Shown: positions 1-64,000 of the stretch, in pieces | How the letters are laid out: each line of letters opens with the position of its first letter | Numbering within the stretch: the stretch's first letter is position 1 | IMG/VR virus record: IMGVR_UViG_3300011337_000444 | Location: 6,383-70,382 of that record | Reading direction: 5' to 3' (one strand) | DNA length: 64,000 nt | Source: a virus | Lineage: Duplodnaviria > Caudoviricetes | The notes under the pieces: generated by a model | Databases searched by the model: none | Told to the model about the DNA's origin: nothing | The model's input: the letters and a program-made list of their open reading frames with translations, nothing else | Translations under genes and position numbers: made by a program

Positions 1-130
1 GAATAAAAATTTTATTGGGATTGAGAATAATATTGATTATTTTAATATTTCTTTAAAGAGGGTGGAAGAAAAAAGAAAAGAAAAAGATTTTAACGTAGTA
101 ACTTCATTCGGAGATGGAATGTAGTATTAC

Positions 131-167
131 TGCTAACATTATATTACCGCAATTCAATTTTTTGCAC
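131..167 (+). repeat. Cassette-array end site, copy 1 (CTAAC-A-N-TATATTACCG-N-AATTCAA-W4-TTGCAC)
   Basis: 30/35 identity to 61677..61711; related copy on the minus strand at 50679..50716. Confidence 0.7.
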
Positions 168-186
168 CAATTATAAATCATTAATT

Positions 187-414
187 ATGAATGAATTAGA
201 AGAAAAAGTAATAAGTAGGTTGCACAATTTGAGTACGGAAAACCAACTATCAAACGAATGTTTAGTGCAAATAATTGAAGTATGTGGTTTATATTTGAAC
301 CTTTGTACAATAAGTAAATACGCAAAGGATAATAACATGAGTTATAACGGTGTTAAAAATCATAGAGAAGTAAAGAATATTTTAGGAGTTAAATTTGTTA
401 TTGATAATGATTAG
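187..414 (+). CDS. Small hypothetical protein, possible HTH DNA-binding protein
   Basis: 75 aa; TISKYAKDNNMSYNGVK resembles a short HTH. Confidence 0.55.
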   Translation: MNELEEKVISRLHNLSTENQLSNECLVQIIEVCGLYLNLCTISKYAKDNNMSYNGVKNHREVKNILGVKFVIDND

Positions 415-415
415 T

Positions 416-769
416 ATGGAACAGAAACTAAAAATAATAGATGAGATTGTAAAGTTGCATCCATCTTTAGGAGTAGATAAAGGTTGGAGTTATTATACAG
501 GAGGAATAAAAGATTCTGGGGATTGGTATTTAAGAAAAATGTTAGATGTATCAATAGATGAATTGCAATTGTTTTTAGATAATATAAACCAAAAAACTAC
601 TACTTTTAATAATACAGTAATAGATGATGTTTTAGAAATACAGGTAAATGGAGTAAATTTTAAAATGAAAAAATCTGAACAAGAAGCCTTAAATGAATTT
701 TATAATAAATCAGAAATACACGCCATAGAACATTGGTATAAACTCATCAATACACAATTAGAAAAATGA
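416..769 (+). CDS. Hypothetical protein
   Basis: ORF 395..769; ATG at 416 directly after the previous stop is the likelier start; overlaps the next start. Confidence 0.65.
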   Translation: MEQKLKIIDEIVKLHPSLGVDKGWSYYTGGIKDSGDWYLRKMLDVSIDELQLFLDNINQKTTTFNNTVIDDVLEIQVNGVNFKMKKSEQEALNEFYNKSEIHAIEHWYKLINTQLEK

Positions 770-2832
770 TTGATTACGTAAAAAAAATGCAGTCTTTAGG
801 TTTTAGTGTATTCCCACTAAACACAAAGAAGGAGCCTAACTTCAAGAAGGGAGGAGAGATAAACAGTTATTCATGGATGGACTTTAATGTAAAGACTAAT
901 CCATTTCCTATAACAGAGAATACCGAAAGTAATTTTATTTTCTTAGGTATAGGATGTGGGGATATGAGTAATAACTTAGAGGTTATTGATGTTGATAGCA
1001 AGTATGAGTTGGATCAAGACCTATGGGGAGAATTTAAAGTATTGTTGCAGGATAATTTAGAGGTTTTTGATAAATTGTGCATCGTGCAGACTGTTTCCAA
1101 AGGATACCACGTTATGTACTACTGTGATACTATACAGGGAAACCAAAAGTTAGCGCAAAGGTATCTTTCAAGAGATGAAAAAAACGCTCACTACGTTAAA
1201 CTTACACAAGAAGATAAGATTGATAAGGAAAAAGCTAAAAACCAAGCACAAACAAAGAAACTTACCTTAATTGAAACTAGAGGGCAGGGAGGATATGTTG
1301 CTACGTATCCAAGTGAAGGTTACACAATTATCCAAGGCTCAATGGAAACAATACCTACCATAACTTCCGAAGAGAGAGATATAATCATGTGCTGCGCAAA
1401 AGCAATGGATTTAATTGAAGAAGAAAAGGTAGAAGAAAAGAAAGTTGCTTTGCCGGTATGGGAAGAAGGAAAAAAACCTTGGGAAGCGTATAATGAACAA
1501 ATGAGTGCAGAGGATATGGCTAGTTTATTTGTTTCTAATGGTTACACAATTCCTTTACGAGTAAAAGATAGGATATACATCAAACGCCCAGGAGGTAAAT
1601 CACAGTCAGGTAATATTCGTATTCACGATAAAATTTTTGTAGGTCACTCTAGTAATATACCTTTTGAACCACAAAAAGGATATAGTGCATCAGGTGTATT
1701 TACCATGTTAGAATGTAACGGAGATTTTTCACTTGCAGGAAGAAAGTTACTTGAAATGGGTTTTGGAGATAAACCAAAGAAGAAGCTATCAAATGATTTT
1801 GAGATTTTATCGGAGAAGTTTGAACCGGATAATTACGTAGCTAAAGTAAACTCCAATAGAGATACTATTGAAAAATTCCTACGTGGCGAATTTGGTATGG
1901 GATTACCTACTGGTTATGAATTACTAGATGAATATTATAGATTTAAGTTAGGTAAGTTTGATGTATTCTTAGGACATGAAAATATTGGTAAATCAACTGT
2001 TTTGTGGAATATGATGGTAGTAGCGAATGTGCTACACAATTGGAGAGGGATTATTTATTCAACAGAAAATGATCCATGGGTAATACAAAAACAAATGATG
2101 GAGTTTTTAGTAGGTAAGCAAATGAGTTTGTTTACAGAAAATGAAAAGGAACTCGCTTATAAATGGTTTGATGAAAATTTTGTGATTATTGATAATGAAA
2201 AACTTTTATCGTATAATCAAATTACGCAGGTAGCAGAATCATTTTTATTAAAAAAAGAATACCACGTACTAATGATAGACCCATACAATACCTTATCCTA
2301 CAATTGGGAAGGATTGGATAGAAGAATGGGTACACATGAATATCATCACCACGTGGCTACACAATTCAAACAATGGACAAAAAACATGAATTGCAGTATA
2401 TGGTTATCTATGCACCCTATTACAGAAGCAATGAGAGTGGTAGAAACAACTGGTGAATTTAAAGGTATGCGTAAACCTCCTATTTCTTCACACGCAGAGG
2501 GTGGTGGTAAATGGGTAGCTAAAGCAGATAACTTTATTGTATTACATAGATACACTAAACACGCAACTATGAGGAACATTACATTTTTTGATGTCCAAAA
2601 GGTTAAAGAAACATTTACAGGCGGTAAACCAATGATTGAAGGTAGTGCTTTTAAAATGACTTTAACGAATTACGGTGGCTTTGTTGGGTTTTTTGATGAA
2701 AAAAATTCTTGCCCTTTGCAAGGAATATTCAGAAAAAGATTTATCTTTGGAGAGCAAACAGAAATTCCCAATGATGAACAACCAAGAAGTAGATTATCCA
2801 AATGGTCAGACGACATAAAAGCCCCATTCTAA
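766..2832 (+). CDS. Bifunctional primase-polymerase (Prim-Pol) fused to a DnaB/RecA-type helicase
   Basis: N-terminal LEVIDVD, TVSKGYHVMY and IETRGQGGYV Prim-Pol motifs; C-terminal Walker A GHENIGKST, Walker B LMIDPYN, then LSMHP and ADNFIVLHR. Confidence 0.88.
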   Translation: MIDYVKKMQSLGFSVFPLNTKKEPNFKKGGEINSYSWMDFNVKTNPFPITENTESNFIFLGIGCGDMSNNLEVIDVDSKYELDQDLWGEFKVLLQDNLEVFDKLCIVQTVSKGYHVMYYCDTIQGNQKLAQRYLSRDEKNAHYVKLTQEDKIDKEKAKNQAQTKKLTLIETRGQGGYVATYPSEGYTIIQGSMETIPTITSEERDIIMCCAKAMDLIEEEKVEEKKVALPVWEEGKKPWEAYNEQMSAEDMASLFVSNGYTIPLRVKDRIYIKRPGGKSQSGNIRIHDKIFVGHSSNIPFEPQKGYSASGVFTMLECNGDFSLAGRKLLEMGFGDKPKKKLSNDFEILSEKFEPDNYVAKVNSNRDTIEKFLRGEFGMGLPTGYELLDEYYRFKLGKFDVFLGHENIGKSTVLWNMMVVANVLHNWRGIIYSTENDPWVIQKQMMEFLVGKQMSLFTENEKELAYKWFDENFVIIDNEKLLSYNQITQVAESFLLKKEYHVLMIDPYNTLSYNWEGLDRRMGTHEYHHHVATQFKQWTKNMNCSIWLSMHPITEAMRVVETTGEFKGMRKPPISSHAEGGGKWVAKADNFIVLHRYTKHATMRNITFFDVQKVKETFTGGKPMIEGSAFKMTLTNYGGFVGFFDEKNSCPLQGIFRKRFIFGEQTEIPNDEQPRSRLSKWSDDIKAPF

Positions 2833-2874
2833 TACGTACACAATTAATCTTAATATAAACTAAATCTAAATGTT

Positions 2875-3543
2875 ATGGCTAGAGGAAATCAGCAAACAGA
2901 CAATTACGCTAACTTATATGTGAAGTTAGTAGGCTTGAAAAAAGGAAGCAAGGAGTGTTTCTTTGAGTTTAAGAAAAAAGATGGCGACAAGTATGTTGTT
3001 ATCGAAAATAATAACGCCTTTGATGGTGGTGTTGAAAAAATCGGTTACAAAGAAATCGAAGTAGAGGGTAAGAAAAAACCTGTACTAGAGATTATCTTAC
3101 GTGATGATTTTGCACAGGAAAGATACTTATTAAACTTAGGTATGACTAACGTATCAAGACAATTAATTTCATGTTTAACTACTGCTGATAAGATTGAATC
3201 TTTATCGTTTTGGACAAAGATGGGTGATGCAGGTTTCCCAGTATTTGTAACTAAAGCAAATGGTAGTAATGATAAACTACAATGGGGTTTAGATATGAAG
3301 GCATTAACCGAGAAGTATGTAACTGAACATAAAATCGCAGGAGATATTATTCGTGATTATACTGAATTGGATAAATACTTATTAGGAACTGTGTTACCTA
3401 CGGTTATCGAAAAAGTAGTTGGTTTACCTAAAGCAAGTATAATGACCGCAAAGGATCCTATTGAGCAAGTAACTAAACCTGATATTTACAAAGCATCAGA
3501 GGAATCTTCTTACGAGGAAGAGGATGGTGATTTACCATTTTAA
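2875..3543 (+). CDS. Putative single-stranded DNA-binding protein
   Basis: Follows the helicase; beta-rich N-terminus and acidic tail ending EEEDGDLPF. Confidence 0.65.
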   Translation: MARGNQQTDNYANLYVKLVGLKKGSKECFFEFKKKDGDKYVVIENNNAFDGGVEKIGYKEIEVEGKKKPVLEIILRDDFAQERYLLNLGMTNVSRQLISCLTTADKIESLSFWTKMGDAGFPVFVTKANGSNDKLQWGLDMKALTEKYVTEHKIAGDIIRDYTELDKYLLGTVLPTVIEKVVGLPKASIMTAKDPIEQVTKPDIYKASEESSYEEEDGDLPF

Positions 3544-3558
3544 TTAAATTTTTAATAG

Positions 3559-3649
3559 TAGCGTACCTTCGGGATGTCAGGCTTCACATGGTAAAATCTT
3601 GTGTACAGAGAAAGAAGCCCTTAGCAAACTTAATACCTACGCTATTTTT
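3559..3649 (+). ncRNA. Candidate structured RNA / multi-branched terminator after the SSB-like gene
   Basis: Outer stem TAGCGTA/TACGCTA, cUUCGg hairpin, inner stem GGCTTC/GAAGCC, then a T-tract. Confidence 0.4.
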
Positions 3650-3669
3650 ATTCATACACAATTAGCAAA

Positions 3670-4071
3670 ATGACAAAAGAAAAGGCACTAGAAATTTATA
3701 TGGGTAGCTTCAAGGATGCTAAACAAACCCATTTTGAGTTCATTTGGGGAGTAATACACTCAACGAATAAAGAACAAGATTACAGAATCTTTGTTGATGA
3801 TTTTAATTCGATATTAGAAAGGAATTTCAAGTATGCGGATGTAAAAGCTCAAAGACAATTCAAATCACTTAGAAAAGCAGGATATACAGCCGAAGATGAT
3901 TTAAAAGTATTTAAAGCATTAAGGGATGATAGTTTCCATATGGAATCAGATTATAAATACTGTACTCCCGAATACATTTCTAGGATGAATATCTATGAGA
4001 AATACCGTAATCAATACAGAGAAGAAAAGAAAATAGATTTAAAAAAAGTAATAGGTAATCCATTTAAGTAA
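3670..4071 (+). CDS. Hypothetical protein resembling the conserved C-terminal domain of phage replication proteins
   Basis: GYTAEDDLKV...KYCTPEYISRMNIYEKYRNQ resembles the Phg_2220_C-type pattern. Confidence 0.45.
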   Translation: MTKEKALEIYMGSFKDAKQTHFEFIWGVIHSTNKEQDYRIFVDDFNSILERNFKYADVKAQRQFKSLRKAGYTAEDDLKVFKALRDDSFHMESDYKYCTPEYISRMNIYEKYRNQYREEKKIDLKKVIGNPFK

Positions 4072-4072
4072 T

Positions 4073-5293
4073 ATGAAAAAATATAACGTACTATCTGCCT
4101 TCAACGGAATGAGTTGTGGATATATTGCCTTATCTGAATTAGGATTTGATATTAATAAATATTACATTTCCGAAGTTGATAAACACGCAAATAAAATAGC
4201 GGAATTGATTTATCCTGAAAGTATCTTTTTAGGCGATGTTAGAAAAATTGATGTAGCACAATTAGAAACGATTGATATTGTATTAGCAGGTTTTCCTTGT
4301 ACCGATTTATCCTTTGCAGGTAAAAAATCAGGATTGATTTGTGAGGGATTGGATGAATATATGGAACTAAGGGAGGAATACCTACAAACTAATGATGAAA
4401 ACCTTTATTTTTATAACGGTAAATTCCAACAGTCAATTTTGTTTTATGAGTTTCTACGTATTTGGAATGATGTAAAGAAAATTAATCCTAACGCATTGTT
4501 TTTAGTGGAAAATGTAAAAATGAAACAAACAGAGGAATTAAAGATTAGTAAGTTATTAGGTATGCACCCAATTAGTATAAACGCTAAATTAGTAAGCGCA
4601 CAATCACGAGATAGATTATTTTGGACTAATATTGCTAATAAGCCTTTAGGTATGTTTGGAGATATTTATATTGATATTCCACAACCTAAAGATAGAGGGA
4701 TTTATTTAAAGGATATTTTAGAGGACCAGGTGGATGAAAAGTATTTTTTGAGTGAGAAAATTGTACAAGGATTTTTAAAGCACAAAGAAAGGCATAAGGA
4801 AAAAGGTAACGGTTTTGCTTTTGAGCCGAAAGATGTTATGCAGAAATCTAACACGTTAAAAACAATGGAGGGTAAAAGAAACACAGATACCTACATCAAA
4901 ATTGACAAAAAAGGTAATATTAAATCAAATCAGGATAAAGCAAGTTGTTTTACAGCAGGTGGAAATAGTGGAGGAAATCACTCTGATATGGATTTAATCA
5001 TAACCCACAACCTACAACCACGTTCGGGTAAAGGTAAAGGCGGTAAAGGGCATTTAAGTAAAACCGATCAAAAAAGTTATTGTTTGGATACTGGAAATAG
5101 TCAAGGTTTGGAGATAATTGGTAAATCCAACATCCGTAGATTAACCCCACGCGAAGCAGGAAGATTACAATCAGTACCAGAACCTATTTTGGATTTAATG
5201 TTAAGTAGCGGTGTAAGTGATACGCAACTCTATCGTTTGTTCGGGAATGGGTGGTGTATAGAGGTTATTAAACACATTTTAAATTTTATATAA
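4073..5293 (+). CDS. C5 cytosine DNA methyltransferase
   Basis: Motif I VLSAFNGMSCG, catalytic AGFPC, ENV, QSRDRLFW, RRLTPREAGRLQ and FGNGW. Confidence 0.93.
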   Translation: MKKYNVLSAFNGMSCGYIALSELGFDINKYYISEVDKHANKIAELIYPESIFLGDVRKIDVAQLETIDIVLAGFPCTDLSFAGKKSGLICEGLDEYMELREEYLQTNDENLYFYNGKFQQSILFYEFLRIWNDVKKINPNALFLVENVKMKQTEELKISKLLGMHPISINAKLVSAQSRDRLFWTNIANKPLGMFGDIYIDIPQPKDRGIYLKDILEDQVDEKYFLSEKIVQGFLKHKERHKEKGNGFAFEPKDVMQKSNTLKTMEGKRNTDTYIKIDKKGNIKSNQDKASCFTAGGNSGGNHSDMDLIITHNLQPRSGKGKGGKGHLSKTDQKSYCLDTGNSQGLEIIGKSNIRRLTPREAGRLQSVPEPILDLMLSSGVSDTQLYRLFGNGWCIEVIKHILNFI

Positions 5294-5294
5294 C

Positions 5295-5876
5295 ATGAAA
5301 AAAACAGTACAAGTTGATTTCTCTGGCGGAGAATTTATCATCAAATTTAGAAAGATTGATGAACTACAAGAAAAAGTAGATTTATTAAGAAACAGTTTAA
5401 AGCGAGAAGCAAACACAATTAGAGGTATTTTAAACGAATACCACAACACAGATGTAGAGGTTAACGGTAGAGAAATAACTTACAGCGAAGTATTATCCGA
5501 TAACGCTAAACGTTTAATCCATAACAGTAGCCAAGTTACTAATAACTTAGAGCTGATGGAAATTGAAGTTATGCGCCCTAAAGTAGATTACTTTGAAAAG
5601 ATAGTACAATGGGGTAAGGATAAAGGGATATTAGATCATGGAACGGTGGCTATGCAATTCGCTAAAATAATCGAAGAAGTAACCGAACTAGGCGAAGGTA
5701 TAGAGAATGAATCCACAGAAGAGATAGAGGATGCAATCGGTGATATAGTTGTCGTATTAACGCTCTTATCTAAAATGTGTAATATGAATATCGAAGATTG
5801 CATAAAGAGTGCTTACAATGTAATTAAGAACAGAACCGGTCGAATGGAGAATGGACAGTTTCTAAAAGATAAATAA
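5295..5876 (+). CDS. MazG-like NTP pyrophosphohydrolase domain protein
   Basis: C-terminal QFAKIIEEVTEL...EIEDAIGDIVVVL all-alpha EExxE/ExxD pattern. Confidence 0.85.
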   Translation: MKKTVQVDFSGGEFIIKFRKIDELQEKVDLLRNSLKREANTIRGILNEYHNTDVEVNGREITYSEVLSDNAKRLIHNSSQVTNNLELMEIEVMRPKVDYFEKIVQWGKDKGILDHGTVAMQFAKIIEEVTELGEGIENESTEEIEDAIGDIVVVLTLLSKMCNMNIEDCIKSAYNVIKNRTGRMENGQFLKDK

Positions 5877-6488
5877 ATGAGAACTAAAATAAACATGGTA
5901 GGCAAAACCTATGGAAAATTACTAATACTTGAAGAGGTTAAAGAAAGAGATAGCTACGGATATATTTTATACAAATGTAAATGTTCCTGCGGTAAAGAAA
6001 AAATAATTCGAGGTCACAATATAAGGTCAGGAAACTCTTTATCGTGTAGTTGTTCGAGGATTCAACCAAACTTAAAGCACAATATGTCATATACTGCAGA
6101 ACATAACGCATGGAGAAGCATGAAGAAAAGGTGTAAGAATAAAAACGATCCAAGATATGAAGATTACGGAGGAAGAGGAATAAAGGTTTGTGATAGATGG
6201 ATTAATTCTTTCGAAAACTTCTTCGAAGATATGGGTTATAAACCAAGTAAAAGCCATTCCATTGAAAGAATTAATAACGATGGCGATTACGAACCTTCAA
6301 ATTGTATTTGGGCTGATGTTAAAACACAAGCTCGTAATAAGAGAACTTCTATGAAAATTTTATACGAAAACAAAATTATAGATATTTTTTTATTTAGTGA
6401 AATAATGAACTTATCTGTGTCGGGAGCTAAGAAACGTATTTTTAGAAATTACAAACTCACTGATGGAATATATTTGAAATATAAATAA
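5877..6488 (+). CDS. Free-standing HNH-type homing endonuclease
   Basis: YKCKCSCG, YGGRGIKVCDRW and SIERINNDGDYEPSNCIWA are typical of phage HNH endonucleases. Confidence 0.85.
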   Translation: MRTKINMVGKTYGKLLILEEVKERDSYGYILYKCKCSCGKEKIIRGHNIRSGNSLSCSCSRIQPNLKHNMSYTAEHNAWRSMKKRCKNKNDPRYEDYGGRGIKVCDRWINSFENFFEDMGYKPSKSHSIERINNDGDYEPSNCIWADVKTQARNKRTSMKILYENKIIDIFLFSEIMNLSVSGAKKRIFRNYKLTDGIYLKYK

Positions 6489-6521
6489 AATCTATAAATA
6501 AAAGTTTTAATATAAATAAAT

Positions 6522-6551
6522 AAAATAGGTTTTCTTAGGGGAGCCTATTTT
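6522..6551 (+). terminator. Intrinsic terminator
   Basis: AAAATAGG...CCTATTTT stem after the HNH gene. Confidence 0.6.
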
Positions 6552-6574
6552 AGTTTAATAAATTTGATAAAAAT

Positions 6575-7696
6575 ATGAATATGAAAGATTTTCCAAAGGA
6601 ACTTGCACACTTAGAGAAGTACGATAAATACTGCAAAAAACTAAAAGAAGGAGTATATGGCTTCTTTATTAATCAGTTTAATGAGGATGGTACAAAAAAT
6701 CCAGACTGGTATGAGTTTAGAGTAAACACATTAGGCGCATCAGAAACCGCAACCGCTTGTGAAGGTGGGTACGATGAATACGGAGTACGAGCAAAATTAT
6801 TTTGGAGTAAGATAGGTAAAAAGTTTCCCGAAATTAAATCTAAATTTACTTTTTGGGGATTAGAATTAGAAAAAAATGTTGCCAACGCATGGGAATATTA
6901 TGATGCTACACCCGAAGGTTATATTGATAACAGATATGCAGGACAAAAGGTACGTAATTACCAAGAATTAAATTGTTATGCAATTAACATTAAATACCCT
7001 TACCTATCCGCTTCATTTGACTTCTTAGTACCCGAAGGGCAGGTTAACCCATTTACAGGTGAGATAATTGATTTCTCATACCCTTTAGAGATTAAAACTA
7101 TTTCAACTGCTGCTGCTGAAAAATACGAATTAGGTTTGCCGGTAAGATATATTTTCCAAACGCACCAACAAATGATTATTTGGGAGGTAGATTACTGTGA
7201 AATTGGCGCACTTAAAGGAGGTACTGATTTTGAAGTTTATCCTATTTACATGAATGAGGGTATTAAAGAAATGGTATTAACTGAAACTAAACAGTTTTGG
7301 GATTTGGTTGAAACTGCGCGCCCTATCTATTACGAATTAGAGTTTTGCTTTGATGAAAAGAAAAAGGAAGAGTACGTTGCACAATTAGATGCTTTAGAAC
7401 CTTCACCAGAACAAAACAAAGGCTACGAAGACTTTTGGAAGGAGAAGTACAGAGAAACTAGCGAGAAAAAAGAAAAGCAAGGAAACGAAGAGGATTGGGC
7501 TATTGCTGTTGGGTACAAAAAGATATTGGATCAAGAGAAGGAATTATCCGATAAAAAACAATTGTACAAAAACAATTTGCTTTACACAATGAAAGATTGT
7601 GAAGAATTAACCTTTGGTGAGAATGGTAGAGTAGTACACCGTAACCACGAAGGTAGTAGAACTTATTTTGGAGTAAATATTAAAAACTATAAATAA
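6575..7696 (+). CDS. YqaJ/lambda-exonuclease-like recombination nuclease
   Basis: LGASETA, WGLELE, LSASFDF, LEIKT and YIFQTHQQM motifs. Confidence 0.85.
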   Translation: MNMKDFPKELAHLEKYDKYCKKLKEGVYGFFINQFNEDGTKNPDWYEFRVNTLGASETATACEGGYDEYGVRAKLFWSKIGKKFPEIKSKFTFWGLELEKNVANAWEYYDATPEGYIDNRYAGQKVRNYQELNCYAINIKYPYLSASFDFLVPEGQVNPFTGEIIDFSYPLEIKTISTAAAEKYELGLPVRYIFQTHQQMIIWEVDYCEIGALKGGTDFEVYPIYMNEGIKEMVLTETKQFWDLVETARPIYYELEFCFDEKKKEEYVAQLDALEPSPEQNKGYEDFWKEKYRETSEKKEKQGNEEDWAIAVGYKKILDQEKELSDKKQLYKNNLLYTMKDCEELTFGENGRVVHRNHEGSRTYFGVNIKNYK

Positions 7697-8406
7697 TGAA
7701 AGAGAAAGACTTTAACAACAATTACTTAAAGGTTAAACAAAGGATTATTAACCTTAAAGAAAAAGGCGAATGGAATGTTTCAGTAGAAACAGATGTAATC
7801 AAACTTGATACAAGATTAGATGTTGCAGGAAAGCCGAAGCTATTCGCTATTGTAAAGGCGAAGTTAACCATAAACGGAATTGTGTATGAAGCACACGCAC
7901 TAGAAATAGAAGGCGTTGGTGATGTAAACTATGTACATTTCCTAGAAAACGCAGAAACTTCTGCTGTTGGTAGAGCAATGTCGTTTGCAGGTATTCCAGA
8001 AGAGGGAGTTTCAATGGATGATTCAAATGTAGCTACTAAAGAGGATATAGAATCCGCTAAAGAGCAAGTAAAGGATATTAATGCAGAGAAACGTAAGGAA
8101 GTTGCTAAAAAACTAATGGAAGAAGCTTTATCTAAGAAGCAATTAAAGTTAGATGTTACACCTGAACCAAAAAAGGAGGTTGCACAATTAGTAATACCTG
8201 TCTTCAAAGAAGTAACAGGAACTATAAGAGAGAAGAAAGATAGAGAAGAAGTAATCGCATGGTTACGTAAGGTAGGTAAGTTTGATGAAAACTTATTGAT
8301 AGGCGCAATGATTAAAGCTGAAATTTCTGTGAAGTTTAAATCATTTAATGATTTATTACACAAAGGAAGCTACAATGATTTATTAACTGTTTTTAAACAT
8401 TTGTAA
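7696..8406 (+). CDS. Rad52/Sak-like ssDNA annealing protein
   Basis: FLENAETSAVGRAM signature; adjacent to the exonuclease. Confidence 0.7.
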   Translation: MKEKDFNNNYLKVKQRIINLKEKGEWNVSVETDVIKLDTRLDVAGKPKLFAIVKAKLTINGIVYEAHALEIEGVGDVNYVHFLENAETSAVGRAMSFAGIPEEGVSMDDSNVATKEDIESAKEQVKDINAEKRKEVAKKLMEEALSKKQLKLDVTPEPKKEVAQLVIPVFKEVTGTIREKKDREEVIAWLRKVGKFDENLLIGAMIKAEISVKFKSFNDLLHKGSYNDLLTVFKHL

Positions 8407-8407
8407 T

Positions 8408-8815
8408 ATGGATGCTTTTAAACAAGAAAGATATAGAATGAATCAAGAGTATTATACACAATTAGCTAAATCAGGTAAATTCAACGAACTACCTAGCACT
8501 TGTGAATTTAGCGAACCAGTTAAGCTTTTAGTAAGTAACTTATATAGTAGTGAAAAGAAAGAAGCTTTGATTATTGGTAAATTAAAAGGTAGATTTTTTG
8601 AAGCTAACTTCCAAAATTGGCAAATTGCTTATACAATACAAGAACCTACTGAACATAAAGTAGGTGATGTGGTTGAAGTAGAAACAGAAAGCTTTGGATT
8701 CTTTTTCGGTATGATACACACTATAAATCAAAGAGGAGTTATCATAAGTTTTGGTAAACAATCAGGTACTTTAAGAATGATAACTGATATTAAATCAATT
8801 AAAAAACTAAAGTAA
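8408..8815 (+). CDS. Hypothetical protein, paralogue of the C-terminal half of 9575..10375
   Basis: YTQLAKSGKFNELPSTCEFSEPV versus YTQLAKEGRFGELPETCEFSEPV. Confidence 0.7.
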   Translation: MDAFKQERYRMNQEYYTQLAKSGKFNELPSTCEFSEPVKLLVSNLYSSEKKEALIIGKLKGRFFEANFQNWQIAYTIQEPTEHKVGDVVEVETESFGFFFGMIHTINQRGVIISFGKQSGTLRMITDIKSIKKLK

Positions 8816-9174
8816 TGGAAAAGAAAGTATTTTGTGAAATTATTGATAGGCTTGAAGTAAACTATTTTAAGTACCTAGAAAAAACAAGAGAGGTTTCTCG
8901 TGCTTTAGGTGGTACCGTTGATTTTATTGGTGGAGAGTTTATTGATGATACCTTAAAAATATTGCAGCAGATATATTCGCCTTTTATTGATGAAGATGGA
9001 AATGTTCATTGCACAATTGCCTACTATGTGTACGAACTAAACTTTGGAAGAAAGAATGAATACATTAATGAGTTAGCTATTACTCACAAGACACCTGATG
9101 GTGATAAGCAATACTACATTAAGAACTCTGGTGAGTTGTATGATTATTTGATGATTTATAACGGAATTGTGTAA
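8815..9174 (+). CDS. Hypothetical protein
   Basis: 119 aa ORF, TAATG coupling to the previous gene. Confidence 0.7.
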   Translation: MEKKVFCEIIDRLEVNYFKYLEKTREVSRALGGTVDFIGGEFIDDTLKILQQIYSPFIDEDGNVHCTIAYYVYELNFGRKNEYINELAITHKTPDGDKQYYIKNSGELYDYLMIYNGIV

Positions 9175-9565
9175 CAATCTTAAAATTTATATTGTGAAAA
9201 CAAAACTAATTAAACTAAACGAAGAACACTACATAATTGTAGATAATTCTGAAATTAAAGAAGGTGATTTCATGTATGATATTGATGGTGATATAGGAAT
9301 TGCTATCGGTAAAGACAAATCTCAATGGGAAGGTAATAGGAAAATAACCCATTCAACTAAACCATTAAGTTTTTTAAATGAAAGCGGTATTACGACTGCT
9401 AATTTAAAACCTGATTGGACTAAAATTAAACAACTATCTGGTTATAGTGTTGAAAAGATGGCTGAAAATAAGTGGACAGAATTTGACTTATTAATAAAAT
9501 CGCTACAACAACCTACTGAATGGGATGTTGAATTTGTAAATGGAAAATTAACTTTAAAACAATAA
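9167..9565 (+). CDS. Hypothetical protein
   Basis: ORF in the operon; true start may be GTG at 9194. Confidence 0.65.
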   Translation: MCNNLKIYIVKTKLIKLNEEHYIIVDNSEIKEGDFMYDIDGDIGIAIGKDKSQWEGNRKITHSTKPLSFLNESGITTANLKPDWTKIKQLSGYSVEKMAENKWTEFDLLIKSLQQPTEWDVEFVNGKLTLKQ

Positions 9566-9574
9566 ATTTATATT

Positions 9575-10375
9575 ATGAAAATATCAGAATTAAAACAGCC
9601 TTACCGCAGAATGGCGGAGTATTTGGCAAAGAGTGATGATAAAAATAATTTGTTATCTACCGCTTTCATTTGGGAGAATACAGACGATTTAGTTTGGAGA
9701 AGATTATATTATGGAATTTACTCACCAATTACCGAAGAAATAAAAACCCATTTCCCAGCTGACTTTGATTTTTCTGGGGAAGAGGGTAAAAATGTAAATC
9801 AGAATTTTAGGTATATATCAGATACTATGTTACTGGATGATATATTACCTTTAGTTTTCAATAAAATAGGCAGTTTAAATAGTAGTGAATTCAACGAATG
9901 GTTTAATTCTGACTTTCTTCGTTTTTTGTTTGATAAAAAACATTTTATTGCTAAAAATAATAACGAACTTTACACCCAACTAGCCAAAGAGGGTAGATTT
10001 GGTGAACTACCAGAAACGTGCGAATTTTCCGAGCCTGTTGAGTTGGATGTGTGGGATGATGATAAATCTTTCGATTTACGTAAAATTACAGGTAAATTCA
10101 AAGGTAATTATATGGATATTCATTGTATTGGATGGAAAAACGCCCAACTACCCACCAAAAAAATCGACTTTACGCAGTTCAAATCTGGCGATGTTGTGGA
10201 GGTGGAACTTGTCCACAACGAAACTAAATTAGGTTGGTTTGATTTCACTAATGAAAATCATTTATACATTAGAATACTTAAACGACAAGGTAATCAAACT
10301 TGTAACGGAGGAAGTTGCGCAGGTACTAAAATTATAAACAAAGAAAAAATAAAATCAATAACTAAAATCAAATAG
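9575..10375 (+). CDS. Hypothetical multi-module protein
   Basis: 266 aa; C-terminal half paralogous to 8408..8815. Confidence 0.7.
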   Translation: MKISELKQPYRRMAEYLAKSDDKNNLLSTAFIWENTDDLVWRRLYYGIYSPITEEIKTHFPADFDFSGEEGKNVNQNFRYISDTMLLDDILPLVFNKIGSLNSSEFNEWFNSDFLRFLFDKKHFIAKNNNELYTQLAKEGRFGELPETCEFSEPVELDVWDDDKSFDLRKITGKFKGNYMDIHCIGWKNAQLPTKKIDFTQFKSGDVVEVELVHNETKLGWFDFTNENHLYIRILKRQGNQTCNGGSCAGTKIINKEKIKSITKIK

Positions 10376-10382
10376 TTATTTA

Positions 10383-10390
10383 TACTTTTG
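10383..10390 (+). promoter_or_regulatory. Bacteroidota sigma70 -7 element
   Basis: TACTTTTG, 27 nt upstream of the ATG at 10417. Confidence 0.5.
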
Positions 10391-10416
10391 TATAAAATAC
10401 TTTAAAACAAACTGTT

Positions 10417-10647
10417 ATGCAATTTACTCGTAAACAATTACTTGATTTAGGTTTCCAACCAATAGCGCATTGTCTTTATCTTGATTTAGATTTATCAGGA
10501 AACAACTACATTTACTTTGAAAAAGGTGAGTTAAGCCTATGCCTTAGAGATAGTCAAGAGATGGAAACACAATTCCCTATCAAAAACTACAACTCAATTG
10601 AGGACTTAAAGAAACTAATTGAGATGATTAAGCAAGATGGAATATAA
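10417..10647 (+). CDS. Hypothetical protein
   Basis: 76 aa, AT-rich leader, overlaps the next gene. Confidence 0.65.
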   Translation: MQFTRKQLLDLGFQPIAHCLYLDLDLSGNNYIYFEKGELSLCLRDSQEMETQFPIKNYNSIEDLKKLIEMIKQDGI

Positions 10648-11167
10648 ATCTAACGAAGAATATTTCTTTTCTCTTTGGTTAGATGAACTAAAAGCTAATG
10701 GGTATATCGAACGCTATGAATACGAGCCAGAAGCTATACCCTTATCCTCCAAATTGTGCAGGAATATCGGTAAAAAGGAACAGTTTGTTTTACACCCTCA
10801 CGAATATACTTATGATTTTATGATTAAGTGGGAGCCTAAAGCAATAGGAATATTTGCTACTATTTTTGAAAGCAATGTTAAATCAAACACACCTTTGTAT
10901 TGTGATGCAACACTAACAAGCGCAATTGAAATTAAACCAGAATTTGATTTTAAAAATATGACAAGGGAAGTAATGATAAACATTAAGTGGGTATGGGAAA
11001 AACATAACGTTTATGTCAACCTAGTTAAGCCACCTAGTTTTTTTAAAAAAAGTTTTACGCCTGCACAATTCCTATCGACAAAAACAAAGAAACCAAGAAA
11101 AATTAAATACACACCAATATTAACATTAGAAGAATATGTACAACAAGGGAAGATTAAGAAAGCTTGA
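10637..11167 (+). CDS. PD-(D/E)XK endonuclease, possible Holliday junction resolvase (T7 endonuclease I-like)
   Basis: YEYEPE...HEYTYDF...IEIKP motif order. Confidence 0.6.
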   Translation: MEYKSNEEYFFSLWLDELKANGYIERYEYEPEAIPLSSKLCRNIGKKEQFVLHPHEYTYDFMIKWEPKAIGIFATIFESNVKSNTPLYCDATLTSAIEIKPEFDFKNMTREVMINIKWVWEKHNVYVNLVKPPSFFKKSFTPAQFLSTKTKKPRKIKYTPILTLEEYVQQGKIKKA

Positions 11168-11366
11168 ATGGCAAGTAACTGAAATAATTGATTCACCTTT
11201 TGATGATAAGGATATTAAGATTACATTAGAAAGAGGTATTGAGGATTTAAATATCAAGTACAACAAAAAAGAAGCAAGGATAACAACAGAGTTGCAACCA
11301 TATATAAAAGAAGAAGAAATTAAAGAAGCAATAGCAAAAGGATTTTTGGAATTTAATATTTATTAA
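11136..11366 (+). CDS. Hypothetical protein
   Basis: 76 aa ORF in the operon. Confidence 0.55.
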   Translation: MYNKGRLRKLEWQVTEIIDSPFDDKDIKITLERGIEDLNIKYNKKEARITTELQPYIKEEEIKEAIAKGFLEFNIY

Positions 11367-11367
11367 A

Positions 11368-11595
11368 ATGATATTACATTACATTGAAACAACAAGTGGT
11401 GAATGTTTTTCTGAAATAGATGAAAGGTTTAAATATACTTGGCTAGGAGAAGTAAATAAAATAACTAAACTATCACATGGTAGATTTAGAATTGATACTA
11501 CGCAAAATAATTTTCCAGACGAAGAAACAAAACACACAATAATAATTTATCCTGCAAACATTAAAAGAATATACTACAACCATGGCAACAATTAG
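11368..11595 (+). CDS. Hypothetical protein
   Basis: 75 aa ORF in the operon. Confidence 0.55.
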   Translation: MILHYIETTSGECFSEIDERFKYTWLGEVNKITKLSHGRFRIDTTQNNFPDEETKHTIIIYPANIKRIYYNHGNN

Positions 11596-11821
11596 CAAAC
11601 AAGAAATCTACACAATTAATGTTCCTAAAGAACAATACCATTTAATTAAAACACAAAAGGTACGTAGTGTACCCATAGAAACTAATCACAAGCTATTACA
11701 GATAGTTTCACACGTAAAAGGGAATACACCTACCGAAGCTATAATATGTAAGGTTACACACAAAGCTACGTACAATACACACTTTAAAAAAATGCTAACC
11801 CTAAACTACGTAATTAAATGA
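11582..11821 (+). CDS. Hypothetical protein
   Basis: 79 aa ORF in the operon. Confidence 0.55.
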   Translation: MATISKQEIYTINVPKEQYHLIKTQKVRSVPIETNHKLLQIVSHVKGNTPTEAIICKVTHKATYNTHFKKMLTLNYVIK

Positions 11822-12135
11822 AAGGAGAATTTGCTTTATTTGTAGAGATATGGAAAGAACGCCCTCACTATTCAGAAATATCAGGAGAACCATTAGGTAG
11901 CTTTAACGTAGCTTTCTTTTCACATATACTAAGCAAAGGCGCATATCCCGAAATGAGAATGGATAAACGTAACATTGTCCTTAAAACAATTAAGGAACAC
12001 ATGGAATGGGAAACCGGTAATAGGGAGAAGCTAATGAATAACCCTAAATGGAAAAAAGTATTTGATTTACAAGAAGAATTAAAGCTTTACGCCAATACCA
12101 ACAATAGGGGTACGATTAAAAAGATTAATTCCTAA
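11818..12135 (+). CDS. NinG/HNH-like small nuclease-fold protein
   Basis: FSHILSKGAYPEMRMDKRNI...EH pattern; lacks the usual Zn cysteines. Confidence 0.5.
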   Translation: MKGEFALFVEIWKERPHYSEISGEPLGSFNVAFFSHILSKGAYPEMRMDKRNIVLKTIKEHMEWETGNREKLMNNPKWKKVFDLQEELKLYANTNNRGTIKKINS

Positions 12136-12594
12136 ATCTACCTTATAGGATTTGAATAAGTACGATGCGTATGGAGTGATGTTTCTGTACCCAAATTGTG
12201 TACCGATGTACAATCCATTTTTCTCTATACGCTCGGTTGTTTTTAATGTATCTATTCTAATTATTGATGGTTGCTTAAAAGTATATTGAATATCAGATTT
12301 AAGCAATACACCATCTATATCTTGCACAATTTGTAAGCTTAACAAACTATCACTATAATCCGTTGTAAAACGATTAAACTCGTAAATTAATGTATCGTGT
12401 ATAGTATCACGAATAACCGTAACAGAAGAAGGAAGAATATCTTTTTTAACTACTGTATGGGTAACGTAAACAGTATCAGATTTACCAGGTAAATACTCAA
12501 CCTCTGTTTCTATAATTCTATCTTCACCTTTTAAACAACATTTTAAAAGTATTATACTAAGTAAGATAATGATTATGTTTTTTATATTTTCCAT
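12079..12594 (-). CDS. Putative spanin-like lysis protein
   Basis: N-terminal hydrophobic segment ending LLKCC, DTV/DTI/DTL repeats, amphipathic C-terminal beta strands; last gene of the lysis cassette. Confidence 0.5.
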   Translation of the reverse strand: MENIKNIIIILLSIILLKCCLKGEDRIIETEVEYLPGKSDTVYVTHTVVKKDILPSSVTVIRDTIHDTLIYEFNRFTTDYSDSLLSLQIVQDIDGVLLKSDIQYTFKQPSIIRIDTLKTTERIEKNGLYIGTQFGYRNITPYASYLFKSYKVDLGINLFNRTPIVGIGVKL

Positions 12595-12611
12595 ATTTTT
12601 AAAATTAATAA

Positions 12612-13028
12612 TTATTTATTACATGGTTTACAAATATCAACTCTACAAGTGCATACTAAACCACCATTTGGTAATGATGTTAAATATACTTCTTCATTTA
12701 CTGGATTACCATTTTTAGCGTAACCAACATATTTTCCTGACCATTTGCCATTCTGCTCTATAATTGGGAATACTTTATTAATGAAATATTCAACATCTTT
12801 TTCTTTATATAAAATTTGCCACGTTTTACCAATTAATTCATCTACGCTATAACCAAACATTTCCGCGTGTGCTTCATTAAGATAAATGTATTCTCCTTTT
12901 TCGTTCAAAATTGCAATTCCTTCATGGCTTGTATTGATTGCCATTTTCAGCAATTCGTTTTGCTTAAAAATATTCGATATTTTTTCACTTAGGATTTTAA
13001 TATCTTCAAATTTTTTAAACGTTTCCAT
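12612..13028 (-). CDS. Stand-alone PAS domain protein
   Basis: EGIAILNEKGEYIYLNEAHAEMFGYSVDELIGKTW...WSGKYVGYAKNG...LTSLPNGGLVCTCRVD follows the PAS consensus over the whole domain. Confidence 0.9.
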   Translation of the reverse strand: METFKKFEDIKILSEKISNIFKQNELLKMAINTSHEGIAILNEKGEYIYLNEAHAEMFGYSVDELIGKTWQILYKEKDVEYFINKVFPIIEQNGKWSGKYVGYAKNGNPVNEEVYLTSLPNGGLVCTCRVDICKPCNK

Positions 13029-13029
13029 T

Positions 13030-13356
13030 TTAAAATTTCTTTAATATCCACGAAATTATAAAGCCTACTATTATTTCAATTGCAATTAATAAACCGATTG
13101 CCTTAGACCATTTATTTTTCTGATCATAAATCTCATCTTTAGCTTCTTTCATCTGCCTTGCGCTCCATGTATCAGTCACTTCTTTATGCCACAGTTTTAA
13201 ATCGTGCAAATCTTTTTCCGCTGTTTGTATTTTAACAATTTCACGTTGCAAATCATCAAATTTTTTATCTAAATTTAATTTTAAATTCTCTACGCTAGTT
13301 CTATTTCGCTCCAGCTCATTAAGTATTAATTTCGTAAAGTCGTTTATCTCGTTCAT
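13030..13356 (-). CDS. Coiled-coil protein with one C-terminal transmembrane helix (holin/antiholin-like)
   Basis: Heptad-rich N-terminus and AIGLLIAIEIIVGFIISWIL TM segment; next to the endolysin. Confidence 0.6.
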   Translation of the reverse strand: MNEINDFTKLILNELERNRTSVENLKLNLDKKFDDLQREIVKIQTAEKDLHDLKLWHKEVTDTWSARQMKEAKDEIYDQKNKWSKAIGLLIAIEIIVGFIISWILKKF

Positions 13357-13376
13357 GTTCTTAAATACGTTTATTT

Positions 13377-13832
13377 TTATACAAATAAATATTTATCTAA
13401 TCTTTTTACCCAATCAGGAACAAAAAAGTTTGGACAAGTCTTACCCTTATCAAACTCGTTATGTCCATGTATGTTCTGTAAGGAAATTGTGTATTCATCT
13501 GTTAAGTGAACTAACAATGAAGCTAAAGTTTTTTCTTGTTCAGGCGTATAGTCATATTTCGCATCCCAACCACCTTCTAAACAGATACCGATACTACCTG
13601 TGTTTTTACCTTTACAATGCGCTCCTACCTTATTTAAATCTCTTCCTAAGTGTAGTGAGCCATCAAACTTAATGTAATAGTGATAACCAATCTCATTAAA
13701 CCCTCGTGCCTTATGCCATTGTTCTATATCATACACACTTGTATTCATTGTTGGTCTTGTCATTGCACAATGAATAATAATACTATTCAAAGGTCTTTTT
13801 GCTTTTGGTAGGATTAGATTAGTAATTTCCAT
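13377..13832 (-). CDS. Endolysin, N-acetylmuramoyl-L-alanine amidase (Amidase_2, T7 lysozyme-like)
   Basis: IIIHCA, IGYHYYI, GAHCKGKNTGSIGICLEGG, HGHNE and KTCP Zn-amidase motifs. Confidence 0.93.
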   Translation of the reverse strand: MEITNLILPKAKRPLNSIIIHCAMTRPTMNTSVYDIEQWHKARGFNEIGYHYYIKFDGSLHLGRDLNKVGAHCKGKNTGSIGICLEGGWDAKYDYTPEQEKTLASLLVHLTDEYTISLQNIHGHNEFDKGKTCPNFFVPDWVKRLDKYLFV

Positions 13833-14320
13833 GATTTGATTTTATATTCTCTTTTTAGTTTAACAATTGTTTCATCGTATAAATCCTTTAGCCATTGTGG
13901 TTCCGGTTGTCTTTCTCCTTTTATGTAATCTCTCAATATGAAAAATTGAGCACCAACCCTTACAGCAAAGTATTGAGTAAATGCCCATTTTATACCTGCT
14001 CCTGATTTCAGCTCCAAATATAAGAAAATAATATCATTTTTTTTACCACCGAAACCACAACGTGAAGGGTAGTCATGAAAAAAACTTGAAATGTTACCTT
14101 GGTAGTTATCCTTTACAAATGTTTTAGCATCGAAGCCATGTGTTTCCCAAAACCTACTTTTAAAAATTAGGTTTAGACAATTGTAATAATTAATCCCTAA
14201 CTTGAACTCCATAACCTGTTTTAAAAAGTTTACATAAACAGATTTTTCTGTAAAGAATCTGTAAGGCTTACCAAACAATTGGTCTTTATAAGGTGCGGTA
14301 TATGGCTCAAAGTTTTCCAT
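13814..14320 (-). CDS. DUF1353-like protein
   Basis: GFDA...FFHDY...NDIIF...YFAVR pattern. Confidence 0.5.
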   Translation of the reverse strand: MENFEPYTAPYKDQLFGKPYRFFTEKSVYVNFLKQVMEFKLGINYYNCLNLIFKSRFWETHGFDAKTFVKDNYQGNISSFFHDYPSRCGFGGKKNDIIFLYLELKSGAGIKWAFTQYFAVRVGAQFFILRDYIKGERQPEPQWLKDLYDETIVKLKREYKIKSWKLLI

Positions 14321-14535
14321 TATTCAGTTGGTTTAGAATTTGTTTGACTATCTCCAAAGTAATAATTAATAATCGTTGCAACTAAAGTACCTATTAAAAA
14401 ACCTAGTACTGTATCAACCACTCTATGATTGTCTTTAGGAATAGTTATAAATGTTACACAAAATAAATAAACTACTGAAACAAAGCTGTAAAATATAGCT
14501 AATTTGTTTCTCATATTGTTAAAATTAATTTTCAT
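14320..14535 (-). CDS. Putative holin (two TM helices)
   Basis: Two hydrophobic segments, ending INYYFGDS; heads the lysis cassette. Confidence 0.65.
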   Translation of the reverse strand: MKINFNNMRNKLAIFYSFVSVVYLFCVTFITIPKDNHRVVDTVLGFLIGTLVATIINYYFGDSQTNSKPTE

Positions 14536-14658
14536 TTTTTTATAATATAAGGATAATGTGGATGCTTTACTTTATCTATCTTTTTATCTGCTTTGCATTT
14601 TACAGCAAATAGGTAAAAGAATATTCCAAATAATACAATAAATGCAACCCTTTCAAGA

Positions 14659-15114
14659 TTAGTTTTCTGCATGGTTTACTGTAATTTCTAATTGTGGATA
14701 AGCGTCAAATATAGCTTGGTGTTCGGGTAAAATAGTATTCGCGTAGAAATATAATTTGTCGCCCTCGTCATGCGTTACCATATTTGTAGTTTTTCGGTGC
14801 ATTGCTAAACCCATAGCAATCTCAGGCTCATTCATTGCACCCCATACAACACCGCTTTTATTTTGTATGATTTGAACAGCTTTATCTTCATGCCACCTTG
14901 TTGGCAATTCCTCCACTATCTCCACGTAATCAGTAATATACTGCTCTGTTACCTCATCTTTAACAACATAACCAAAACCTCTCCATACCCATTCATCTAC
15001 ATATCTTTGAGTTACTGTGTCTTGTGGATTATTTACCCTATGTTGTGTAATCCATTCATTATTTAAATGTTGCATTTGCGTTACGTAAACGCTTATTTCT
15101 ATTTTATAAACCAT
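14659..15114 (-). CDS. Hypothetical tail-associated protein
   Basis: 151 aa, downstream of the fibre genes. Confidence 0.6.
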   Translation of the reverse strand: MVYKIEISVYVTQMQHLNNEWITQHRVNNPQDTVTQRYVDEWVWRGFGYVVKDEVTEQYITDYVEIVEELPTRWHEDKAVQIIQNKSGVVWGAMNEPEIAMGLAMHRKTTNMVTHDEGDKLYFYANTILPEHQAIFDAYPQLEITVNHAEN

Positions 15115-15868
15115 ATTTTGACATAAAATAATCGTTAATAGCTATCCTTTCATTATCCGTAACCTTTCTGTTGTAAGCTACGAATTCCATAATTGTTCCG
15201 TTTAATCGTGTTTGGGCATCAGGATTAATTCCGTGTCCTGCACCAAATCGAAGACCATCAATTACACAAGACCTTAAAGGAATACTAGAAGTTAATAAAA
15301 CTCTATTTTCTCTGTATTGGGAATTGGTACTGTCAAATGTAGGGTTCATGAATATAAATCCCGTAGGTAATGTTTGAGTTTTTACAGCAGGAAAAGCAGT
15401 TCCACTGGGGTCTGTTGTAACTAATCTCATTTCATTAGAAAACCAGTATTGAATTATTCTCTTATTATCGCTAGTACTACCAAAATAATAAGGAAAAGTA
15501 CTAGATACAAGCATTCTACCAACAAAAAAAACATCGACCACACCTGTTAAATCACTTGAAAAAGTAGTCGATAAGAATTTAGCGGTACTTGCACCATCAA
15601 AATTTATTCCTCCTTGTCCATTTAACAAACTATCAACCCATAACGGTTGACTTCCTCCATTAGCTTGTGTTAAATGCCTACCATTACCGCTACTATCCCT
15701 CCATTCGCTTACTCTATCTGCTGTTTTAGTTATTGTCGCTAAATCGTTGTTATACCAAACATATGGGTTTGCTAATAAAATAGGATTTACAAATCCCATT
15801 ACTTTATTCCCTCCAATAGTACCTATTTTTGAAGTTCCAAACGTTAATATTTTATTTTCTATTGCCAT
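15104..15868 (-). CDS. Tail protein with a LamG/concanavalin-A-like lectin fold
   Basis: VSEWRDSSGNGRHLTQ, LNGQGGINFDG and LNGTIMEFVAYNR...INDYFMSKYG. Confidence 0.75.
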   Translation of the reverse strand: MAIENKILTFGTSKIGTIGGNKVMGFVNPILLANPYVWYNNDLATITKTADRVSEWRDSSGNGRHLTQANGGSQPLWVDSLLNGQGGINFDGASTAKFLSTTFSSDLTGVVDVFFVGRMLVSSTFPYYFGSTSDNKRIIQYWFSNEMRLVTTDPSGTAFPAVKTQTLPTGFIFMNPTFDSTNSQYRENRVLLTSSIPLRSCVIDGLRFGAGHGINPDAQTRLNGTIMEFVAYNRKVTDNERIAINDYFMSKYGL

Positions 15869-18345
15869 ATTTTTGAAATTGTTACATGAATGTTAATGTT
15901 AGCGCTATTCCAACTACCCGAGGAAATAAATAAATTTTGTCCGCTTGTTGTACTAAAAAAAGTTGTACCCAAAGGTAATTTTACAAGTGCATTTGCACCA
16001 ATTACAACCGCATTTGCAACATTAGTAGCTCCAGCTGTTGTGCCTATGCTAATTGTAACCGCGTTGGCTGTTGTGTTTTGAACTGCAATTGCACTAATTT
16101 CAAACTTAGCTTTAACATTTGCAGAATTTCCGTTTATATCTAATAATGCAAGTTGTTTATTTCCTGTTACTGCGTTTTCTCGAAGTATATTGTAAATTTC
16201 TACTGTTTCAAACTCCTTTACTTCATTATTTACATCTAATCCTAAAATACCCTCTTGAGCAAAACTTAACTCAATTGCAAACCCTCCAGCATTTCCCTTT
16301 AAAAGTTTATTTTCTTGTATTTTTAAATCTATATTCCCACTTCCATTTTCTGCAAATCTTGTTGTTTCTGTTGGAGTTATAGCGGTTGAACTTAAATCAA
16401 CTATTGTTTCATCGTTTACAGCATCATCAACAGCCTCTAAATAACCTGTAAACCTTAAACCTGCTCGTTCAGGTAAAGGTGTTACATCCGTACCATTATA
16501 TATTTCGTGACCTCCTCCTTGTGGTTGTACATTTTGCCACCTTTGATTAGCATTATTCCACGTTAAAACATCATTATTTGCTAACCCCGATACCTGAACT
16601 CTTTGGTCTGAATGCAAATCAGTTCCTTGCTCTGCTCTAACCATAAGTGTACCATTATTGGCAGCGTGTATTACAAATGCTGTAGCTATTTTTAAATTAG
16701 GAGCTGTAGGCTCTGTTGCTGTTAATTGACCAGCAACCGTGGGGCTTAACCATAATACATCACCATCATTATAAGCATTTGTATTTATTTGTCTAATTTT
16801 ACCGTAGCTACAAATTTGACCATCTGCACCTATAGCAATATTTTCTGCTGCAAGACCAATAAATAATCTACCTGCAATAGTGCCATTAGCAATCATTGGA
16901 GCTACTGTAATTCTACCACTTGCACCTAATGTACCAGTAGCATATACAGCAGTGCCCTTGGTAATTATTGAAGCTGTATTATTCCTTACATGAACAAATG
17001 TATCTTGACCCATATAAAGGGTAGTACCATCCATTATTAGTTTAATGGTTTCTTCGTCAGCACTCCAACTTACTTCCCCCTGAGTACCTGTACCACCTCT
17101 TAACTGAACAACATCAGCAATAACATTACCTGTAACATCTACATTGCCAGTACCATTAATATCATTACCATTTAAGTCTAAATTACCTCCTAGTTGTGGT
17201 GTGGTGTCTTGAATAATATTATAATACTCAGTGATTTGTAACCAGTTTGCAGGATATGCAGAAGGAGTATATCCAGCAGCACCAATAGCAGCAATCATCC
17301 TAAATGATGCACCATTAAACATAACACCGTCACCTACTGCATAGGTATAACCATTGTTATAATCTCCTAACCAATTTATATCTGTAATTAAATCTAAAGC
17401 GGTTTGAGTAGCCGTACTTATAGGCTTATTTGCATCACTTGTATTATCTACATTATCTAATCCAACTGTTGTTTTATCTAGTGTTTGAAAAGTCTTATCT
17501 CCTCGGTAATATTGCCCTGTTGTACCTGCTGTAATAGTTGGCTCTTTAGTATCTAAAGCAGTTTGTGTTGCTGATGAAATAGGTTTATTTGCATCACTTG
17601 TATTATCAACATTACCTAATCCAACAGCTGTTTTATCTAGTGTTTGAAAAGTTTTATCTCCTCGGTAATATTGCCCTGTTGTGCCTGCTGTAATAGTTGG
17701 CTCTTTAGTATCTAATCCTATTTTCAACAAGTTAACCGTAGGGTATTTAGTAGTTGAAGTATTAATTACACTATTCTCCTTATTAGCTAACAACTCTCTA
17801 TTCCCTAAATCAGTAACCAATCCAGTTATCTTACTTTGTGGTAATTCAGGAATATCATCAACAGTAATTGTGTAACTACTAGCACTTGTTACTCTACCTT
17901 TAGCATCAACAGTTACAGTTGCTAAATCATACGTTCCTGCTGTTACTCCACTAGCAATTAAACTTAATGTACCTATATTATTTAATGTAGCATCACCGCT
18001 TACTGCTCTCGCAACAGCATTACCCAAAGTATTACCAATAAAAATAAATCCGTTAGGTAAAGTAAATGAACCATCTTTTGCTAATTGTATAATATCGTTA
18101 ACTGTTCTTCCTTGTAAGAAGTTTGCATCCAATCCACTACCATCTCCATCTACCTTACGTAATTCGTTTAGTAATTCTAATGGGAATTGTGTAACCATAC
18201 GCCATTGGGTACTATTACTATCATACGATTTTACCCTTTCGTAAAAAGGTAAATTCATATTGGAAGTATCCTCCCATAAAACTTCTCGGTTATCAGGAGC
18301 GACTACACCCCTAGCTAACGCTATTGCAGGTACATTTATTGCCAT
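15859..18345 (-). CDS. Tail fibre protein
   Basis: SGLDANFLQG, VTVDAKGRVT and GLGNVDNTSDANKPIS fibre repeats; CBM-like WLGDYNNGYTYAVGDGV segment. Confidence 0.85.
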   Translation of the reverse strand: MAINVPAIALARGVVAPDNREVLWEDTSNMNLPFYERVKSYDSNSTQWRMVTQFPLELLNELRKVDGDGSGLDANFLQGRTVNDIIQLAKDGSFTLPNGFIFIGNTLGNAVARAVSGDATLNNIGTLSLIASGVTAGTYDLATVTVDAKGRVTSASSYTITVDDIPELPQSKITGLVTDLGNRELLANKENSVINTSTTKYPTVNLLKIGLDTKEPTITAGTTGQYYRGDKTFQTLDKTAVGLGNVDNTSDANKPISSATQTALDTKEPTITAGTTGQYYRGDKTFQTLDKTTVGLDNVDNTSDANKPISTATQTALDLITDINWLGDYNNGYTYAVGDGVMFNGASFRMIAAIGAAGYTPSAYPANWLQITEYYNIIQDTTPQLGGNLDLNGNDINGTGNVDVTGNVIADVVQLRGGTGTQGEVSWSADEETIKLIMDGTTLYMGQDTFVHVRNNTASIITKGTAVYATGTLGASGRITVAPMIANGTIAGRLFIGLAAENIAIGADGQICSYGKIRQINTNAYNDGDVLWLSPTVAGQLTATEPTAPNLKIATAFVIHAANNGTLMVRAEQGTDLHSDQRVQVSGLANNDVLTWNNANQRWQNVQPQGGGHEIYNGTDVTPLPERAGLRFTGYLEAVDDAVNDETIVDLSSTAITPTETTRFAENGSGNIDLKIQENKLLKGNAGGFAIELSFAQEGILGLDVNNEVKEFETVEIYNILRENAVTGNKQLALLDINGNSANVKAKFEISAIAVQNTTANAVTISIGTTAGATNVANAVVIGANALVKLPLGTTFFSTTSGQNLFISSGSWNSANINIHVTISKIWQ
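17394..17713 (-). repeat. Tandem 159-bp (53-aa) duplication in the tail fibre gene
   Basis: TKEPTITAGTTGQYYRGDKTFQTLDKT...NKPIS.ATQTALD twice; GCTCTTTAGT at 17541 and 17700. Confidence 0.9.
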
Positions 18346-18986
18346 TATGAATAAGTATATGTTGCTCTATCATCCCAAACTTTATCAAAGTTGCTGTTAC
18401 CACTCGCATAAGTAGTAGTAGTTAAAGCACCTGCTACAACTATTTTTTTAATCTTCCATGCAGGAGTTCCGCTTAATGTTCCAGGTAAAGCATAACCTTC
18501 ATAAGTTGTTCCTGCTACCGGTACATCTACTCTTAACCTTTCTACATTATTTGTATCTACTGTTAGTACAGCAGGCACAATTTGTATCTTTTGGCTTTCG
18601 TATAATTGTGCATTAAACTTTTCTACACCTCCGTTTAATACTTTAAATAAACTTGGGCGTAGTTGCACATTTTCCTTGCCTACAATAGTTAACTTATAAA
18701 TGAACTTAACACCGTTTTGGTCTAGCTTAACAGTACCCTTAACCGTACTTGCTACCTCATCAACAGCAGTAATCTGTGCCTCTAATGCAGTAATAGTAGT
18801 AGCAAAATCCGTTGTAAATGCTTGTGAAATAGCAACACCATTTAAAGTAAACGATAAGGTATCTCCCGAAACTAATTCAGAAGTAAATAAAATATCCCAT
18901 CTATTTACACCTAATCTAATTCCACTATCTACAACAGTTCCATTTAAGTCCTGTCCTATTCTCCAAAATTGTTCTGAATCTATCAT
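18345..18986 (-). CDS. Virion/tail protein
   Basis: C-terminal GYALPG...AWKIKKI...NFDKVWDDRATYTYS is typical of fibre-associated proteins. Confidence 0.65.
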   Translation of the reverse strand: MIDSEQFWRIGQDLNGTVVDSGIRLGVNRWDILFTSELVSGDTLSFTLNGVAISQAFTTDFATTITALEAQITAVDEVASTVKGTVKLDQNGVKFIYKLTIVGKENVQLRPSLFKVLNGGVEKFNAQLYESQKIQIVPAVLTVDTNNVERLRVDVPVAGTTYEGYALPGTLSGTPAWKIKKIVVAGALTTTTYASGNSNFDKVWDDRATYTYS

Positions 18987-19033
18987 AATTTATTTTTTAT
19001 AAATTTCGGTTATAAAGTTACTAATTTTTTTTG

Positions 19034-22000
19034 TTATTTACGCTTTTCAAATAATAGATCAAGAACTCCTGTTCTTTTTTCATCCTCTTCTTTAAAACCT
19101 CTTTCCCTCTGTTTTTGTAACATTTGCATCATTTTAGCAGGCTCACCTTTACCTGATAATTTAAACATAGTGTACAAACCATCTATAAACGCTCCTTGTT
19201 TATCATTTTTATAAGATTCATATTGTTGTCTTATCAAAGTTTCTAAAGCCATTTCTCTAAGTATATCATCTCTCTCTACATTATCTAAAGGAGGCGACAT
19301 TACTTTGTAAACATCAGAAATAAAATCAGTACCTGCACCGATAACACCAGAATATTCCATTGGATTACTTGAATAAGGCAACCTTCCTTCATACTCCTCA
19401 TCAACATATTTTAAATGTAAATTTTCAAAAAGAGTATTAGTACCTAAAACAGTTAAGTCTTTTACAGGGCTTGGAAATTTACCTCCAAAGAATATATCTG
19501 TAAAAGCATTTATTCCTATTCTATAAGAAGCCTCTTCTAAAAACTGCTTATCCTTTAAAAGTTTTAATCTGTCTTTTTCTTCTTCATCTCTTGGATCTTC
19601 ATAACCTATCTCTTCCGCAGCAGTTTCGTATATTTGAGCGTATAACAACTTAACTATTTCAGACATTGCTCTAAATGTTATAATAGCCGAAGTAAAACCT
19701 ACAATTGCCTTTACACCATTAAATCTATCTTCAACGGTTACGTTTTTATTTGTTTCAAACATATCTAACAAAGCATTAGATGCAGCATGAGAAGCATTAG
19801 ATGCGTGAGATTGAAACATAAAGAATAAGTTAGCTAATATCTTATTATCCTTTCCAGAAAATAAATTACCCTGCTTACTTGTAGCTGATTCATTATTAAT
19901 CTCTGCCGATAACATATCTGCTATATGTGTATTCTTTTCATTCTTATTAAATATTAAATCATCTATACTCTTAACATCATAACCTTCTTTTTTTTGTTGG
20001 TTTATCATTGCTGTTATGTATGTCAATTGTGCAGCCATAATATCGGAATAAACCATTGCAACATCACCGATATTCAATGCTTTTTGTAAAGATATAGCAG
20101 AAGCTACTTTAGAATCTTTAAATCCTGGTATCATTCGTAATGGCTCTGAATATAGTTTCTGTAAAAATCTATAAGTACCACTATCAGTCAAAGCAAAACT
20201 TTTTTGCCTGTTTAACGATTGTGCAATTTGTTCATCACCTAAAGGGGCTCTGTTTCTTACATCTGAACCATCTAACAATTGTCTTATTTTATCTCTACCT
20301 TTTTCTGATGCTAAATTATTAGCGTAAAAAGCTAATCCTTGTGTAAAATCTTTTGCGCCAAATCTTGATAAAGTATGAAATAAAACTGTTGGTTGTTTTA
20401 CAACTTGTCCAGTTGTATTTAATATCGACTTTTTTATGTTTGATAAAACATCCGTAGTTTTCTTACTAAGGCTTCGTGAATTATCTAACTTAGACTGTTG
20501 TACAGAAGTTTCATTATTAATCCAATTAGCAATCCTTTGGTATAAATAAGAGTATGTTTCTGTCATATTCTTATCTTTAAAATTCTCATAAAAAGATTCA
20601 GCTTGTAACAACGCATCTAATTCAATTACAGAACCTCTCGTGAACATATCATAGTAGTTTTCTAAAACTCTTGATTGCGTTACACCAGTAAAGTCAAAAT
20701 CTAAAATCTTATCTGTTCCTACTGATGCAGGATTTACTTTTTTAAATACCGTACCTGATTGTGGATCTCTTATTACATTTAAATTATTAAATGCTTCTTC
20801 CGCAACAGACTTATCCGCTTTTGCTCCTACTTCGTTTTTTAAATAAGAAGTTGAAGTATAATAATCTTCTTCAATAAAAGCATTACCGTTAAATAAAATA
20901 TTAGAAGCAATCAACATTGGTTTTTGTTTCTCGTATTCATTTTTCGCTAAATCAAATACCCTTTGTTGTTTTTCACTAAATACTTCACCATTGTTGTAAG
21001 CATTTACATAATCCTCATAGGTATCAAATTTATTTATGAAATCTAATGATTCTTGATATTGGTTAGCTCTAATTTCTGCTGATTTCTTTTTATTTCTACT
21101 AGAGTCTTTTGATTCAGATATTCTTCTTAATTCATCTATATCTCTTTGTAGTTTTTCTTTTTTATTCTCGAATAGTAATTGTGCATCAATCTCGCTTAAT
21201 CCTTTTGGTGAAGTTAAAAAATAAGCTTTAGCTCCTAAGTCGTAATTTTCACTTGAACTAACTTCAAATTTTAAAGCCTCCTCAAAGTTTTTATTGAATT
21301 TTTTATATTCAGTTTTAGCAAGGTTAATACCTACGTTAACTTTACTTATAATTTCAGCACTTATTTTTTGCCCTGTTGAACCTACAAAAATTCTTTTAAA
21401 CGCCTGACCTAATGTTAATCCTTGATACTTACCCTTATTTGGCGTTAATACTGATTTAATAACATTACTAAATTCTCTAAACGAATCTTTTATTAACTGT
21501 TTATTTTCGTTAGCTTTTAAAACACCAGACATTTGATTAGCAACAAAACCAAGTTTTGCTAAACTATCAAAATTCATTAATTCAGAATGTAACTGATTAA
21601 TTTCTTTTAACTGAATATCACTAAGGTTTTTTAACTCGCCTGTGTCTATTAATTTTCTTAAAGCAGGAATTAATATCTTGTTAAAAGTATCTATTTCTAA
21701 AACAGTTTTACCAGCACTAGATGTACTACTACCTATTTTATAATTAAATAATTCATCAATATTCTCTTCTGTTAACTTTTCTAAATCAGCTCTTTTTTCA
21801 TCTCTTTTAATACCTCTATTTTGAATATTTCTTTCCTTTGCACGTTGCTCTTCTGGCAACATTATCATATCTATATATTCTTTCTCTGATAAAGTGGTAT
21901 TAGGATTATTTTTTTTATATTCCTCGTATCGTTTTTGTATTAAAGCCTTTCTTTTATCATTAGTATAATTTTCTGATTCTGTTTCTGCTTTTTTTATAAT

Positions 22001-25000
22001 AGAATTTAATTGACTATCATTATAAGATAAATTTGAACTTCCTGATAAGTAACTTTTAATATCTTCTAAAGCATTTAATAATTCTGTTTTAGTTGTAGTG
22101 GTTAAATGATTAGCTTCAATATTCGCTAAAGTTTGAAATACCATTAATTGTTTCTTTGGTATATTCTTAAATTTCTTAATAGCCTTTTGTAAACTATTTA
22201 TATCTTCATTAACTTTAAAATCAACAGCTTTAGTAACTATCTGTTCTATTTGTTGTGTTAAATCATAAATACCACTAAGGTTGTTTAAGTTTGCTTTTTG
22301 AAAAGCATTAGTTATTGAAGAAACTTGTGATGTGGTAAATTTAACTCCTTTTGTTGTAACACCACTCATAGCATTTAAGAAAATGTTTCTTAAAATAGTA
22401 GCTTGTTGTTTATCCTTTAATATCAAATCTGATAATTGATTAAACAATGATTTAATGTTACCACCTCCTTTTGTATTTAAATTATTATTAGTAACTTCAT
22501 TTTTTTTATTTGTTTCCTGTATCTTATTTATAGTAGGTTGACTACTTTCTAAAACATCAACTTTTTGTTTATTAGATTCTAACTCTTTTAACTCAGCTTG
22601 TTTTTGAGCTATTTGAGCATCGTATTTAGCGCTGATTTCTTTTTTTGATTTTTTACCGTTTTGGTATAATAAATAATTGTCTGCGTCTTCTGCGTCAACA
22701 TTTAATATTTCTTCTTTAGTGTAGACAACACGATTTACAACTTTATCTATCGTAACTTTTCTACCATTATAATTAATTACATTCCCTGGTTTAAATAACT
22801 CATCTATCGTTATCTGATTATCAAACTCTTCTCGCTTTTCTTTCTCTAATCTTTCTATATCAGCTTTAATTTTATTTACTTTAGTATTATCTGTTTGTTT
22901 AGATTCGTTAGATTCTTTTAAAGTGTTTTTTTGATTTTCTACCGATTCTGAAATAAAATCAATAACAGCACCTTCAAATGTTTCCATTCTCTTAGCTCTA
23001 GTTTTTTCTAAACCATCTAAATCTTTATAAAGTTTTTCAGCAAATGTTTTAGCATCTATAATACCATACTTATTAGCTATTTTTTCTATTGAAGCTAAAG
23101 TAGGTAAAGAAGTAATTTGTGTTTTATACAAATGTTTTATTCTATCTCTAACATTTTGCTTAACCTTACTTTGTTGTAACTTAGTTATAGGATTTTTTAA
23201 ATCTGCTATTTGTTTAATATCTGTGGTTGCTTTAGTTAATTGTGCAACAATATCATTAATTTCCTGTGCTGTTTTTCCTTTTAGTATATCACTATTTTTA
23301 AACTTAGTAATAGCCTTATTAAAACCATCCATAAAATTAGCACTTGTTTTTAACGTAGCACTTAATGTTTTTAAGAAAGCTTTTGCGATTAATGGTTCTA
23401 CACCGAATATTGTTGAATAAGTATTATTGCTCATCTTATCCGCCATCTTATCTATCTTACTAGCAATATCTCTTAATACATCTGATGAGGTTTTTTTATC
23501 AGAGGTTAAAGCCGATTCTAATTGTGCAACCTCCTTTTTTGCCTCATCTAATCCTGCTTCTTTTTTTATTGCATCTAAGTTTTCTTTTATCTCTGAATTT
23601 AACCTATTCGTTGCTTCCGTTGTTGAATATAATCCACTTGCTACACCTTTAGCATACTTTTCAGTTAATGCCTTTACAGTAGGTGAATTAGATAATACTC
23701 TATCGTATAATGTTTCAGGATCCATTCCTAATTGTGTAGCATCATTACTTAACGCATCAATATTGGATTGTCCTGTTTTAGATTGTTCTGTCTTTATCTT
23801 TACCTTATCAGCTAATCCTTCTTCTTTCAAATTAGGCTCTTTCACTAATTGTGCAACCTCATCTTTACCTAAATTATTATCTTTAGCGAATTGGTAAACT
23901 TCCGATTGTTTTTCAGTAGAAACACTATTACCAATAATAGACAACACACCTGCTTGATTAGGATTGCTTTTTAGCTCCTCTGTTAAACTTTCGTTCAAAC
24001 TTGATAATCCATACAACTCCGCTTCTTTTGGTTTGCTTAAATCTAAGTTTTCTTTTAACGTAGGATTAGCCTTAACCAATTCAACCGCATCAATAGTTTT
24101 ATCCGTATCCTCTAATTTGTTTTTTAAATCACCTATCTTATATGCTTCCTCTAAACTATTCGCCTTTACAAAGTTTACATCCACACTAGCAACACCATCT
24201 TCCATTGCAGTTGCAACACGCTTAGTACCATTGATTACATGAAGTTCATTTGTTTCTGTATCTTGCCATACATCAATTACTCCTGCTTTTTTTCTATCAA
24301 ATGTTTCTGCAACCGGTTTAGCTTCATCTACTACTAATTGTTCTGTTGGTACTCTTAATTGTGTACCCTCCTCAACTTTTTCTGTTACAGTAGTTACTAT
24401 TCCCTCTTCTGTACGTACACTTTCGCCTACGTATGTTTCCAGTAACTTACCTTCATCCTCGCCTTTCAACACCTTTAAATCATCATCCATTTCCTTTTTA
24501 GTTACGTATGGTAAATCTGCCGGAGCTAACTCTTCTTGTTCTTGAACAGTTCGTTTTATATCTAACTCCTCCTCCGTTAATGGTTTGTAACCTAACTTCT
24601 CACGTAAAACAATTTCTTGTTCTACTGTCATATTACTTGCGATTAATTGTCCTCCTTTTCCATCAGGATATAACCTATCTGATTTTGTTTGTGCTTCGGC
24701 TTTTAATTGTGCAATAACATCATCAGGATCAACTCCCATTTCGGACATTACACCCTCCATTGCTTTTACTGTTTCTGAATTAGGGTTTACCTCCTTCGCT
24801 TTTTTATATGAACCTACCAATAAAACTTTTGCGTTTTTACCCATAGACATCATACCCATTGCAAACGTTAACTCAAATTTCTCTATTCCCTCTTCTCTTG
24901 ATTTACCAAATGTAGCATCTAAAGTTTCTTGACTTATTCCTGTTTTTGTAAAGTTATCAAACAAATCCCCTGCATATTCCTCTACGGTAATACCAGTAGC

Positions 25001-26908
25001 ACCCACTAATGATTTTGTAAAGAAATTAATAATTGGGTTTAATGGCTTTAGTTTTCCTGTTACTTTGTTAAATACTAATTGTGCAGCCTCCTCTGCACTA
25101 CCCATAGCAAAACTCGTTTCTTCACTAGCTAATTCAAAGTTAACACCCGAAATTATTACATCAGCTATCTTCTTAAATTTACCACCTTTATCATACATAG
25201 CAAATACTTTAGGCAACATTCCTGCACCTCTTGCTAATGTTCCTGCACCACCTGTTAATATACTTGTTCCTGCTATTTGCGCTCCTAAGATAGTTGTAGT
25301 ACCAAGTACACCTCCGAATTTTTCAGAAATAGTAGGTTCTAATTGTTTATCAGCATCTTTTAAATTAATACCTACTTCCTTTAATTTTTCATTTAACATC
25401 CTTGCTTGATTCTTTTCAGAAGTTGAAGTCATATTAAACTCACCTAATATAGCATCAGAATAACCTTGTGATAAATCTCTAAATACATTTAAAGTTTTTT
25501 CTATCTTAGTTTCATCAGGCTTTATAGCTTTCTTAGTTATATCCTCATTCAAAAATAAAGCATTGCTTAACGCCAATACTTCTGCTTTAGCTAAGTTTCG
25601 TTCTCTATCTAAGTTGCTTAATTTAGCGTTTTGTTTAGTTAATTGTGCATCCGTTAAAATTCTACCACCTTCACGCTCCGCATCTCTTATACCTCTTGCT
25701 TCCTTCTCTAAATAGTTTAACTTATACGTAGCATCAGTCAAAGCACCTTTTAACTTCATGTAATCATTCTCATACTTTGAAGTAAAGCTTTCTTGTGTTA
25801 CTGTCTTTCCAGTTTCTTTGTTTATTACATTAGCAAATTCATCAAATAACTTATTGTTATTACCTCTTATCTTATCTACTTCTTTAGATAGTCTTTGGGA
25901 TTCTTTTAAATCTTTTTCAAATTGTGCAACCTCCTTGGGATTAATAACCATTGAACCCTTACCTGTTTCATCTGCACCTTGTTGTTGTTGCATAAAGGAT
26001 TTACCCTTATACGCATTTAATCTATCCATTACACTTGAATACTCGTCAACAACCTTTCTATCGTTATCCTCTAAACCCATTAAACTAAAAGAAAGATTTT
26101 TATTCTTCTCAAAGTTCATTTCTTTAGCTTTATTCAATAACTCTATATTCTGTGTGTATGCAGTTATATCTTTGAAATCCTTTGGAGCAGGAGCGTATTT
26201 GTTAATCAAATCTAATGAAGATTCTAAATCCTTACGCTTAAATTCTTTTACTGTTTCGTCTAAATATTTAGCCTTAGCTCTATCAACTTCCTCTTCTGTT
26301 AACTTATATTTTTCAGCTAACCTTTGTCCACCATCAAACATAGTTAACTCATTGTCGCCTTCAAATATGGATTTTAAATCCTCTTTAGGAATTAAGTTTA
26401 ATCTACGTTGTAAATCTTGTTCAGGCTTTGCTTCTTGTATTTCTTTTGCTCTTGCTTTTTCTTCAATATTAGGTGCATAGGTTTCACCAACAGACATAGC
26501 TTCTTGCTTTGCCTGTTCCATTTTTTCTTCCTTTGTTGCTACACCTTTAAAGGCTTGCTCGGTTTCCTTATCAACATCCCAATTAATGTTAGTTGATTTT
26601 TGTTTCCTCTCTAAAGCAAGTTTAGATTCTTGTTTCTTCTCTTCTAGCTGACCTAACTTCTGCCCTCTAGCTAAAGCCTTTTTCTCCTCTAAACTAAGTG
26701 GTTTTGTAGTACCCGAAGATTGTTCCTTCTTCGTTGCGCTTATACCCGAAGAAGATTCTTCCGTACTCGAATCCGATTGAGATTGACTTTTTTTTTTAGA
26801 TAATTCCTCTTCTAAGAAAGAATCTAAAAAATCTTTTTCACTTGTATTACTTTTTAATTCTTCTTCTAAAAAAGAATCTAAAAAATCTTTGGAGTTATTT
26901 TCAGGCAT
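19034..26908 (-). CDS. Giant (2624 aa) virion cargo/ejection protein with a degenerate ParB-like domain
   Basis: Mostly helical and K/E-rich; sits where crAss-like cargo genes lie; ParB-like segment at about 24070..24303; N-terminal KDFLDSFLEEEL occurs twice. Confidence 0.75.
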   Translation of the reverse strand: MPENNSKDFLDSFLEEELKSNTSEKDFLDSFLEEELSKKKSQSQSDSSTEESSSGISATKKEQSSGTTKPLSLEEKKALARGQKLGQLEEKKQESKLALERKQKSTNINWDVDKETEQAFKGVATKEEKMEQAKQEAMSVGETYAPNIEEKARAKEIQEAKPEQDLQRRLNLIPKEDLKSIFEGDNELTMFDGGQRLAEKYKLTEEEVDRAKAKYLDETVKEFKRKDLESSLDLINKYAPAPKDFKDITAYTQNIELLNKAKEMNFEKNKNLSFSLMGLEDNDRKVVDEYSSVMDRLNAYKGKSFMQQQQGADETGKGSMVINPKEVAQFEKDLKESQRLSKEVDKIRGNNNKLFDEFANVINKETGKTVTQESFTSKYENDYMKLKGALTDATYKLNYLEKEARGIRDAEREGGRILTDAQLTKQNAKLSNLDRERNLAKAEVLALSNALFLNEDITKKAIKPDETKIEKTLNVFRDLSQGYSDAILGEFNMTSTSEKNQARMLNEKLKEVGINLKDADKQLEPTISEKFGGVLGTTTILGAQIAGTSILTGGAGTLARGAGMLPKVFAMYDKGGKFKKIADVIISGVNFELASEETSFAMGSAEEAAQLVFNKVTGKLKPLNPIINFFTKSLVGATGITVEEYAGDLFDNFTKTGISQETLDATFGKSREEGIEKFELTFAMGMMSMGKNAKVLLVGSYKKAKEVNPNSETVKAMEGVMSEMGVDPDDVIAQLKAEAQTKSDRLYPDGKGGQLIASNMTVEQEIVLREKLGYKPLTEEELDIKRTVQEQEELAPADLPYVTKKEMDDDLKVLKGEDEGKLLETYVGESVRTEEGIVTTVTEKVEEGTQLRVPTEQLVVDEAKPVAETFDRKKAGVIDVWQDTETNELHVINGTKRVATAMEDGVASVDVNFVKANSLEEAYKIGDLKNKLEDTDKTIDAVELVKANPTLKENLDLSKPKEAELYGLSSLNESLTEELKSNPNQAGVLSIIGNSVSTEKQSEVYQFAKDNNLGKDEVAQLVKEPNLKEEGLADKVKIKTEQSKTGQSNIDALSNDATQLGMDPETLYDRVLSNSPTVKALTEKYAKGVASGLYSTTEATNRLNSEIKENLDAIKKEAGLDEAKKEVAQLESALTSDKKTSSDVLRDIASKIDKMADKMSNNTYSTIFGVEPLIAKAFLKTLSATLKTSANFMDGFNKAITKFKNSDILKGKTAQEINDIVAQLTKATTDIKQIADLKNPITKLQQSKVKQNVRDRIKHLYKTQITSLPTLASIEKIANKYGIIDAKTFAEKLYKDLDGLEKTRAKRMETFEGAVIDFISESVENQKNTLKESNESKQTDNTKVNKIKADIERLEKEKREEFDNQITIDELFKPGNVINYNGRKVTIDKVVNRVVYTKEEILNVDAEDADNYLLYQNGKKSKKEISAKYDAQIAQKQAELKELESNKQKVDVLESSQPTINKIQETNKKNEVTNNNLNTKGGGNIKSLFNQLSDLILKDKQQATILRNIFLNAMSGVTTKGVKFTTSQVSSITNAFQKANLNNLSGIYDLTQQIEQIVTKAVDFKVNEDINSLQKAIKKFKNIPKKQLMVFQTLANIEANHLTTTTKTELLNALEDIKSYLSGSSNLSYNDSQLNSIIKKAETESENYTNDKRKALIQKRYEEYKKNNPNTTLSEKEYIDMIMLPEEQRAKERNIQNRGIKRDEKRADLEKLTEENIDELFNYKIGSSTSSAGKTVLEIDTFNKILIPALRKLIDTGELKNLSDIQLKEINQLHSELMNFDSLAKLGFVANQMSGVLKANENKQLIKDSFREFSNVIKSVLTPNKGKYQGLTLGQAFKRIFVGSTGQKISAEIISKVNVGINLAKTEYKKFNKNFEEALKFEVSSSENYDLGAKAYFLTSPKGLSEIDAQLLFENKKEKLQRDIDELRRISESKDSSRNKKKSAEIRANQYQESLDFINKFDTYEDYVNAYNNGEVFSEKQQRVFDLAKNEYEKQKPMLIASNILFNGNAFIEEDYYTSTSYLKNEVGAKADKSVAEEAFNNLNVIRDPQSGTVFKKVNPASVGTDKILDFDFTGVTQSRVLENYYDMFTRGSVIELDALLQAESFYENFKDKNMTETYSYLYQRIANWINNETSVQQSKLDNSRSLSKKTTDVLSNIKKSILNTTGQVVKQPTVLFHTLSRFGAKDFTQGLAFYANNLASEKGRDKIRQLLDGSDVRNRAPLGDEQIAQSLNRQKSFALTDSGTYRFLQKLYSEPLRMIPGFKDSKVASAISLQKALNIGDVAMVYSDIMAAQLTYITAMINQQKKEGYDVKSIDDLIFNKNEKNTHIADMLSAEINNESATSKQGNLFSGKDNKILANLFFMFQSHASNASHAASNALLDMFETNKNVTVEDRFNGVKAIVGFTSAIITFRAMSEIVKLLYAQIYETAAEEIGYEDPRDEEEKDRLKLLKDKQFLEEASYRIGINAFTDIFFGGKFPSPVKDLTVLGTNTLFENLHLKYVDEEYEGRLPYSSNPMEYSGVIGAGTDFISDVYKVMSPPLDNVERDDILREMALETLIRQQYESYKNDKQGAFIDGLYTMFKLSGKGEPAKMMQMLQKQRERGFKEEDEKRTGVLDLLFEKRK

Positions 26909-26920
26909 AAATTGTTTATT

Positions 26921-28615
26921 TTATTTTTTACTTTCAGCTCTTATTATAAAGGTTTCAAATGATTCTATATTTTGCTTTTTTTCTTCTTCTGTTTGTTTTT
27001 TATTGTATTCAACTACTTTTGTTTTATACTTGTTATATGATTCCAAATATTGCTTTTTCATATCATCAGTTACTTTGATTTGCTTCTGTGTACTATCAGG
27101 TGCTTTTTTTGTTTGTGTAGGTTGATTAGTTTCACCCTTTTTTCTTTTTAAACCCTCTGTATAAGAATAACTAGTTAATAAGTCTTTTGATTCAGCTTGG
27201 CTCTCTAATCTTTGCATTTCTTTAATAGCTGTATTCTTACTTTGCATATACCCCCTAAACTCCCTGTAAGGAAGCCCTAACAAAACATTACTTTGCTTAC
27301 CTTTCTTAACCTCCTTTTGATAATCACCAACGACTATTGGCTCAAAAGATATATTTTCATCAGAAAATTTTAAACCTCTAAATTCACCTTTTTCTAACAT
27401 ATCATCACTAACAACAGTGTTAGATAAATCAATAGTTCTTTTCTTACCCTTTTTATCTGTAAATGTAACAGTTGTACCTTCTTTAAATACTGGTAAATTT
27501 TGAATAGAGTTGGCTTTAAATTTAGAAGAGCCTTGGTCTTTGAACAATCTATCAAAAATATTATCTTTATCACCTAGCTCAAAACCTTCATCACTTAAAT
27601 TATATTCCCCTTTTTTATCTTTTTTAGCTTGATAAGCTCCTCTTAAACCAATTAAGACGCCTCCTTTTTGTTTTAAAAAGTTTGGTTGGAACTCCGCATC
27701 TTCTGTTACATTAAATGTTGTACCATATAAACTTGTTGTTTTATCATCTGTAAAACCATAAACACCCTCTCCGCTACCAACTTTTTGTGAAAAATCAAAT
27801 TGTTGGTTTGGTTTTATCTCATAAGGAACTTGATTTATTAATTCTGATTGTGAAGGTTTATCTGGTGTTTTTACATTTTTCTTTAACTCAAGATTACCAT
27901 AATCGTAAACTGCTTGTTTAAACTCATCTAAACTTCCGTACGTTTGTTTCATTTTAGAATTACCATCATTCCACATTCTATTCGCCCAATTATCCATTGC
28001 ATCTTTAGATGTTTTTTCTACTTGGTCGTAATTATAATTACCAAACTCATCTTTCTTAGAACTTTGCGTTATTGTGTTTATTAATTTACTAACTTCTGGT
28101 TGCATAAATTGTTTTTCATATTTAGCCATACTAAAGCTAGGTACTAATTGAAACTTGCTAAAGTCATAATCACCTGGTGATTCTACAAACTGTTGAATTG
28201 TTTTTCTTGACTCTTCTTGATCCCACTTTTCTCCTCCTTGTTCTAAAGAAAATAAATATTTTGATGTTTGTTGTTCAGCTAATTTAGCGTTATACACAAG
28301 TGCTTTTAAATCTGTAATCTTTTTCTTATATTCTAAAGCCTCGTTAGTATTTCCTTTTATAATATTTCTAGGATTATCTTGTGCATATTTTTGTAATTCA
28401 AGTATTTTTTCTTGAACCAATGGTTGATCTCTAAACCATACACCGCTATCTATTGATTCTAATTGTTTATCAATAGCTTTCTTACCTTCCTTATCCTCTT
28501 TTATTAACCTAGCTGTTTCTTCCTTAAAAACAGGGTTGTATGTACTATCAAATACTTGTGCAAAACCTCTGCCTTGCCCTTGTGATACCCCTAATGAATC
28601 TGCTTCTTCAAACAT
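26921..28615 (-). CDS. Putative cargo/ejection protein
   Basis: 564 aa, hydrophilic, between the pilot-like and giant genes. Confidence 0.6.
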   Translation of the reverse strand: MFEEADSLGVSQGQGRGFAQVFDSTYNPVFKEETARLIKEDKEGKKAIDKQLESIDSGVWFRDQPLVQEKILELQKYAQDNPRNIIKGNTNEALEYKKKITDLKALVYNAKLAEQQTSKYLFSLEQGGEKWDQEESRKTIQQFVESPGDYDFSKFQLVPSFSMAKYEKQFMQPEVSKLINTITQSSKKDEFGNYNYDQVEKTSKDAMDNWANRMWNDGNSKMKQTYGSLDEFKQAVYDYGNLELKKNVKTPDKPSQSELINQVPYEIKPNQQFDFSQKVGSGEGVYGFTDDKTTSLYGTTFNVTEDAEFQPNFLKQKGGVLIGLRGAYQAKKDKKGEYNLSDEGFELGDKDNIFDRLFKDQGSSKFKANSIQNLPVFKEGTTVTFTDKKGKKRTIDLSNTVVSDDMLEKGEFRGLKFSDENISFEPIVVGDYQKEVKKGKQSNVLLGLPYREFRGYMQSKNTAIKEMQRLESQAESKDLLTSYSYTEGLKRKKGETNQPTQTKKAPDSTQKQIKVTDDMKKQYLESYNKYKTKVVEYNKKQTEEEKKQNIESFETFIIRAESKK

Positions 28616-28618
28616 AGT

Positions 28619-29404
28619 TTATTTATAATTTAAAGCCCATAAAGGAACATTATTACTTTGAACAGGCGGAAAAATTGTACCGTAATCTTCTTGTAGAGAA
28701 CCAATATCGTTTACCGATTGTTGTTGCGATAAATTAATATTACCTCCTGTATATGGATTTAATTGATTTATGCTTAATTGTGGAGTGTTAGGAGTTACAG
28801 TATTATTATTTCTTTTAAATAAATCCCTAACATTTAATCCATCACCTCCTGAAAGACTATCAAGCATAGAATAGTCAACTAACATACGTGAAGCATCAGT
28901 AAATCCTCCCATAGCATTCTGCATACCCGAACCAATTAATCCTTCTGCCATACGCATTTTGTTTAAGAATGGCTCGTATTCGTTTAATTGGAATTGTGTA
29001 TCCCTCTGCCTTCCCATTTCAGCTCTTTGTGCTGTTAATAAATTTTGATTCTGCAATCTCATTTGAGAATCTTGCATAGCTAATCTATTCAATGAATCTA
29101 ACTCACCTTGGTATAACTGTGGAATACCTGCGATACCTGCTCTCCTATCTCCCAAACCTCTTACAGCTTGTTGCTGACTTCTCTGCATATCTTGTATAAA
29201 CAAATTTCTTTGTTCCTCTGGCATACCTTCCAAAGCTTGTACTTGTGCTTGTGTTAAGTTAGCAATAACCTCTTGTGGTATCTGCCTCATAGGTCGTTTA
29301 GTTTCCCTTAACGCCTTTCTTCCTGCTAAAAATTGTGCGATACCAGTACCTGTTTTTACTGCTGCAGGTATCCCTACTAATAAGCCCATTGTTAACGGAT
29401 CCAT
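28619..29404 (-). CDS. Putative pilot/ejection protein
   Basis: Gly/Ala-rich hydrophobic N-terminus and Gln-rich coiled coil, as in podovirus internal proteins. Confidence 0.65.
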   Translation of the reverse strand: MDPLTMGLLVGIPAAVKTGTGIAQFLAGRKALRETKRPMRQIPQEVIANLTQAQVQALEGMPEEQRNLFIQDMQRSQQQAVRGLGDRRAGIAGIPQLYQGELDSLNRLAMQDSQMRLQNQNLLTAQRAEMGRQRDTQFQLNEYEPFLNKMRMAEGLIGSGMQNAMGGFTDASRMLVDYSMLDSLSGGDGLNVRDLFKRNNNTVTPNTPQLSINQLNPYTGGNINLSQQQSVNDIGSLQEDYGTIFPPVQSNNVPLWALNYK

Positions 29405-29405
29405 A

Positions 29406-29663
29406 TTATATCATTTTATTAATTGTGTAACCTACTCCACTCACCGCAAATCCATACAAAATACTCATTTGTATTCCAACCCCACAAAACAAAGATAGCA
29501 AAACTCCACAATATAAACCAACACATTGAGGACAACTTATAAAAATTCCTAGTTTCATTGAGTATCCTGTTATTCGCTCTCTAATCAACTTAAATATATT
29601 GCCCTTAGTTATTATCATAGTTAATCCATAACCTGATAACAGTATCAAAAATAGCGTTTTCAT
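29406..29663 (-). CDS. DUF1360-like small membrane protein with CxxC
   Basis: IFKLIRERI...FISCPQCVGLYCG flanked by TM segments. Confidence 0.65.
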   Translation of the reverse strand: MKTLFLILLSGYGLTMIITKGNIFKLIRERITGYSMKLGIFISCPQCVGLYCGVLLSLFCGVGIQMSILYGFAVSGVGYTINKMI

Positions 29664-32600
29664 TACTTATTTGTTCTTTGTGAAATAGCGTAATTTAATC
29701 CTAATTGATACACAATTTCCTTGCGCTTTGAATTAGTTATTAATTTAACTAAGAAACTTCTATCTCTCATTGCATCACCATTGATTTTAGGAAACTCCTC
29801 ATTAACACTATTCATATCCCTCCAAACTTGTGAGTAATATGCGTTTTCTTTACCGTTAAATACTAATCCTTCTAAATCTTCATCTAAGAAATCATCTAAT
29901 GTATTGTTTGTTTCCTGTCCGTTTAACGTTTCAATAATTACATCAAATGGACTTGTAGTGTAAAGTACAATAGATTTTAATATCTTACTTGATTCAGGCA
30001 TAGTGTTAAACGGTACCCATAACTCACTCTTATTCGGAATACCATAGAATACAGAATGATTATCGTTTTGATCGTGTAGGAATAACTGTCCATTTTTAAA
30101 TGAAACAATATTCAACCCTACTGAACACATATACTCTGGCGTAAATGAATAGAAACTTGTCCAATGCTTTGTTGTTTCACTAAACGCTAAAGTTATTGGT
30201 TTTATATCCACATCTACCTTTCTTTCGTATGCAGGTAATATTGGTGTTGCAGATAATATGTACTCACCAGTTGTTATACTTCTCTCTACTGTTATATCAG
30301 CTTCGTAGCCTGTTTCGTTTTTAGCTAATTGTGCATCAAACACAATCGTTGAACTACCTTCTATTAATTGAGTTTCATACACAATTGAGCCGAAGTTTAT
30401 ATTCCCAACAACAGGAGGTATAAATAATGTTCTGTTTAACCCACCAAATGCAACTACCAATTCATCATAACCTACATCGTAAGTTGTAAATATAGTTGGT
30501 ACCAATTCTTGTGATAAATACTCCTTAAACTTATCCTCAAAAAACTCCTCCATTTTAATATCGGAAATAAGCGTAATTCCATCCGTACTTAATCTACATA
30601 CAGCACCTCTTCTGTAATCAACAAAGTATCTTCTGTTTCCGTAGTAAGAAAAACTTTCAGGGTGTAATCCAATTCCATATTCGCCTGAATAATAAATCAT
30701 TTTACTTAATACCTTCTCACTTGCAGCAACTTGTCCTTGCGCAAATTGGTCAAATATTACATTTTCCTCCACTAAAATCTGCCCTACTTTTAATTCTTGA
30801 TAACACTCTAATCGCTTATCTATTGAAGCTAACCTTTGAATACTTCCGTACTTTCTATCATACTGCTCAAAGTTCTCATCAAAGAAACTGTTTAAACCAT
30901 TAATACCTGATTCTGGAATAAACCTTTGCGAATAGTAAATTGTAGTTGGTCGCCTTAATTGTTTAATATCCATATTAACAATATTTGGTCGCCCTGTGTC
31001 TGCTGTGATAAAATTTCTATTCACAAAATCATTTACGTAATTACTCTCTACATATTCATTCTTAAATAAAGTATCCGTTATAGGCATATTACGTTTAAAC
31101 AAATATGTATCTCCAGAATTAAACTTCACTATTGCAGGTTCCGTATCAGTTTGGTTTTGTTCATTACCTAAATGTAAACCATTCTCTATATCGTAAAACT
31201 CTCCAATCTCAAAAAAGAAGTTATTTTCTAAATCTTTAACCGGTGTGTATATCTCAAATAAATCACCACCACCACTTGTTAATGTAGGTAAGTTAAACTC
31301 ATTACGTAAAGTTATTATTCCTGTACCTATATCGTAATTCAATATCTCTAAATCAAATCTCTGTGTAAAAGGAAACCCATTTGCAGCTTTGATAAATCTT
31401 AATCTATCTCCCTTAGTAAATGTATAAACTAATTCACTTCCCTTGTTTATCTCATTGTATCCGTTTACAATGTTATCGATATTTATCTCAATTGTGTATC
31501 CATCATTACTTGATGTTACATCATCTGAAATAGTTTTGTATGTAGTTGATTTTGAAATAAATTGAATATAGTTTCTAAACGTTAACTTCTTTGTTCGTAC
31601 CCATGCGTAATGTGTAGCCCAACTTGGTGCCTTATGGTAAATGTAACCACTTACTACTGGTACCGAACTAAACGCATCAACTAATGGCGTGTTTAACGAT
31701 TGTAAACCTAGCTTTACCTTATCTGTGAAAAATGGTATATCTAACTTCAACTTATCAATAGTGTTTACAGCTCCGCTTCTATTCGCTCTATCAAAATAAA
31801 CTATACCAAATTCATAGCTTGTTCCTCGCTTTAAAAAACTTTTTCCTAAACCAAAGGTTGTTGTAGCAATTATACTGCCTAAATCTAATCCTATGTTTAC
31901 ATTATAAATTTTAACTAATGGGTCATTATTAACACCAAAATACATTAATACAGATGGATTAGTTAAAATATTATTTATTACAGTAGAAATAATTTTAGAA
32001 TTACCTTGGTATGCGTATAATGGTGAATTAAATAAATTTGTAGGTACATTAAATACAGTTGAAAAAAACGAATTAGCATAAACAATTATATCAAAATACC
32101 CACTGCTATCAGTTGTTTGCGTATCACCTGTTGATGTAACAATAGTCATGTTTACAACTGGATTACCGTTTGTATCAACTATTCTGCCTGTAATATTTGA
32201 TTTAGATGTGGCTAAAGCACTTTTATTTTTTACCTGCGCTAACAATCTTAAACCGTCATTATCAGTTGAAAATATTTGATTAACTTCTTCTAAATTAGTT
32301 AATTCTGATTTGTAAAAAACAACAGGAGTAATAAATGAACCTTGTCTTATATTTAAAAATGATTCGACTTTTGTAGGGATATAAAAAAATCCATTATGAT
32401 CTGTAAAAAACCAGCACTCTTGTCTTAATCCACCAGAAGGAGAAGGTCGTCTTACACCAAAATAACCTTTTAAATAATTTCTAGACGCGGTATAATTACC
32501 TAAATGACCAAAAAAATCACCTATATAATCAATCCTGCTATAAGGTATTCTTTGTTGACTTCTGACATCATTTGTTGTATTATATATATTAACTTCATTA

Positions 32601-34408
32601 TCATGTAGATAACCAAATGAAATAGTGTTATTTATATTCATTTCTTTTGTACCAATAGCTGTAAGTCTTATATCAGCATAAGAAATATCAGCTATCTCTG
32701 TAATAGGTAATTGTTTTATTTCTTCATTTTCTACTTTTACTCTACATTCTGCACCATCAACACCTCCTGTTCTTATAGAAAATGTAGAAGTTCTTTCATA
32801 CGGTTTACTAATATCATCGTATTCCGCTTTTGTTGTTAAATGACTAGCAACCCTTAAAACATATTCCCCATCAGGAACTCCTTTAATTTCAAAATCACTT
32901 AATATAAGTTCTTCTTCCATTAACTGAACAATGGTGTTTGTGTTTTGCTTACTTAAGAAAAATATATTATTTGAATCCTGCGAATTTAACAACCTCCTTT
33001 GTTTAGAAACTGTTTTAAAATTAGTACCTGCTAAATAAACCACAAACCCTCCTAAAGGTATAGGATTATAATATAACCCCCTTTGTAAATAGCTTAATTC
33101 ATTAGAAGGTGAATTACCTGGGGCAACACATGAAAATGCTGTGCTTACACCTCCGAAATAAGGTATAGAATCTCCTCCTGCACCATTTAAAAATCTTATC
33201 GGTTGGCAATTCTCAAATACAGAAGAATTAAAAGACTCTTTACCTACTGCGGCTGCACCGTATGTTCCTAAAGTACCGCTAGGCATATTATTTATATTAC
33301 GAATAATAATACTACCCTTTATAGTATTAAGTTTCTTATTTTCCTCCGCATCCTCAAAATTCTCATATCCAACAGATAAATCAGCGTTTACTTTTACGTT
33401 GTTATAATCCTCTACAATATCTCCATACACAATTCGATTACCCTCAATCAATGATTGTGTTCCTGCTAATATAGGTAATCTATCAAATGGCTTAATTGAA
33501 TCTCTTAAATCAGCAATTGAGTAATTACCATCATTGTAAAAATTATATAAATAATCTCCTACTGTATTAGTTTCATATTCGCCTATTAACTTATCCGAAA
33601 TAACAATAAAATCAGATACCTCATTTGGTCTAGCTACTATCTCTAAACGCTTTACTAATTTACCTCCTGATGGAATAATAATCTGTATAGCGTTATTGAA
33701 TTGATTAGTAGTTTGAATGTACGCAGTATTGCTTATAGTCTGTTTGGATATTGGACTATACGCACTCTTCTCGTTATCATCATATACATACCTTGCTTTA
33801 AATTGCCATAGTTCGTTTTTGAAGTAGTTTACATCAAATTGTGCATCCGTAAAATATCTACTTACTGGAGGAAATAATGGTGGGTATTTAACAGCATCTA
33901 TAACATCTAATGTAATAGGTAAATCATACTTATCACCTACTAATCCTGTGTTGAATGTTCTAATCGCTTTACCAATATTAAACTTCCTTGGTGGATTCAA
34001 CCTATCAACAAAATAAATTAATTGATTCTCGTTATCTAAATCAACTATATCAACGTGCGTAATTAAATAATCCTTGCTAAAGTTTAACAACTCGCTTATC
34101 ATTACAGTAACACTACGCTCTTGTAAAAAGTTATACTGAACAATATTATGGTTTCCTAAACTGTTATGGTTAAAGTAATACACAATACTATCTCTCTTAT
34201 ATTCATAAGCACCAATAGTTGTATTTACTCCCTTTGGTAAATCAATTTTTCTTATCTCATTACCCTTAACTAATTCAACTGAATTTCTATTCTCACCATC
34301 ACTTGAACCAATCCTTACATTTACAGCTTTTCGGCAGTAACCGTTTACTACATCACGCTCATCGGTATCTGTATCCATACCGAATATAACTCTTCTATTT
34401 TCTATCAT
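29663..34408 (-). CDS. Tail stabilisation/muzzle protein (P22 gp10 / crAss muzzle-like)
   Basis: N-terminal GMDTDTDERDV..GYCRKAVNVR; YEFGIVYFDRANRSGAV; C-terminal YYSGEYGIGLHPESF and LAFSETTKHWTSFYSF. Confidence 0.8.
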   Translation of the reverse strand: MIENRRVIFGMDTDTDERDVVNGYCRKAVNVRIGSSDGENRNSVELVKGNEIRKIDLPKGVNTTIGAYEYKRDSIVYYFNHNSLGNHNIVQYNFLQERSVTVMISELLNFSKDYLITHVDIVDLDNENQLIYFVDRLNPPRKFNIGKAIRTFNTGLVGDKYDLPITLDVIDAVKYPPLFPPVSRYFTDAQFDVNYFKNELWQFKARYVYDDNEKSAYSPISKQTISNTAYIQTTNQFNNAIQIIIPSGGKLVKRLEIVARPNEVSDFIVISDKLIGEYETNTVGDYLYNFYNDGNYSIADLRDSIKPFDRLPILAGTQSLIEGNRIVYGDIVEDYNNVKVNADLSVGYENFEDAEENKKLNTIKGSIIIRNINNMPSGTLGTYGAAAVGKESFNSSVFENCQPIRFLNGAGGDSIPYFGGVSTAFSCVAPGNSPSNELSYLQRGLYYNPIPLGGFVVYLAGTNFKTVSKQRRLLNSQDSNNIFFLSKQNTNTIVQLMEEELILSDFEIKGVPDGEYVLRVASHLTTKAEYDDISKPYERTSTFSIRTGGVDGAECRVKVENEEIKQLPITEIADISYADIRLTAIGTKEMNINNTISFGYLHDNEVNIYNTTNDVRSQQRIPYSRIDYIGDFFGHLGNYTASRNYLKGYFGVRRPSPSGGLRQECWFFTDHNGFFYIPTKVESFLNIRQGSFITPVVFYKSELTNLEEVNQIFSTDNDGLRLLAQVKNKSALATSKSNITGRIVDTNGNPVVNMTIVTSTGDTQTTDSSGYFDIIVYANSFFSTVFNVPTNLFNSPLYAYQGNSKIISTVINNILTNPSVLMYFGVNNDPLVKIYNVNIGLDLGSIIATTTFGLGKSFLKRGTSYEFGIVYFDRANRSGAVNTIDKLKLDIPFFTDKVKLGLQSLNTPLVDAFSSVPVVSGYIYHKAPSWATHYAWVRTKKLTFRNYIQFISKSTTYKTISDDVTSSNDGYTIEINIDNIVNGYNEINKGSELVYTFTKGDRLRFIKAANGFPFTQRFDLEILNYDIGTGIITLRNEFNLPTLTSGGGDLFEIYTPVKDLENNFFFEIGEFYDIENGLHLGNEQNQTDTEPAIVKFNSGDTYLFKRNMPITDTLFKNEYVESNYVNDFVNRNFITADTGRPNIVNMDIKQLRRPTTIYYSQRFIPESGINGLNSFFDENFEQYDRKYGSIQRLASIDKRLECYQELKVGQILVEENVIFDQFAQGQVAASEKVLSKMIYYSGEYGIGLHPESFSYYGNRRYFVDYRRGAVCRLSTDGITLISDIKMEEFFEDKFKEYLSQELVPTIFTTYDVGYDELVVAFGGLNRTLFIPPVVGNINFGSIVYETQLIEGSSTIVFDAQLAKNETGYEADITVERSITTGEYILSATPILPAYERKVDVDIKPITLAFSETTKHWTSFYSFTPEYMCSVGLNIVSFKNGQLFLHDQNDNHSVFYGIPNKSELWVPFNTMPESSKILKSIVLYTTSPFDVIIETLNGQETNNTLDDFLDEDLEGLVFNGKENAYYSQVWRDMNSVNEEFPKINGDAMRDRSFLVKLITNSKRKEIVYQLGLNYAISQRTNK

Positions 34409-34411
34409 AGA

Positions 34412-35167
34412 TTAAAATTTAGGAGATAATTTATTACCCTTTCTAAAAGTTTGCAACATTTCATCCTTAGTAAACGATTTAAACCTTGCAACACTTTTTT
34501 TCTTTTCCAAAACGTAGTTTCTTCTTAAAACTTCTTTTTGGTTTAAAGCTACATTAAAGTTGTTTTCAATCATTTTCCAACTAATGTAATTCTTTATAGT
34601 ATCTATGATATATGGGTGTACTGAAAAGCCCCCATCTGTTCTCTGTAAATCTGCTAGGTATTCTATATAAATTGTGCTTCCTCCTTGGTAGCCATCTAAT
34701 GCTATATAGCCTCTCTGTAAGTTAATTGTGTAATAACCGTTAGTGTTCTGTCCTCCACCTAATCCAAAGATACCTCCTGTTACTTCACCAAAGTTTACAA
34801 AAGCATGATCGTTTCTATCGTAATAAATTACTTGATTCATATCATCAGTTCCCTTTGGTGATAAAATATTACCACACTCATCTATCGAAACATCCTTACC
34901 TTTTGTAAATGCAGGATATAATGGGCGTATATTACCTTTAGCATCATAAATACCTAAACTTACCAATGAAATAAAATCATTCGGTAAATTAACCGTATCA
35001 TTGGTATTTACTTGTAATAACTTTGCTACTGGCGAACCACTCACATCTAAGTTTAATGTACGCATACAACCTAATGCTAATGATAACGCTCTTGCGTATT
35101 TATGTTCTGTGTTTCCACTCTCGAACAACCATTCCCTTACTACACTATCTAAACTTGTTTGATTCAT
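34412..35167 (-). CDS. Tail ring/tubular protein
   Basis: Size, position and VNLPNDFISL motif. Confidence 0.65.
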   Translation of the reverse strand: MNQTSLDSVVREWLFESGNTEHKYARALSLALGCMRTLNLDVSGSPVAKLLQVNTNDTVNLPNDFISLVSLGIYDAKGNIRPLYPAFTKGKDVSIDECGNILSPKGTDDMNQVIYYDRNDHAFVNFGEVTGGIFGLGGGQNTNGYYTINLQRGYIALDGYQGGSTIYIEYLADLQRTDGGFSVHPYIIDTIKNYISWKMIENNFNVALNQKEVLRRNYVLEKKKSVARFKSFTKDEMLQTFRKGNKLSPKF

Positions 35168-35169
35168 AG

Positions 35170-35796
35170 TTATTTCACGTTATCGTTAATATTATCTTGT
35201 GGTGTTTGGCGCATTACCATATACATCTGTACAACTAACTTCACTATATCATCCTGAAAGTTTAATGATATATCTACACTATCCTCTTGTTTAGCATTCT
35301 GAATACCTCCTACTAATTTGATTAATAGTTTTTCAGGTAATGCAGCCTTATCCAAATTGTGCAAGTATATCCTTGTATTCTCAATTGTATAGCCTTTGTT
35401 TCCCTCTAATTGTGCAACCATCGTACCTCTTGTCAAAGTTAAGAAATCTGTGCGTAATGGCACAAATGTATTAAACTCATCTTGTATAGGAGAAACACTA
35501 TAAATACCCATACCATTAGGTAAGTTTACATACGTGCTGTTTATTGGCGCATAATATCTATTCCTTTCCGTATCACATTTTACTGGCTCCACAAATGAAT
35601 AAATAAATGTACCGTTTACACTACTCTCACCCTCTGTATTTTTATTCTCGTAAAAGTTATTATAAATAAATTTACCAAAAGCTTGGTCAACAAAAACCTC
35701 TAACTCCTCCTTTGTTACTTGAACATCAGAGTTTACATCACCACCTTGGATTATCCTTTGCGCTTGTTCCGCAATTAAAGTTCTTGTATCTCTCAT
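35170..35796 (-). CDS. Tail ring protein
   Basis: 208 aa, adjacent ring paralogue (YVNLPNG). Confidence 0.6.
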   Translation of the reverse strand: MRDTRTLIAEQAQRIIQGGDVNSDVQVTKEELEVFVDQAFGKFIYNNFYENKNTEGESSVNGTFIYSFVEPVKCDTERNRYYAPINSTYVNLPNGMGIYSVSPIQDEFNTFVPLRTDFLTLTRGTMVAQLEGNKGYTIENTRIYLHNLDKAALPEKLLIKLVGGIQNAKQEDSVDISLNFQDDIVKLVVQMYMVMRQTPQDNINDNVK

Positions 35797-36506
35797 TACG
35801 CTCCTTGTTGTTTAAGTGTTTCTGAATATTGTATCAATTCTGCCTCACGTAAATTCATTCCTAAGTACGATGCACAATTAAATACTATCTCATTCATACA
35901 ATCATCTGGCATCTCTATATCCACAGACTTATCAGCAGAATATACTGGCTTTCCATTTACTACATCAAAACCCCAAAATGGTGTTATTGGCTTTCTTAAA
36001 TAAACTAGCTTTACTGTAAATATCTCTTTAGGAAATATCTCTATGGCATCACCCACAAATCTAGCTACTCCCATCTTACCTGATTTGATTTTTTTATTGA
36101 AGATTACAGAAGATAATTGTGTAGCCAACTCGGAATCTCTCAATATCCTAAAGTTAACTAAATCACTCTGTAATTCACCTTCCTTATCCAAATCATTTCT
36201 TACGTAAGATAATGTTGATAAATGTAAATAATCACTCGGTAAATTAACCAAACCTCCTTTAACAGGATAAGCTTCTCGCCTTACTATCAAATACCTTAAA
36301 TCATCCGTAATCTTTTGGTTTTGTTCAAATCCAATTACAGACGATCCATCAGGCTTTTGCATCTTTACATTATGGTACCTCTTATTGATTACCTCATATA
36401 AAGCTCTTGATATACTCTTGTTAAAATCCTTTGGAGTTAAAAAACCACTCTGGCTCTTATTTGCAATAAACTGCAAAAACTCATATACCTTATTTACATT
36501 TATCAT
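35796..36506 (-). CDS. Tail ring/adaptor protein
   Basis: IANKSQSGFLTPKDFN, LPSDYLH and YLRKP..PFWG match the crAss-like ring pattern. Confidence 0.7.
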   Translation of the reverse strand: MINVNKVYEFLQFIANKSQSGFLTPKDFNKSISRALYEVINKRYHNVKMQKPDGSSVIGFEQNQKITDDLRYLIVRREAYPVKGGLVNLPSDYLHLSTLSYVRNDLDKEGELQSDLVNFRILRDSELATQLSSVIFNKKIKSGKMGVARFVGDAIEIFPKEIFTVKLVYLRKPITPFWGFDVVNGKPVYSADKSVDIEMPDDCMNEIVFNCASYLGMNLREAELIQYSETLKQQGA

Positions 36507-36514
36507 ACTTCAAA

Positions 36515-38659
36515 TTATATTGAATCAAATGCAGCAATAATATCATTTCTACTTACAGATGCACTAATAGGATAAGATATGTTTAAGTTAAAAATATAAC
36601 CTCCCCATTTACTTGCATCCATTCCGTTAATTGCAGCAGGATATGTTTTAGTTGAATCAGTTACAGCAAATCCACCAATCTGTTGTTTATACGTTGAATA
36701 AGATGGTACATTAGCACCACTATCCGCAACTGTTATAAACTGTTGTGCAGGAAAGTTAACTATTGCTGTTCCTATTGAATCATTTAAATCAAATTGACTT
36801 ACTATTAATAATCTACCGTTAGTTAAAAACTGTACTTGTGAAAATATAGTGTTTAATACAATAACGTGCGTATTAGCTGTGTCTAATATATTCCTTTGTG
36901 CAAATACATTTCTACCTGCTAAAACAGTTTGAGTAGGCATTAATGCTGTTGGAATTAAAGGTGTTTGTGATGTTGCTGATCCATTTGGATTTACACTAAA
37001 TCCTCCTGCTGTTGCAGCAAAAATTTCTGTATCTACATTAAATGGATTTTGGTAACTACTCCATGGTGTTCTTAATAAAGAACCCATTGATGCACTTGTA
37101 GATAAAGGAATTAAAAATTGTCCTGTAATAAACACTACTCGGTTAATTACTCTAATACTAGGATTAGTCCACCCTTCTACCGCAGCAAGTCCAAATGTAC
37201 CATTGTGAGCGTTCATTACCTTCCAACCACTATCATAAGCATCTTGGTCAAATGGTATCCATGTTCTTACTCCTAATGTATCACTTGATAATATCTGTCC
37301 GTTTACTGTTGGATTACCTAAGTTGTTTTCCTTAGTAGCTAATTGTGTAGTGTCCACCAAATCTCTACCTCTGCTATTCGCAATTAAAGTACCTCTCCAT
37401 GTTACTACATATTCGCCTATTACCACACACTTATTACCACTTGCTTGTGTTGAAGAAGCTTGTAATGAAGTTAATGGAATACCAAAGATTGTTACGTTGT
37501 TTCCGTTTAATGTAATCTGTTGGTCAACATAAACAATAAATGTATCTCCCTCTTTTGGAGTTCCTGCACCTTGTATTGTCCATGATGAACTTAATGTTAC
37601 AGATGAACCAGTAATACGGATATATTTCTCATCAACTCCCGGTGTTAAGTTTATTGTTCCACCTCCTGCTGTTAACGCAATATCTTTACTACCCAAAACT
37701 TCTTGGGGAAAGTTAGCACTTCTAAATGCAGCAACTGTTAATGGAATACCTGGCGAGCGTGAAATCTCCCAAAAATCACCACCAATAAATTGTAACACAA
37801 TTACGCTCTCATTTCCTCCTGTTACAAAGTTTGCCGAATTTGCTAAGTTAATGTTACCACTTGTGTTCAATGTAGTTAATCTAGCATTGCTTACACCTCT
37901 TAAAATTAATGTATCTCCATTAGAAAATCCTAATGCAATAATATCAGTTAAAGTATCTGATGCTATTGCTCCTTCTGTATCTACTAAAATTTCTGTTACA
38001 GAGCCTTTTCTGTTTACATCTATACTTCCTCCACTAATTGTGTATGAACGTATATCTATTGGTGAATTAAATGGTTTTCTTACAACAAATGCAGAAATAT
38101 CAGTAGCACCTACTAATGTTCCATCAACCGCAGTTGGGGAATCATTAATCCAAACCTTAATACCTGTTTGTGCATCTACAACATCTTGTGATGAGGTACC
38201 GCCATCTAAATCTGTACTTGTTACTGCTAATGTTCCTGTTAATGTAGCTACTAATGCAGAGCCATTTAAGCTAGAACCAAATCCAGAAGTTATAAAAATA
38301 TAAACCGTATTTCCTAATACTTGTGCTGTGTAGTTTGGACTTGAAGTAAAACTATTAATAGCAGTAGCAGTATTAGTTGATAAAGCACTTAAACTTGCAC
38401 CAGATATTGGAGTTCCTGTATTAAATACAGATACACCTCCTATTGTTAAATCAGTTACAGTACCAGCACCTGATGCAAATGTGATTGTAGCAACAGCTAA
38501 AGTTTCTCCAATTACAGGACTTGATGCTAATACAACTGTATTAGCCATCTCTTTTCCTGTTTTGTCATTATCGTAACTTGCGATAAATTCATCGTTAAAT
38601 GTAGTTAGGTATATTTTACCTAAACCTGTTCCGTATTTTGTAGCTTTTGTGAAACTCAT
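36515..38659 (-). CDS. Virion fibre/spike-like structural protein
   Basis: Thr/Gly/Ser-rich beta protein; shares a domain with 49452..50306. Confidence 0.65.
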   Translation of the reverse strand: MSFTKATKYGTGLGKIYLTTFNDEFIASYDNDKTGKEMANTVVLASSPVIGETLAVATITFASGAGTVTDLTIGGVSVFNTGTPISGASLSALSTNTATAINSFTSSPNYTAQVLGNTVYIFITSGFGSSLNGSALVATLTGTLAVTSTDLDGGTSSQDVVDAQTGIKVWINDSPTAVDGTLVGATDISAFVVRKPFNSPIDIRSYTISGGSIDVNRKGSVTEILVDTEGAIASDTLTDIIALGFSNGDTLILRGVSNARLTTLNTSGNINLANSANFVTGGNESVIVLQFIGGDFWEISRSPGIPLTVAAFRSANFPQEVLGSKDIALTAGGGTINLTPGVDEKYIRITGSSVTLSSSWTIQGAGTPKEGDTFIVYVDQQITLNGNNVTIFGIPLTSLQASSTQASGNKCVVIGEYVVTWRGTLIANSRGRDLVDTTQLATKENNLGNPTVNGQILSSDTLGVRTWIPFDQDAYDSGWKVMNAHNGTFGLAAVEGWTNPSIRVINRVVFITGQFLIPLSTSASMGSLLRTPWSSYQNPFNVDTEIFAATAGGFSVNPNGSATSQTPLIPTALMPTQTVLAGRNVFAQRNILDTANTHVIVLNTIFSQVQFLTNGRLLIVSQFDLNDSIGTAIVNFPAQQFITVADSGANVPSYSTYKQQIGGFAVTDSTKTYPAAINGMDASKWGGYIFNLNISYPISASVSRNDIIAAFDSI

Positions 38660-40476
38660 TATTTCGTAATTATAAAGTTAACTAAAACTGATTGATAATT
38701 TTGTGATATGCTAGATTGAGCAATCATTTGTGCTATCGTGTCAAATGTAAAAACTATATTATTTGAAGATGCTTTTACAATTCTTAAAAATAATGGTGCT
38801 ACGGTAGTTCCTAAAATTGAACTATCTTTTAATTTTCCATTATCGTAAGAAATAATTTTAACAACCTCTGCGAATACCTTTACATTATTATTAGATTGTT
38901 GAAAATTAGTTAAAGCATACATATTAGCTGAATTAGGGTAATTACCAAAAGTTGCTCCTATATTTACTACTGTTGGCTGTACATAATCTAATTGTGCATC
39001 AACATTAAAATTACTTATTGAAAACTCTATTGGAGTTATTTTGTTATAAGGTGATGCGAAATATCTATACTCAATCAACAAGCTAAAACTCATTTTCTCA
39101 ATTACATCAGGAATAACTCCTGTTGCTATACTTGGAGTATATGTTTTATTTCCATTACCATCTGTAACCTCATTTACATCTATTGTAGCTGAATCCTCTA
39201 AGGTTACATCTTTTATACTAGCTAATGCTGTTGCAATTGCAGGATCTAAACTTAAATTAAAAGTTGAGGTACTTCCGCTTACTGTTTTAGCTACTATTAA
39301 CTGATTACTGCTAGAAACAACTTCTACTTCATTGCTGTTACCAATACCTTGTATTAAAACATTTTCTTCATTCTCACAATTACATTCAGAAGTACAACCT
39401 GTTACACTTCTTATTTCTGCAACTACTTTATCCAAGTTAGTAGTGTTACCACATTGCATCTGTGTTTGCAAACTTGTTAAGTAACTACAAGCTAAAATGT
39501 AAGCGTTTTTGTAGTTGTTTGCCAACACATCATTTACGCCTTTATAGTTTAAGTAGTTGTTTAAAGTTTTACTAATGCAACAGTAAATGTCACATAACCT
39601 AATATCACAAGTAATATTTTTGCTTTCTGTTTTAATTAAGTAAAACGTTACACTAAAATCCGAAGTAAAAGCGTAGTTAAAATAACCCTCACTTTTAAAC
39701 TCTTGGTTTCCTGTGTAAAATACCGAAGTAGTTACTGTACTTGTAAATCCTATTAGTGGATTTAAACCTAATACTCCAGGAAAATAAATATTGTTTACTC
39801 TCGTATACAATAAACCATCACCTACATTACTTGATACACTTGTACTAAAAATAATCTGTGTTCTATCTGTTCCTTTGTCGTAGGCTACACTACTAATTGT
39901 GTATTCACCATCATTTCCAGTTGAACCCTGCACATTTACTTTTGAGCCAATAATAAACGCTGATACTTTATTTCCTGATACACTTACAGATGAACTACCT
40001 GTACTCGCAACCACAATTGGAAAACTTGTTGCAGGATTTATTCCCTTTAAGTTGTAAACAGTTTTATCTTCGCTCTTTAACTGCGGAGAGATACAATCTA
40101 CTGTTACATCAATTAAAGGTACCGGAGTGTTTATATCGTATTGAAATACTTTTGTTCTAGTAAATTCAGTTACACCAGAATCATCGGAACTCGTAATACT
40201 AATTGTGTAAGTACCTTTTAAAGGATTATTGGTGCCAACGTAAGTAGGAACTATAATAGCTCTATTCACTCGGCTTGTTGCCAACTCTAAATCAGGATCA
40301 CTAAAATCAGTATTATCATACACAATTCCACTTGGAGAAACTACTTTTATTAAACCTTCTACATCATTTGTAGCTACACCTTGTGCTGCATAATCCGTAG
40401 TGTCGGTTATAACGAAATAACTTTGTGTTTTATCTACCACAAATGCTACCGAAAAATCAACATTGCTTATTGCCAT
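38659..40476 (-). CDS. Virion structural protein with a Cys-rich central segment
   Basis: 605 aa; LCDIYCCI and GCTSECNCENE. Confidence 0.6.
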   Translation of the reverse strand: MAISNVDFSVAFVVDKTQSYFVITDTTDYAAQGVATNDVEGLIKVVSPSGIVYDNTDFSDPDLELATSRVNRAIIVPTYVGTNNPLKGTYTISITSSDDSGVTEFTRTKVFQYDINTPVPLIDVTVDCISPQLKSEDKTVYNLKGINPATSFPIVVASTGSSSVSVSGNKVSAFIIGSKVNVQGSTGNDGEYTISSVAYDKGTDRTQIIFSTSVSSNVGDGLLYTRVNNIYFPGVLGLNPLIGFTSTVTTSVFYTGNQEFKSEGYFNYAFTSDFSVTFYLIKTESKNITCDIRLCDIYCCISKTLNNYLNYKGVNDVLANNYKNAYILACSYLTSLQTQMQCGNTTNLDKVVAEIRSVTGCTSECNCENEENVLIQGIGNSNEVEVVSSSNQLIVAKTVSGSTSTFNLSLDPAIATALASIKDVTLEDSATIDVNEVTDGNGNKTYTPSIATGVIPDVIEKMSFSLLIEYRYFASPYNKITPIEFSISNFNVDAQLDYVQPTVVNIGATFGNYPNSANMYALTNFQQSNNNVKVFAEVVKIISYDNGKLKDSSILGTTVAPLFLRIVKASSNNIVFTFDTIAQMIAQSSISQNYQSVLVNFIITK

Positions 40477-40495
40477 TGTATAAAATTTTATACGA

Positions 40496-40503
40496 CAAAT
40501 ATA
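40496..40503 (-). promoter_or_regulatory. Bacteroidota sigma70 -7 element
   Basis: TATATTTG, 20 nt upstream of 40476 and just after a terminator. Confidence 0.6.
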
Positions 40504-40504
40504 T

Positions 40505-40537
40505 AAAAAAAAACCGACAACATTTAGTTATCGGTTT
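40505..40537 (-). terminator. Intrinsic terminator
   Basis: AAACCGATAAC-loop-GTTGTCGGTTT followed by a T-tract on the minus strand. Confidence 0.75.
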
Positions 40538-40564
40538 CTTATAATATAGTTATTAAGGTTTTAA

Positions 40565-41686
40565 CTAATTTCCACGTACCTCTTTTGCCTCGGCAACCAT
40601 CATGGTTATCTTACCAAACAACTCGTGATTATCTCTTAACATAACCTCAAACTCCTGCATTGATTTACCTAAATTAATATCAGACATCGTTTTATCTGTG
40701 AATTTAGTCCATACTCCTGCCTTATAAATTACCTTAGTTTCTAAAGCTGATTTATATAAAGCCTGGTATTCGTTATCATTGTTTGATGATGCTAAAGCTG
40801 TTGTGTTAGCTTTAATAATCGGTTGCTTTAAAATCTTAATAGTTTTCTCTACTAATTCATTTACATCAACGCTCTTAAATGATAACTCTGTTAAATACTC
40901 AATGTAGTTCGTATTGATACTTGGTACTTCACATATTGTTTTAATTCCCCCAATTGTGTATTGAATTTCAGATTTGTTTGCGCTTACTTGGAATACCTTT
41001 TCCTCAAACGCTTTCATAATCCAATACTTGCGCTTACGCTCATCGGAGTTCATTTCCTTTTCAAATTTTAATGGATCAAAAGCAACCATATCCAATAAGA
41101 TTGTACGCTTCTCATTTACATTCATACTGTTGTAATTCCTAACTTCAAAAGTTAAACAGTACGCATCTAATTCAGCTTCTGTACTCTCAAATACTTTACC
41201 TTGTAATTCAAAGATTTTTTTCTTCAAATCAATAGTTTCAATTGCTTTACCTTCTCTGTTTTCTTTGTAAAACAATTCGGTTTTTCCATCCATTCTAAAT
41301 TCTGCATTGGCTCTATTCCAATTGCATAAATCTAAAAAATCTCTTAGACGCTTATTTTTACCATCAACATAAAGTTGTCCATCAATAAACCTAATTCTTT
41401 CTATCTTTTTAGTATTAGGATTTACATCTGTTTGCTCATCAGCAAATATACTTATTTGCCCTTGAACTAAACGAATAATTCTGTTTCCTGTGTGATGCTG
41501 TCCATTTTTATCTGTCCAACTCATGTAAACTTCATCAACAGCGGTTATTGGAAAAGTTTTTGGATAGTAACATCCCTCTAATGTAGGGTTACTGTTTTCT
41601 CTTGATAATACATACAAGTGTGATTTAAAATCATCTTGTGTTGCCACTCCTTTACCTTGTGGCTTTAATAGTGCGTAATCTGCCAT
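40565..41686 (-). CDS. Conserved post-MCP protein (possible auxiliary capsid protein)
   Basis: Directly downstream of the MCP, as in crAss-like heads; LRDFLDLCNWN motif. Confidence 0.55.
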   Translation of the reverse strand: MADYALLKPQGKGVATQDDFKSHLYVLSRENSNPTLEGCYYPKTFPITAVDEVYMSWTDKNGQHHTGNRIIRLVQGQISIFADEQTDVNPNTKKIERIRFIDGQLYVDGKNKRLRDFLDLCNWNRANAEFRMDGKTELFYKENREGKAIETIDLKKKIFELQGKVFESTEAELDAYCLTFEVRNYNSMNVNEKRTILLDMVAFDPLKFEKEMNSDERKRKYWIMKAFEEKVFQVSANKSEIQYTIGGIKTICEVPSINTNYIEYLTELSFKSVDVNELVEKTIKILKQPIIKANTTALASSNNDNEYQALYKSALETKVIYKAGVWTKFTDKTMSDINLGKSMQEFEVMLRDNHELFGKITMMVAEAKEVRGN

Positions 41687-41725
41687 GTTTAGTTTAATTT
41701 AGATTTATAATAATTGTGTATCAAT

Positions 41726-41750
41726 AAAAAGGGAGGTGTTACCCTCCCCT
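41726..41750 (-). terminator. Intrinsic terminator after the MCP
   Basis: GGGAGG-loop-CCTCCC followed by TTTTT on the minus strand. Confidence 0.8.
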
Positions 41751-41773
41751 TTAATTTTTATGGTTTTGTGTAA

Positions 41774-43195
41774 CTACACTCTCTCAATGTAGAAGAATCT
41801 GTTACCACCAATTCCTTGGAAACCTACCGCATCAGAGTATCTCATTGAAACGATGTCTTTACCGTTTTCAAATTGAGAGAAACCTTCAACGTATGCTCTT
41901 TTGTTTTGTCTTGCTCCGTTCTCGTCAACTAAGTAACGAACTCTTAAAGATGACATTTTCTCACCTGTTTTAGAATCCATCTTAGCATCCATTGGGATAA
42001 TCATACCCTCAAACGGATAACCGTAACCTTGCGCTCCTAAAGACTGTAAGTCATTGAATGAATCCATTGTCTTTTTCTTGAATACGTAGTTACCGATTTT
42101 GTAAGAATCAAATTGGTAGTTGATTGAAGCATCTGTACCGAAAGAGTACGCTCCAAAAGTTACTGCACCATTTTGTCTTGAATCAGCTAATACCTCATCA
42201 ATTGCTAAAGACAACTGAATACCACACATGAACAAGTTTTCTTTAGCTCCTTTTTGAGAATCTAAAGTAACTACAATCTCATCCATATCCGCTTTGCTGA
42301 AACCAGTTAAAGCTGAATAACCTAAGTTATTACCTTGTGATTGTATGAAAGGAATTAAACCTTCTGTTGTCATTGTTGGTGTACCAAGAGTTGCTTGTGC
42401 ATTCGCTAAAGTTGTGTTAGTTAACTTTTTGCTAGTTAATAAACCTAACTCTCTTGTGTTCAAGAAACGTACATAAGCATCCTCTTCGCCTTTTAAAACA
42501 AAGTATTGTCCTTTTTGTCCGTTAGTTCCTGTAAACTCAACCCAAGTTTGTAATCCTTTCGCAGTACCTGGTAATTGGAAAGTTTCTTTGAAAAACTGTA
42601 CGTTGTTAGAATATCTAGAAACTTTAGAAGCTCTTGATTCTGGTTGATCATCACCCTCACCGAAAGCATTACCTACAATTGCAATTTCAGTATCAGTAGG
42701 GATAGAAGGAATCGCTACACCAGATTCTAAAGGAATTGCACTAAATGTACCTGCGCTTTTATCTACTGATTGTACACGAGCTAAAATCATACTAGAACTA
42801 TTAACTACACCTGTTCCAGGTTTAATAGATATAATATCACCAGCTCTTGCTACTACAATGTTTTTATCAACACTACCTACAAAAGGAGATTCATGCAAAG
42901 AGTAAGCCTCTTTCGCGTTAGTTGCTAATTGGAATGTTACTGCTGCACCAGCAGACCCAGCGCCACCGTTACGTGCGTTCAATTTAGGGTAAATACGACC
43001 TTCCTCAAAGTGGAAATATTCGTAACCCATAACTGGTTTCGCATAATTAATGTTCATTAAGAACTCGGATAAATACTGATTTCCGTATCTTCTTCCTAAT
43101 TCGTTGTCAAATTGTGGTTTGTGCAAATCCATTGCTGATACGAAGCCATAATCTGCTTGCGTTCCAAAACCACCTGCTTCAAAAGGTAATGCCAT
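41774..43195 (-). CDS. Major capsid protein (HK97 fold, crAss-like type)
   Basis: 473 aa after the scaffold; RYSNNVQFFKETF, TTEGLIPFI, GFQGIGGNRF; own terminator. Confidence 0.85.
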   Translation of the reverse strand: MALPFEAGGFGTQADYGFVSAMDLHKPQFDNELGRRYGNQYLSEFLMNINYAKPVMGYEYFHFEEGRIYPKLNARNGGAGSAGAAVTFQLATNAKEAYSLHESPFVGSVDKNIVVARAGDIISIKPGTGVVNSSSMILARVQSVDKSAGTFSAIPLESGVAIPSIPTDTEIAIVGNAFGEGDDQPESRASKVSRYSNNVQFFKETFQLPGTAKGLQTWVEFTGTNGQKGQYFVLKGEEDAYVRFLNTRELGLLTSKKLTNTTLANAQATLGTPTMTTEGLIPFIQSQGNNLGYSALTGFSKADMDEIVVTLDSQKGAKENLFMCGIQLSLAIDEVLADSRQNGAVTFGAYSFGTDASINYQFDSYKIGNYVFKKKTMDSFNDLQSLGAQGYGYPFEGMIIPMDAKMDSKTGEKMSSLRVRYLVDENGARQNKRAYVEGFSQFENGKDIVSMRYSDAVGFQGIGGNRFFYIERV

Positions 43196-43217
43196 AATGT
43201 AAAAATAATTTAAAAAT

Positions 43218-44402
43218 TTATAAACCCAATAATTTGTTAATGCCTAAATCAATAGGCGATTTTACTTTCTCTCCTCCACCTCTTTGACTTCCATCAAAGT
43301 TAATGTTAGAAATGTCTTTTATAACCTCTTCTGCTTTGTTATTTGCGTTTTGCTGTATTAAAGTTTTAACAACCGTTTTCCAATTCTTCATCATGAACAA
43401 GTCTTGTCGCATTGATTTAAAATCAAAGGTGTTGTTTTCTTTATCCTGATAACGCTTATATAACTCTGCTGAATCAGTAATTGATTTTTCCAAAAACTCT
43501 ACATCTTCTTCCGCTACCTTAAAGTTGTACTTCTTATCTTTGTCTAAGCTAAAAACTACTTCTTTAAAATCACTTACGTTGGACTTTACTACGTTATTCC
43601 ATTTAGCAACCATCTCCTTTTGTTTCTCTAATTCCTCCTCGTTCGATTTGGTATCAGGCTTTAAGTTGATTTTTGGTAAATCAAATTGTGCATCATCCTT
43701 TAACTTCGATATATTATCTCTGTATTCTTTTAATTTCTTTTTCAAAGAACTCTTTAATCTTTTATTATCTAAGATTTCTCTGCTGTCCGCTAACTCTTCA
43801 TCAAAGTCAAACGTTGCATCAAATATCTCTAACTCTTCTGTAATATCATCATCACTATATCCCTCACCTTTTAATCCATTTACAAAAACCGTTCTATCAT
43901 CCAACTTACTAACATCCATTGTTTTAATGTCTGCTATCTGTTTTATCTTATTCCAGTCTATCTCACCATCTACTAACAACCCTGCTACCTTCTCTAAATC
44001 ACTATCTGCTAGCAATGGTTTTCTTTCTTTTAATTCCTTGTATTCCGATATTAATTGTGCAACATCCTCCACACCTAAATCAGGGTACAACTCCTTAAAC
44101 TTTTCATTTATGTCAAAACTAACTTCCTCTTTTTTTTCTTCTCCCTTTACATCTAATCCTTTATCACTAAAATCAAAAGTATCAACCCCATTATCACTGC
44201 TATCTTGATTAACAACATCCTCTTCTTTTTTATCGGTTATTACTTCTTCTTTTATTTCTTCTTTTACTTCCTCTTTTTTTTCTTCTACAATCGTGTCTAA
44301 GAACGCTGGTCTTGATTCTCCATCATTTGAGCTATCCTCTTTAACCTCTACTGTAATGCCTTCTTGTTTCTCCAATTCGGCTTTCATTATATCCTGTAAC
44401 AT
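43218..44402 (-). CDS. Putative capsid scaffolding protein
   Basis: Very acidic coiled coil between portal and MCP; ATG at 44402 is preferred because the track start overlaps the promoter. Confidence 0.7.
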   Translation of the reverse strand: MLQDIMKAELEKQEGITVEVKEDSSNDGESRPAFLDTIVEEKKEEVKEEIKEEVITDKKEEDVVNQDSSDNGVDTFDFSDKGLDVKGEEKKEEVSFDINEKFKELYPDLGVEDVAQLISEYKELKERKPLLADSDLEKVAGLLVDGEIDWNKIKQIADIKTMDVSKLDDRTVFVNGLKGEGYSDDDITEELEIFDATFDFDEELADSREILDNKRLKSSLKKKLKEYRDNISKLKDDAQFDLPKINLKPDTKSNEEELEKQKEMVAKWNNVVKSNVSDFKEVVFSLDKDKKYNFKVAEEDVEFLEKSITDSAELYKRYQDKENNTFDFKSMRQDLFMMKNWKTVVKTLIQQNANNKAEEVIKDISNINFDGSQRGGGEKVKSPIDLGINKLLGL

Positions 44403-44438
44403 AGTATTTAATTTAGATAAATTTAGTTTATGATATTG

Positions 44439-44446
44439 CAAATATA
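44439..44446 (-). promoter_or_regulatory. Bacteroidota sigma70 -7 element
   Basis: TATATTTG, 37 nt upstream of the ATG at 44402. Confidence 0.55.
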
Positions 44447-44468
44447 ATAAATTTTATCAATATCCAAA

Positions 44469-46799
44469 TTAATCAAATGTTTCTAATTCTTTTTCTTCCC
44501 TCTTCTCTGGCTCAAACTCTAAAGCTTTTTCAAACTTAATTTGCTTGATTTTTTCATCACCCCTTGTTTCTTCTTTTAATATATCGCCCTCTACTTGCAT
44601 CCCTGCTAACTGTAATTTAAACTGATACTCTAATTGTATTTCAGCCATCTTAGCTTGATTTTTAGCTTGTATCAATTGTAATTCAGCTTGCGCAGCAACC
44701 ATTGCAGCTTCCCCTTGTGCTTGTGAATTTGCTTGTTGTAGCATTAAAGATTCTTGTTGATCAGCCTCCTTTTTCTTTCTACGCTTCTCCTTTAACAAAT
44801 CAATAGCAACTTTAGTATTTGTTTTTAATACATCTCTAATCTCAAAAGCATCCTCTAAATCAATGTTACCATTTGCAATTGCTCTCTCAACCTCCATGTA
44901 CATTTGTTGTATCTCCTCAACATCCGGCATCAAACTAATCTTAATACCCAATGTAGCATTTGATATTTCTTTGTTAATCTCTAAAATATCAACAGTTTCT
45001 TTACCCAACGCAGGGATAAATCCTTTCAATCCTCCTGGGTACCACTTAGCTTTTAACTGTAACATTAATGAAGCTTGTGTTACCATTCTTTCCATTATAG
45101 ATAAAAACGCCTCATTCAATGGTCTAGTTGTATTTCTTGAAGTACCTATTGCCATTTTCTGTACGCCTACCAATGTTCTGTTATCAGGTGTACTTCCATC
45201 TCTAAACTCATTTACCCCACTTACAGTTCGTATCATTTCTATGTGATAATTATACAAGTTTATAAATCCTTGTATCTCACTTATATTTAAACCATTTGGT
45301 GCAGGCATAATTGGATTACGTTGCATTGTCTGCCCCTCTGAATCCGTACCCCTGAAATAATAGTTACCTGTTTGATCGTATATCTCCGTTAACTCCAATG
45401 GTGTCATTGCAGTACCCTTACCCATTACAACATCCTCTAATCCCGATACATCAATCATCAAACCACTTGGTTTAGCCTTAGCTATAAATTGCTGTATCTT
45501 TAAGTGAATTAATTGTATCTGGTCTGCATGAGGTATCATACGCTCTACCAACGACTTGTTGTCCATGTCGTAAATATCTTGTGCGTAAATTGTGAATCGA
45601 CTGCAAGTTGTTGATGAATAAGCCTCGTTCATTTTTGGTCTTGGCATATTCTTACGTAATCCGTAATTCATTACGTAATTACTTCCTACTATCCATAAAC
45701 CATCGTAATAAACTTGTAACTCTTTTTTAATTACTTCTATTTTTTTCTTTGATTCCTTGTTAGGTACATAATCTCTGTTTTTCTTATTTAAGAAAAAACC
45801 ATCTTCCTGGTAATATTTCTTTTCGTAAGTTAAATCAAAGTTGCTGCTCTGGAACTCAAAATCTAATACATCAATATAAAAATCATCAAAGTTTTCTAAA
45901 CTTCTTGAATCATGATAGTAATATGCGCCTTTCTCTGACAAAGCATCCACAGAATATCCATGACTATTTCTACCGTAAGTTTTTACAATATCCAATAACT
46001 CTTCCTCGGTTAACGTTTGATTTCTTAATCGTAAATCATGAAAGGACATTTTTACAACCTCTCCTGCATATTCTAAATCTGAACAATCAGGTCTTGTTGT
46101 ATATGGAATAACTAAGTTACGTGGATCTACATACGCCATCTTAATATCGTAGTTGCTATCAAAATAAGTTTTCGTAGCTCCCCATTTTAAAACAACTAAA
46201 TCCCTAATTACTCTTTTCTTTAATTCCTTAATTTCGTTATTTTGTAATACAAATGTTAAAGCCAACTCAATTGCTTTTTCACTTGCTTGCTTATACGTGT
46301 TTTTTAAGTATGATTTAATCTGCTCCTCATTCTCCATTACTGGAACTGACTTATCTATAACAGGCATACCAGTCATCGCCTCTAAATCCTTGTTTACATC
46401 TCTCAATATAAAGTTAGCGTATAACTTGGATTTCATTTCATCAAATTGTGTAAGGCTACGGTCATCAATAGCTTCGGCATTTATCCTAAACTCCTGATTC
46501 ATCATTTCCCCCACCAATAAATCTACAAACTTAGGTATGATAGGTACAGGAGAAAAATCCAAATTCAAATATGATTGGTCGCCATTTAATCCCAATAAAT
46601 CTTTAAACTTCTCGATGCTGTGAGTTCCCTCGGCATATTTTCTGTTCCTTACAAACTTATCCTTTTTCGTAAATAACGAAAAGGTGTCCTTTGTGTAAAC
46701 ATCATATATCGCCTTACCGTAAGCTAGTCCATAAGACTTTTCAGCTTTCTCTTCCTTACTTGCGTATCTTGAAGGAAATTTACAAGTTATATCATTCAT
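44469..46799 (-). CDS. Portal protein
   Basis: 776 aa after TerL; PVPIIPKFVDLLVG, SLVERMIPHADQIQ and IRTVSGVNEFRDG; C-terminal coiled coil. Confidence 0.88.
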   Translation of the reverse strand: MNDITCKFPSRYASKEEKAEKSYGLAYGKAIYDVYTKDTFSLFTKKDKFVRNRKYAEGTHSIEKFKDLLGLNGDQSYLNLDFSPVPIIPKFVDLLVGEMMNQEFRINAEAIDDRSLTQFDEMKSKLYANFILRDVNKDLEAMTGMPVIDKSVPVMENEEQIKSYLKNTYKQASEKAIELALTFVLQNNEIKELKKRVIRDLVVLKWGATKTYFDSNYDIKMAYVDPRNLVIPYTTRPDCSDLEYAGEVVKMSFHDLRLRNQTLTEEELLDIVKTYGRNSHGYSVDALSEKGAYYYHDSRSLENFDDFYIDVLDFEFQSSNFDLTYEKKYYQEDGFFLNKKNRDYVPNKESKKKIEVIKKELQVYYDGLWIVGSNYVMNYGLRKNMPRPKMNEAYSSTTCSRFTIYAQDIYDMDNKSLVERMIPHADQIQLIHLKIQQFIAKAKPSGLMIDVSGLEDVVMGKGTAMTPLELTEIYDQTGNYYFRGTDSEGQTMQRNPIMPAPNGLNISEIQGFINLYNYHIEMIRTVSGVNEFRDGSTPDNRTLVGVQKMAIGTSRNTTRPLNEAFLSIMERMVTQASLMLQLKAKWYPGGLKGFIPALGKETVDILEINKEISNATLGIKISLMPDVEEIQQMYMEVERAIANGNIDLEDAFEIRDVLKTNTKVAIDLLKEKRRKKKEADQQESLMLQQANSQAQGEAAMVAAQAELQLIQAKNQAKMAEIQLEYQFKLQLAGMQVEGDILKEETRGDEKIKQIKFEKALEFEPEKREEKELETFD

Positions 46800-46827
46800 T
46801 ACCTATACGTAAAATTTATTTTAATTA

Positions 46828-46835
46828 CAAATGTA
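46828..46835 (-). promoter_or_regulatory. Bacteroidota sigma70 -7 element
   Basis: TACATTTG, 29 nt upstream of the portal start. Confidence 0.55.
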
Positions 46836-46842
46836 ATGAATT

Positions 46843-48915
46843 TTATCTATATTGTTTGAGTTTGTAAGTTTTTACTAATTGGGATATTTTAGGTAATTGT
46901 GTATTAACCTTAGCCATCCTATCATATCTAGTTGAACCTATTAACGCTAACACCGCCCCCACAAACTCATCGTAGTCTGTCCATTTATCAACTTTGAACT
47001 GAATAAGGCACTTGCACAATTTGTTAAAATACAACTTCCCATAAACCTCATCAGTCTGATTATACCCTACATTCTCTAATATGTACATCTCCATTGATTC
47101 CACCAACGACTGCCTTACATCAGCACTATTCATTGGAATACCCTTTTCCTTTTGCTTATGCGAATTACTAGTGTGCGTTATGTATGGTCTATCCATTAAG
47201 TAATAGTAATATCCCTTTGTCCTAAAGTAATTCGTTAAACCAATCTTATTCGTTTCAGCCAATACCTCACATCCGTAAAATACACAAGCCTTTAAAATAT
47301 CATCGTAAAAATCTTCCGGATTACTCGGTCTATTTACATATTCGCAAACAAACATCTTGCTGTAATCCTGATCCATTACATCAAACTTCTTAAAAATATA
47401 AAAGGCACCATTTGATTTTCTGTAATCAGTTGTGTATTTATGGTCGTATGGATCTACTCCGGCACTTAAAGTTAAAAAGTTTCCAGGCTTCTGTACACCA
47501 TGTACGGAGGTTACACAATTTCTATCCTCAACCTTCGGCAACCACACAACACTAAACCTACCATTCTCACTCTGTATAAAATCAACCATTGTCCTTGATT
47601 CATTCTTCCATACAAAGTTACCCTTAGTAATAAAGTTTTCATGTAAGGTATTGTTGTACTCAATCTGCTCATTTAAGCGTATTACATCAAACACACTATC
47701 TTTACCATCCATATAAAAAGCTTCGTCTATATCCAATGGGTATTTACGCTTGTGAGATGCCATTGCTTGTGGACTTAAACCTATACGTGCTTTTTTTATG
47801 TAACTTAACGCCCCCTCTGTTATCATCTCTCCATCCATTCCCATTATAGGCTCCTTTGGGTCGTCTATTACACTTCTTCCATATTCATCTATAAAACCTA
47901 CCAATCCATGTGTTGCAGGTTTAAAGTATCTTAACAATCCCGAAAAGGTACTATCCCTTCCTTGACTTAACGCTTCATGTAAATCACTATCCTGCCATAA
48001 CCTATAACAATTCTCACCACCCTTCTTTTCCATTTCTTCCACAGTCGAAGTGTGCAACGATTTCCCAATTACTCTCCTACCTATCTTTAAACACTCCTTT
48101 ACAATTAACCAACGATTATACACATCTACCTCAACAGTCTTACCAATCTCATCATGGTAGTAAAACCTCATCTTGGTACCATCATACGCTTCCTCTGAAC
48201 TTGGTTTATAATCAATAGCTGAATTAATTACATCCTTATAAACTTTAATACCACTCTTCGTACTCCTTGTTCCTGGCTCCTCAAATCTTAAATCCTTTTG
48301 CGGATTAGTATCACCACTATCAACAGGCTTCATGTAATGCTCCATTTTTTTCCATGAACCAATTATCTTCTTAAAGATAATCTTAGCATCGCCTCCTGTT
48401 TTACTTTGGATACCACAATAACTTTCCTTGTTTAATGTCGCTATGTTATAAATAATTGCCGATGATCGTGCGGTCTTACCATCACGCCTGTTTGTTAGCT
48501 GCAACAATCCTAAACACGTTGGCAACCTTTCTGTATAATCAAACAGCCAAAATAAATCCCTATCCGATTCTTTGTAATCAGCAAACCCCTCTGGCAACCT
48601 CCAATAAGTTAAAAAGAAATAATGATGACCTGTCAAGTACGTTATTTCTCCACAGTTGTAAAACCAAAAGCCTTCTCGCCTACGTTTAAACTCCCTTGAT
48701 AGATAAGCTACCTTCTTCTCATCATCTAAAGCATCAAATGCCTTTTCTCCCAATATATCCTTTGGTCTATGCCATTTCTGTTCAGGTACCTTTAAATCCC
48801 ATCCCATTATATCCTTCTTATCCTTTGGACATTCAGGTAACTCAAATATGTATTCTCCTACCTTTACTTCTCTTTGGAAGTCTTTAGGTAATTGTGCAAC
48901 AACCTTATTTTCCAT
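46843..48915 (-). CDS. terL: Terminase large subunit
   Basis: Walker A TNRRDGKT, Walker B YYHDEIGK, nuclease GVDPYD and YDEFVG. Confidence 0.92.
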   Translation of the reverse strand: MENKVVAQLPKDFQREVKVGEYIFELPECPKDKKDIMGWDLKVPEQKWHRPKDILGEKAFDALDDEKKVAYLSREFKRRREGFWFYNCGEITYLTGHHYFFLTYWRLPEGFADYKESDRDLFWLFDYTERLPTCLGLLQLTNRRDGKTARSSAIIYNIATLNKESYCGIQSKTGGDAKIIFKKIIGSWKKMEHYMKPVDSGDTNPQKDLRFEEPGTRSTKSGIKVYKDVINSAIDYKPSSEEAYDGTKMRFYYHDEIGKTVEVDVYNRWLIVKECLKIGRRVIGKSLHTSTVEEMEKKGGENCYRLWQDSDLHEALSQGRDSTFSGLLRYFKPATHGLVGFIDEYGRSVIDDPKEPIMGMDGEMITEGALSYIKKARIGLSPQAMASHKRKYPLDIDEAFYMDGKDSVFDVIRLNEQIEYNNTLHENFITKGNFVWKNESRTMVDFIQSENGRFSVVWLPKVEDRNCVTSVHGVQKPGNFLTLSAGVDPYDHKYTTDYRKSNGAFYIFKKFDVMDQDYSKMFVCEYVNRPSNPEDFYDDILKACVFYGCEVLAETNKIGLTNYFRTKGYYYYLMDRPYITHTSNSHKQKEKGIPMNSADVRQSLVESMEMYILENVGYNQTDEVYGKLYFNKLCKCLIQFKVDKWTDYDEFVGAVLALIGSTRYDRMAKVNTQLPKISQLVKTYKLKQYR

Positions 48916-49249
48916 TTAACGCTTTTTCATATACGCTCGCTTCCTCTCTATCCACCTCCTCTACATACGTTTCACCTAAATTATCGTATATCTTATCAGC
49001 AGTTTCTAAGTATTTCCATATACTATCAGCATACTTAAACGCTCGCTCCATTATCTTATCATCCTTGTTGCTAGCATCATCTACCGTAAGGTTTGTGTTT
49101 TTTAATATCGAATTGTTATTCGTAATGAAATGGCGCAAACTTAAATATGTTTCCGCCTTTAGGCTTTGTGTACTAATCGCCTTTATTTTACTCTCTAAAT
49201 GCTCCACGTATCTACGTACCTCCGCATCTTTAATTATAGGTCTTTTCAT
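48905..49249 (-). CDS. Putative terminase small subunit
   Basis: 114 aa helical protein overlapping the terL start; assignment is positional. Confidence 0.45.
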   Translation of the reverse strand: MKRPIIKDAEVRRYVEHLESKIKAISTQSLKAETYLSLRHFITNNNSILKNTNLTVDDASNKDDKIMERAFKYADSIWKYLETADKIYDNLGETYVEEVDREEASVYEKALNGK

Positions 49250-49271
49250 ATTTAATTAAATTTAGTTACTA

Positions 49272-49279
49272 CAAATGTA
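49272..49279 (-). promoter_or_regulatory. Bacteroidota sigma70 -7 element
   Basis: TACATTTG, 23 nt upstream of 49249 and after a terminator. Confidence 0.55.
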
Positions 49280-49283
49280 AAAC

Positions 49284-49316
49284 AAAAAAACCTACCGTAA
49301 TTAAACGATAGGTTTT
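49284..49316 (-). terminator. Intrinsic terminator
   Basis: AAAACCTATCGT-loop-ACGGTAGGTTTTTTT. Confidence 0.65.
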
Positions 49317-49395
49317 CCATTGCAAAAATCCAGAAAAGATTGAACAAAAAAAGTAAAGTGGCACAACAAATCTAAAACAACTTTTTTATTTAAAC

Positions 49396-49430
49396 AAAAA
49401 AAAGTAGCAGAATTACCTACTACTTTTTTT
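49396..49430. terminator. Bidirectional intrinsic terminator
   Basis: A-tract, GTAGCAG/CTACTAC stem, T-tract. Confidence 0.65.
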
Positions 49431-49451
49431 AAAAGTTTTTTATTCAAGTAA

Positions 49452-50306
49452 CTATGCGTACGTAGTTAACTCAACTAAAGATTTATTAATGTTGATTTTT
49501 TCTAAAAACGATCCACCGTTATCGTAAACAACAGTAATATCATCAACAGCTCCTGCCAATGCAGTTGTAGTTGTAGCTAACGTACTTGTTAATGTAGTTG
49601 TAATAGCTTCACCGTTTAACGCCTCCGAAGGAGTAGTAGCTGTTACTGTTACAACAGTACCATTTGCAACAGCAGTAAATCCACCAGTTGAAGTGTATGC
49701 GTTAATTCTAGCAGCAGTATTAGTTGCTAATAAAGCTAAACTCGCTCCTGTAATAGCAGTTGCAGTATCAAAAATTGAATCACCATCAATCTCAATATCA
49801 GTTACAGTACCTGCACCAGATGCAAATGTAATTGTACCACTAGCGTTTACCTGAATGAAATTCTCTGCGCCTTTTACTTTCATCCTGTTAATAGCAATTG
49901 CAGTTGAAGAATTTAATTCAGTTGCAGCTAATAACTGACTTGATGCAGAAACAATAGTAGCTACCGAATCATCAACATCAATTGTCTTGGAATCGCTAGT
50001 TGTTGAATCCTTGTAAGTAACTCTTGAAGTAGAACTACCCAAATCAACTACCAAGATTACATCCGCTTCATTGATAGCAACAGAAGTACCCAATGTTAAT
50101 TCCGTTAATGCCAATAATTGAGTTCCTGCCGAAACAATGTTTGCAACAGTTTCATCAATATCTACACTTTTAGGAATGTTAGAGTTTGTATCTCTGTAAA
50201 TGATGTTAGAAGTTGAACTCCCTAAATCTCTTACGAAATTAATGTCGGTTTCGTTAATAACAACTTGGTTGCCATCTAAATCCGTTAATAATAATAATTT
50301 TGACAT
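49452..50306 (-). CDS. Structural-type protein with three internal repeats and an inserted fibre-like domain
   Basis: About 57-aa repeats (DLGSSTS...ID.D..VA.IVSA) and an ITFASGAGTVTD domain shared with 36515..38659. Confidence 0.7.
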   Translation of the reverse strand: MSKLLLLTDLDGNQVVINETDINFVRDLGSSTSNIIYRDTNSNIPKSVDIDETVANIVSAGTQLLALTELTLGTSVAINEADVILVVDLGSSTSRVTYKDSTTSDSKTIDVDDSVATIVSASSQLLAATELNSSTAIAINRMKVKGAENFIQVNASGTITFASGAGTVTDIEIDGDSIFDTATAITGASLALLATNTAARINAYTSTGGFTAVANGTVVTVTATTPSEALNGEAITTTLTSTLATTTTALAGAVDDITVVYDNGGSFLEKININKSLVELTTYA

Positions 50307-50325
50307 ATATACACAATTTTAAAAA

Positions 50326-50598
50326 TTAAACAATATCATAAGTAACCTCAACATCAACGCCCTCAAAACACTTCCATATAATCTTCTCGCCACTCTCCTT
50401 GAATTTTACCTCTATCAAATAACGCCTTACTCCGTATAACTGTAAATAGTTCTTATCCCTGTAAATATCGCTCACCTCTACATCCTTACCCTTTACAACG
50501 AAACTCTGACCCTTACGTATTGTAAACGCCTCCGCCTGCCTCTTATATATCTTTAACTCATATATAAACTCTACATCTAAATCTATTAACGAATCCAT
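50326..50598 (-). CDS. Hypothetical protein
   Basis: 90 aa, with its own promoter. Confidence 0.7.
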   Translation of the reverse strand: MDSLIDLDVEFIYELKIYKRQAEAFTIRKGQSFVVKGKDVEVSDIYRDKNYLQLYGVRRYLIEVKFKESGEKIIWKCFEGVDVEVTYDIV

Positions 50599-50614
50599 GT
50601 TATTCTTTTTTTTA

Positions 50615-50622
50615 CAAATATA
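50615..50622 (-). promoter_or_regulatory. Bacteroidota sigma70 -7 element
   Basis: TATATTTG, 17 nt upstream of 50598; an AATTGTGCAAC motif lies at 50628..50638. Confidence 0.55.
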
Positions 50623-50642
50623 TAACTAATTGTGCAACTATC

Positions 50643-50674
50643 AAAAAAAGCATACCTTTCTAAAAGTATGCTTT
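50643..50674 (-). terminator. Intrinsic terminator
   Basis: AAAGCATAC/GTATGCTTT stem with a T-tract on the minus strand. Confidence 0.7.
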
Positions 50675-50678
50675 CTTA

Positions 50679-50716
50679 GTGCAATTTTTTGAATTGTATA
50701 AACATTGATGTTAGTT
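50679..50716 (-). repeat. Cassette-array end site, copy 2
   Basis: AACTAAC ATCAATGTTTATAC AATTCAA AAAA TTGCAC, immediately after the stop of 50717..51097. Confidence 0.55.
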
Positions 50717-51097
50717 TCAATCTTGTAAAACGAGTTCTTTACCAACAAGAGCAAAATAAAAGTTCTGCAACTGGTGGACGTACTCTAACATTACAGATGA
50801 CCCGTAATCGGTAAATTTTCCATCACGAATAACAATTAATCTATTATTGTACCTATATTGATTTGGTTCTCCGTTATCAAATTCATACTTTTCAAATCCA
50901 AATCTTAAAAGCCAATCTTCATCTAGTGTAATTGGTTCTAAAACTTCAAAGCTTAATAAACACTCGCCAATTTGATACCAATTTGAGCTAGTCCATTTAA
51001 AGTCAAAGTAATTCAAAGTATCATTACCTTGCATAGTAGACCATTGTTGTGTGTGATGAAACCAGTTACCTATTCTTATTTCGTTTTCATTAATCAT
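50717..51097 (-). CDS. Hypothetical protein (cassette-like)
   Basis: NEIRIGNW...EPITLDEDWLLRFGFEK; flanked by ATTAGTT and AACTAAC core-like sites. Confidence 0.75.
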   Translation of the reverse strand: MINENEIRIGNWFHHTQQWSTMQGNDTLNYFDFKWTSSNWYQIGECLLSFEVLEPITLDEDWLLRFGFEKYEFDNGEPNQYRYNNRLIVIRDGKFTDYGSSVMLEYVHQLQNFYFALVGKELVLQD

Positions 51098-51128
51098 TAT
51101 TACTCAAATTTACGGTTTACAAAAAAAA

Positions 51129-51190
51129 AACTAATACCACCTATGCGCAAGCTTTGTTCTTTAGTCGTGCATATAGCTTTATCGTTATCA
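51129..51190 (-). mobile_element. attC-like hairpin site
   Basis: TGATAAC at the stop codon, CTATATGCA/TGCGCATAG stem, ATTAGTT (degenerate GTTRRRY-like core). Confidence 0.45.
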
Positions 51191-51412
51191 AAAAAGAGGT
51201 TCACGCTCTATTCCATTACGACTAAATACCTCTGCTAGTTTTTCTACATGAACACCCTCAAAGCGCACTGGACTCATTAACACCTCTTGCTTTTTGTCCA
51301 TACAGTCATTTAAGATTAATGCACAATTTATCATTATCTTCTTATGCGCCTCTATTACACTTATCTTACCAGATTCTAATGCTAATAGTATTTCCCAGGT
51401 TTCTCTTTTCAT
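51188..51412 (-). CDS. Hypothetical protein (cassette-like)
   Basis: ATG at 51412 (MKRETWEILL) is preferred over the track start at 51493. Confidence 0.6.
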   Translation of the reverse strand: MKRETWEILLALESGKISVIEAHKKIMINCALILNDCMDKKQEVLMSPVRFEGVHVEKLAEVFSRNGIEREPLF

Positions 51413-51537
51413 AAATTGTGTATTAAAAATAGGGGCTGTTGTTCCACCAATCAAGGGTGTTAATAATTTGAGTTGTACACCTCGCCTCAACAACGTTAAC
51501 CAAATTCCCCTATTTTGTTTTTTAAATTGTGTAGCGT

Positions 51538-52158
51538 TTAAATTAAATTGTTATTTTTCTTTGCCTCTAATATACCTAATCTTATAGCTTGATTATTATC
51601 TCTTAAAACATTACATAACAAATAAATGTTATCATGTATCTTATCTCTCAATTTTAACTGCTCTTCATTTGCTGTTTGCCAATTACTAACATTACAAGCT
51701 TGTTGAATTAATAAAGCTGTTTTTGATACTCCTCTATGAAAAACACTTTTATTTGTGCAATTTTCATATAACGCACCACACATTTTTTTATAGCTATCCG
51801 CTGAATCATTCCTTGATTTTATTAAATGATCAAACATCCAACCGTAAACCTCAATCTTTAACTTAGGATCAATAGCTAAAGCTAAATCAATAAAAATAAA
51901 AGGATGTACCCACGTAGAACCGTTTTTACCTCTTGTACTGTGAATAACATCACCATACTGATTTTTCATTTCGTTAATAAATTCCTTATTGTGTTGAGAA
52001 TCCATCCACGATCGAAAATTAAAAAGAGCCATATTGTTCATTATCCTAAACTTATTACCTGCTGCAACCAAATCGTTTGCGTTTAAAAATTCATTTTGGC
52101 TATCTTGCCTGATTGGCATACCAAATAACTCTCGTTCCATTAATACTTTTGTTTTCAT
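51538..52158 (-). CDS. KilA-N domain protein
   Basis: IRQDSQNEFLNANDL...RGKNGSTWVHPFIFIDLALAIDP. Confidence 0.85.
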   Translation of the reverse strand: MKTKVLMERELFGMPIRQDSQNEFLNANDLVAAGNKFRIMNNMALFNFRSWMDSQHNKEFINEMKNQYGDVIHSTRGKNGSTWVHPFIFIDLALAIDPKLKIEVYGWMFDHLIKSRNDSADSYKKMCGALYENCTNKSVFHRGVSKTALLIQQACNVSNWQTANEEQLKLRDKIHDNIYLLCNVLRDNNQAIRLGILEAKKNNNLI

Positions 52159-52159
52159 G

Positions 52160-52768
52160 TTAAATAATTTTTTTTAATATATTACCAATATAAACCCCAA
52201 GATTTTTTTTGTCATCTAAAACACTTATTATTTCATATCCTTTTTGTTTAATAATATTATATCTTTTTTCTTCTTCTTCTTTATCATAACCAATATGATT
52301 GTTTTCATTAAACTCAATAACTAAAGAATTGTTAATGATGCAATCAACAAGATAATCATCAATATTATATTGACGCTTTATATCGGTAATCCCAATTTGA
52401 TTTAATATATCTGTAAGCAAACTAAAGAATGTTAATTCTTTAGTGGTTGTTGCGGATTGGGTATTTTCGCTTACTAATTTTAATTCAATTAATTCTTTTA
52501 TGTATTTAGCTTTTTCTCTAGGAGTAAATCTTAATGAATGATTAATCCATTCAACCAATCCATCAGCGTTTATGTAACTACAAGAATATCTACCCTTATT
52601 AGTTTTTCTATAAATATTAGATTCTGAAATTTTTAATAATTCTTTTGTACAAGGTATTTTAAGAAGATAACAATAAATAACTTCTCTATACTTAAAAAAA
52701 GTACATCCATTAATTTCATAAAGATTTACAGGGAAATCATTAAGTTTTATTCTGTTTTTATTATCCAT
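52160..52768 (-). CDS. Protein with a C-terminal DUF559/Vsr-like PD-(D/E)XK domain
   Basis: KRQYNIDDYLVDC...LVIEFNENNH...EEEKRYNII...GYEII. Confidence 0.6.
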   Translation of the reverse strand: MDNKNRIKLNDFPVNLYEINGCTFFKYREVIYCYLLKIPCTKELLKISESNIYRKTNKGRYSCSYINADGLVEWINHSLRFTPREKAKYIKELIELKLVSENTQSATTTKELTFFSLLTDILNQIGITDIKRQYNIDDYLVDCIINNSLVIEFNENNHIGYDKEEEEKRYNIIKQKGYEIISVLDDKKNLGVYIGNILKKII

Positions 52769-53014
52769 ACATTTTAGTTTATAAATGCAATGATAATAAA
52801 TATTTTTAAATACTGCAAACTTTTACAAAAATAAAGTAAGATATTAAAACTAATCATCTCACTTTTTTAATTACAAAATATTTTTGTAAAAATTTTTAGT
52901 ATTTTAGTGAATTTATCTTTTTAACAATTTTGTTACTAAGTATTACTTTGAACCAAATTATTTTTCAAATAGTAAAAAATACTTTTCTTATGTCAAAGGG
53001 GAAAAGTTTTAAGC

Positions 53015-53695
53015 TTACACAATTCGCTTACCATAAACGTGCTCCATATAAACCATGTACTCAATAGTACCATTGATACTTATCTTCTTTACACAATTAG
53101 GCTTTGTAATTATAACCTCTCCTACCTGCAAATCCTCATTAGGCTTTATTGCCTTTACTCGGTAATACTTATCGCTCTTCTTCTTTGTATCCAATAACAA
53201 TATTCGCTCACTCTTCAAATACTCCTCCTCAATAGGCTCCACCAATAACCACCTGTCTATCGCCTCCAAACGGTCGTTGCACAATTTGAGATAGAAATTC
53301 GTAACACTAAACAAATTATAATCCACCTTATAAGGTAACATATAGTAATATTCGCCTCCTATCTCAACTCGGTTATCAGGATCACACATACTGTGATGTA
53401 CATAACAAATATCCCCAGCTACTATATCAACACTAATAGGTGTCCTGCCCTCACTTACCCTCCGAGGTACTTGCACAATTTCACACTTGAAACATATATT
53501 CCTAATCTCATCAGGTATATAATCAGCTGTCATAACACTATACAACATATCCTTCATCAACTTTACCTCCTTACCATCCCCATCCTTTATCACCCATCCA
53601 TCACTCTCATCATTTATCGCCCTCACCAATACCATATCCCTCGGTACAACTATACCGCTCACATCCGTTATTCCCTGTAATACACTTAAATCCAT
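53015..53695 (-). CDS. Tandem GroES/Cpn10-like co-chaperonin
   Basis: Two halves each match Cpn10: RDMVLVRAI...DIVAGDICYV..VEIGGEYY and DRWLLVEPIEEE...LQVGEVII...ISINGTIEY. Confidence 0.65.
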   Translation of the reverse strand: MDLSVLQGITDVSGIVVPRDMVLVRAINDESDGWVIKDGDGKEVKLMKDMLYSVMTADYIPDEIRNICFKCEIVQVPRRVSEGRTPISVDIVAGDICYVHHSMCDPDNRVEIGGEYYYMLPYKVDYNLFSVTNFYLKLCNDRLEAIDRWLLVEPIEEEYLKSERILLLDTKKKSDKYYRVKAIKPNEDLQVGEVIITKPNCVKKISINGTIEYMVYMEHVYGKRIV

Positions 53696-53726
53696 ATTCG
53701 CCCTTTTATTTAGTTTAACATACCCA

Positions 53727-53758
53727 CAAAGCTAATCATTATATCTCTCAATCACAAA
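53727..53758 (-). promoter_or_regulatory. Leftward sigma70 promoter (-33 TTTG, 20-nt spacer, -7 TAGCTTTG)
   Basis: Full Bacteroidota consensus, 32 nt upstream of 53695. Confidence 0.7.
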
Positions 53759-53763
53759 AAAAA

Positions 53764-53920
53764 CTTGTATCCATACGGTGGAACAATGAGACTAACCTAC
53801 TGTAAATCAATTATATAAAAAATTGTGCCTCCTCACTTTTTTTACACCATTATCGCCCCTACCTCTACATCCCAGTAAATACGTTATCACACACCAAAAA
53901 TCTTGTATCCATACGGTGGA
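53764..53920. repeat. Two perfect 19-bp direct repeats CTTGTATCCATACGGTGGA
   Basis: Copies at 53764..53782 and 53902..53920, each containing TCCA-N5-TGGA dyad symmetry. Confidence 0.85.
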
Positions 53921-53987
53921 GAAAGTTGACTTTACCATTGATTATCAAATACTTACAAAATCACACCTAAATTTATTTTCAACTTTA

Positions 53988-54019
53988 TTTGCACATATTA
54001 TCCCCCATACATACCTTTG
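53988..54019 (+). promoter_or_regulatory. Rightward sigma70 promoter (-33 TTTG, 20-nt spacer, -7 TACCTTTG)
   Basis: Full consensus; no ORF until 54599. Confidence 0.6.
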
Positions 54020-54121
54020 TAATCGATAATTCACTAATTTATTAACCAAAACAATAAAGTTCTTTAACTTATTTATTTGCACACACAACAACGATTTATA
54101 TCGCTATACCTCCATATAAAT

Positions 54122-54320
54122 CCCACTACACCACAGCAAATACACCCCATCCCTAAACCGGGTACCCCCTATTTATAAATTGGATTTATTTTATCGGGGA
54201 GCTGAAAAGCCCAGTGTTTACAAGGAAAATGTACTGTGGATGTATAGGGTGGGGGTTATGTGGTGGGGTGGGGTGGGTTGATCCGCGCATGGGAAACGCA
54301 AATCGCTGACTGGGTAGGGG
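54122..54320. other. Mirror C-rich/G-rich tracts with G-quadruplex potential; candidate origin or genome-end/packaging region
   Basis: C-runs 54122..54169, GGGTACCC palindrome 54160..54167, G-runs 54247..54277 and 54291..54320, at the strand switch. Confidence 0.5.
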
Positions 54321-54446
54321 TTAAATTAATTTCCGAACTGTTTTAAGCTACTGATTTATAACGGTTTAGATTTGCGCCAACTACTTTTTTTGTAGGCTTT
54401 TTTTTACCTGCATCGAACCGTGGTGGTAAATTATTCCACCTTTTTT

Positions 54447-54492
54447 ACGCGCGCGAATATATAACCACGCGCATATACGCGCATACGCGCAC
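54447..54492. repeat. Four ACGCGC repeats
   Basis: Starts at 54447, 54467, 54477 and 54485. Confidence 0.75.
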
Positions 54493-54598
54493 GATTATTA
54501 ATCGAGTGATATATAACCATTGGCGAAATATCAAACGTTTGGCACGTGCGAAATAAATAGGCTTAATCCCTTTATTGTCTATCTATCTTTATTAACTT

Positions 54599-54952
54599 AT
54601 GGGCTTTGATAAAGATTTAACGGGAAAATTCGCAATTAAATATAGTAAATCGCATTGCATCCAATTACATAAACACTTAACAGAAAAGCGCATAAGTAAA
54701 TCGCATCTTTGTTTTATTCTCGATGTATCAGCAACAGAAACAGCAACACGATTAATAAACACTCCGTATAAACTTACTTTACAGCAATTAATTAATTTAT
54801 CTTTTGCCCTTAATCTTTCTTTAGCTGATTTAGTATTGGTTATTACGGAAGATTTTAAAAATTGTGCATCAACCTTTGATCCTGATTTAATTAATTTTGT
54901 TCCGCCTCATTTACGAGAACTAACTAAATCTAATGAATGGTTTGATCGTTAA
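54599..54952 (+). CDS. XRE/Cro-like HTH regulator
   Basis: ISKSHLCFILDVSATETATRLINTPYKLTLQQLINLSFALNLSLADLV. Confidence 0.65.
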   Translation: MGFDKDLTGKFAIKYSKSHCIQLHKHLTEKRISKSHLCFILDVSATETATRLINTPYKLTLQQLINLSFALNLSLADLVLVITEDFKNCASTFDPDLINFVPPHLRELTKSNEWFDR

Positions 54953-55133
54953 GCTAATTGTGCAACGTCCTTTTTTTGCCAGTATTACGCCTTTTTTAAA
55001 ATTGATCCTTTTTTTTTGCGCTTAATATTTGCGCTTTTTTCTTTGTAATCCTTTTTTTTATAAATTAATATAAAAATTTTCTCATTGATTTTCAAGTAGT
55101 TACAAAAAACTTTAAATTTTTCTTTGATTTTAT

Positions 55134-55165
55134 TTTGATATATCCAAAGTATATACATATCTTTG
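55134..55165 (+). promoter_or_regulatory. Early sigma70 promoter (-33 TTTG, 20-nt spacer, -7 TATCTTTG)
   Basis: Full consensus, 50 nt upstream of 55215. Confidence 0.75.
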
Positions 55166-55214
55166 TTTCATCAAGTTAAACAAACAATAATTTAACCTTT
55201 AAAATTTAAAAATC

Positions 55215-55652
55215 ATGAAAAATCAAACAAAAGTAATCAGTAACATTAATGCAAATAAAAACCTTTTAAAAAGCATTAATCAATCATTTTACGGTAATGA
55301 TTTAAACGAAAAAATACAAATGTTTATTGACAATGCAAATAGGTACATTAAAGCAATTGAGGAAAAGCGCGTCTTTTGTATCATTTATAAAGTATCTGCA
55401 AGCGGAATGAGTAGAAATTTAGCCTTTTTTGAACATAGTTTTAACGCTAAGTATAAACAAGGCAATATATATAATTTTCATTGCTTGTTTAAATCTTTTG
55501 GATATACAGAAGCTAGAGAAGGTTTTAGGATTAACGGTTGCGGAATGAATATGGTATTCCATACTAATTATAGTATTATACATCAATTGAATAGTTTGGG
55601 CTTTAATATGAATTGTCCAGTCTTAGCACAAAGCACGCCTTCAACTTTTTAA
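55215..55652 (+). CDS. Conserved phage early protein of unknown function
   Basis: KVSASGMSR...INGCGMNMVF pattern. Confidence 0.7.
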   Translation: MKNQTKVISNINANKNLLKSINQSFYGNDLNEKIQMFIDNANRYIKAIEEKRVFCIIYKVSASGMSRNLAFFEHSFNAKYKQGNIYNFHCLFKSFGYTEAREGFRINGCGMNMVFHTNYSIIHQLNSLGFNMNCPVLAQSTPSTF

Positions 55653-55765
55653 ATTCGTCTAAGCGAATTAAAAAAGGCTTTTAAGCTTAGAGCGTTTACA
55701 TGGGTATTAAAAGCCCATGTAAGGTAGCAAATAACAAATTGTATAATCTTTAAAATTTAAAAACT

Positions 55766-56047
55766 ATGTTGATCTTAAAAATTGAATTACAAAACACTAT
55801 ACATACCATTGAAAAAATAAATGGTGCCTACTTAGTAGAGAGTAAATTTACTGACGATGCGAGTAGTGGAGAGGTATTCGAGTATAACTCACTACTGGAG
55901 GCGCAAAATCATGTAAACAACGAAATTAAGGAATACACTCGATTAATGGATAATTTGCATAATACTTTGCTTTTAGCCTTAAACTACTCTCAAAGGTTAG
56001 GTTTAGATATTAGTGCAGATATTAATGGGCTACTGGATAACTTTTAA
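55766..56047 (+). CDS. Hypothetical early protein
   Basis: AT-rich leader TTTAAAATTTAAAAACTATG. Confidence 0.7.
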   Translation: MLILKIELQNTIHTIEKINGAYLVESKFTDDASSGEVFEYNSLLEAQNHVNNEIKEYTRLMDNLHNTLLLALNYSQRLGLDISADINGLLDNF

Positions 56048-56080
56048 AAAAATTGTGTAACAACCTTAAATTTTAAAAAT

Positions 56081-56275
56081 ATGGAAACTATTAAAGCAAC
56101 TCCCAATTATTCAAAAAAAACCTTTACAATTCGCAAATTTGAGGGTAAAAAATTAGTAAGTAAATTCAAAACTTTTGCGCTAGATAGCGAAAATTTTAGT
56201 ACTGGATTATACATGACTACAAATGACTGGCAATTTTTCTTAAAGCATAACCAAAATTATAAATTAATAAAATAA
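56081..56275 (+). CDS. Hypothetical early protein
   Basis: 64 aa, same leader type. Confidence 0.65.
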   Translation: METIKATPNYSKKTFTIRKFEGKKLVSKFKTFALDSENFSTGLYMTTNDWQFFLKHNQNYKLIK

Positions 56276-56280
56276 AAAAA

Positions 56281-56442
56281 ATGCAAGAAATAAAAACAAC
56301 TTTAGCAGGTTTAAAAAAGCAAAATTTAAAAACCTTTATTGTATTGAAAAACAAAACTCAATATATTTTAAAGGCGCAAAATTTAATACAAGCCGAGCGC
56401 CTGGCTTTTATTTATGGCGCGGAAATAATTAAACAACTTTAA
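56281..56442 (+). CDS. Small early protein (not in the ORF track)
   Basis: MQEIKTTLAG...GAEIIKQL, 53 aa, fills the gap between genes. Confidence 0.55.
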   Translation: MQEIKTTLAGLKKQNLKTFIVLKNKTQYILKAQNLIQAERLAFIYGAEIIKQL

Positions 56443-56453
56443 AATTTAATATC

Positions 56454-56699
56454 ATGAAAAATTACAAATTAAATTTAACTGACTGTCAACAAATAATTGA
56501 TAAATATGTTGAATATGGCGGGTATATTGAGCAAATTAATGAGGGATGTTTAGGATTAGGATTTTTAATCTTACATGGCGCGCCGGGAAAAAAAAGTATA
56601 ATAATTCAGGAATATTTTATAAATAGTTGGCAAAGTGGGCACAACGTTAAAATGTACAACAAATTACCTAAAAAATACCAAAAATTAATTAACAACTAA
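56454..56699 (+). CDS. Hypothetical early protein
   Basis: 81 aa; IQEYFINSWQSGH. Confidence 0.7.
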   Translation: MKNYKLNLTDCQQIIDKYVEYGGYIEQINEGCLGLGFLILHGAPGKKSIIIQEYFINSWQSGHNVKMYNKLPKKYQKLINN

Positions 56700-56759
56700 A
56701 TTTAAAGCCCCTCTGGGGGCTTAATTAAACAAGTATAAACAACTTTAAACTTTATAGCC

Positions 56760-58070
56760 ATGAACACAAACAACAAACATTTAATAAAAGCAGCGCAAAA
56801 AAGCAAAGTTTTAAACTTTAATGGTAAGTATGCTTTATACGTTAAAAATGAGGTTCAATTTTTAACGCCCTCTAATACTGGTAAATTTGTAAACGGTAAC
56901 TTTGTTAATGATCCTAGTATTGAGTTGACAGATTTTGAGGTGCCTATTCCTAATTGTGCACCCATCTTAGAGGGGCAAAAATTGGAGGAACTAAAGCCAT
57001 GGATTAAAAAAGCTTTTAATTTTGTTGGCAAAGATGATTTGCGACCTGTTATGAGTGGCGTTTTAATCGATAAAAATTGTATCGTTGCAACTGATGCCCA
57101 TATTTTATATAAAAAACAATTTGAACACGAAATTTCAAACGAAAATATAATATTAAACGCGCTTACTTGCCAATTAATAGATGATGTAAAGGCTATTTAC
57201 AAACTTGATGAATCTAAAAACAAATTTATTGCTTTGCTTAATTGCGGAACTATTATAACATATTGCAATATTCAAGAAAAATATCCTAATTACAATGCAG
57301 TAATACCAACGGAATTTGATGGTAGTTTTACTATAAATTGTGTATCCACCGAATTTAAAGATGCTTTGAAATTAAATAATAGAGTAATGCCTACTTTAGC
57401 CTTTAATACCGAAATAAATAAAGCGTATTGGCAAAATGTAGATAATGGATTAAGCGGAGAGTTTGACATTAAAGATGGTAAAAATAAAAGTTCAAATGAA
57501 TTAATTATGCTTATGTGCATAATGGTAAAAGAATTTAAGAATTGTAACATAGGTTTTAATCAAAAATTTATAGATAAAATAAGCAAAGTTACAAAGCAAA
57601 ATGATTTAGTTTTAAACTACAAACCAAACAAACCAACAGTAATTTATATTTCTGAAACAACAAACAAACCAACTAAAACCAAAAAAGTTATGCAAGAAAA
57701 ACCAAAACAAAGCGTAGATACTGATATTTTATCCGCTTTAATGCAACAAATTAACGCCTTATCTCTGCAAGTAGCCGAGCTAAAAAATCAACAAATTAGC
57801 ACCCCGAAAAATGAAATTGAACCTATTAAAAAGAGTGCAAAAATTGAGGAACAAAAGCCGATTGAAACGGTTAAACCAATTATCCACGTACAACAGTATT
57901 CCGATAAAAGTTTAATCGTTTATGGCGATACAAAACAAATAAAGGATCAACTAATGCAATTACACGCTCGTTTTAATCCTTACCTAAAACTTAATGATGT
58001 TAAAACGCCTGGCTGGATTGTATCGGTAAAACATGAAGGGGCTATTAATCAAATTGTGCAAGCATTATAA
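56760..58070 (+). CDS. Protein with a DNA polymerase III beta-clamp-like region and a C-terminal YSDKSLIVYGDTK domain
   Basis: KDDLRPVMSGVLID...IVATDAHIL...EKYPNYNAVIP matches the beta-clamp domain II-III signature. Confidence 0.7.
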   Translation: MNTNNKHLIKAAQKSKVLNFNGKYALYVKNEVQFLTPSNTGKFVNGNFVNDPSIELTDFEVPIPNCAPILEGQKLEELKPWIKKAFNFVGKDDLRPVMSGVLIDKNCIVATDAHILYKKQFEHEISNENIILNALTCQLIDDVKAIYKLDESKNKFIALLNCGTIITYCNIQEKYPNYNAVIPTEFDGSFTINCVSTEFKDALKLNNRVMPTLAFNTEINKAYWQNVDNGLSGEFDIKDGKNKSSNELIMLMCIMVKEFKNCNIGFNQKFIDKISKVTKQNDLVLNYKPNKPTVIYISETTNKPTKTKKVMQEKPKQSVDTDILSALMQQINALSLQVAELKNQQISTPKNEIEPIKKSAKIEEQKPIETVKPIIHVQQYSDKSLIVYGDTKQIKDQLMQLHARFNPYLKLNDVKTPGWIVSVKHEGAINQIVQAL

Positions 58071-58128
58071 ATTTACAGCCCCTCCGGGGGCTAAACTAAA
58101 CAAGTATAAACATTTAAAATAAATAACC

Positions 58129-58278
58129 ATGAAAGCAATTGAAATTTTACAAAACATTAAAGAGAATGGCGGATTTGACAATTTTAGAAATTGGACACGC
58201 AAAGAAAAAAAACAATGGGTAAAGGCAAATTTCCCTTGTTCCGATTATGTAGCAGATAAAGTAAGCTATTCAATTTAA
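58129..58278 (+). CDS. Small early protein (not in the ORF track)
   Basis: MKAIEILQNIKENGG...KVSYSI, 49 aa, between two hairpin repeats. Confidence 0.6.
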   Translation: MKAIEILQNIKENGGFDNFRNWTRKEKKQWVKANFPCSDYVADKVSYSI

Positions 58279-58329
58279 CTTTACAGCCCCTCTGGGGGCT
58301 TAATTAAACAACTTTAAAACTTAGAAACC

Positions 58330-58866
58330 ATGCAAAAAGTAAACAAATTTAGAAAAACAGTTGCTCTACAAGTAATTGAAGAAAAAAGGCGAATTAATAG
58401 AGTAATGCTTGAAATTATAGGAGCCGTTAAAACCGTAGAATACAAAAACTTTACGCCTCCAGTTGGTGAACAAATTAAAGCTAAAAATTCAATATTCGTT
58501 TACTTAGCAGATAGCTACAAATATAATAGTAGCTACGGTATTACTCACAATGTAACTCCCATTGATGGAAATGAGCGACCGATTAAAAAGTGTATTGAAT
58601 TGGATTATTACAATTATGTTACTGTATTAAACAATTTTAAAATTAATCTAGGTAGCATTGAACAATACCACAAAAAAAATCTGTATGATATTTTTATCCC
58701 TAAATTTAATTCAGGTGCTAATAAGGAACTCTATACCAAATTGTGCATTGATATTTTTAACGATGCTGCAAAGGAATTACAAGCTTATAGAGTTGAAAAA
58801 CAAAAGCTGGTTGATGATGCGTTTATGTTCCACTTTGGTTTTTATGTTAATAGGGCTTTTTATTAA
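58330..58866 (+). CDS. Hypothetical early protein
   Basis: 178 aa, repeat-derived leader. Confidence 0.7.
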   Translation: MQKVNKFRKTVALQVIEEKRRINRVMLEIIGAVKTVEYKNFTPPVGEQIKAKNSIFVYLADSYKYNSSYGITHNVTPIDGNERPIKKCIELDYYNYVTVLNNFKINLGSIEQYHKKNLYDIFIPKFNSGANKELYTKLCIDIFNDAAKELQAYRVEKQKLVDDAFMFHFGFYVNRAFY

Positions 58867-58896
58867 GGAAATTGTGTAACTTTAATAAAAAAAACT

Positions 58897-59067
58897 ATGG
58901 CAAACTTTGACGAAAAACTACAAATCGCTTCCGTACTTGCAGCAGAGGATTATTTACTTACAACTATTGAGGAAATGGAAAACGTAAAAACAATTGGCGC
59001 AAAGCGTAATTACATTTACGAAATTACCCTATACGAATTAATAAAAAACTTTGTAAACTTAAACTAA
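58897..59067 (+). CDS. Small early protein (not in the ORF track)
   Basis: MANFDEKLQIAS...KNFVNLN, 56 aa. Confidence 0.55.
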   Translation: MANFDEKLQIASVLAAEDYLLTTIEEMENVKTIGAKRNYIYEITLYELIKNFVNLN

Positions 59068-59068
59068 A

Positions 59069-59251
59069 ATGATAACTGAAAACCAATTATTCAATCCAAA
59101 ATTAGTATCTATCCAAAAGGATTATATTAAAGTTGTAAACTGTATTGTATCCTGTAAAACACTAGATCAACAAATCAACGCAGAAAAAATGAAGGAATTT
59201 TTTAAGCGTAAACATATTACTAATCCGTTTTATTCAAAATTTCAATTTTAA
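59069..59251 (+). CDS. Hypothetical early protein
   Basis: 60 aa, coupled to the previous ORF. Confidence 0.55.
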   Translation: MITENQLFNPKLVSIQKDYIKVVNCIVSCKTLDQQINAEKMKEFFKRKHITNPFYSKFQF

Positions 59252-59254
59252 GCT

Positions 59255-59428
59255 ATGATAATATATGCGAGCTTGGTAAATATACCACTAGATGAACTAA
59301 AGCGAAAATACACGCCTTTAAATGCCGAATTAACAATAAAGGAAGTGCAGGAACTTGCACAATTAGTAAAAATCAAAACAAACAAACTATGGGAACTAAT
59401 CGAATCAAAAACAATATTGTTTCAGTAA
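59255..59428 (+). CDS. Small early protein (not in the ORF track)
   Basis: MIIYASLVNIPL...KTILFQ, 57 aa. Confidence 0.45.
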   Translation: MIIYASLVNIPLDELKRKYTPLNAELTIKEVQELAQLVKIKTNKLWELIESKTILFQ

Positions 59429-59505
59429 TAGAAACTGTTTACTTATATGCAATACTAGTTATTGTGTGGGTAAATTGTGTATCAATCTTTAAGAAAAAAT
59501 AAGCT

Positions 59506-59796
59506 ATGGAAAATTATCAGGAATACAAAAAGATAAAAGGCGAAATTGATGCAGTACTGGATACTTTGCATGATCGACTTAATTCATTCCCTAAATCTAG
59601 TTTAGGTGGTGTAACAGATGAAGTTAGAAAAACGCCTGAATATATAGAAACTAAAAGGCAATGGAATAAATACTGGTCCTTGTTAAGATCCATTAATCAA
59701 ATTGGCGTGAAAAAGTTTAAAAAGGAAATCCAAAAGGAATACCAAGATAAAATAAATGCTGCCAATAAAAAACACAAAGAAAATTTAATAAAATAA
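59506..59796 (+). CDS. Hypothetical early protein
   Basis: LNSFPKSSLGGVTDEVRKTPEY pattern. Confidence 0.7.
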   Translation: MENYQEYKKIKGEIDAVLDTLHDRLNSFPKSSLGGVTDEVRKTPEYIETKRQWNKYWSLLRSINQIGVKKFKKEIQKEYQDKINAANKKHKENLIK

Positions 59797-59797
59797 C

Positions 59798-60010
59798 ATG
59801 GCTACACAATTAGACTACGTGGTGGAACTAGAAAAGCAAACAAAAATACTAAGTAGGCTAAGGATTGAAAAGGAACAATACATTAACGCCCCTAAATACG
59901 TTCGTAATTCAAATGAATATATCCTGTTCATGCTAGAATACCAACGAACATTTTTTAAGGTGGCACAGATAAAAAAAATACTTAAAAATAAATATGGGTA
60001 TGAAGAGTAA
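59798..60010 (+). CDS. Hypothetical early protein
   Basis: 70 aa, coupled to the previous ORF. Confidence 0.6.
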   Translation: MATQLDYVVELEKQTKILSRLRIEKEQYINAPKYVRNSNEYILFMLEYQRTFFKVAQIKKILKNKYGYEE

Positions 60011-60104
60011 AATTGTGCATCAACCTTACACAAATTTTATCAACATAGTATATATTTACTAGATTTATTGTATATATTTACACACAATTTTAAACTTTAA
60101 TTTT

Positions 60105-60239
60105 ATGTCAAACACAAAAAATAGAACACTTATCTACCTGGATGAGGAAATGAAGAAAAAAGCTAAACAAAAATCTAAAGAAATTTTAGGAAAAGAAAAC
60201 CTTAGCGCATTAATTACTTACCTTATAAATAAATTGTAA
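60105..60239 (+). CDS. Ribbon-helix-helix DNA-binding protein (not in the ORF track)
   Basis: MSNTKNRTLIYLDEEMKKKAKQKSKEILGKENLSALITYLINKL: strand-helix-turn-helix pattern. Confidence 0.7.
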   Translation: MSNTKNRTLIYLDEEMKKKAKQKSKEILGKENLSALITYLINKL

Positions 60240-60267
60240 TCATTAATAAAAAAAATAACAAAAAAAA

Positions 60268-60579
60268 ATGAAAGTACAAATAAAAATCAACTACGCAGAA
60301 GCAACAAAAGGACAAATTTTTGAAGTAGTAGAAATTCAAGGCAAAAGAGTAACCGTAAATATTAACGGTAGAAATGTAGATTTTGGATTTAGTGAGGTGC
60401 AAATAGTTGCACCCACTAATTCTGACCTTTTTAATTTAGGGCGTGAACTTTTAATGATGGGGTCAAAATCACTGCAAGGGTGGAGAGAAAACGATGTAAC
60501 AAACTTTATATCAGAAATAAATTTACCAATGTCAAAATCAATGATGCGTAAATCAATAAATAATGCAGTATGGGGTTAA
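60268..60579 (+). CDS. Hypothetical protein with an SH3/KOW-like N-terminus
   Basis: KGQIFEVVEIQGKRVTVNINGRNVDFGFSEV. Confidence 0.65.
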   Translation: MKVQIKINYAEATKGQIFEVVEIQGKRVTVNINGRNVDFGFSEVQIVAPTNSDLFNLGRELLMMGSKSLQGWRENDVTNFISEINLPMSKSMMRKSINNAVWG

Positions 60580-60734
60580 TTAAAAAAACAAGGGGAGGCA
60601 CTCGGCAAGGGTTGGGTGCTAAACCTAAATATAATGAAGAAACTAAAACGGTTTCTTTTCGCTGTCCAGTGTCAAAAGTTGAAGAACTGAAAATTATTGT
60701 AAAGTCTAAACTTTCGGAGTGGTCGGTAAAATAG
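60570..60734 (+). CDS. Small DNA-binding protein, GGxRxG basic arm plus RHH-like part (not in the ORF track)
   Basis: MGLIKKTRGGTRQGLGAKPKYNEETKTVSFRCPVSKVEELKIIVKSKLSEWSVK. Confidence 0.7.
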   Translation: MGLIKKTRGGTRQGLGAKPKYNEETKTVSFRCPVSKVEELKIIVKSKLSEWSVK

Positions 60735-60735
60735 C

Positions 60736-60870
60736 AGCTAACATAAAAGTATAAAAGCAGGTGGGGGATTGAACGCCTAACACATTCCGACTTGCACAAA
60801 CGATAATAAACTGGCGAAGTGGTTAAAATTAGCACATAACCCCCACTTGATTTTATACATTGTTGTGTGC
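60736..60870 (+). mobile_element. attC-like hairpin site (135 bp)
   Basis: AGCTAAC ... GTATAAAAGCAGGTGGGGG / CCCCCACTTGATTTTATAC ... GTTGTGTGC. Confidence 0.6.
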
Positions 60871-60879
60871 AGTTATTTT

Positions 60880-61131
60880 ATGAATTGGAGAGATATAAGT
60901 AAGGTTGGACTGCCTTTAGACAACAATAAAAGTTATTTGGTTACGGATGGCAAAGAGTGCTCGACAACCAACATTAATGTTAGAAAAAATTACAACACAG
61001 GCGAATCAACATTTTTACGTTGGACTGGAGATGAAAACACCTACGAAGATAATCAATGTTGTAGTGGGACACCTATGTTTGATTTAGTGCCTACACATTG
61101 GATACCAACGGACGAGATTCCTTTGCCATAA
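60880..61131 (+). CDS. DUF551-like hypothetical protein (cassette-like)
   Basis: MNWRDISKVGLP...PTHWIP; ATG at 60880 follows the core-like site. Confidence 0.65.
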   Translation: MNWRDISKVGLPLDNNKSYLVTDGKECSTTNINVRKNYNTGESTFLRWTGDENTYEDNQCCSGTPMFDLVPTHWIPTDEIPLP

Positions 61132-61239
61132 TTGCGCATTAATTACTTACCTGATTAATAAATTGTAATGGTTTCGGCTTGGCGAAGGCTGGGATTAGAA
61201 GCACAAATTTTTAAAATAAAAAAAATAACAAAAGGAATT

Positions 61240-61428
61240 ATGACAAATCAACAGCAAAAAAACTTATTCGTTGGTGCAAACGAACAGCAATTATTGAAAA
61301 TCAAAAAACAAGATGATATTGAAAAAACATATATGGAATTTGTAAGAGCAAATCCTAATTTGTCAATGGAAGAATATGAAGCTAAATATAAATCATTAAA
61401 CTCGGCTATTATTTTTACAAATTGTTAG
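61240..61428 (+). CDS. Small hypothetical protein reading into an attC-like right arm
   Basis: ATG at 61240; the stop TAG lies inside GTTAGGC. Confidence 0.55.
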   Translation: MTNQQQKNLFVGANEQQLLKIKKQDDIEKTYMEFVRANPNLSMEEYEAKYKSLNSAIIFTNC

Positions 61429-61440
61429 GCAACGTAATTT

Positions 61441-61680
61441 ATGAAACTATACAATGTTGAAGTAGAAGCCAGTTACGAAACATCATACGAGGGCGAAATA
61501 AACACAAGTTATACAAGGTTAGTTTTTGCTGATACTGAAAAAGAAGCTATTGACTTTGTAAATGCAGGATTAAAACACTTAGATAAGGTTTGGCATATAT
61601 ACGAAAAAGCAAAAACGGCATACGAGGTAGATGCTACAAAAGGAGAACGTAAAAGGAAAGCTCAATTTTATGTTGCCTAA
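61441..61680 (+). CDS. Hypothetical protein in a cassette bounded by inverted core sites
   Basis: GTTAGGCAACGT upstream and ATGTTGCCTAAC downstream; the stop TAA lies inside GCCTAAC. Confidence 0.75.
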   Translation: MKLYNVEVEASYETSYEGEINTSYTRLVFADTEKEAIDFVNAGLKHLDKVWHIYEKAKTAYEVDATKGERKRKAQFYVA

Positions 61681-61711
61681 CAGTATATTACCGAAATTCA
61701 AAATATTGCAC
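61675..61711 (+). repeat. Cassette-array end site, copy 3
   Basis: GCCTAAC AGTATATTACCGAAATTCAAAATATTGCAC. Confidence 0.7.
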
Positions 61712-61728
61712 TAAACTATTTAAACGTA

Positions 61729-61754
61729 AAAAGGGAGGTTTTATCCTCCCTTTT
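61729..61754 (+). terminator. Intrinsic terminator
   Basis: AAAAGGGAGG/CCTCCCTTTT. Confidence 0.75.
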
Positions 61755-61987
61755 GGCTTTTAGCAAACAAAAAAAACAACCTCAAAATTATATATGGAAA
61801 ACTTGAGCAATTTAAAGTGGTATTTAAGCGGTGCGCACATCTTAAAGATGTTGCCAGATTCGGCTCTCTGCCACCGCTTATTTACCTTTTTATCCAGCTT
61901 TGCGAACAAGACAATACAAAGTTATTGCTTTTTTCTATATCTGCAAATTATTTACAATAAAGATTTCATTAAAAGCAAATTATTTTT

Positions 61988-61995
61988 TATATTTG
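61988..61995 (+). promoter_or_regulatory. Bacteroidota sigma70 -7 element
   Basis: TATATTTG, 28 nt upstream of 62023. Confidence 0.55.
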
Positions 61996-62022
61996 TAACT
62001 TATAATTAACAGCTTTGCTCTA

Positions 62023-63045
62023 ATGAATAACACTAATCTAAAAATTAAAGCCTTTCCAGAATTAACTAAACAGTTGTTTGAGAACAACTTAGTTAAGGAA
62101 TATCTTTTTTTTGGAGTTTGGAAAAAAGTTCATTCATCAATGTTTAATTATAAATCAGAACTAGGAGTAGCAAAAATGACAGCAATAATGGGTTGCAGTA
62201 CTTCAACTACTCATAGGATGATAAAAAAACTTTTCGCTCTTGGTTGGGTTACAGAAGATAAAAATGGAAAGGATCTTAGATTCGTTTCTAATAAAAAGCT
62301 GTTTGCACAATTTGGACTGAAAGAAAATCAATACGGTAATAACATTCACTATGTAGGTAAAAATACATGGGTTGCAATGTTCTCTACTATCGCTAACCAA
62401 AACTTAGAACAACAGGGATATAAATTTATCCAAAAAATTGATTACATCGGCAAAGATTTAACGAAAATTATTAAAGCAAATAAACCTGCTGGTTTAGATG
62501 TTTTACATAATGAGCGCAATGTAAAAACTTTTGGGAAAAATTCTGATATTACTGTTTCTAGGGCAGGTGTTTCTAAAATGATTAACAAATCTTCTGCTAC
62601 ATCCGGAACCAACGCACTTAAAAAATGTAAGGAAATGGCTTTATTAGTAAAAGATAATGTTCGCATGGTTAAAATATCTGATAGTGGCGATAGAAACTGC
62701 TTAAACGCTTTAGATAGTTCTGCTTTTATTAATGGAAGAGGCGAATTATGGATGCAACTACCTAATGAGGTAGAATTTGCTTCTGTAAGCGACTATAACA
62801 ATAATGTTGGGGTATTAGTATCAAAGGTAAAGAAAAACGCTAATGTGGGTTTTAAATATAACGCTTCCTTTAATGAGAATATGTTAGAATTATTTGCTAA
62901 TATGGATCAAAGAACAAGTGAATATAGTTATTACTCACAAAGAGATTTTAATTTAAATAAATGTAAGAAGGAATTTACTATTATTAATAAGAGTAATCCT
63001 TTATACGATATTTATATCAATAAATCTCTAGCGAATAAAAACTAA
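62023..63045 (+). CDS. Protein with two winged-HTH-like segments (Rep/initiator-like)
   Basis: KMTAIMGCSTSTTHRMIKKLFALGWV and TVSRAGVSKMINKSSATSGTNALKKCKEMALL. Confidence 0.5.
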   Translation: MNNTNLKIKAFPELTKQLFENNLVKEYLFFGVWKKVHSSMFNYKSELGVAKMTAIMGCSTSTTHRMIKKLFALGWVTEDKNGKDLRFVSNKKLFAQFGLKENQYGNNIHYVGKNTWVAMFSTIANQNLEQQGYKFIQKIDYIGKDLTKIIKANKPAGLDVLHNERNVKTFGKNSDITVSRAGVSKMINKSSATSGTNALKKCKEMALLVKDNVRMVKISDSGDRNCLNALDSSAFINGRGELWMQLPNEVEFASVSDYNNNVGVLVSKVKKNANVGFKYNASFNENMLELFANMDQRTSEYSYYSQRDFNLNKCKKEFTIINKSNPLYDIYINKSLANKN

Positions 63046-63223
63046 AGTAAATAGCTTTAGGGAATCGTTAAAGTAGTTACAGTTTCTGACAATAAAACAA
63101 GAAGGTTTGCGAATAGCTTACCTAGATTTTTTTTGTATAAACCCAAGAAAAACAAAAAAAAATGAATAGATAAAATCTATATCATTACACAATTCCGATA
63201 GAAAATAAATATCAAACAAATGT

Positions 63224-63253
63224 TTTGAAAAACGAAAAGAAAAACTATCTTTG
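63224..63253 (+). promoter_or_regulatory. Sigma70 promoter (TTTG, 18-nt spacer, TATCTTTG)
   Basis: 30 nt upstream of 63283. Confidence 0.55.
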
Positions 63254-63282
63254 TCCAAGCAAACAATTAAACTTAATTAAAT

Positions 63283-63696
63283 ATGGAAAATGACAATACG
63301 CTAGTACCATTACAGGATAAAAGGTTTAGGCATTTCTACAAAACGTTTATTACAGATAATAATGATCAGCTTCATACTTGCAAATTAATAGCTAAAGAAT
63401 ATAAAGAAAGCATATTAATCGTAATTCAAAAAGAAAAAAGTATTAAAGGGTTTAACGAAGAGGAATTTGCTGAAAATATAGTAAAAACTATTAGCGCAAT
63501 AAAAAGAATTGATAGATTTAAAGAAGGGCTTTTTGATGCTTATTTTCACTGGATAAATGTTGGATTTGTTTTTGATTGGATTGGCAAAGCTTTTATTCGT
63601 GTGAGAAAAAATGATGGTAAAATAATAGGCTACAAAGTTTTTATTAAAAATAAAACTATTGATTTTTCTAATGAAATTTATACTCTTATTAAATAA
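63283..63696 (+). CDS. Hypothetical protein
   Basis: 137 aa, promoter upstream. Confidence 0.7.
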   Translation: MENDNTLVPLQDKRFRHFYKTFITDNNDQLHTCKLIAKEYKESILIVIQKEKSIKGFNEEEFAENIVKTISAIKRIDRFKEGLFDAYFHWINVGFVFDWIGKAFIRVRKNDGKIIGYKVFIKNKTIDFSNEIYTLIK

Positions 63697-63715
63697 CAAG
63701 AATAAACTTAATTAA

Positions 63716-63934
63716 ATGAAGTTCATACCACTACTATTAATCCCTTTACATTTATCCACTAATCCTGCACCAGAAAGAAAAAAGGATCTTGCACAATTTG
63801 AATACTCGGAACACATAAGGCTAAAATTAAACTCAATCCTAGAAATACCAGAGGGACGCAACTACTGGGAGAAAGAATTTAAGACTGTTAATTACGAAAA
63901 TAAACTTAAACAATACTTACAAAATGGAAATTGA
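63716..63934 (+). CDS. Hypothetical protein
   Basis: 72 aa with a hydrophobic N-terminus. Confidence 0.55.
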   Translation: MKFIPLLLIPLHLSTNPAPERKKDLAQFEYSEHIRLKLNSILEIPEGRNYWEKEFKTVNYENKLKQYLQNGN

Positions 63935-64000
63935 TTTAAAAAAAGTAAGAAAAGAAATTAGGAAGTTAAAAAAGTTAGTAACTCCTGAAGAATTAAACAA
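63924..64000 (+). CDS. Partial CDS running off the window end
   Basis: MEIDLKKVRKEIRKLKKLVTPEELN..., open to the end. Confidence 0.45.
   Translation, partial: MEIDLKKVRKEIRKLKKLVTPEELN

Follow-up and report, generated by a model that had tools for sequence, protein, structure and literature searches.

Three cassette-like gene clusters in the 64,000-nt stretch of DNA analysed here (the window; positions 6,383 to 70,382 of IMG/VR record IMGVR_UViG_3300011337_000444, a Caudoviricetes genome that we call G000) end in similar short sequences, which raises the question of what kind of site this is and how it is connected with the genes on either side of it. That the three sites are alike, as the original prediction held, was confirmed for sequence, position and strand, and the likeness lies beyond chance: the core AATTCAA-W4-TTGCAC has three exact matches in the window versus 0.00 in 100 shuffles, and no fourth exact match exists anywhere in the whole 70,382-bp record. 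Sites 1 and 2 share 84% identity over 38 nt (repeat family D20). The sites and the features around them are as follows (window coordinates unless stated otherwise).

Record 4907-5557, outside the window: serine recombinase gene, located before the methyltransferase gene (Pfam Resolvase, 3e-31)
1..124 (record 5712-6506), plus strand: 3' end of an N6/N4 DNA methyltransferase gene (Pfam N6_N4_Mtase, 9e-23)
122..167, plus strand: site 1, the 'home' copy, consisting of a TAG stop, TATTAC-TGC, TAAC, an A+T box, CCGC and AATTCAA-TTTT-TTGCAC
187..414, plus strand: p75, which opens the replication module and encodes a predicted 75-aa winged helix-turn-helix protein
265..281: O2, a second palindrome like that of site 1, within the p75 ORF, where it encodes VQIIE
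About 50612-50638: canonical late-operon promoter, following the site-3 terminator
50639..51185, minus strand: strain-specific cassette, consisting of a hairpin of about 70 nt, the p126 ORF (50717-51097), site 3 and a terminator
50643..50674, minus strand: intrinsic terminator after site 3 (-19.1 kcal/mol, z -3.1)
50679..50716, minus strand: site 3, a solo copy of the 14-nt-spacing subtype, ending the p126 cassette
60396..60413: another perfect palindrome of the same family, with 7-4-7 geometry (GGTGCAA-ATAG-TTGCACC), located in a 929-bp insert specific to G000
61428..61439, plus strand: inverted sequence that pairs with the 5' arm of site 2 (GTTGCCTAAC) at 11/12 positions, on the far side of ORF 61441-61680
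61671..61711, plus strand: site 2, a solo copy of the same 13-nt-spacing subtype as site 1, ending a rightward cluster of small genes
61728..61761, plus strand: intrinsic terminator after site 2 (-19.8 kcal/mol, z -3.1)

Across about 28 contigs (uncultured phage or MAG) we found 32 distinct copies of the element, with the consensus (TAG-TATTGCC-N)-TAAC-N14-ARTTCAA-W4-TTGMAC, in which TAAC is followed by an A+T-rich box, ACGC and the 6-4-6 palindrome ARTTCAA-W4-TTGMAC. The spacing from TAAC to the core is 14 nt in 28 of these copies and 13 nt in the other four; site 2 matches site 1, while site 3 resembles the sites of other lineages in both spacing and sequence subtype. Every copy is intergenic and oriented as its flanking genes. 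Each of the three sites is a copy of a single conserved and oriented cis-element, about 37-50 bp long, which genomes normally carry once. Its 5' half is asymmetric and strongly conserved (TAAC, A+T box, ACGC), and in its 3' half TKCAA-N4-TTGMA forms a 6-4-6 palindrome that is imperfect in G000 and perfect in many relatives. Palindromes of this family number five in the record versus 0.69 expected. The sites had been described as non-hairpin and devoid of a partner arm, which is true insofar as RNA folding revealed no stable fold of the palindromic half in the G000 genome (site 1, -3.4 kcal/mol, z 0.0), but does not fit the dyad symmetry of the 3' half and fails for site 2, whose 5' arm has its inverted partner 240 nt upstream. 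The proposed placement of TAAC at or near a stop codon proved correct: site 2 holds the TAA stop of ORF 61441-61680 inside CCTAAC, the TGA at site 3 lies 2 nt upstream of CTAAC, and the TAG at site 1 lies 9 nt upstream.

The usual place of the element is the boundary between an accessory slot and the replication module, just upstream of the p75 start. Of the 27 classified sites, 20 have p75 as their downstream gene, and its ATG lies 1-4 nt past the palindrome in most relatives (range 1-19 nt in 20 contigs); at site 1, which has no terminator, it starts 19 nt downstream, and p75 is followed by a PrimPol-helicase gene. In G002, which is 83% complete, the site is present and p75 is absent from the recovered part. 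The p75 family comprises 74 clusters, every one of them annotated as hypothetical, and p75 of most relatives shows only 45-60% identity, with 14 residues invariant in the alignment and no Pfam match. The AF2 model (pLDDT 90) predicts an H-H-H-t-H plus beta-hairpin fold, for which Foldseek returned weak matches, mostly to winged helix-turn-helix regulators. From this predicted fold and the adjacency of gene and element, we infer that p75 may be the protein that binds the palindromes, putatively as a dimer.

A palindrome of the O2 type recurs within p75, 92-114 nt downstream of the first. Across 20 p75 homologs, its codons are Ile ATT in 19/19, Glu GAA in 19/19 and Gln CAA in 14/14 cases, Val is encoded by GTT or GTG only and the next Leu by CTN in 12/12, whereas elsewhere ATT and Leu CTN make up about 37% and 31%, respectively. 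Moreover, one homolog has an E-to-A change, yet keeps a TTGCAC variant of the palindrome. O2 is preserved by synonymous codon choice. The dyad site directly upstream of a helix-turn-helix gene (20 contigs), together with O2 as a second site, corresponds to the layout of an operator. Autoregulated small helix-turn-helix regulators with paired palindromic operators are exemplified by restriction-modification C-proteins and Cro-type repressors; p75 is similar to them in its size of about 75 aa, in the palindrome just upstream of its own gene and in the second site nearby, and DNA methylase genes are frequent neighbours of the p75 locus. It differs in having a predicted winged helix with no sequence relation to C-proteins, in the location of the second site within the ORF, and in having no restriction endonuclease partner.

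On the other side of the element, the genes change. The predicted combination of variable upstream and fixed downstream sequence was borne out at loci of the site-1 type, where the upstream ORFs (27 sites) form at least 15 clusters unrelated to one another and are often DNA methylases, and it was also seen at two other locus types. For 20 of 25 upstream ORFs, the stop is the TAA of the element or the TAG located 12 nt before it; the element gives a stop codon to whichever gene arrives in the slot. This accessory slot is filled by the N6/N4 methyltransferase in G000, by a 97-aa ORF in G003 and by a C5 methylase in G001. Between G000 and G003, whose flanks are 95-97% identical, the interval from the recombinase to site 1 is occupied by different genes and homology restarts exactly at TAAC, and the slot is an exchange hot spot for methylases and orphan genes even between genomes this similar. 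In G002, the last 290 bp of this N6 methylase gene are found together with the site (85% identity to G000); homology stops exactly at TTGCAC, from which point G002 is joined to the late operon. In comparisons of G000 with G003, G001 and G002, indel or replacement end points fall at TAAC (window position 134) and right after TTGCAC (167 and 61709). Gene borders account for most of the 130 mosaic junction ends.

Sites 2 and 3, each of which ends a strain-specific cassette, are additional and dispensable copies. Both are missing in G001 and G003, and site 3 also in a relative from run X13; at site 2, homology restarts right after TTGCAC. As these nearest relatives lack the sites together with the adjacent genes, the empty alleles have no site, and persistence of the element without its cassette is seen at the site-1 locus and not at sites 2 and 3. 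The terminators reported directly after these two sites are real (z about -3 for both), and the one after site 2 is kept in G001 and G003 although these are site-less. The p126 cassette is an indel with identical boundaries against G001, G003 and the run X13 contig, and is flanked by a 10-bp direct repeat, TTTTTTGATA. The p126 protein matches phrog_10066, and a contig binned to Sediminibacterium has two p126 paralogs immediately ahead of a site-p75 locus, which means that p126 and the site are found together in two unrelated contexts. Morons and the gene-boundary mosaicism of lambdoid phages are described by the Hendrix/Juhala model, and the unit of hairpin, ORF and terminator at site 3 resembles a moron in that it is present in one phage, between genes that are adjacent in G001, G003 and the X13 relative, from which it is cleanly missing, and has its own terminator but no clear promoter; it differs in also carrying a copy of an element whose home is elsewhere. 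At the solo sites, which stand at operon ends before terminators, an operator would have no obvious job.

We place about half of our confidence in the element being a regulatory sequence, probably the p75 operator, that doubles as a short-homology crossover point for module shuffling. It would be a protein-binding site, most likely an operator pair for a p75 dimer, and would control the entry of transcription into the replication operon. The crossover role is proposed because the element is often the sole conserved sequence between unrelated flanks, and it would explain the endless replacement of upstream genes, the genes that end in the element's stops and chimeras of methylase, site and late operon. 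Crossover may proceed via the phage's RecE-like exonuclease system, together with selection for intact units; besides this exonuclease, a RusA-like domain is encoded by the phage. The closest parallel is the PeSL (promoter-early stem-loop), a mobile regulatory cassette of T4-type phages (Arbiol et al., 2010, PMC2839356; Comeau et al., 2014, PMC4122927), whose motifs mediate the same kind of shuffling (PMC2839356). As with PeSLs, a short conserved intergenic regulatory motif recurs at the borders of small non-essential genes, the end points of insertions, deletions and replacements between near-identical phages fall at the motif, short homology would serve modular shuffling, and terminator hairpins belong to the unit at sites 2 and 3, although there is none at site 1. 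Unlike PeSLs, which are many per genome, the element is normally single-copy, is tied to p75, bears an operator-like palindrome and has no recognisable sigma-70-like or Bacteroidota-consensus promoter. A symmetric dimer leaves the asymmetric conserved 5' half (TAAC, A+T box, ACGC) unexplained. Crossover inside an element of 40-50 bp is indistinguishable here from illegitimate recombination filtered by selection, and at the G000/G002 junction there is no homology on the right, which simple homologous exchange does not explain.

Variable genes upstream of a fixed gene, sharp boundaries and upstream ORFs that terminate in the element's own stop codons would also be expected of a site-specific, att-like recombination site with cassettes inserted upstream of it, as in the reversed integron of the original prediction, with recombination catalysed by the small serine recombinase close by or by some unrecognised enzyme. 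In the G000 clade the slot spans from the recombinase stop (GCTAACG) to the site, two G000-specific cassettes share a common plan of homologous 70-nt hairpin, ORF and site, a run X5 contig diverges right after AGCTAAC at window position 60742, and the 11/12 inverted arms bracket ORF 61441-61680. Arrays of small ORFs parted by imperfect hairpins with ...CTAAC at the start and GTTAG... at the end recall integron attI/attC sites, as does GCCTAAC at one site, which equals the attC inverse-core consensus. However, a PF00589 search of the 70-kb record gave 0 matches, with positive controls in 14/14 genomes, and hence no IntI-type tyrosine integrase accompanies the sites; sites 1-3 have CTAAC with no downstream GTTAG arm, the polarity is reversed, and the site-3 indel is edged by TTTTTTGATA rather than by TAAC. 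A resolvase/invertase-type gene located before site 1 at a distance of about 1 kb, several dyad-symmetric subsites within about 150 bp and copies in both orientations are reminiscent of res, hix and gix systems, but the recombinase was found in G000-G003 only; neither the complete genome G005 nor any other of the site-bearing loci searched has it, and in G002 no site lies beside it. The 16-bp palindrome also differs in geometry and is shorter than the typical crossover sites of serine recombinases. The left boundary of the element lies at two different places, and at the 130 junction ends TAAC (26 vs 25.7 expected) and CTAAC (3 vs 3.7) are not enriched. No inversion or deletion joints were seen at the sites in four public runs, as represented by assembled contigs, which drop rare variants. 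Given that sites 2 and 3 are not fixed, that a tyrosine integrase is absent and that the recombinase is confined to one clade, a fixed docking site of a reversed integron is not upheld, and we regard an att-like site in general as very unlikely. Much the same low probability applies to a fixed target of a gene-capture system that does without an integron integrase and inserts hairpin-plus-ORF cassettes just upstream by means of an unrecognised recombinase; the serine recombinase of the G000 clade, an enzyme of the host or p75 in an accessory role would be candidates. If true, dedicated cassette capture would be a new kind of phage gene-acquisition system, with an 'accessory gene port' placed before the replication module in freshwater Bacteroidota phages.

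Two further readings concern the function of the element at its home locus. The -33/-7 promoters of Bacteroidota have a spacing of 19-21 nt, which TAAC-N21-W4TTG mimics, and a promoter reading therefore competes: TAAC would stand for the -33 and W4-TTG for the -7 element of a phage-specific (middle-class) promoter, recognised by the RNA polymerase of the host together with an alternative sigma or a factor made by the phage. The fixed distance from TAAC to W4 (21 nt, and 20 in four cases), the constant co-orientation and intergenic position and the short distance to the p75 ATG suit this reading, under which p75 would often be translated from leaderless or near-leaderless mRNA, and sites 2 and 3, with terminators right behind them, would give rise to short RNAs that terminate there or to read-through by antitermination, as at lambda PR'-tR'. 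The middle promoters of phage phi14:2 have an extended tripartite motif (bioRxiv 10.1101/2020.03.07.982082). Nevertheless, the element contains neither TTTG nor TAnnTTTG, sites 2 and 3 are absent in close relatives with the same downstream genes, the late operon already has its own canonical promoter, the palindrome within the p75 ORF suits an operator better, and the proteins scanned included no phage RNA polymerase or sigma factor; we consider a promoter unlikely. Still less probable, in our view, is a replication-origin or architectural (IHF-like bending) site bound by the primase-helicase or a host nucleoid protein, even though the element stands at the head of the replication module, with the p75 and PrimPol-helicase genes following directly, and the two spaced palindromes lie in A+T-rich surroundings. 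The core TCAA-N4-TTG is similar to the E. coli IHF consensus, WATCAANNNNTTR, but the symmetry of the element argues against IHF. An origin needs neither strict co-orientation with transcription nor a position flush with the upstream stop, solo copies at the ends of accessory cassettes would not be expected of it, and a repeat search found no iterons.

The element is a previously undescribed cis-element whose proposed partner is an uncharacterised, predicted winged-helix family, p75, and the two mark where the replication module begins. In annotation it can be used to locate the accessory slot, p75 and the boundary of the replication module, and it offers a testable case of a short regulatory sequence organising mosaicism in uncultured freshwater Bacteroidota phages.

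The three sequences on which the original prediction was built were confirmed at their coordinates (w, position in the window, which spans bases 6383-70382 of the record; G000, the whole 70,382-bp IMG/VR virus record), as were their relations to stop codons. The 17-nt core AATTCAA-W4-TTGCAC gave three exact matches, as compared with none in 100 shuffles, and no further exact copy was found elsewhere in the whole record. Moreover, the terminators after sites 2 and 3 are real (-19.8 and -19.1 kcal/mol, respectively). The description required two corrections: the element does not fold, as had been stated, but its 3′ half is an imperfect 6-4-6 palindrome, and the claim that the sites have no partner arm fails at site 2, whose 5′ arm has an 11/12 inverted partner across ORF 61441-61680. 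The observation is thus confirmed. Its interpretation, a reversed integron-like system, receives partial support: the behaviour at the junctions is real, and there is no support for integron-like machinery. The relevant features are as follows:

w122-167 (+), site 1
w61671-61711 (+), site 2
w50679-50716 (-), site 3
w187-414 (+), p75, a 75-aa winged-helix gene
w265-281, second palindrome of the element's type, within p75
w187-12135, replication module, reached by the rightward direction
w50717-51097 (-), p126, an ORF next to site 3
near w54 kb, divergent promoter region that drives two small-gene operons
w53695 to 50717, leftward small-gene operon, continuing into lysis and structural genes
w54599 to 61680, rightward small-gene operon, then more small genes, serine recombinase, N6 methylase and the replication module
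record 4907-5557 (w -1475..-825), serine recombinase of the resolvase/invertase type, 216 aa

Genes of the record (G+C approximately 31%) include those for terminase, portal, giant virion proteins, several DNA methylases, a PrimPol-helicase and a RecE-like exonuclease, next to which lies a 236-aa gene. Its last 127 bases (70256-70382) repeat bases 1170-1296, and bases 1-1169 look like a diverged version of the stretch preceding the record end; the assembly is probably circular and continues into a strain variant. The closest relative, G003 (63.3 kb), has a 127-bp end overlap, and in the complete phage genome G005 the overlap is 123 bp. Given the end repeat of G000 and the end overlap of G003, the genome is effectively circular in assembly. 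It is present in riverine and freshwater metagenomes and, at 100%, in runs labelled 'organism A', which may derive from a culture; RNA runs contain <12% of the sampled words (contigs only). Its primase shares only 28% identity with the primases of the Cellulophaga phages phi38:1 and phi40:1. Compared with G003, the replication module carries two G000-specific insertions, an HNH endonuclease (w5877-6488) and a C5 DNA methylase (w4073-5293), of which the relative G001 has a homolog at another location. A full-length Pistol self-cleaving ribozyme (w55653-55729, +; Rfam RF02679, 60.3 bits, gathering score 34.5) is located between a pair of small ORFs in the rightward early operon. The 8-mer [AG]CACAATT occurs in 105 copies in 70 kb, mainly on the coding strand (e.g., w752, w3656, w50635(-) and w41719(-)), often 3-8 nt 5′ of start codons (..ACACAATTAGnAAATG), and also constitutes the -33 region of the late promoter.

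In viral contigs and species genomes, scanned with the pattern and searched from protein anchors, we found 32 distinct copies of the element in approximately 28 contigs, the element-bearing bins being Flavobacterium, Sediminibacterium, Chitinophagales and 'Bacteroidetes' MAGs. The consensus reads (TAG-TATTGCC-N)-TAAC-N14-ARTTCAA-W4-TTGMAC, with a spacing of 14 nt in 28 copies and 13 nt in 4, and an Rfam search at the sites returned no known RNA family. A p75 homolog is the next gene after the element at 20 of the 27 classified sites, and in most relatives its ATG lies only 1-4 nt past the palindrome, despite a protein identity of 45-60%. The TAAC-N21-W4TTG geometry and the asymmetry of the 5′ half could belong to a promoter as well as to an operator. 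We also considered the sites as truncated versions of the long hairpin elements and rejected this reading, as CTAAC is the sole sequence common to both.

At the home locus, where a slot for accessory genes is followed by the element, p75 and the replication genes, clustering of the upstream ORFs and a comparison of four genomes bore out the expectation that upstream content varies and downstream sequence stays fixed. Clustering placed the upstream ORFs in at least 15 unrelated groups, one of them a methylase cluster with 7 ORFs. The two flanks of the swapped slot are 95-97% identical between G000 and G003, and the slot itself, from the recombinase stop to TAAC, contains an N6 methylase in G000 and a 97-aa ORF in G003; in G001 the slot upstream of the site holds a C5 methylase. 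The relative G002 shares with G000 the final 290 bp of the N6 methylase together with the element; identity there is 85%, as compared with 73% for the genome on average. The homology ends exactly at TTGCAC, and in G002 the element is joined at this point to the late operon. Inversion between sites 1 and 3 does not explain the G002 arrangement, in which the primase directly follows the recombinase on the same strand; a simple inversion would not yield this order. In 20/25 cases the upstream ORF terminates either with the TAA in TAAC or with a TAG located 12 nt before it; the element thus supplies the stop codon of the upstream gene. Two further locus types share the polarity of the home locus: in one, the site is followed by approximately 170 nt and a late promoter, and the upstream genes differ between G002 and the phage contig G004; in the other, found in contigs L051, L057 and L116, the site is followed by 58 nt and a 92-aa ORF, again with differing upstream genes.

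Sites 2 and 3, which had been proposed as possible fixed docking sites at the ends of gene arrays, are not conserved: G001 and G003 lack both, and a relative in metagenome run X13, for which uncovered early-region stretches were not counted, lacks site 3. The search for empty alleles that had been suggested led to alleles in G001 and G003 in which the site is absent together with its cassette. The stretch w50639-51185, comprising a hairpin, p126, site 3 and the terminator, is missing with the same boundaries in all three relatives, and these boundaries fall at a 10-bp repeat, TTTTTTGATA, and not at TAAC. At the site-2 locus, G001 and G003 carry a different gene of approximately 200 aa and no site, and homology with them restarts directly past TTGCAC, at a conserved terminator. 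Site 2 has the same TATATTACCG box as site 1 and the same spacing of 13 nt, which is rare; from these features site 2 looks like a copy made within the clade. As direct repeats 61.5 kb apart, the two were also considered as attL/attR or genome ends; this reading was rejected, since they are only 84% identical and the close relatives G001 and G003 lack site 2. In site 3 the spacing is the common one of 14 nt, and the site is similar to those of other lineages (G002 and contig L065). Because a MAG contig binned to Sediminibacterium has p126-family genes directly 5′ of a site followed by p75, the p126-plus-site block plausibly moved as a unit; the p126 homologs in 18 viral contigs have no site nearby, and this MAG contig is the one that does.

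Could the element itself be a substrate of site-specific recombination? The right side of the G000/G002 junction lacks homology, one contig of run X5 diverges directly past AGCTAAC at w60742, and inverted arms flank ORF 61441-61680, all of which would be in line with such a mechanism. Nevertheless, no tyrosine recombinase was found in the record, and the serine recombinase next to the slot was found only in G000-G003; neither G005 nor any other locus with the site has it, and in G002 it occurs without an accompanying site. Moreover, (C)TAAC is not enriched at 130 mosaic junction ends, and contigs of four public runs, which may miss rare forms, contained no joints at the sites. We consider a site-specific mechanism at the element improbable.

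The recurring border linkers and the RecE-like exonuclease point to modular shuffling by short homology, which would resemble that described for the PeSL cassettes of T4-type phages (PMC2839356). The G000-specific methylase and p126 cassettes both start with homologous hairpins of approximately 70 nt. The imperfect hairpin at record 5553-5625 begins at the recombinase stop codon (GCTAACG...GTGTTAGC), and its homolog at w~51120-51190 (-) precedes p126. Among the other short linkers that recur at the borders of cassettes is a 36-bp direct repeat (94% identical; w60205-60240 and w61134-61169) on either side of a 929-bp insert, which is specific to G000 and holds three small ORFs; in G003 the repeat occurs once, with a different gene after it. 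In the rightward small-gene array (w55221-57044), contigs of runs X1, X5 and X11 contain alternative joints that skip 458, 822, 1005 and 255 bases, so that co-occurring strains differ in cassette content there. In the same runs, w60586-60742 (ORF 60570-60734) shows approximately twice the surrounding depth and loose ends on both sides, the right one exactly past AGCTAAC; hence these samples contain the segment in a further context as well.

The gene that follows the element, p75, has 14 invariant residues in the alignment and a predicted helix-helix-HTH fold with a beta wing (pLDDT 90), for which Foldseek returned weak matches, mostly to winged-helix regulators. No Pfam family covers it, every one of its 74 database clusters is annotated as 'hypothetical', and it is absent from cultured phages in a search of 50,697 phage records. 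A second palindrome of the element's type lies within the p75 ORF, 92-114 nt downstream of the first. We compared the codons in the palindrome columns with those in the other columns among 20 distinct p75 homologs.

Codon choice at the internal palindrome and elsewhere in the p75 gene
Ile: ATT 19/19 at the palindrome; ~37% ATT elsewhere
Glu: GAA 19/19 at the palindrome; mixed elsewhere
Gln: CAA 14/14 at the palindrome; mixed elsewhere
Val: only GTT or GTG at the palindrome; GTA common elsewhere
Leu, codon after the palindrome: CTN 12/12; ~31% CTN elsewhere

In one homolog Glu is replaced by Ala, and the alternative half-site TTGCAC is retained. Judged from this codon usage, the internal palindrome is constrained at the DNA level. 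The record contains five such palindromes against 0.69 expected, an approximately 7-fold enrichment; a 103-aa ORF with the fourth palindrome was considered as a p75 paralog and dismissed, as the search gave no alignment. A small HTH gene whose start is bracketed by two spaced dyad sites is the classical arrangement of an autoregulated operator pair, and we infer that p75 is a putative binder of these palindromes.

Follow-up and report, generated by a model that had tools for sequence, protein, structure and literature searches.

Domain IV of DnaA binds as a monomer to an asymmetric 9-bp box. When DnaA occupies a dnaA box, as at asnC, RNA polymerase is blocked, and the title of the 1989 paper refers to an active orientation (Schaefer and Messer 1988, 1989, cited in PMC10950094). 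Stoperators of mycobacteriophages lose their effect on reversal (PMC9283540). Here we describe a short asymmetric word that recurs across the genome of a marine, Flavobacteria-type phage in two opposite orientation classes, and compare it with these systems. The window, i.e., the whole stretch of DNA that was analyzed, comprises 64,000 nucleotides of a 70,382-bp contig. Positions refer to the window unless the contig is named.

The word AATTGTGYA in a phage clade

The first-pass annotation had listed 35 copies of an 11-mer, AATTGTGYAWC, and every one of them is an exact match; copies at 18185, 28992 and 38990 had been overlooked, which brings the count to 38 in the window (42 in the whole contig). 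Dinucleotide shuffles gave 0.41 ± 0.62 copies with a maximum of 2, and Markov models of orders 0 to 3 predicted 0.30 to 0.54 copies (1.5 at order 4). The enrichment, put at over 100-fold, is thus borne out and is stronger than noted (38 against ~0.4 expected). The core of the word is the 9-mer AATTGTGYA. The window has 87 copies of it (3.19 ± 1.77 expected) and the 70.4-kb genome 96, about one per 730 bp. Additional matches to the 9-mer only had been estimated at about 40; they exist and number 49. The single-mismatch neighbors of the 9-mer, pooled, are not enriched (65 vs 64.6 from composition), and the extended consensus reads c-w-AATTGTGYAWC-m-w-y-C. The spacing of the 9-mer copies is Poisson-like at ~0.7 kb, and no cluster was found anywhere in the genome, the densest regions holding 3-4 copies per 400 bp.

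Most copies (>80%) lie inside ORFs at uniform positions, and 16 of the 96 are intergenic. The word occurs in several reading frames and just past stop codons, as had been observed. Synonymous-codon shuffling within genes left 14.1 ± 2.1 copies, 8 of which are the untouched intergenic ones. The same word was found in five related IMG/VR phages and in one JGI contig (L224). All 63 aligned sites are kept in the relative G001, and among sites with identical amino acids the DNA word is kept at 41 of 41 in G002 and 20 of 20 in G003, against backgrounds of 0.46 and 0.295, respectively. Sense copies are kept although they force a Cys codon in 14 of 23 cases. The word is absent from phages of related hosts. 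It is thus a lineage-specific, selected word that is kept across the core genome of a phage clade. Its survival in the Markov and codon-shuffle controls and its synonymous-site conservation uphold the proposal that the signal is one at the DNA level and not a by-product of codons or peptides. Neither the control for codon and dipeptide usage nor synonymous conservation in relatives, both set beforehand as points on which the word might fail, speaks against it.

The word was compared with several known elements. A host mark resembling Chi, KOPS or uptake sequences had been suggested, but no enrichment of the 9-mer was seen in 406 genomes of Flavobacteriaceae, a single family that may not be the host's: counts ranged from 8 to 218 per genome, roughly as for the reversed control, and the highest was 218 in 4.7 Mb, ~1 per 20 kb. 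The parS sites are palindromic, about 16 bp long and confined to a few copies close to the origin or par locus; the suggested parS-like mark does not agree with an asymmetric word in 96 unclustered copies. The canonical DnaA box TTWTNCACA was rejected, as the word differs at positions 1-2 (position 2 is mostly G) and has three further invariant bases (AAT); canonical boxes themselves are not enriched (13 vs 11.9 expected). An origin-type cluster of DnaA boxes with an unwinding element does not fit an unclustered word with 3-4 copies per 400 bp at most. Bacteroidota sigma-A promoters have a -33 TTTG and a -7 TAnnTTTG element, 17-23 bp apart, and lie in sense orientation upstream of genes. The word was rejected as such a promoter because upstream conservation is absent, the copies are mostly intra-ORF and antisense, and true consensus promoters lie elsewhere.

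Orientation and layout of the copies

The orientation of the word follows the class of transcription unit. With temporal classes (early vs the rest) deduced from the genes present and the arrangement of promoters, the ratio of sense to antisense 9-mers is 14:2 in the early operons, 7:23 in the replication block and 8:37 in the structural block (15:60 for all non-early units); i.e., in the two divergent early operons the word mostly reads with the genes, whereas in the replication and structural blocks it mostly reads against them. For the 11-mer, the ratios given in the first-pass annotation hold for 1-12 kb (5 reverse:2 forward) and the early block (7 forward:0 reverse), while that of the minus-strand block is 20:4 and not 17:4. 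The word had also been said to stay forward across the transcription switch at 54 kb, which is incomplete: when all 9-mers are counted, they are sense to either side of the divergent early promoters and antisense in the rest of the genome. Intergenic copies obey the same rule, and coding cost is therefore not its explanation. The pattern is repeated in G002, G003 and L224. About 20% of the copies break the rule, and these copies are conserved too.

The replication-module block (9-mer positions 221..11617, genes on the plus strand) contains 18 copies, 14 of them on the minus strand and thus antisense, and its upstream extension (contig 1-6382, outside the window) contains 9 further copies. This block encodes a Prim-Pol/DnaB-like primase-helicase (766-2832) and a RecE/YqaJ-like exonuclease (6575-7696). 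A 3.7-kb stretch (3664..7377) is free of the word, ~5 copies being expected at genome density; it holds the genes for a DNA methyltransferase (4073-5293), MazG (5295-5876) and an HNH endonuclease (5877-6488), the first and last of which lack an orthologue in G001. The lysis/structural block (9-mer positions 12194..48898, genes on the minus strand), which includes the portal (44469-46799) and large terminase (46843-48915) genes, contains 45 copies, 37 of them on the plus strand and again antisense. These are mostly embedded in codons, e.g., those for VAQL, DAQL, YTI and LHN.

The distal leftward operon beside the KilA-N gene carries five copies of mixed orientation (50310..51533), and a leftward promoter of host type (50615-50645) has the copy at 50628 in its spacer. 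A divergent pair of host-type promoters (TTTG-N17-22-TAnnTTTG) is located at 53727..54019, with the leftward one at 53727-53758 and the rightward one at 53988-54019, and sense-oriented copies extend outward from it in both directions. The first leftward gene (53015-53695) has four copies within 465 bp (53016..53480, minus strand), all sense; in relatives, this gene has four sense copies in G002 and three in G003. The rightward early operon has 12 copies (54860..60019), 10 of them on the plus strand and sense. Those at 54956, 56051, 58870 and 60011 start 0-4 nt from a stop codon, and three early rightward copies are located 27-33 nt ahead of the next ATG. Past the orientation switch, where the replication-side block begins, the first three copies (62304..63798) are all on the minus strand, antisense to plus-strand genes. 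The equivalent switch in L224 lies between 3069 and 3384.

The candidate reader and the possible role of the word

A 92-aa stand-alone DnaA domain-IV protein is encoded at contig 3903-4181, ~2.2 kb upstream of the window, in the replication module beside the gene of the primase-helicase. It matches Pfam Bac_DnaA_C (E = 7e-13, above the curated cutoff), and a PDB search returned DnaA chains only. A Foldseek search using its AF2 model (pLDDT 94.7) gave ten top hits that are all DnaA, including DNA-bound DnaA domains, with a best TM of about 0.8. The protein keeps the equivalents of R399, R405, R407, D433, H434 and H439. No PHROG family was found for it; stand-alone DnaA_C proteins form a large unannotated family of thousands of clusters, mostly 90-170 aa in length. 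The gene is found in G000-G003 and L224, and between domain-IV proteins that are only 36% identical the DNA-contact residues are kept and the word is unchanged. The reverse complement of the word, GWTRCACAATT, has WTNCACA in common with the DnaA box TTWTNCACA. Phages with homologues of the protein carry clustered iterons, ATCTGTAACCT, CGTGTGTAAT and AATGTGTACT, with TGTGTA-type or TGTAAC-type cores, as 6-11 repeats within about 270 bp in both orientations. Given these clustered sites, the homologues may bind origins and not act as transcription factors. The 92-aa protein would most likely be the reader of the word in this clade. It is a better candidate than the binders named previously (XRE, RHH, wHTH and a ParB-like domain), none of which has independent support.

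We tentatively favor the explanation that the copies are dispersed directional docking sites for the domain-IV protein, which would act on RNA polymerase in a stoperator-like manner. AATTGTGYA would be an asymmetric protein-docking site, placed about once per 730 bp over the core genome of the clade, at which the 92-aa protein would dock. From the opposite site polarity in the early operons and the other genes, we infer that the docked protein would act directionally on a DNA-tracking machine, most likely RNA polymerase. It would form a polar roadblock like the DnaA/dnaA-box complex and the stoperators of mycobacteriophages. Transcription of one temporal class would be stopped, while over the other class antisense or read-through transcription would be suppressed and its sense transcription would pass. 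RNA polymerase is the presumed target, and the orientation that blocks is likewise presumed. The mismatch to the canonical box, the clustered sites of the homologues, the ~20% of copies that break the rule, the near-equal fit of a replichore model and the mostly intra-ORF location of the copies all count against docking of this kind. A more far-reaching version, which we consider doubtful, is that an iteron of a DnaA-domain-IV-type binder spread from a local cluster over the core genome and became a ~100-site directional code written into codons, which would mark the DNA as the phage's own and whose orientation would tell RNA polymerase and/or the replisome which units to stop or pass, giving a genome-wide polar early-to-late switch.

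The main rival, which we regard as unlikely, keeps the docking sites, bound by the domain-IV protein and/or the primase-helicase, but assigns them to replication as dispersed initiator, helicase-loading or priming sites, with orientation marking fork direction. On this view the origin would lie near contig 66-67 kb, in a region of alternating orientations, and replication would terminate at 18.5 kb, where convergent genes meet. This replichore model mispredicts only ~4 more sites than the transcription-class model, and with two orientation switches it accounts for 73 of the 96 sites. The domain-IV gene adjoins the primase-helicase in the replication module, the homologues in other phages are near origin-like iteron clusters, the Poisson-like ~0.7-kb spacing is on the scale of Okazaki fragments, and the coding-strand GC skew is unusually low in the early rightward genes. 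However, the four sense copies of the first leftward gene, conserved in three lineages, contradict a single origin and terminus; moreover, a site cluster is absent genome-wide, GC3 skews fit no simple fork model, and known primases recognize about 3 nt rather than an exact 9-mer. Less probable still is that the word is read by host DnaA, as a decoy or titration array or a DnaA-dependent roadblock, or by another phage protein, the domain-IV gene being coincidental or having a separate anti-host role. The partial identity with the DnaA box (WTNCACA) is compatible with this, as is the presence of other small HTH proteins (an XRE-like protein and a weak wHTH match). Nevertheless, the invariant AAT extension and the rare T at box position 2 are foreign to known DnaA boxes, and contact residues kept in domain-IV proteins 36% identical, with the word fixed, also argue against it.

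Other readings do without a docking protein of this type. The word would be very unlikely to be the promoter core of a phage-modified or phage-encoded RNA polymerase, producing sense early transcripts and antisense ones over late genes. TAATTGTG is one mismatch from the Bacteroidota -7 box TAnnTTTG if the preceding base is T (47% of sites), and the three early copies 27-33 nt before an ATG are suitably placed, but a -33 element and conservation upstream of the word are both absent, the operons are already headed by good host-type promoters, and most copies are randomly placed in ORFs and point against the genes. Furthermore, no RNA polymerase gene was recognized, PHROGs being empty for the 2624-aa protein, and the all-or-none sharpness is unlike promoters. 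An RNA-level signal, either a cleavage or termination word in early mRNAs and antisense RNAs or an early RNA (AAUUGUGYA) pairing with late mRNA (URCACAAUU), would agree with the sense word in early transcripts and its complement in late ones, and with the several early copies directly past stop codons. It is nonetheless highly improbable: a candidate RNase and a structural context are both missing, 9-nt pairing in coding regions would be a weak regulator, and the antisense majority would act only on hypothetical RNAs. We give hardly any credence to the phage having copied a host-machine signal (Chi for RecBCD/AddAB, KOPS for FtsK, or a DNA uptake sequence). Such signals are sharp, dense, polar and randomly spaced as well, but there is no excess over the reversed control in the 5 + 401 genomes of Flavobacteriaceae, which may not be the host's family, and the phages of related hosts are without the word.

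Implications and comparison with known systems

If directional docking of the domain-IV protein is true, the word would provide the first case among Bacteroidota phages of a stoperator-like system of directional sites that spans the genome, and also the first in which the reader has the DnaA domain-IV fold. The early-to-late polar switch would be of a type not described outside actinobacteriophage stoperators, with an unrelated fold, and the phage would overlay a strict 9-bp code on ~1 codon triplet per 250, paying in forced Cys codons, for control of its programme. The proposal offers a testable function for the stand-alone DnaA_C family. The word can also serve as a marker for this uncultured clade, and its absence points to recently acquired genes. 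Should the transcription model prove wrong, the word would, by its sharpness and synonymous conservation, still be a clean target for binding assays.

Chi, KOPS and uptake sequences are likewise sharp, over-represented, polar and randomly spaced short words within genes, but they are words of the host genome with host machines as readers. The iterons of phage and plasmid origins resemble the word in the repeat cores linked to homologues; however, they are clustered in both orientations, whereas the word spans the whole genome with block-wise polarity. With the DnaA box, the word shares an asymmetric 9-bp site, WTNCACA and a monomeric helix-turn-helix reader, here a candidate. In contrast to DnaA, the phage protein has no domains I-III, and the phage sites are dispersed rather than origin-clustered. 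No lysogeny module was identified in this phage, and the sole recombinase seen is of the small serine resolvase type. The stoperators of Cluster A mycobacteriophages, read by the elongation-blocking L5 gp71-type immunity repressor of temperate phages, are 13 bp long with about 20-36 copies in short intergenic gaps or at stop codons and form one orientation class, whereas here a 9-bp core has 96 copies, >80% of them within ORFs and written into codons, in two opposite classes (early vs the rest); the candidate reader has another fold (DnaA domain IV) and the host belongs to another phylum. In both systems, however, many copies of one asymmetric word extend genome-wide, their orientation is correlated with transcription direction, some copies lie at stop codons, and the reader, here the candidate domain-IV protein, is a monomeric HTH protein.

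The word AATTGTGYA and its conservation

The 11-mer AATTGTGYAWC was found 38 times in the window, compared with 0.41 ± 0.62 copies in dinucleotide shuffles, and 42 times in the whole 70,382-bp phage contig, of which the window spans bases 6383-70382. Every start listed for it in the first-pass annotation was exact, and three sites (18185, 28992 and 38990) had been missed. The enrichment reported there outlasted two further controls. Markov models predicted 0.30–0.54 copies at orders 0–3 and 1.5 at order 4, against the 42 in the whole contig, and permuting synonymous codons within each gene left only 14.1 ± 2.1 copies, 8 of which are intergenic copies that this shuffle leaves alone. The underlying unit is a 9-mer, AATTGTGYA (the word), with 87 copies in the window (3.19 ± 1.77 expected) and 96 in the genome. 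All 26 single-base variants of the 9-mer together occur 65 times, against 64.6 from composition, and the word is therefore all-or-none. Flanking preferences are weaker than the core and give the extended consensus c-w-AATTGTGYAWC-m-w-y-C. The spacing of the copies is Poisson-like (mean 716 bp, CV 1.05), and their positions within genes are uniform. A literature search using the sequence of the word returned primer matches only.

The phage is of the podovirus type and is kin to the Flavobacterium 'elemo' and Cellulophaga phi38:1 (Pervagoviridae) phages, with only about 25–33% identity to them in the large terminase and portal. Five IMG/VR contigs fall in its clade (terminase identity 99, 92, 78, 78 and 74%); all five carry the word at equal density, with only 0–1 copies of the reversed control. 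In codon-level orthologue alignments with three of these relatives, the word was kept at 63/63 alignable sites in G001 (background 9-mer identity 0.57), 49/55 in G002 (0.28) and 27/50 in G003 (0.10). Where the amino acids are identical, 41/41 copies were kept in G002 (background 0.46) and 20/20 in G003 (0.295), as expected from the earlier proposal of a DNA-level rather than a codon signal. Sites also turn over, 13 being peculiar to G002 and 20 to G003. The word is genuine, under strong selection, specific to this clade and directional. The cultured relatives phi38:1 and MW202828 have no copy, and 80 loci of terminase-distant IMG/VR relatives hold 9 copies in 850 kb. No new lineage of the clade with a variant of the word emerged from a metagenome scan, and a search of bacterial genomes with the large terminase revealed no prophage or binned relative.

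Other repeats were seen among the relatives. Dense strand-specific 8-mers in two distant relatives, L146 and L166, were ruled out as analogues, being collagen-like coding repeats; the long Gly-X-Y repeat genes (L146:15127-18088 and L166:9467-14741) adjoin the terminase region and imitate strand-specific 8-mer enrichment. The first 50 kb of MW202828.1 (L023) contain the 16-bp perfect palindrome GTGTCGTTAACGACAC about 11 times, apparently a dispersed site of another, symmetric kind. In the first 50 kb of phi38:1 (L022), all 11 copies of TTGATAGTG lie on the same strand, and the sequence may act there as a promoter-type motif.

Long gaps without the word match non-conserved or exchangeable genes, namely a variable 564-aa gene, a tail-fibre region and a methyltransferase-MazG-HNH island (window 3664-7377, 0 copies). 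G001 lacks orthologues of the methyltransferase and HNH genes, and the island has the look of a recent arrival in which sites have yet to form. Because the word persists in G001 without these genes, the HNH endonuclease and the methyltransferase were rejected as its reader or nicking enzyme.

Gene layout and orientation of the copies

The replication module (contig 65-18,517) is transcribed rightward; the lysis, structural and terminase genes, followed by a short leftward operon (contig 18,461-60,077), are transcribed leftward; and an early operon starting at contig 60,981 runs rightward on into the replication module. Divergent consensus host-type promoters lie at window 53727 and 53988. Relative to local gene transcription, the 9-mers number 10 sense and 2 antisense in the rightward early operon, 4 and 0 in the first leftward gene, 7 and 23 in the replication block, and 8 and 37 in the lysis/structural block. 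This pattern recurs in G002, G003 and L224, an independent JGI contig with the word. Sense copies within ORFs force a Cys codon in 14/23 cases (NC[AV] or KLC), and coding cost was considered as the cause of the bias. However, intergenic copies obey the same block rule (sense:antisense 0:6 for the replication block, 4:2 for the early operon), and sense copies in the early genes stand in frames that impose Cys. Coding cost was therefore rejected as the explanation.

Several features of this region deserve mention in their own right. The first leftward gene (226 aa, window 53015-53695) has an extreme coding-strand GC3 skew of +0.62, and a Pfam search with it gave no match at E ≤ 0.01. A leftward consensus host-type promoter at window 50615-50645 contains a copy of the word (50628) within its -33/-7 spacer; binding of a protein to this copy would probably mask the promoter. 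In PHROGs, an early 436-aa protein (window 56760-58070) matched a RusA-like resolvase at E = 1e-12 and, at E = 3e-9, a DNA polymerase processivity factor; the protein may therefore be a fusion.

A stand-alone DnaA domain-IV protein as candidate reader

A gene 2.2 kb upstream of the window (contig 3903-4181, locus L021:3903-4181) encodes a 92-aa protein that matches Pfam Bac_DnaA_C (E = 7e-13, 48.8 bits, cutoff 31.5 bits). This family is domain IV, the part of DnaA that reads the DnaA box. A PDB sequence search returned DnaA chains only, and equivalents of E. coli R399, R405, R407, D433, H434 and H439 are retained. The AF2 model built from a 28-sequence alignment reached a pLDDT of 94.7 (a 6-sequence alignment gave a poor model, pLDDT 57). 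All ten best Foldseek matches of the former are DnaA, among them DNA-bound structures of its DNA-binding domain (3PVP, TM 0.81, rmsd 1.7 Å; 1J1V, TM 0.82). The protein has no PHROG family. Orthologues are present in G001, G002, G003 and L224; that of G003 is only 36% identical, yet both the VRAR and the HSSII(H) elements are retained in it. The reverse complement of the 11-mer, GWTRCACAATT, and the DnaA box TTWTNCACA have WTNCACA in common, a resemblance with an estimated chance of about 1%. The word differs from the canonical box, which is itself not enriched in this phage. The 92-aa protein is a plausible candidate reader of the word. Adjoining its gene, and conserved across the clade, is a small serine recombinase gene (contig 4907-5557, Pfam Resolvase E = 3e-31); no large integrase was seen.

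Short proteins consisting only of DnaA_C form a very large family, one member of which (P0014, 1680 aa) has 8 tandem domain copies. Homologues of the 92-aa protein are encoded at 80 IMG/VR loci. Several of these have local clusters of 6–11 repeats within about 270 bp with cores resembling the word: (a/c)ATCTGTAACCT in L231, L235 and L237 (L237:6665-6930), CGTGTGTAAT at L238:7372-7603 and AATGTGTACT at L250:4408-4693. A tight cluster of TATACCAACA lies at L267:19158-19429, in another phage that encodes a DnaA_C-like protein. The clusters are candidate origins or operators of these proteins. A dense genome-wide word is absent from the 80 loci, which show local iteron clusters at most, and the AATTGTGYA clade has no local cluster of its word. 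Most simply, an iteron-type site of the DnaA_C family would have spread over the whole genome in this clade.

Possible functions and known systems

We tentatively rank first a stoperator-like polar action on RNA polymerase, in which a monomeric reader would bind an asymmetric site and the sites would be oriented by transcription unit. The polar block would shut off one temporal class and suppress antisense or read-through transcription over the other. This reading is placed first because a monomeric reader and unit-oriented sites match two precedents. One is the DnaA/dnaA-box complex, a block to RNA polymerase, with an 'active orientation' named in the title of a 1989 paper (cited in PMC10950094). 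The other is the stoperators of mycobacteriophages, asymmetric 13-mers, >20 per genome, that are oriented with transcription and inactive if reversed (PMC9283540).

The main rival, to which we give a smaller though appreciable chance, assigns the same sites to replication, where they would bind an initiator or serve in priming or helicase loading. A replichore model that places its origin near 66-67 kb and its terminus at 18.5 kb gets 23 sites wrong, and a transcription-class model about 19-20. What separates the two is the sense cluster conserved within the first leftward gene, which the replichore model mispredicts, and the transcription reading is therefore favoured, only modestly. GC skew and GC3 skew, examined for fork direction, did not decide between them. 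It is rather unlikely that host DnaA or another protein is the reader, improbable that the word is a promoter core, and more improbable still that it acts as an RNA-level signal. A promoter of a crAss-like virion RNA polymerase was rejected, since the phi14:2 preprint reports no common early motif and the 2624-aa protein had no match in PHROGs.

Least probable of all is a Chi-like host signal. Chi-, KOPS- and uptake-type words need hundreds to thousands of copies. The first-pass suggestion of such a word found no support in Flavobacteriaceae, the only family covered by our counts and one outside which the phage's host may lie: five named genomes have 78–153 copies each, near the reversed control, and among 401 further genomes drawn from across the family the maximum was 218 copies in 4.7 Mb, none being far above its own control.

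Compared with the DnaA box, the word shares WTNCACA in its reverse complement, yet it is no canonical box. The closest known system is that of the stoperators, from which the AATTGTGYA system differs in the size and number of its sites, their location within codons, the presence of two orientation classes, the protein fold of the candidate reader and the host phylum.

Follow-up and report, generated by a model that had tools for sequence, protein, structure and literature searches.

Current models of phage lysis place its timing in the accumulation of the holin and in a few dedicated antiholins, as in the lysis inhibition of T4. Antiholins (T4 RI/RIII, P1 LydB, lambda S107) are defined by their function and do not form a common sequence family, and to our knowledge there is no characterised phage whose lysis cassette includes a general-purpose sensor domain. 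Stand-alone sensor proteins are represented by the short LOV proteins, in which a helix flanking the core mediates dimerisation and signalling. The lysis system of Bacillus subtilis PBSX (xhlA-xhlB-xlyA) contains the membrane protein XhlA; lysis requires it in addition to the holin XhlB and the endolysin XlyA (PMC5589764, PMC10630273). T4 RIII, with RI and the holin T, and P1 LydB, with the holin LydA (PMC9025707), are small, non-lytic accessories of the cassette that modulate holin triggering from the cytoplasm. In the vibriophage VP882 a PAS-HTH quorum-sensing receptor copied from the host, VqmA-Phage, links an intracellular small-molecule signal to the killing of the host (PMC8284805). This receptor is the nearest published case; our literature search returned no paper on a sensor or PAS-partner module for lysis.

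The window, i.e. the whole stretch of 64,000 nucleotides analysed here, stems from an uncultured freshwater phage of Bacteroidota, and the phage is apparently lytic. It encodes a stand-alone PAS protein of 138 amino acids (12612..13028, minus strand, as all features below) that has no signal peptide. Membership in the Pfam clan PAS_Fold was taken as a profile match above the gathering score, and all five matching families pass: PAS_9 (1.1e-11; 45.4 bits, cut-off 27), PAS (3.5e-10; 40.3 bits, cut-off 22.6), PAS_8 (34.7 bits, cut-off 21.8), PAS_3 (30.5 bits, cut-off 25.6) and PAS_4 (29.3 bits, cut-off 23.1). The AlphaFold2 model (mean pLDDT 92.3) starts with a helix at residues 2-32, followed by a five-stranded core (37-130) in which an antiparallel sheet (strands 37-41, 46-50, 95-103, 109-118 and 124-130) is flanked by helices 52-57, 62-65, 70-73 and 76-93. 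Foldseek matched the model to many solved PAS domains with E values of 1e-8 to 1e-6 and TM-scores of up to 0.85 (target-normalised). The protein stops eight residues past the core, and no HisKA/HATPase, GGDEF, HTH or similar output domain follows. A complete PAS domain with an N-terminal helix and no output domain had been read from the sequence in the original prediction; Pfam, AlphaFold2 and Foldseek bear this out.

Three parts can be told apart in the protein: the N-terminal helix (aa 2-32, 12933..13025), which is phage-specific; the PAS core (aa 33-130, 12639..12932); and the C-terminal tail VDICKPCNK with a distal CxxC (12615..12638), which is subclade-specific. H54, W70, Y74, W96, K105, C126 and C128 are invariant in the core (alignment A1). 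The Cys-rich tail stressed in the original prediction, CTCRVDICKPCNK, is present, but it is not a feature of the family, since only the CxC formed by C126 and C128, inside the last beta-strand, is family-wide. The distal CxxC occurs in only 7 of the 26 aligned homologues, near-identical relatives terminate in the residues RIII, and residues 134-138 are predicted to be disordered (pLDDT <50).

Two cofactor-binding types were considered and rejected. The LOV motif GxNCRFLQ is absent, and the equivalent segment, GKTWQILYK, has an invariant Trp at the position of the adduct Cys. A haem PAS of the FixL/EcDOS type does not fit either: F-alpha (aa 76-93, KDVEYFINKVFPIIEQNG) has no His, and H54, the sole invariant His of the family, lies on C-alpha, not on F-alpha. 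Inspection of sequence and model revealed no recognised cofactor signature, and the closest solved sequences, MmoS (3ewk) and 3lyx, give no ligand assignment. Among the top structural matches of the model are the short LOV proteins PpSB1-LOV and SBW25-LOV (PDB 7yx0, 6gg9), which like the PAS protein consist of a core and a flanking helix and have no effector; unlike them, the PAS protein has no NCRFLQ, carries Trp in place of the photoactive Cys and has its flanking helix at the N terminus only.

Where does the core come from? It is 49% identical and 71% similar to the first PAS domain of a hybrid histidine kinase from Chitinophagaceae (PAS-PAS-HisKA-HATPase-REC; MAG, locus L190), and the segment GGLVCVCR as well as H54, W70, W96 and the CxC are kept. 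In the kinase, unlike in the phage protein, PAS-HisKA-HATPase-REC follows, and there is no partner gene nearby. The similarity begins at aa 30; phage residues 1-29 have no cellular counterpart. The PAS domains of a second multi-PAS sensor kinase, P0091, are 38-39% identical to the core, and a profile search of the whole library with A1 gave 131,849 matches, mostly multi-PAS kinases. Judged by these similarities the core is of a mainstream PAS type and of cellular origin, which we count as established. The protein resembles VqmA-Phage in that a PAS domain encoded by a phage was taken from a receptor of the host; VqmA-Phage, however, has a DNA-binding output and serves the transcriptional decision between lysogeny and lysis, whereas the PAS protein lacks an output domain, has a membrane protein as its partner and is encoded in a late lysis cassette. 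The 63 PAS homologues have 129-152 amino acids, except for fragments and one PAS-PAS fusion (P0085).

The gene next to that of the PAS protein (13030..13356) codes for its partner, a protein of 108 amino acids for which sequence, AlphaFold2 model and alignments A2/A3 give two long helices and a single C-terminal transmembrane (TM) helix. In the model (pLDDT 86.8) the helices span residues 2-63 and 66-107, and the second continues into the TM segment. The only hydrophobic helix comprises aa 86-105 of 108 and has a conserved polar residue, E/Q/N, in the middle of the membrane. The protein is predicted to be tail-anchored with its rod in the cytoplasm. Its 91 homologues belong to no Pfam family; the nearest named Atlas clusters according to a protein language model are DUF7201, DUF2951 and XhlA (0.91-0.92), which is a lead only. 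Like XhlA, the partner is small and has an N-terminal coiled coil, a single C-terminal TM helix and a gene that adjoins endolysin and holin-like genes: it lies directly 3' of an Amidase_2 gene and two genes from a protein with two TM helices (2-TM protein), although the holin is only a candidate here. However, assignment to XhlA has to be rejected on the profile (PF10779), which matched nothing encoded in the window's genome at E <= 10 and reached a best E of only 0.81 (10.3 bits, cut-off 34.7) among relatives. The partner further differs from XhlA in its Gram-negative Bacteroidota host and, in the long form, in an extra segment of about 35 residues, and XhlA has no attached sensor protein. 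An inner-membrane spanin of the Rz type was also rejected, as there is neither an N-terminal TM helix nor a signal peptide, and so was T4 gp40 (hhalign probability 0.2%), whose translated sequence has no hydrophobic helix. Complex prediction for the PAS protein (A1) with partner residues 1-86 (A2) gave a score of 0.01, which counts neither way.

The two genes are tightly linked. In the window the stop codon of the partner gene lies 1 nt before the ATG of the PAS gene, and a PAS gene of this family adjoins a partner homologue in every intact locus, i.e. in 12 of the 13 loci from IMG/VR (the remaining one, at the end of a contig, is only a gene fragment), in the ENA/JGI/Logan contigs L002-L010 and in a MAG contig (L189). 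Across the loci a single nucleotide separates the genes or they share 1-4 nt, and their order is inverted in L008, L019, L020 and L026. In all cases the PAS gene shows translational coupling to that of a partner of 69-128 amino acids with a coiled coil and one C-terminal TM helix. Purifying selection acts on both genes (dN/dS 0.03-0.2; 0.06-0.17 for the PAS gene), and the pairwise identities of the two proteins co-vary (r = 0.87, 66 pairs). At least four distinct PAS lineages adjoin partner homologues, in either gene order: PAS_3 types in L026 and in L102 (1.9e-16, adjoining a phrog_894 endolysin), a PAS_4 type in L052 (4e-8) and two PAS genes in tandem in L104. The N-terminal helix of the PAS protein has a motif, xNIxKLxxLSxKI in type, that recurs in other PAS lineages and in 78-aa proteins adjoining partner homologues, although the hhalign probability is high (94%) in a T4-like set and only 5% for the window's family (see below). 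In L025 a partner 71% identical to the PAS-linked partner of L017 lies directly 5' of a Peptidase_M15_4 endolysin gene and has no PAS gene, which argues that the PAS protein is an add-on to a protein of the cassette. Fusions of PAS protein and partner were found neither among PAS homologues of 75-242 amino acids nor among longer proteins in the partner-profile search, which is weak evidence. None of the PHROGs families matches the PAS protein or the partner, nor the 168-aa and 171-aa proteins described below. Among the cultured phages of INPHARED there was no match for the cassette DNA, the PAS protein, the window's partner, the short partner of L026 or a T4-like partner and its 147-aa neighbour (see below); the divergent PAS protein of L026 had two weak matches only, in unannotated records. 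The coupling of PAS gene and partner gene, its persistence while neighbours are exchanged and the use of several PAS lineages on one partner family are new.

The pair is part of a co-oriented, tightly packed lysis cassette in the order 46-aa protein, 71-aa 2-TM protein, 168-aa protein, Amidase_2, partner, PAS protein, 171-aa protein, and the original prediction was correct in this respect, holin-like 2-TM protein, amidase and TM coiled coil included. The endolysin (13377..13832) is an N-acetylmuramoyl-L-alanine amidase without signal peptide (Amidase_2, 1.4e-18; phrog_822, 3.5e-49). The 168-aa protein encoded 5' of it (13814..14320) was thought to be DUF1353-like, but it has no Pfam or PHROG match; it is conserved in this position, with syntenic homologues of 162 amino acids in L002 and L005. 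A different protein of 138 amino acids in relatives matched DUF1353 at E 0.019-0.035 only. The 71-aa protein (14320..14535) has two TM helices and is the holin candidate; it matches phrog_9990 (2.3e-8), a family of unknown function. An identical protein with two hydrophobic helices is encoded in L011, and the C-terminus of a 153-aa protein adjoining the endolysin in L026 is 54% identical to it. The late operon ends with the gene of the 171-aa protein (12079..12594), which has a lipobox-like N-terminus (LLKC) and a beta-rich C-terminus and matches neither Pfam nor PHROG families; it is a candidate for the outer-membrane step of lysis. It had been called spanin-like, and its position fits, for in L005 and L018 the same slot is taken by proteins with a lipobox and a C-terminal TM helix, the u-spanin architecture, but the 171-aa protein itself has no C-terminal TM helix. 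Homologues are encoded 3' of the PAS gene in L002/L016 and after the endolysin, further 3' in the cassette, in L020, L021 and L022.

In the non-T4 loci the pair is kept while the endolysin changes between at least five families (Amidase_2, GH19+PG_binding_1, Peptidase_M15_3, M15_4/VanY and Amidase_3; DUF5675 also occurs in this slot), and four unrelated families of 2-TM holin-like genes lie nearby. A scan for promoters and terminators between 11.5 and 16 kb gave counts at or near the expectation from shuffled sequence. In RNA libraries from four studies, some contigs span parts of the cassette, and two of these bridge the junction of partner and PAS gene, which is weak evidence as DNA carry-over is possible; the contigs leave most of the PAS gene uncovered, and such gaps are not evidence of silence.

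The explanation that we favour, tentatively and at slightly less than an even chance, is that the PAS protein and its 108-aa partner are a two-gene, membrane-tethered sensor module of a Bacteroidota phage lysis cassette that tunes the triggering of the holin. Both proteins would be produced late and in coupled amounts. The partner would enter the inner membrane via its single C-terminal helix, with a helical rod of about 85 residues remaining in the cytoplasm, and may cooperate there with the 2-TM holin in the way that XhlA and XhlB cooperate in PBSX. The PAS protein, which is soluble, would dock on this rod via its phage-specific N-terminal helix, which would be the adaptor. Its core, presumably captured from a Bacteroidota sensor kinase, may sense a signal inside the cell (a small ligand, or the redox state of the two conserved Cys residues) and via the N-terminal helix would alter the ease with which partner and holin are triggered, so that lysis comes earlier or later. 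In this scheme we infer the topology of the partner, the contact between the two proteins, the sensing and the effect on lysis. The role proposed for the PAS protein is that of T4 RIII and P1 LydB. These, however, have no PAS or other recognised sensor domain and act on the holin itself, whereas the proposed target of the PAS protein is a tail-anchored rod protein; a sequence relation to RIII or LydB is not known.

A role in lysis can only be inferred, because most partner homologues are PAS-less and encoded in head-gene clusters of T4-like phages. Only 11 of the 80 best long-form partner loci from IMG/VR contain a PAS gene, and about 90 of the 160 partner loci surveyed in two scans lie between the portal and the prohead-protease genes (Peptidase_S77, 2e-22) of T4-like phages. 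Their order is conserved: portal, a protein of about 259 amino acids, a 78-aa or PAS_3 protein, partner, a 147-aa protein, prohead protease and scaffold. Within about 4 kb of these partner loci no endolysin was detected, and the core job of the module may therefore not be lysis. It could serve another late membrane process such as the tethering or timing of head assembly, its proximity to lysis genes in the window reflecting the end of the late operon only; we regard this as unlikely, but to be taken seriously. In 20 T4-like loci the slot 5' of the partner holds a PAS_3-type protein, and in PAS-less T4-like phages it holds a 78-aa helical protein with the N-terminal motif of the PAS proteins that replace it (hhalign 94% in the T4-like set, only 5% for the window's PAS family). 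On the other hand, the non-T4 pair is flanked on one or both sides by endolysin and holin-like genes, in cassettes of at least six different layouts, and in L025 the lone partner directly precedes an endolysin. Neither the partner nor its T4-like neighbours have similarity to T4 gp40, gp67 or gp68, and in some T4-like loci (L007, L054, L063) a 2-TM protein follows the module. Lysis genes are scattered in T4-like genomes, and we count this, too, against a function in head assembly. For the original prediction this means that the tie of the PAS protein to the adjacent TM coiled coil holds at the level of gene linkage, in every intact locus, while the tie to lysis is weakened: the pair does occur among endolysin and holin-like genes in non-T4 phages, but no endolysin was detected near the T4-like loci.

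Less probable is that the PAS protein regulates or stabilises the partner without sensing anything, as a ligand-free dimerisation scaffold or a constitutive subunit akin to an antiholin or chaperone. PAS domains without a cofactor are common. The invariant Trp at the pocket position of the LOV Cys, together with the lack of a known cofactor signature, LOV and haem His included, would lead to the assumption that this domain, too, could be ligand-free, with W70, Y74 and W96 filling the pocket; the helical 78-aa protein that takes the slot in PAS-less T4-like phages and shares the N-terminal motif also fits. However, selection for different inputs explains more easily why at least four PAS lineages, and the tandem of L104, are found on the same partner, and the core is still 49% identical to the input domain of a sensor kinase, CxC included.

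PAS domains commonly dimerise, and with the degree of identity of the core to the N-terminal PAS domain of the Chitinophagaceae kinase (49%, with 71% similarity) and to those of P0091 (38-39%) it is conceivable, though improbable, that the PAS protein acts as a decoy: by forming a heterodimer with the PAS input domain of a host sensor kinase, it would block or hijack two-component signalling of the host. This would leave the obligatory, translationally coupled membrane partner and the use of unrelated PAS lineages with the same partner unexplained, and it would not account for expression from the far end of the late operon, at a stage when signalling in the host counts least. Very improbable is a partner that acts as an inner-membrane spanin analogue with a periplasmic coiled coil, paired with the downstream lipoprotein, and a PAS gene that is an unrelated passenger: coiled coil, single TM helix, the lipobox-type protein downstream and the u-spanin-like slot in L005 and L018 would suit it, but export of a charged N-terminal rod of 85 residues is unlikely as the TM helix is C-terminal with 3-4 residues after it and there is no signal peptide, and the PAS linkage holds in loci without such a lipoprotein and in T4-like loci.

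If the PAS-partner module indeed gates lysis, abundant aquatic Bacteroidota phages would read the metabolic or redox state of the host at the last step of infection, with consequences for the burst size, for the carbon released and for the way in which environmental viral lysis is modelled, and compact, swappable sensor-to-membrane switches would be at hand for engineered lysis. It is tempting to go further and speculate that podovirus-like and T4-like phages of aquatic Bacteroidota share a modular 'plug-in sensor', made of a tail-anchored rod, an adaptor helix and none or any of at least four PAS types from host kinases, by which a late step at the membrane, most probably the triggering of the holin, is coupled to different intracellular signals through protein-protein signalling, without transcription; this generalisation is possible, but we consider it doubtful. 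If the module instead belongs to T4-like head assembly, it would be an undescribed membrane-linked component of morphogenesis. With two small proteins in one cassette, the natural PAS-less and PAS-swapped variants are a ready comparison set.

The cassette begins with the gene of the 46-aa protein (14532..14672), whose N-terminus is a hydrophobic helix with Cys as its last residue and whose tail, HPHYPYI(I/V), is conserved. Homologues are encoded in the same position in L002, L005, L011 and L012, and by its sequence it is possibly a small lipoprotein of the cassette.

The gene at 12612..13028 (minus strand) encodes a PAS protein of 138 aa that stands alone, as the original prediction held. It exceeds the thresholds of five Pfam PAS models, with PAS_9 as the best match (1.1e-11), and neither a signal peptide nor an output domain was found in the 138 residues. 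The AlphaFold2 model (pLDDT 92.3, with 26 homologues as input) consists of a helix (residues 2-32), a canonical PAS core and five disordered residues at the C terminus. Foldseek matched it to hundreds of solved PAS domains at 17-24% identity, among them NifL, EcDOS, short LOV proteins and structural-genomics PAS domains. Neither alignment nor model revealed a LOV or haem signature, and the nearest solved sequences (3ewk, 3lyx) assign no ligand. The 63 homologues in the searched collection (40-99% identity) are all stand-alone and all metagenomic or viral, and the PAS gene has a dN/dS of 0.06-0.17. In the metagenomic protein P0085 (242 aa), a family-type PAS (aa 1-130, ending CTCRD) is naturally fused to a second PAS domain.

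Cellular relatives of the PAS core occur only within sensor kinases of 430-1535 aa, and no partner gene (see below) was found near them in cellular genomes. The closest is the first PAS domain of a Chitinophagaceae PAS-PAS-HisKA-HATPase-REC protein, which is 49% identical and 71% similar to residues 30-129 of the phage protein, GGLVCVCR included; P0091, a multi-PAS sensor kinase in the representative library, is 38-39% identical to the core. Since the relatives are confined to sensor kinases and the closest is this similar, the conserved H54, W70, Y74, W96 and CxC are features inherited from a sensor domain. Residues 1-29, which form the N-terminal helix, are phage-specific. Of the predicted Cys-rich tail, only C126 and C128, two residues of the last beta-strand, are family-wide; the distal CxxC is limited to a subclade, and relatives of 92-96% identity end RIII instead. 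The 3' end of the PAS gene is a mosaic junction (12612..12640 in the window; 5375-5399 in both L012 and L013, loci on other contigs): among these 92-96% identical proteins, the C terminus VDICKPCNK is followed by a 171-aa lipoprotein-like gene and the C terminus III by a gene for a TM protein of 90 aa, then one for an M15 endolysin.

At each intact locus of the PAS family, the PAS gene is immediately adjoined by the gene of a coiled-coil protein with one C-terminal TM helix, the partner (13030..13356, minus strand, 108 aa in the window). The two genes are separated by 1 nt (window, TAA-A-ATG) or overlap by 1-4 nt. Four loci (L008, L019, L020, L026) have the inverted gene order and a short partner of 68-92 aa, both ends of which can be aligned to the long form. 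AlphaFold models the window partner as two long helices (2-63 and 66-107; pLDDT 86.8), and an E/Q/N is conserved at mid-membrane in the TM segment. Pfam and PHROG gave no assignment for the family, and source names are uninformative. Pairwise identities of PAS protein and partner co-vary (r = 0.87, 66 pairs), and the partner gene is likewise under purifying selection. The original interpretation, a PAS sensor that links lysis timing to host state, is partly supported, among other things by this constant coupling to the adjacent TM coiled-coil gene; the Cys-rich tail is not a family feature.

That different PAS types have been recruited to a single partner family is the strongest argument for a joint function of the two proteins. 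Partner-centred scans of IMG/VR returned PAS genes that the PAS family profile had missed and that were confirmed by Pfam. PAS_3 genes lie beside partner homologues in L102 (1.9e-16; adjoining a phrog_894 endolysin) and L106 (2.9e-11), a PAS_4 gene in L052 (4e-8). In L026 a PAS_3 gene with a short partner precedes genes for a TM protein, an M15 endolysin and a holin-like protein, and in L104 (2816-3702) two different PAS-only genes, PAS_4-like (154 aa) and PAS_3-like (141 aa), stand in tandem directly after the partner gene. At a further 25 of 80 loci, a PAS protein of 131-198 aa ends a few nt before a partner of 69-142 aa.

The predicted cassette order (holin-like protein, 168-aa protein, amidase, partner, PAS protein, 171-aa protein) proved correct, and the endolysin is a clear Amidase_2. 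The 168-aa ORF, described as DUF1353-like, has no DUF1353 match; the 171-aa ORF is spanin-like in position and lipobox-type N terminus, and in nothing beyond these. Elsewhere the genes around the constant pair are shuffled. The endolysin beside it is an Amidase_2 in the window, L002-4, L011, L014 and L016, GH19 with PG_binding_1 in L005/6, Peptidase_M15_3 in L010 (weaker in L012/13), of the M15_4/VanY type in L019, L021, L026 and L102, and Amidase_3 in L022. The holin position is taken by four unrelated 2-TM protein families, and the slot of the 171-aa gene is filled in L005 and L018 by proteins that combine a lipobox with a C-terminal TM helix (u-spanin architecture). Mosaic neighbours are the typical look of lysis cassettes, and their shuffling around the pair suggests a partner that belongs to the cassette, with the PAS protein as an optional add-on. 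In L025 a partner without PAS gene, 71% identical to the PAS-linked partner of L017, lies directly in front of a Peptidase_M15_4 endolysin.

In size, coiled coil, C-terminal anchor and place beside holin and amidase, the partner is like XhlA of PBSX, a membrane protein on which lysis depends, as it does on the holin XhlB and the endolysin XlyA (PMC5589764, PMC10630273). Protein-language-model neighbours of the partner include XhlA, DUF2951 and DUF7201 clusters at 0.91-0.92, a lead only. Because the Pfam XhlA model does not match the partner, membership fails, and the analogy is that it may work like XhlA, not that it is XhlA. As a soluble modulator that would act in the cytoplasm on a lysis membrane protein, the PAS protein recalls T4 RIII or P1 LydB, neither of which has a sensor domain. 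In the literature, we found only one phage PAS with a link to host killing, that of VqmA-Phage of VP882, a transcription factor (PMC8284805); a description of a PAS protein in a holin-endolysin cassette was not found there. On the best-supported reading, albeit a tentative one, a PAS sensor module tethered to the membrane would tune the triggering of the holin by way of an XhlA-like rod protein.

The partner family reaches far beyond the PAS family. A PAS gene is present in only 11 of the 80 best long-form partner loci, and T4-like contigs (up to 374 kb) account for about 90 of 160 partner loci in two IMG/VR scans combined. There, the gene order is conserved (portal, ~259 aa, 78 aa, partner, 147 aa, prohead protease, scaffold, major capsid protein), and no endolysin was detected in the flanks with the seed set used. 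Since most partners are PAS-less and lie in such head clusters, lysis is in doubt as the basic job of the module, which may be a different one. This context suggests the main rival reading, about half as probable as the tuning of lysis, in which the PAS-partner module serves a different late membrane function. Less likely still are a PAS protein that is a non-sensing scaffold or, with its kinase-related core, a kinase decoy, and a partner that is a spanin of reverse topology.

In 20 T4-like loci (within L160-L172 and L177-L188, e.g. L163:3008-3457 and L184:3014-3466), the slot immediately upstream of the partner is taken by a PAS_3-type protein (145-198 aa) in place of the 78-aa protein. Over its first ~38 residues, the 78-aa family matches the helix with which these PAS proteins begin (hhalign 94%, E 1.4e-7), with the common motif SeNIxKLReLtxkL; the window PAS family aligns at this position weakly (hhalign probability 5%), and the N-terminal regions of the L026 and L020 PAS proteins are 31% identical. 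This fits an N-terminal adaptor helix as the constant element, into which the PAS core would be plugged. The T4-like partner slot is fixed, at about 3970-4320 of each locus (e.g. L041, L044, L058, L060, L073, L081, L084, L090), and its three small neighbours have no Pfam or PHROG family. The partner as a counterpart of T4 gp40, and the 78-aa and 147-aa proteins as gp67 and gp68, were rejected for want of any likeness. A 2-TM protein directly follows the module in L007, L054 and L063. Glutamine-synthetase-like genes (Gln-synt_N/C) directly follow it in L007 (2940-4076), L038 (4400-5551), L054 (4736-5812) and L063 (4735-5853), and the interval between partner and 147-aa gene is an apparent hot spot of accessory-gene insertion in T4-like contigs.

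The window covers most of a 70,382-bp IMG/VR record rated complete by CheckV. A long late operon on the minus strand (terminase, portal, structural genes, tail fibre) has the PAS-partner cassette at its end and converges with plus-strand genes at ~12.1 kb. The host is probably an aquatic member of the Bacteroidota, because the large terminase is ~32% identical to those of Flavobacterium, Cellulophaga and Tenacibaculum phages, a Bacteroidota MAG bin includes a near-identical PAS-partner contig (PAS identity 91%), and the same DNA is present in riverine, drinking-water and estuary metagenomes.

Three further proteins of the cassettes deserve mention. DUF5675 proteins (Pfam 8e-28 to 2e-32) occupy the endolysin slot beside the pair in L014 and L015 (both 5637-6023) and L020 (1066-1470), where sister cassettes have an endolysin, which hints at a cell-wall hydrolase or another lysis protein. 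The 46-aa ORF at 14532..14672 (minus strand), with a hydrophobic N terminus ending in Cys and a conserved C-terminal HPHYPYI(I/V), may encode a very small lipoprotein of the lysis cassette; it is conserved in L002, L005, L011 and L012, upstream of the 162/168-aa protein or a 138-aa DUF1353-like gene, and in the window and L011 also upstream of the holin-like gene. The 171-198-aa family (12079..12594, minus strand, in the window; L020:2015-2602, L021:6315-6911, L022:6193-6765) is without a Pfam family and may be an undescribed outer-membrane lysis component of Bacteroidota phages; its members close the cassettes at the expected place of the spanin and have a lipobox-like N terminus and a beta-rich C terminus with a final aromatic or hydrophobic residue.

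Follow-up and report, generated by a model that had tools for sequence, protein, structure and literature searches.

It is an open question how virulent phages acquire small counter-defence genes and change their order, and site-specific cassettes would be a mechanism beyond mosaicism. The question arose here from a 64,000-nt stretch of phage DNA (the window, bases 6383-70382 of a 70,382-nt IMG/VR virus record), in which an initial annotation had described integron-cassette-like genes and hairpins between 60736 and 61711. Are these small genes mobile cassettes, and if so, of what kind? Our best explanation, taken as a whole and including a mechanism that we infer, is that the window carries a decayed short row of mobile gene cassettes, from a family common in freshwater Bacteroidota phages; we consider this probable, with considerable room left for being wrong.

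The phage is crAss-like and of virulent type, and its 1581-aa protein (29663..34408) matches the crassvirus muzzle protein. DNA of the window is present in river, freshwater and drinking-water sequencing runs, and contigs that carry a conserved 54-aa gene of the locus were binned with Chitinophagaceae, Flavobacterium and Ferruginibacter. Two relatives, L002 and L003 (99% and 56% identical at the neighbouring 340-aa protein), have one gene of ~200 aa in place of window positions 60241-61708, and the window's small genes and hairpins were found nowhere in their genomes. No match to GenBank phages was obtained by blastn with 59500-62500 or by tblastn with the 54-aa protein. Over the same 59500-62500 segment, Rfam 15 (at gathering thresholds and also at E up to 10) returned only chance-level matches (E 0.4-8), none of them for the hairpin. 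No tRNA genes were found.

Several other features of the window and its relatives were observed. A Pistol self-cleaving ribozyme (RF02679; 55653-55729, + strand, 60.3 bits against a gathering score of 34.5) lies directly 3' of the ORF 55215..55652. A gap of ~900 nt without a long ORF (53700-54600), between divergent gene blocks, holds the window's most stable local fold (54141-54290, + strand, -54.2 kcal/mol), which lies under the GC trend by 4.6 sd. Another fold is on the - strand (54401-54550), and the gap has no Rfam match. Two further relatives, L021 and L022, differ by ~15% per 100 nt just upstream of 59870-62600 yet are 100% identical across that block, which, on sequence grounds, looks like a recently exchanged segment; because of this identity they were uninformative as co-variation evidence. 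At the homologous locus, the genome of L003 (L131) has no hairpin, and a gene lies between 24-nt direct repeats (GGTTATTGGAATTAAGGATACAC.., 2139-2162 and 2466-2489), a repeat that we label a PeSL-like linker.

The window hairpin and its family

The initial annotation had pointed to a 135-bp imperfect hairpin running from AGCTAAC (60736-60742) to GTTGTGT (60862-60868), and this structure is real: the arms of the inverted repeat (60727-60767 and 60840-60880) are 41 nt long and 78% complementary, and the RNA fold (-42.2 kcal/mol) has a z-score of -3.95, with none of 200 shuffles as good; the DNA fold reaches z -2.3. The inner stem (60749-60767 with 60840-60858), correctly given as 18 of 19 paired, consists of 17 Watson-Crick pairs, one G.T and one G.A. 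The whole site (60732..60873, + strand) is made up of a left box, TAACA (60739-60743), the stems around a 72-nt loop without ATG, TGTTG (60861-60865) and a right box TGTGCAG (60866-60872). No U-tract follows the hairpin on its 3' side. An 18-mer of the hairpin top had a sole match, to an unrelated coding region of L004, and the 30-mer of the X16 junction was absent from IMG/VR.

At other loci the 54-aa gene is likewise followed by TAG-CAGC-TAACG and a long hairpin that closes with TGTTA, and the stem sequence is specific to each locus. We built a covariance model (R1) from 16 sites downstream of the 54-aa gene. The window hairpin is one of these seeds, so its own score (89.9 bits, E 5.5e-19 on the + strand, 5.2 bits on the - strand) is partly obtained by construction; two other copies discussed below, the cut-down copy at 61177-61282 and the one at G000:5548-5623, were left out of the seed. 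With default filters R1 misses the window's own hairpin, and all window searches were therefore run with filters off. Within the window, R1 found nothing besides 60732-60873 and 61177-61282 under these settings. In 71 other loci it found 116 sites, with few exceptions on the gene strand and frequently arranged in rows, between small genes of freshwater Bacteroidota phages; five phage records held arrays of 38, 20, 13, 13 and 12 copies (81 matches with filters off). The window hairpin is one of a large family.

The structure co-varies across the 116 matches: paired cells made up 89.5%, whereas shuffles reached 67% and slid partners 36-51%, and we counted 684 double changes, with four pair types at many stem positions. 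These counts come from alignments fitted to R1 and are thereby biased towards pairing. Such family-wide co-variation and arrays already contradict ordinary phage mosaicism, in which a chance hairpin or terminator would happen to sit beside chance GTT/AAC matches, a reading that we find scarcely credible. The base of the hairpin is TAACG/TGTTA in 83 of 111 sites, AAC and GTT being near-invariant. Mismatches of the G.U type outnumber A.C by 467:47 (104:47 without four near-fixed G.U pairs), and the gene-sense strand is the strand that folds.

Loop lengths fall at ~0, 36 and 72 nt. The ATG of the next ORF lies inside the loop at about half of the sites, and upstream stop codons occupy fixed places in the hairpin base, including the TAA of TAAC. 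The loop is probably also a portable, A-rich translation start. We also observed that loops, for example at window positions 60768-60839, contain an AGCACnAAA-like motif two or three times; together with the clustering at ~36 and 72 nt, these copies suggest a repeated protein-binding unit. Conservation of the right arm as a peptide was ruled out: the reading frames through it were distributed 31/29/20, and since no frame is conserved, the conservation is at the nucleotide level.

These properties also suit an explanation without any site-specific movement, in which the hairpins act in RNA (in mRNA processing or stability, or as insulated translation starts) and the genes are shuffled only by homologous or microhomology recombination, like the PeSLs of T4. 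We regard this as improbable, though serious enough to be weighed at each step. A gene-sense folding strand fits RNA as well as single-stranded DNA, and ATGs in loops and stops at fixed base positions are what insulated translation starts would show. Against it, members without a loop exist, the right-arm frame is not conserved, a U-tract is lacking, and no promoter matched (Bacteroidota-type promoters were outside the scan).

The cassette unit

The relation between neighbouring sites revealed the unit. The right box, the 7 nt after TGTTA, was complementary to the left box before the next TAAC at 5.88 of 7 positions (n=68), and a second set, taken mostly from other arrays, gave 5.97 of 7 (n=65, 52 of them with at least 6). 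Controls remained lower, at 3.76-3.96 for boxes of the same site, 3.94 when one site was skipped and 3.93-4.04 for random pairs. Since each right box pairs with the next left box, each unit has self-complementary ends. In integron cassettes, self-complementary ends are the classical sign of circular permutations of one site.

Complementary ends would also be expected if a transposase mobilised each gene in double-stranded form, as a small transposon bounded by terminal inverted repeats of 12 bp (TGTTA + box, box + TAACA) and with the hairpin bodies as preferred targets, and surveys of MITEs do report many elements in Bacteroidota phages (PMC11602168). We give this possibility very little weight: mismatches between boxes were G.T rather than A.C at 21:2, a bias that a double-stranded site does not favour, TAAC is the sole target duplication, the hairpin body moves with the gene, and no transposase, Y1_Tnp included, was found. 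The pairing bears on RNA action as well, which would have each ORF closed by a 12-bp long-range helix (TGTTA and right box with left box and TAACG). Selection is unlikely to favour a helix of 7 + 5 bp that must bridge 200-1400 nt of RNA under translation, yet pairing of the boxes is no weaker across 1.2 kb.

The borders of the unit were read from pairs of sites that share only part of their sequence. For the same hairpin body, the left box differed while the right box was the same in 45 pairs, and the reverse was seen in 1; hairpin and downstream gene were shared in 59 pairs, upstream gene and hairpin in 1. The left edge of shared blocks falls on the T of TAACG within 2 nt, and an array opens with a hairpin body directly behind a conserved TAACG and closes with TAAC alone. 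From these asymmetries and block edges we derive a cassette that reads body-TGTTA-box-ORF-box-TAAC, with the crossover on the AAC side. As judged from these comparisons, the hairpin belongs to the downstream gene, and the polarity is mirrored relative to the integron. Exchange at scattered homology, on which the RNA-based explanation depends, would not be expected to produce the 45:1 asymmetry or the exact duplication of TAAC at inserts. Hairpin bodies are nevertheless mosaic and were separated from the downstream gene in ~60% of pairs, which means that homologous exchange acts too; such hybrid bodies, with crossovers within elements, are a point in favour of the RNA-based explanation.

Among 120 cassette ORFs elsewhere, 21 encode N6_N4 methyltransferases; the others include D12, C5, MT-A70 and Dam methylases and one each of Mom, Tad2-like, YopX and HNH endonuclease proteins, among others. 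The window's own cassette genes had no family match: Pfam and PHROGs gave no function for its small genes, only phrog_6696, itself of unknown function.

The decayed row in the window

The window's own row is decayed, with one whole site and two cut-down ones. Read with the rule derived above, and on the + strand throughout, it would comprise four cassettes. The first would consist of a 103-aa gene (60268..60579) and the 54-aa gene (60570..60734), which overlap; it would end in TAGCAGC-TAAC and would have lost its own hairpin. The 103-aa gene replaces a partner gene of 53-67 aa found elsewhere; it has no family match, and a pattern scan found no relative in IMG/VR. The left box TAGCAGC (60732-60738) begins with the stop codon of the 54-aa gene (TAG, 60732-60734) and is followed by TAAC (60739-60742). 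This gene is highly conserved (at least 221 clusters at 76-90% amino acid identity) and changes by codon position as coding sequence does (0.105/0.047/0.225). The modelled protein has a basic arm, a beta-hairpin and one helix (pLDDT 73), and a fold search with this model returned no match; it is possibly a nucleic-acid binder. We observed 22 invariant residues across 31 diverse copies (RGG..GAKPKY..TKT..FRCP..EW..K), and the partner gene of 53-67 aa overlaps and precedes the 54-aa gene outside the window. Four Logan contigs from different samples all stop exactly at 60731, the end of the 54-aa gene, as expected if co-occurring phages share this gene and diverge after TAAC.

The second cassette would be formed by the hairpin (60743-60872) at its head and an 83-aa gene (60880..61131) as its cargo. 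This gene has 36 relatives, and homologues align only over 60878-61138. The 3' box is cut after TTGC (61132-61135), at 61136, where the second copy of a direct repeat, D1, starts. In L010, the end of the 83-aa gene (TTGCACA-CAAC) pairs with the right box and TGTTG of the window's hairpin at 12 of 12 positions, one of them a wobble.

The third cassette would be headed by a cut-down element (61166..61283) with TAATG in place of TAACG, a left arm at 61171-61193 that fits the family consensus, and a decayed right arm; R1 matches 61177-61282 of this element with 20.1 bits (E 0.003). What had been described as an orphan arm at 61166..61193 is thus the left arm of this element. The 62-aa ORF that it would carry (61240..61428) starts at the ATG in the loop (61240), or is 86 aa long if read from the ATG at 61168, and its stop codon TAG lies in the next GTTAGG.

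The fourth cassette would consist of the relic of a right arm (61413..61434), a 79-aa gene (61441..61680, or to 61681 with TAAC) and intact boxes. The relic includes TGTTA (61423-61427) and the right box GGCAACG (61428-61434), forms the 5' end of the cassette and accounts for the second orphan arm, which had been placed at about 61400..61430. The full hairpin is retained in L124 (1293-1433, 37.4 bits) with the same 79-aa gene, and homology between L124 and the window extends from 61413 to exactly 61681. At the other end lie the left box TGTTGCC (61671-61677) and TAAC (61678-61681), and the two boxes pair 7/7 with one T.G, so that the cassette ends are intact and self-complementary. The 11/12 inverted match noticed around this gene (GTTAGGCAACGT at 61424-61435 against ATGTTGCCTAAC at 61670-61681), with the stop codon TAA (61678-61680) inside the TAAC of GCCTAAC, is real. 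Taken by itself it is near chance, as mosaicism would have it (14 kb contain 60 matches of 11/12 at 150-400 nt spacing, against 23-39 in shuffles), but it fits the family's box rule exactly, and it is the box complementarity across the family that chance matches fail to explain.

A flank of ~30 nt (61682..61710) closes the row. It is missing in L002, and the same sequence stands after the TAAC of another cassette, at window positions 138-167. The end of this other cassette (127..137, + strand) has a left box TTACTGC followed by TAAC; its start is outside the window, with a short-loop copy of the hairpin just before it (G000:5548-5623, 26.5 bits) and a right box GCAGTAG that pairs 7/7 with TTACTGC. 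Beyond the row, a terminator-like hairpin with a T run (61729..61761, + strand) is common to L002 and L003 and marks the conserved border of the variable region.

The initial annotation had proposed to compare relatives for gain or loss at the junctions, and close relatives do show exact gain, loss and replacement at TAAC. This genome and that of L002 are 96-97% identical on both sides of a site filled by unrelated cassettes of 953 and 349 nt, and the homology ends at TAACG and restarts at TAAC. In sequencing runs we compared variant contigs with the window, excluding as evidence any stretch without contig cover. One contig matches the window as far as 61681 (..GCCTAAC), beyond which it has G, a bulge and then a left arm of the family type; in another of the same run, ..TGGGGCA leads into TAAC (61678), where it rejoins the window. 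The pair can be read as extra cassette DNA placed exactly behind GCCTAAC, but this is not proof, since no physical link connects the two contigs. Mosaicism alone does not account for cassette replacement at TAAC.

Two borders in the window did not conform: they do not lie at TAAC and were produced by ordinary recombination, at microhomology or between copies of a 36-nt direct repeat. The repeat, D1, has a first copy at 60205..60240, the 3' end of a 44-aa gene (60105..60239), and a second at 61134..61169 (both + strand), a relic of that gene's end that is 94% identical to the first and 100% identical to L002:5075-5112. Contigs from three other studies, among them those of the run just described, join 60204 to 61134 inside D1, a 929-nt indel, and are without the hairpin and the genes of 103, 54 and 83 aa. 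A joint inside D1 indicates plain homologous recombination, and this indel is as the mosaic and the RNA-based explanations would both have it. Later recombination of this ordinary type has cut two sites of the row and duplicated the 36-nt gene end.

The family, its hairpin structure, the self-complementary ends, the sharp TAAC borders and the natural gain, loss and replacement of cassettes are thus demonstrated, and the unit that the initial annotation had recognized, an ORF between a GTT box and an AAC box that includes the stop codon, with hairpin sites, is a true one, as attested by co-variation, arrays, complementary ends, and gain and loss at TAAC.

Enzyme, mechanism and known systems

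A single-strand site-specific mechanism and its enzyme are inferred: no circles were seen and no enzyme was shown to act on the sites. No integrase had been noticed in the window, and indeed the whole genome contains no match to PF00589, the tyrosine recombinase family, nor a Y1 transposase (Y1_Tnp). It does encode a 216-aa serine recombinase (PF00239, 110 bits; G000:4907..5557, L112) that ends 826 nt before the window's first base, whose stop codon is the TAA of the TAAC core ahead of the short-loop hairpin at G000:5548-5623, and which is conserved in the genome of L002. Among the five array-rich records, all incomplete, no serine recombinase or resolvase was found in any, and no tyrosine recombinase in three. 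Two of these records, G006 and G007, encode a Xer-like tyrosine recombinase in or beside the array, which scores 151-155 bits against a cut-off of 265 for TIGR02249 and remains under every curated cut-off; the alignment to TIGR02249 falls in two pieces that skip about positions 205-239, so the IntI-specific segment is absent. No recombinase was common to the element-bearing phages among the genomes examined.

We propose that a cassette, read on the gene strand, would start with G, a 4-nt bulge and the long imperfect hairpin, followed by TGTTA, the 7-nt right box, the ORF, the 7-nt left box and TAAC. Closed as a circle, it would bring boxes, TAACG/TGTTA and stems together into one continuous hairpin; the joint of this genome's other cassette (ending at 127..137), for instance, would read TTACTGC-TAAC-GGTTACAGC, that is left box, TAAC, G and its own hairpin body. 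The folded gene-sense single strand would be the recombination site, cut beside TAAC, with the topology of a folded attC bottom strand (5'-..AA|C .. GTT..-3') but the genes would lie on the strand that folds. A cassette would be excised and could then be inserted after any TAAC core. Candidate enzymes would be the Xer-like tyrosine recombinase beside two large arrays, a host Xer, or the serine recombinase next to the other cassette. Whether Bacteroidota phages carry, in this sense, a mirror-image integron, with hairpin-headed cassettes, a gene-strand fold, a cut beside TAAC by an enzyme other than IntI and a loop that serves as translation start, strikes us as an evenly poised question. If they do, this route would allow virulent phages to gather genes against restriction and other defences and to change their order, possibly trading them with host arrays. 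The system offers experimental handles: a 4-nt junction, a folded site that can be tested, candidate recombinases, and natural filled and empty sites.

A side observation concerns the ends of rows. The same ~30-nt flank follows the last TAAC at both cassette loci here (138-167 and 61682-61710), and in Polaribacter phage P12002L an unrelated flank of ~70 nt follows the last TAAC of both rows (L132 29165-29260 and 37190-37320, - strand) and corresponds to the published site attC2. The end flank may be an attI-like end site.

This phage brings us to the published work closest to ours. Qi et al. 2023 (PMC9892861) described CALINs in virulent phages, and noted methyltransferase cargo too. In their assays IntI1 recombined P12002L attC2 at G|TT, and P12002L_attC1 was the one site that it did not recombine, no recombinants being obtained. 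We found that P12002L_attC1 is, letter for letter, a family hairpin between two methyltransferase genes of P12002L, that R1 detects a further family member in this phage, and that attC2, taken from the opposite strand, is the flank that follows the final TAAC in both P12002L rows. Qi et al. 2023 treated the sites as ordinary attC sites, whereas we see mirrored cassettes; the present system may explain the failure of P12002L_attC1 with IntI1. In the open-access literature we saw neither the box rule nor the mirrored polarity nor the large arrays described, and PMC9892861 reports none of these and does not describe the spread in Bacteroidota phages.

Two other phage systems offer partial parallels. 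CTX phage attP resembles the family in that a folded phage single strand is the substrate of a Xer-type tyrosine recombinase (XerCD), but there the whole phage integrates at dif and no cassette arrays are built. Among phage systems, the PeSLs of T4-like phages (PMC2839356, PMC4122927) come closest to gene shuffling at intergenic stem-loop repeats, and they provide the precedent for the RNA-based explanation: they too are repeated in hyperplastic early regions, mediate the swapping of small accessory genes and can yield mini-circles. PeSLs, however, contain a sigma-70 promoter and a terminator and recombine through direct-repeat homology, whereas our family has no promoter or terminator signature within the limits of that scan and has long co-varying hairpins, a junction core of 4-5 nt and self-complementary ends. 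Only the D1 indel is PeSL-like, and in mechanism only.

The closest likeness is with integron cassettes, attC sites and CALINs, which the initial annotation had invoked. Both consist of rows of one-gene units separated by imperfect hairpins of 60-145 nt that are conserved in structure and not in sequence; in both, the hairpin base has AAC and GTT cores, and the AAC core often includes a stop codon; in both, the two ends of a unit are complementary, which is what a circular intermediate would predict, the fold is better on one strand, and one cassette can be found behind different neighbours. The layout and the complementary ends thus bear out the comparison, and other parts of it do not hold. 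The phage family has no IntI, and the Xer-like enzymes beside two arrays lack the IntI insertion. An integron attC stands 3' of its own ORF and is crossed over at G|TT, whereas the phage hairpin moves together with the ORF downstream of it, and the crossover maps to the AAC side. The strand that folds in integrons is the bottom strand, antisense to the ORFs, and in the phage family it is the gene strand. The ATG is often in the loop, and loop length is quantised at ~36 or 72 nt. The setting, a virulent-type crAss-like phage, differs as well. The comparison of cores is less decisive: they fit RYYYAAC/GTTRRRY only with one deviation, as in the window, where AGCTAAC and GTTGTGT are each one position off the consensus. 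Altogether, the family is integron-like and not an integron; the window adds a decayed member to the system, and the mirror-image layout is the variant. It widens the integron concept to sites in which polarity, folding strand and enzyme differ, and in which the site probably doubles as an expression signal.
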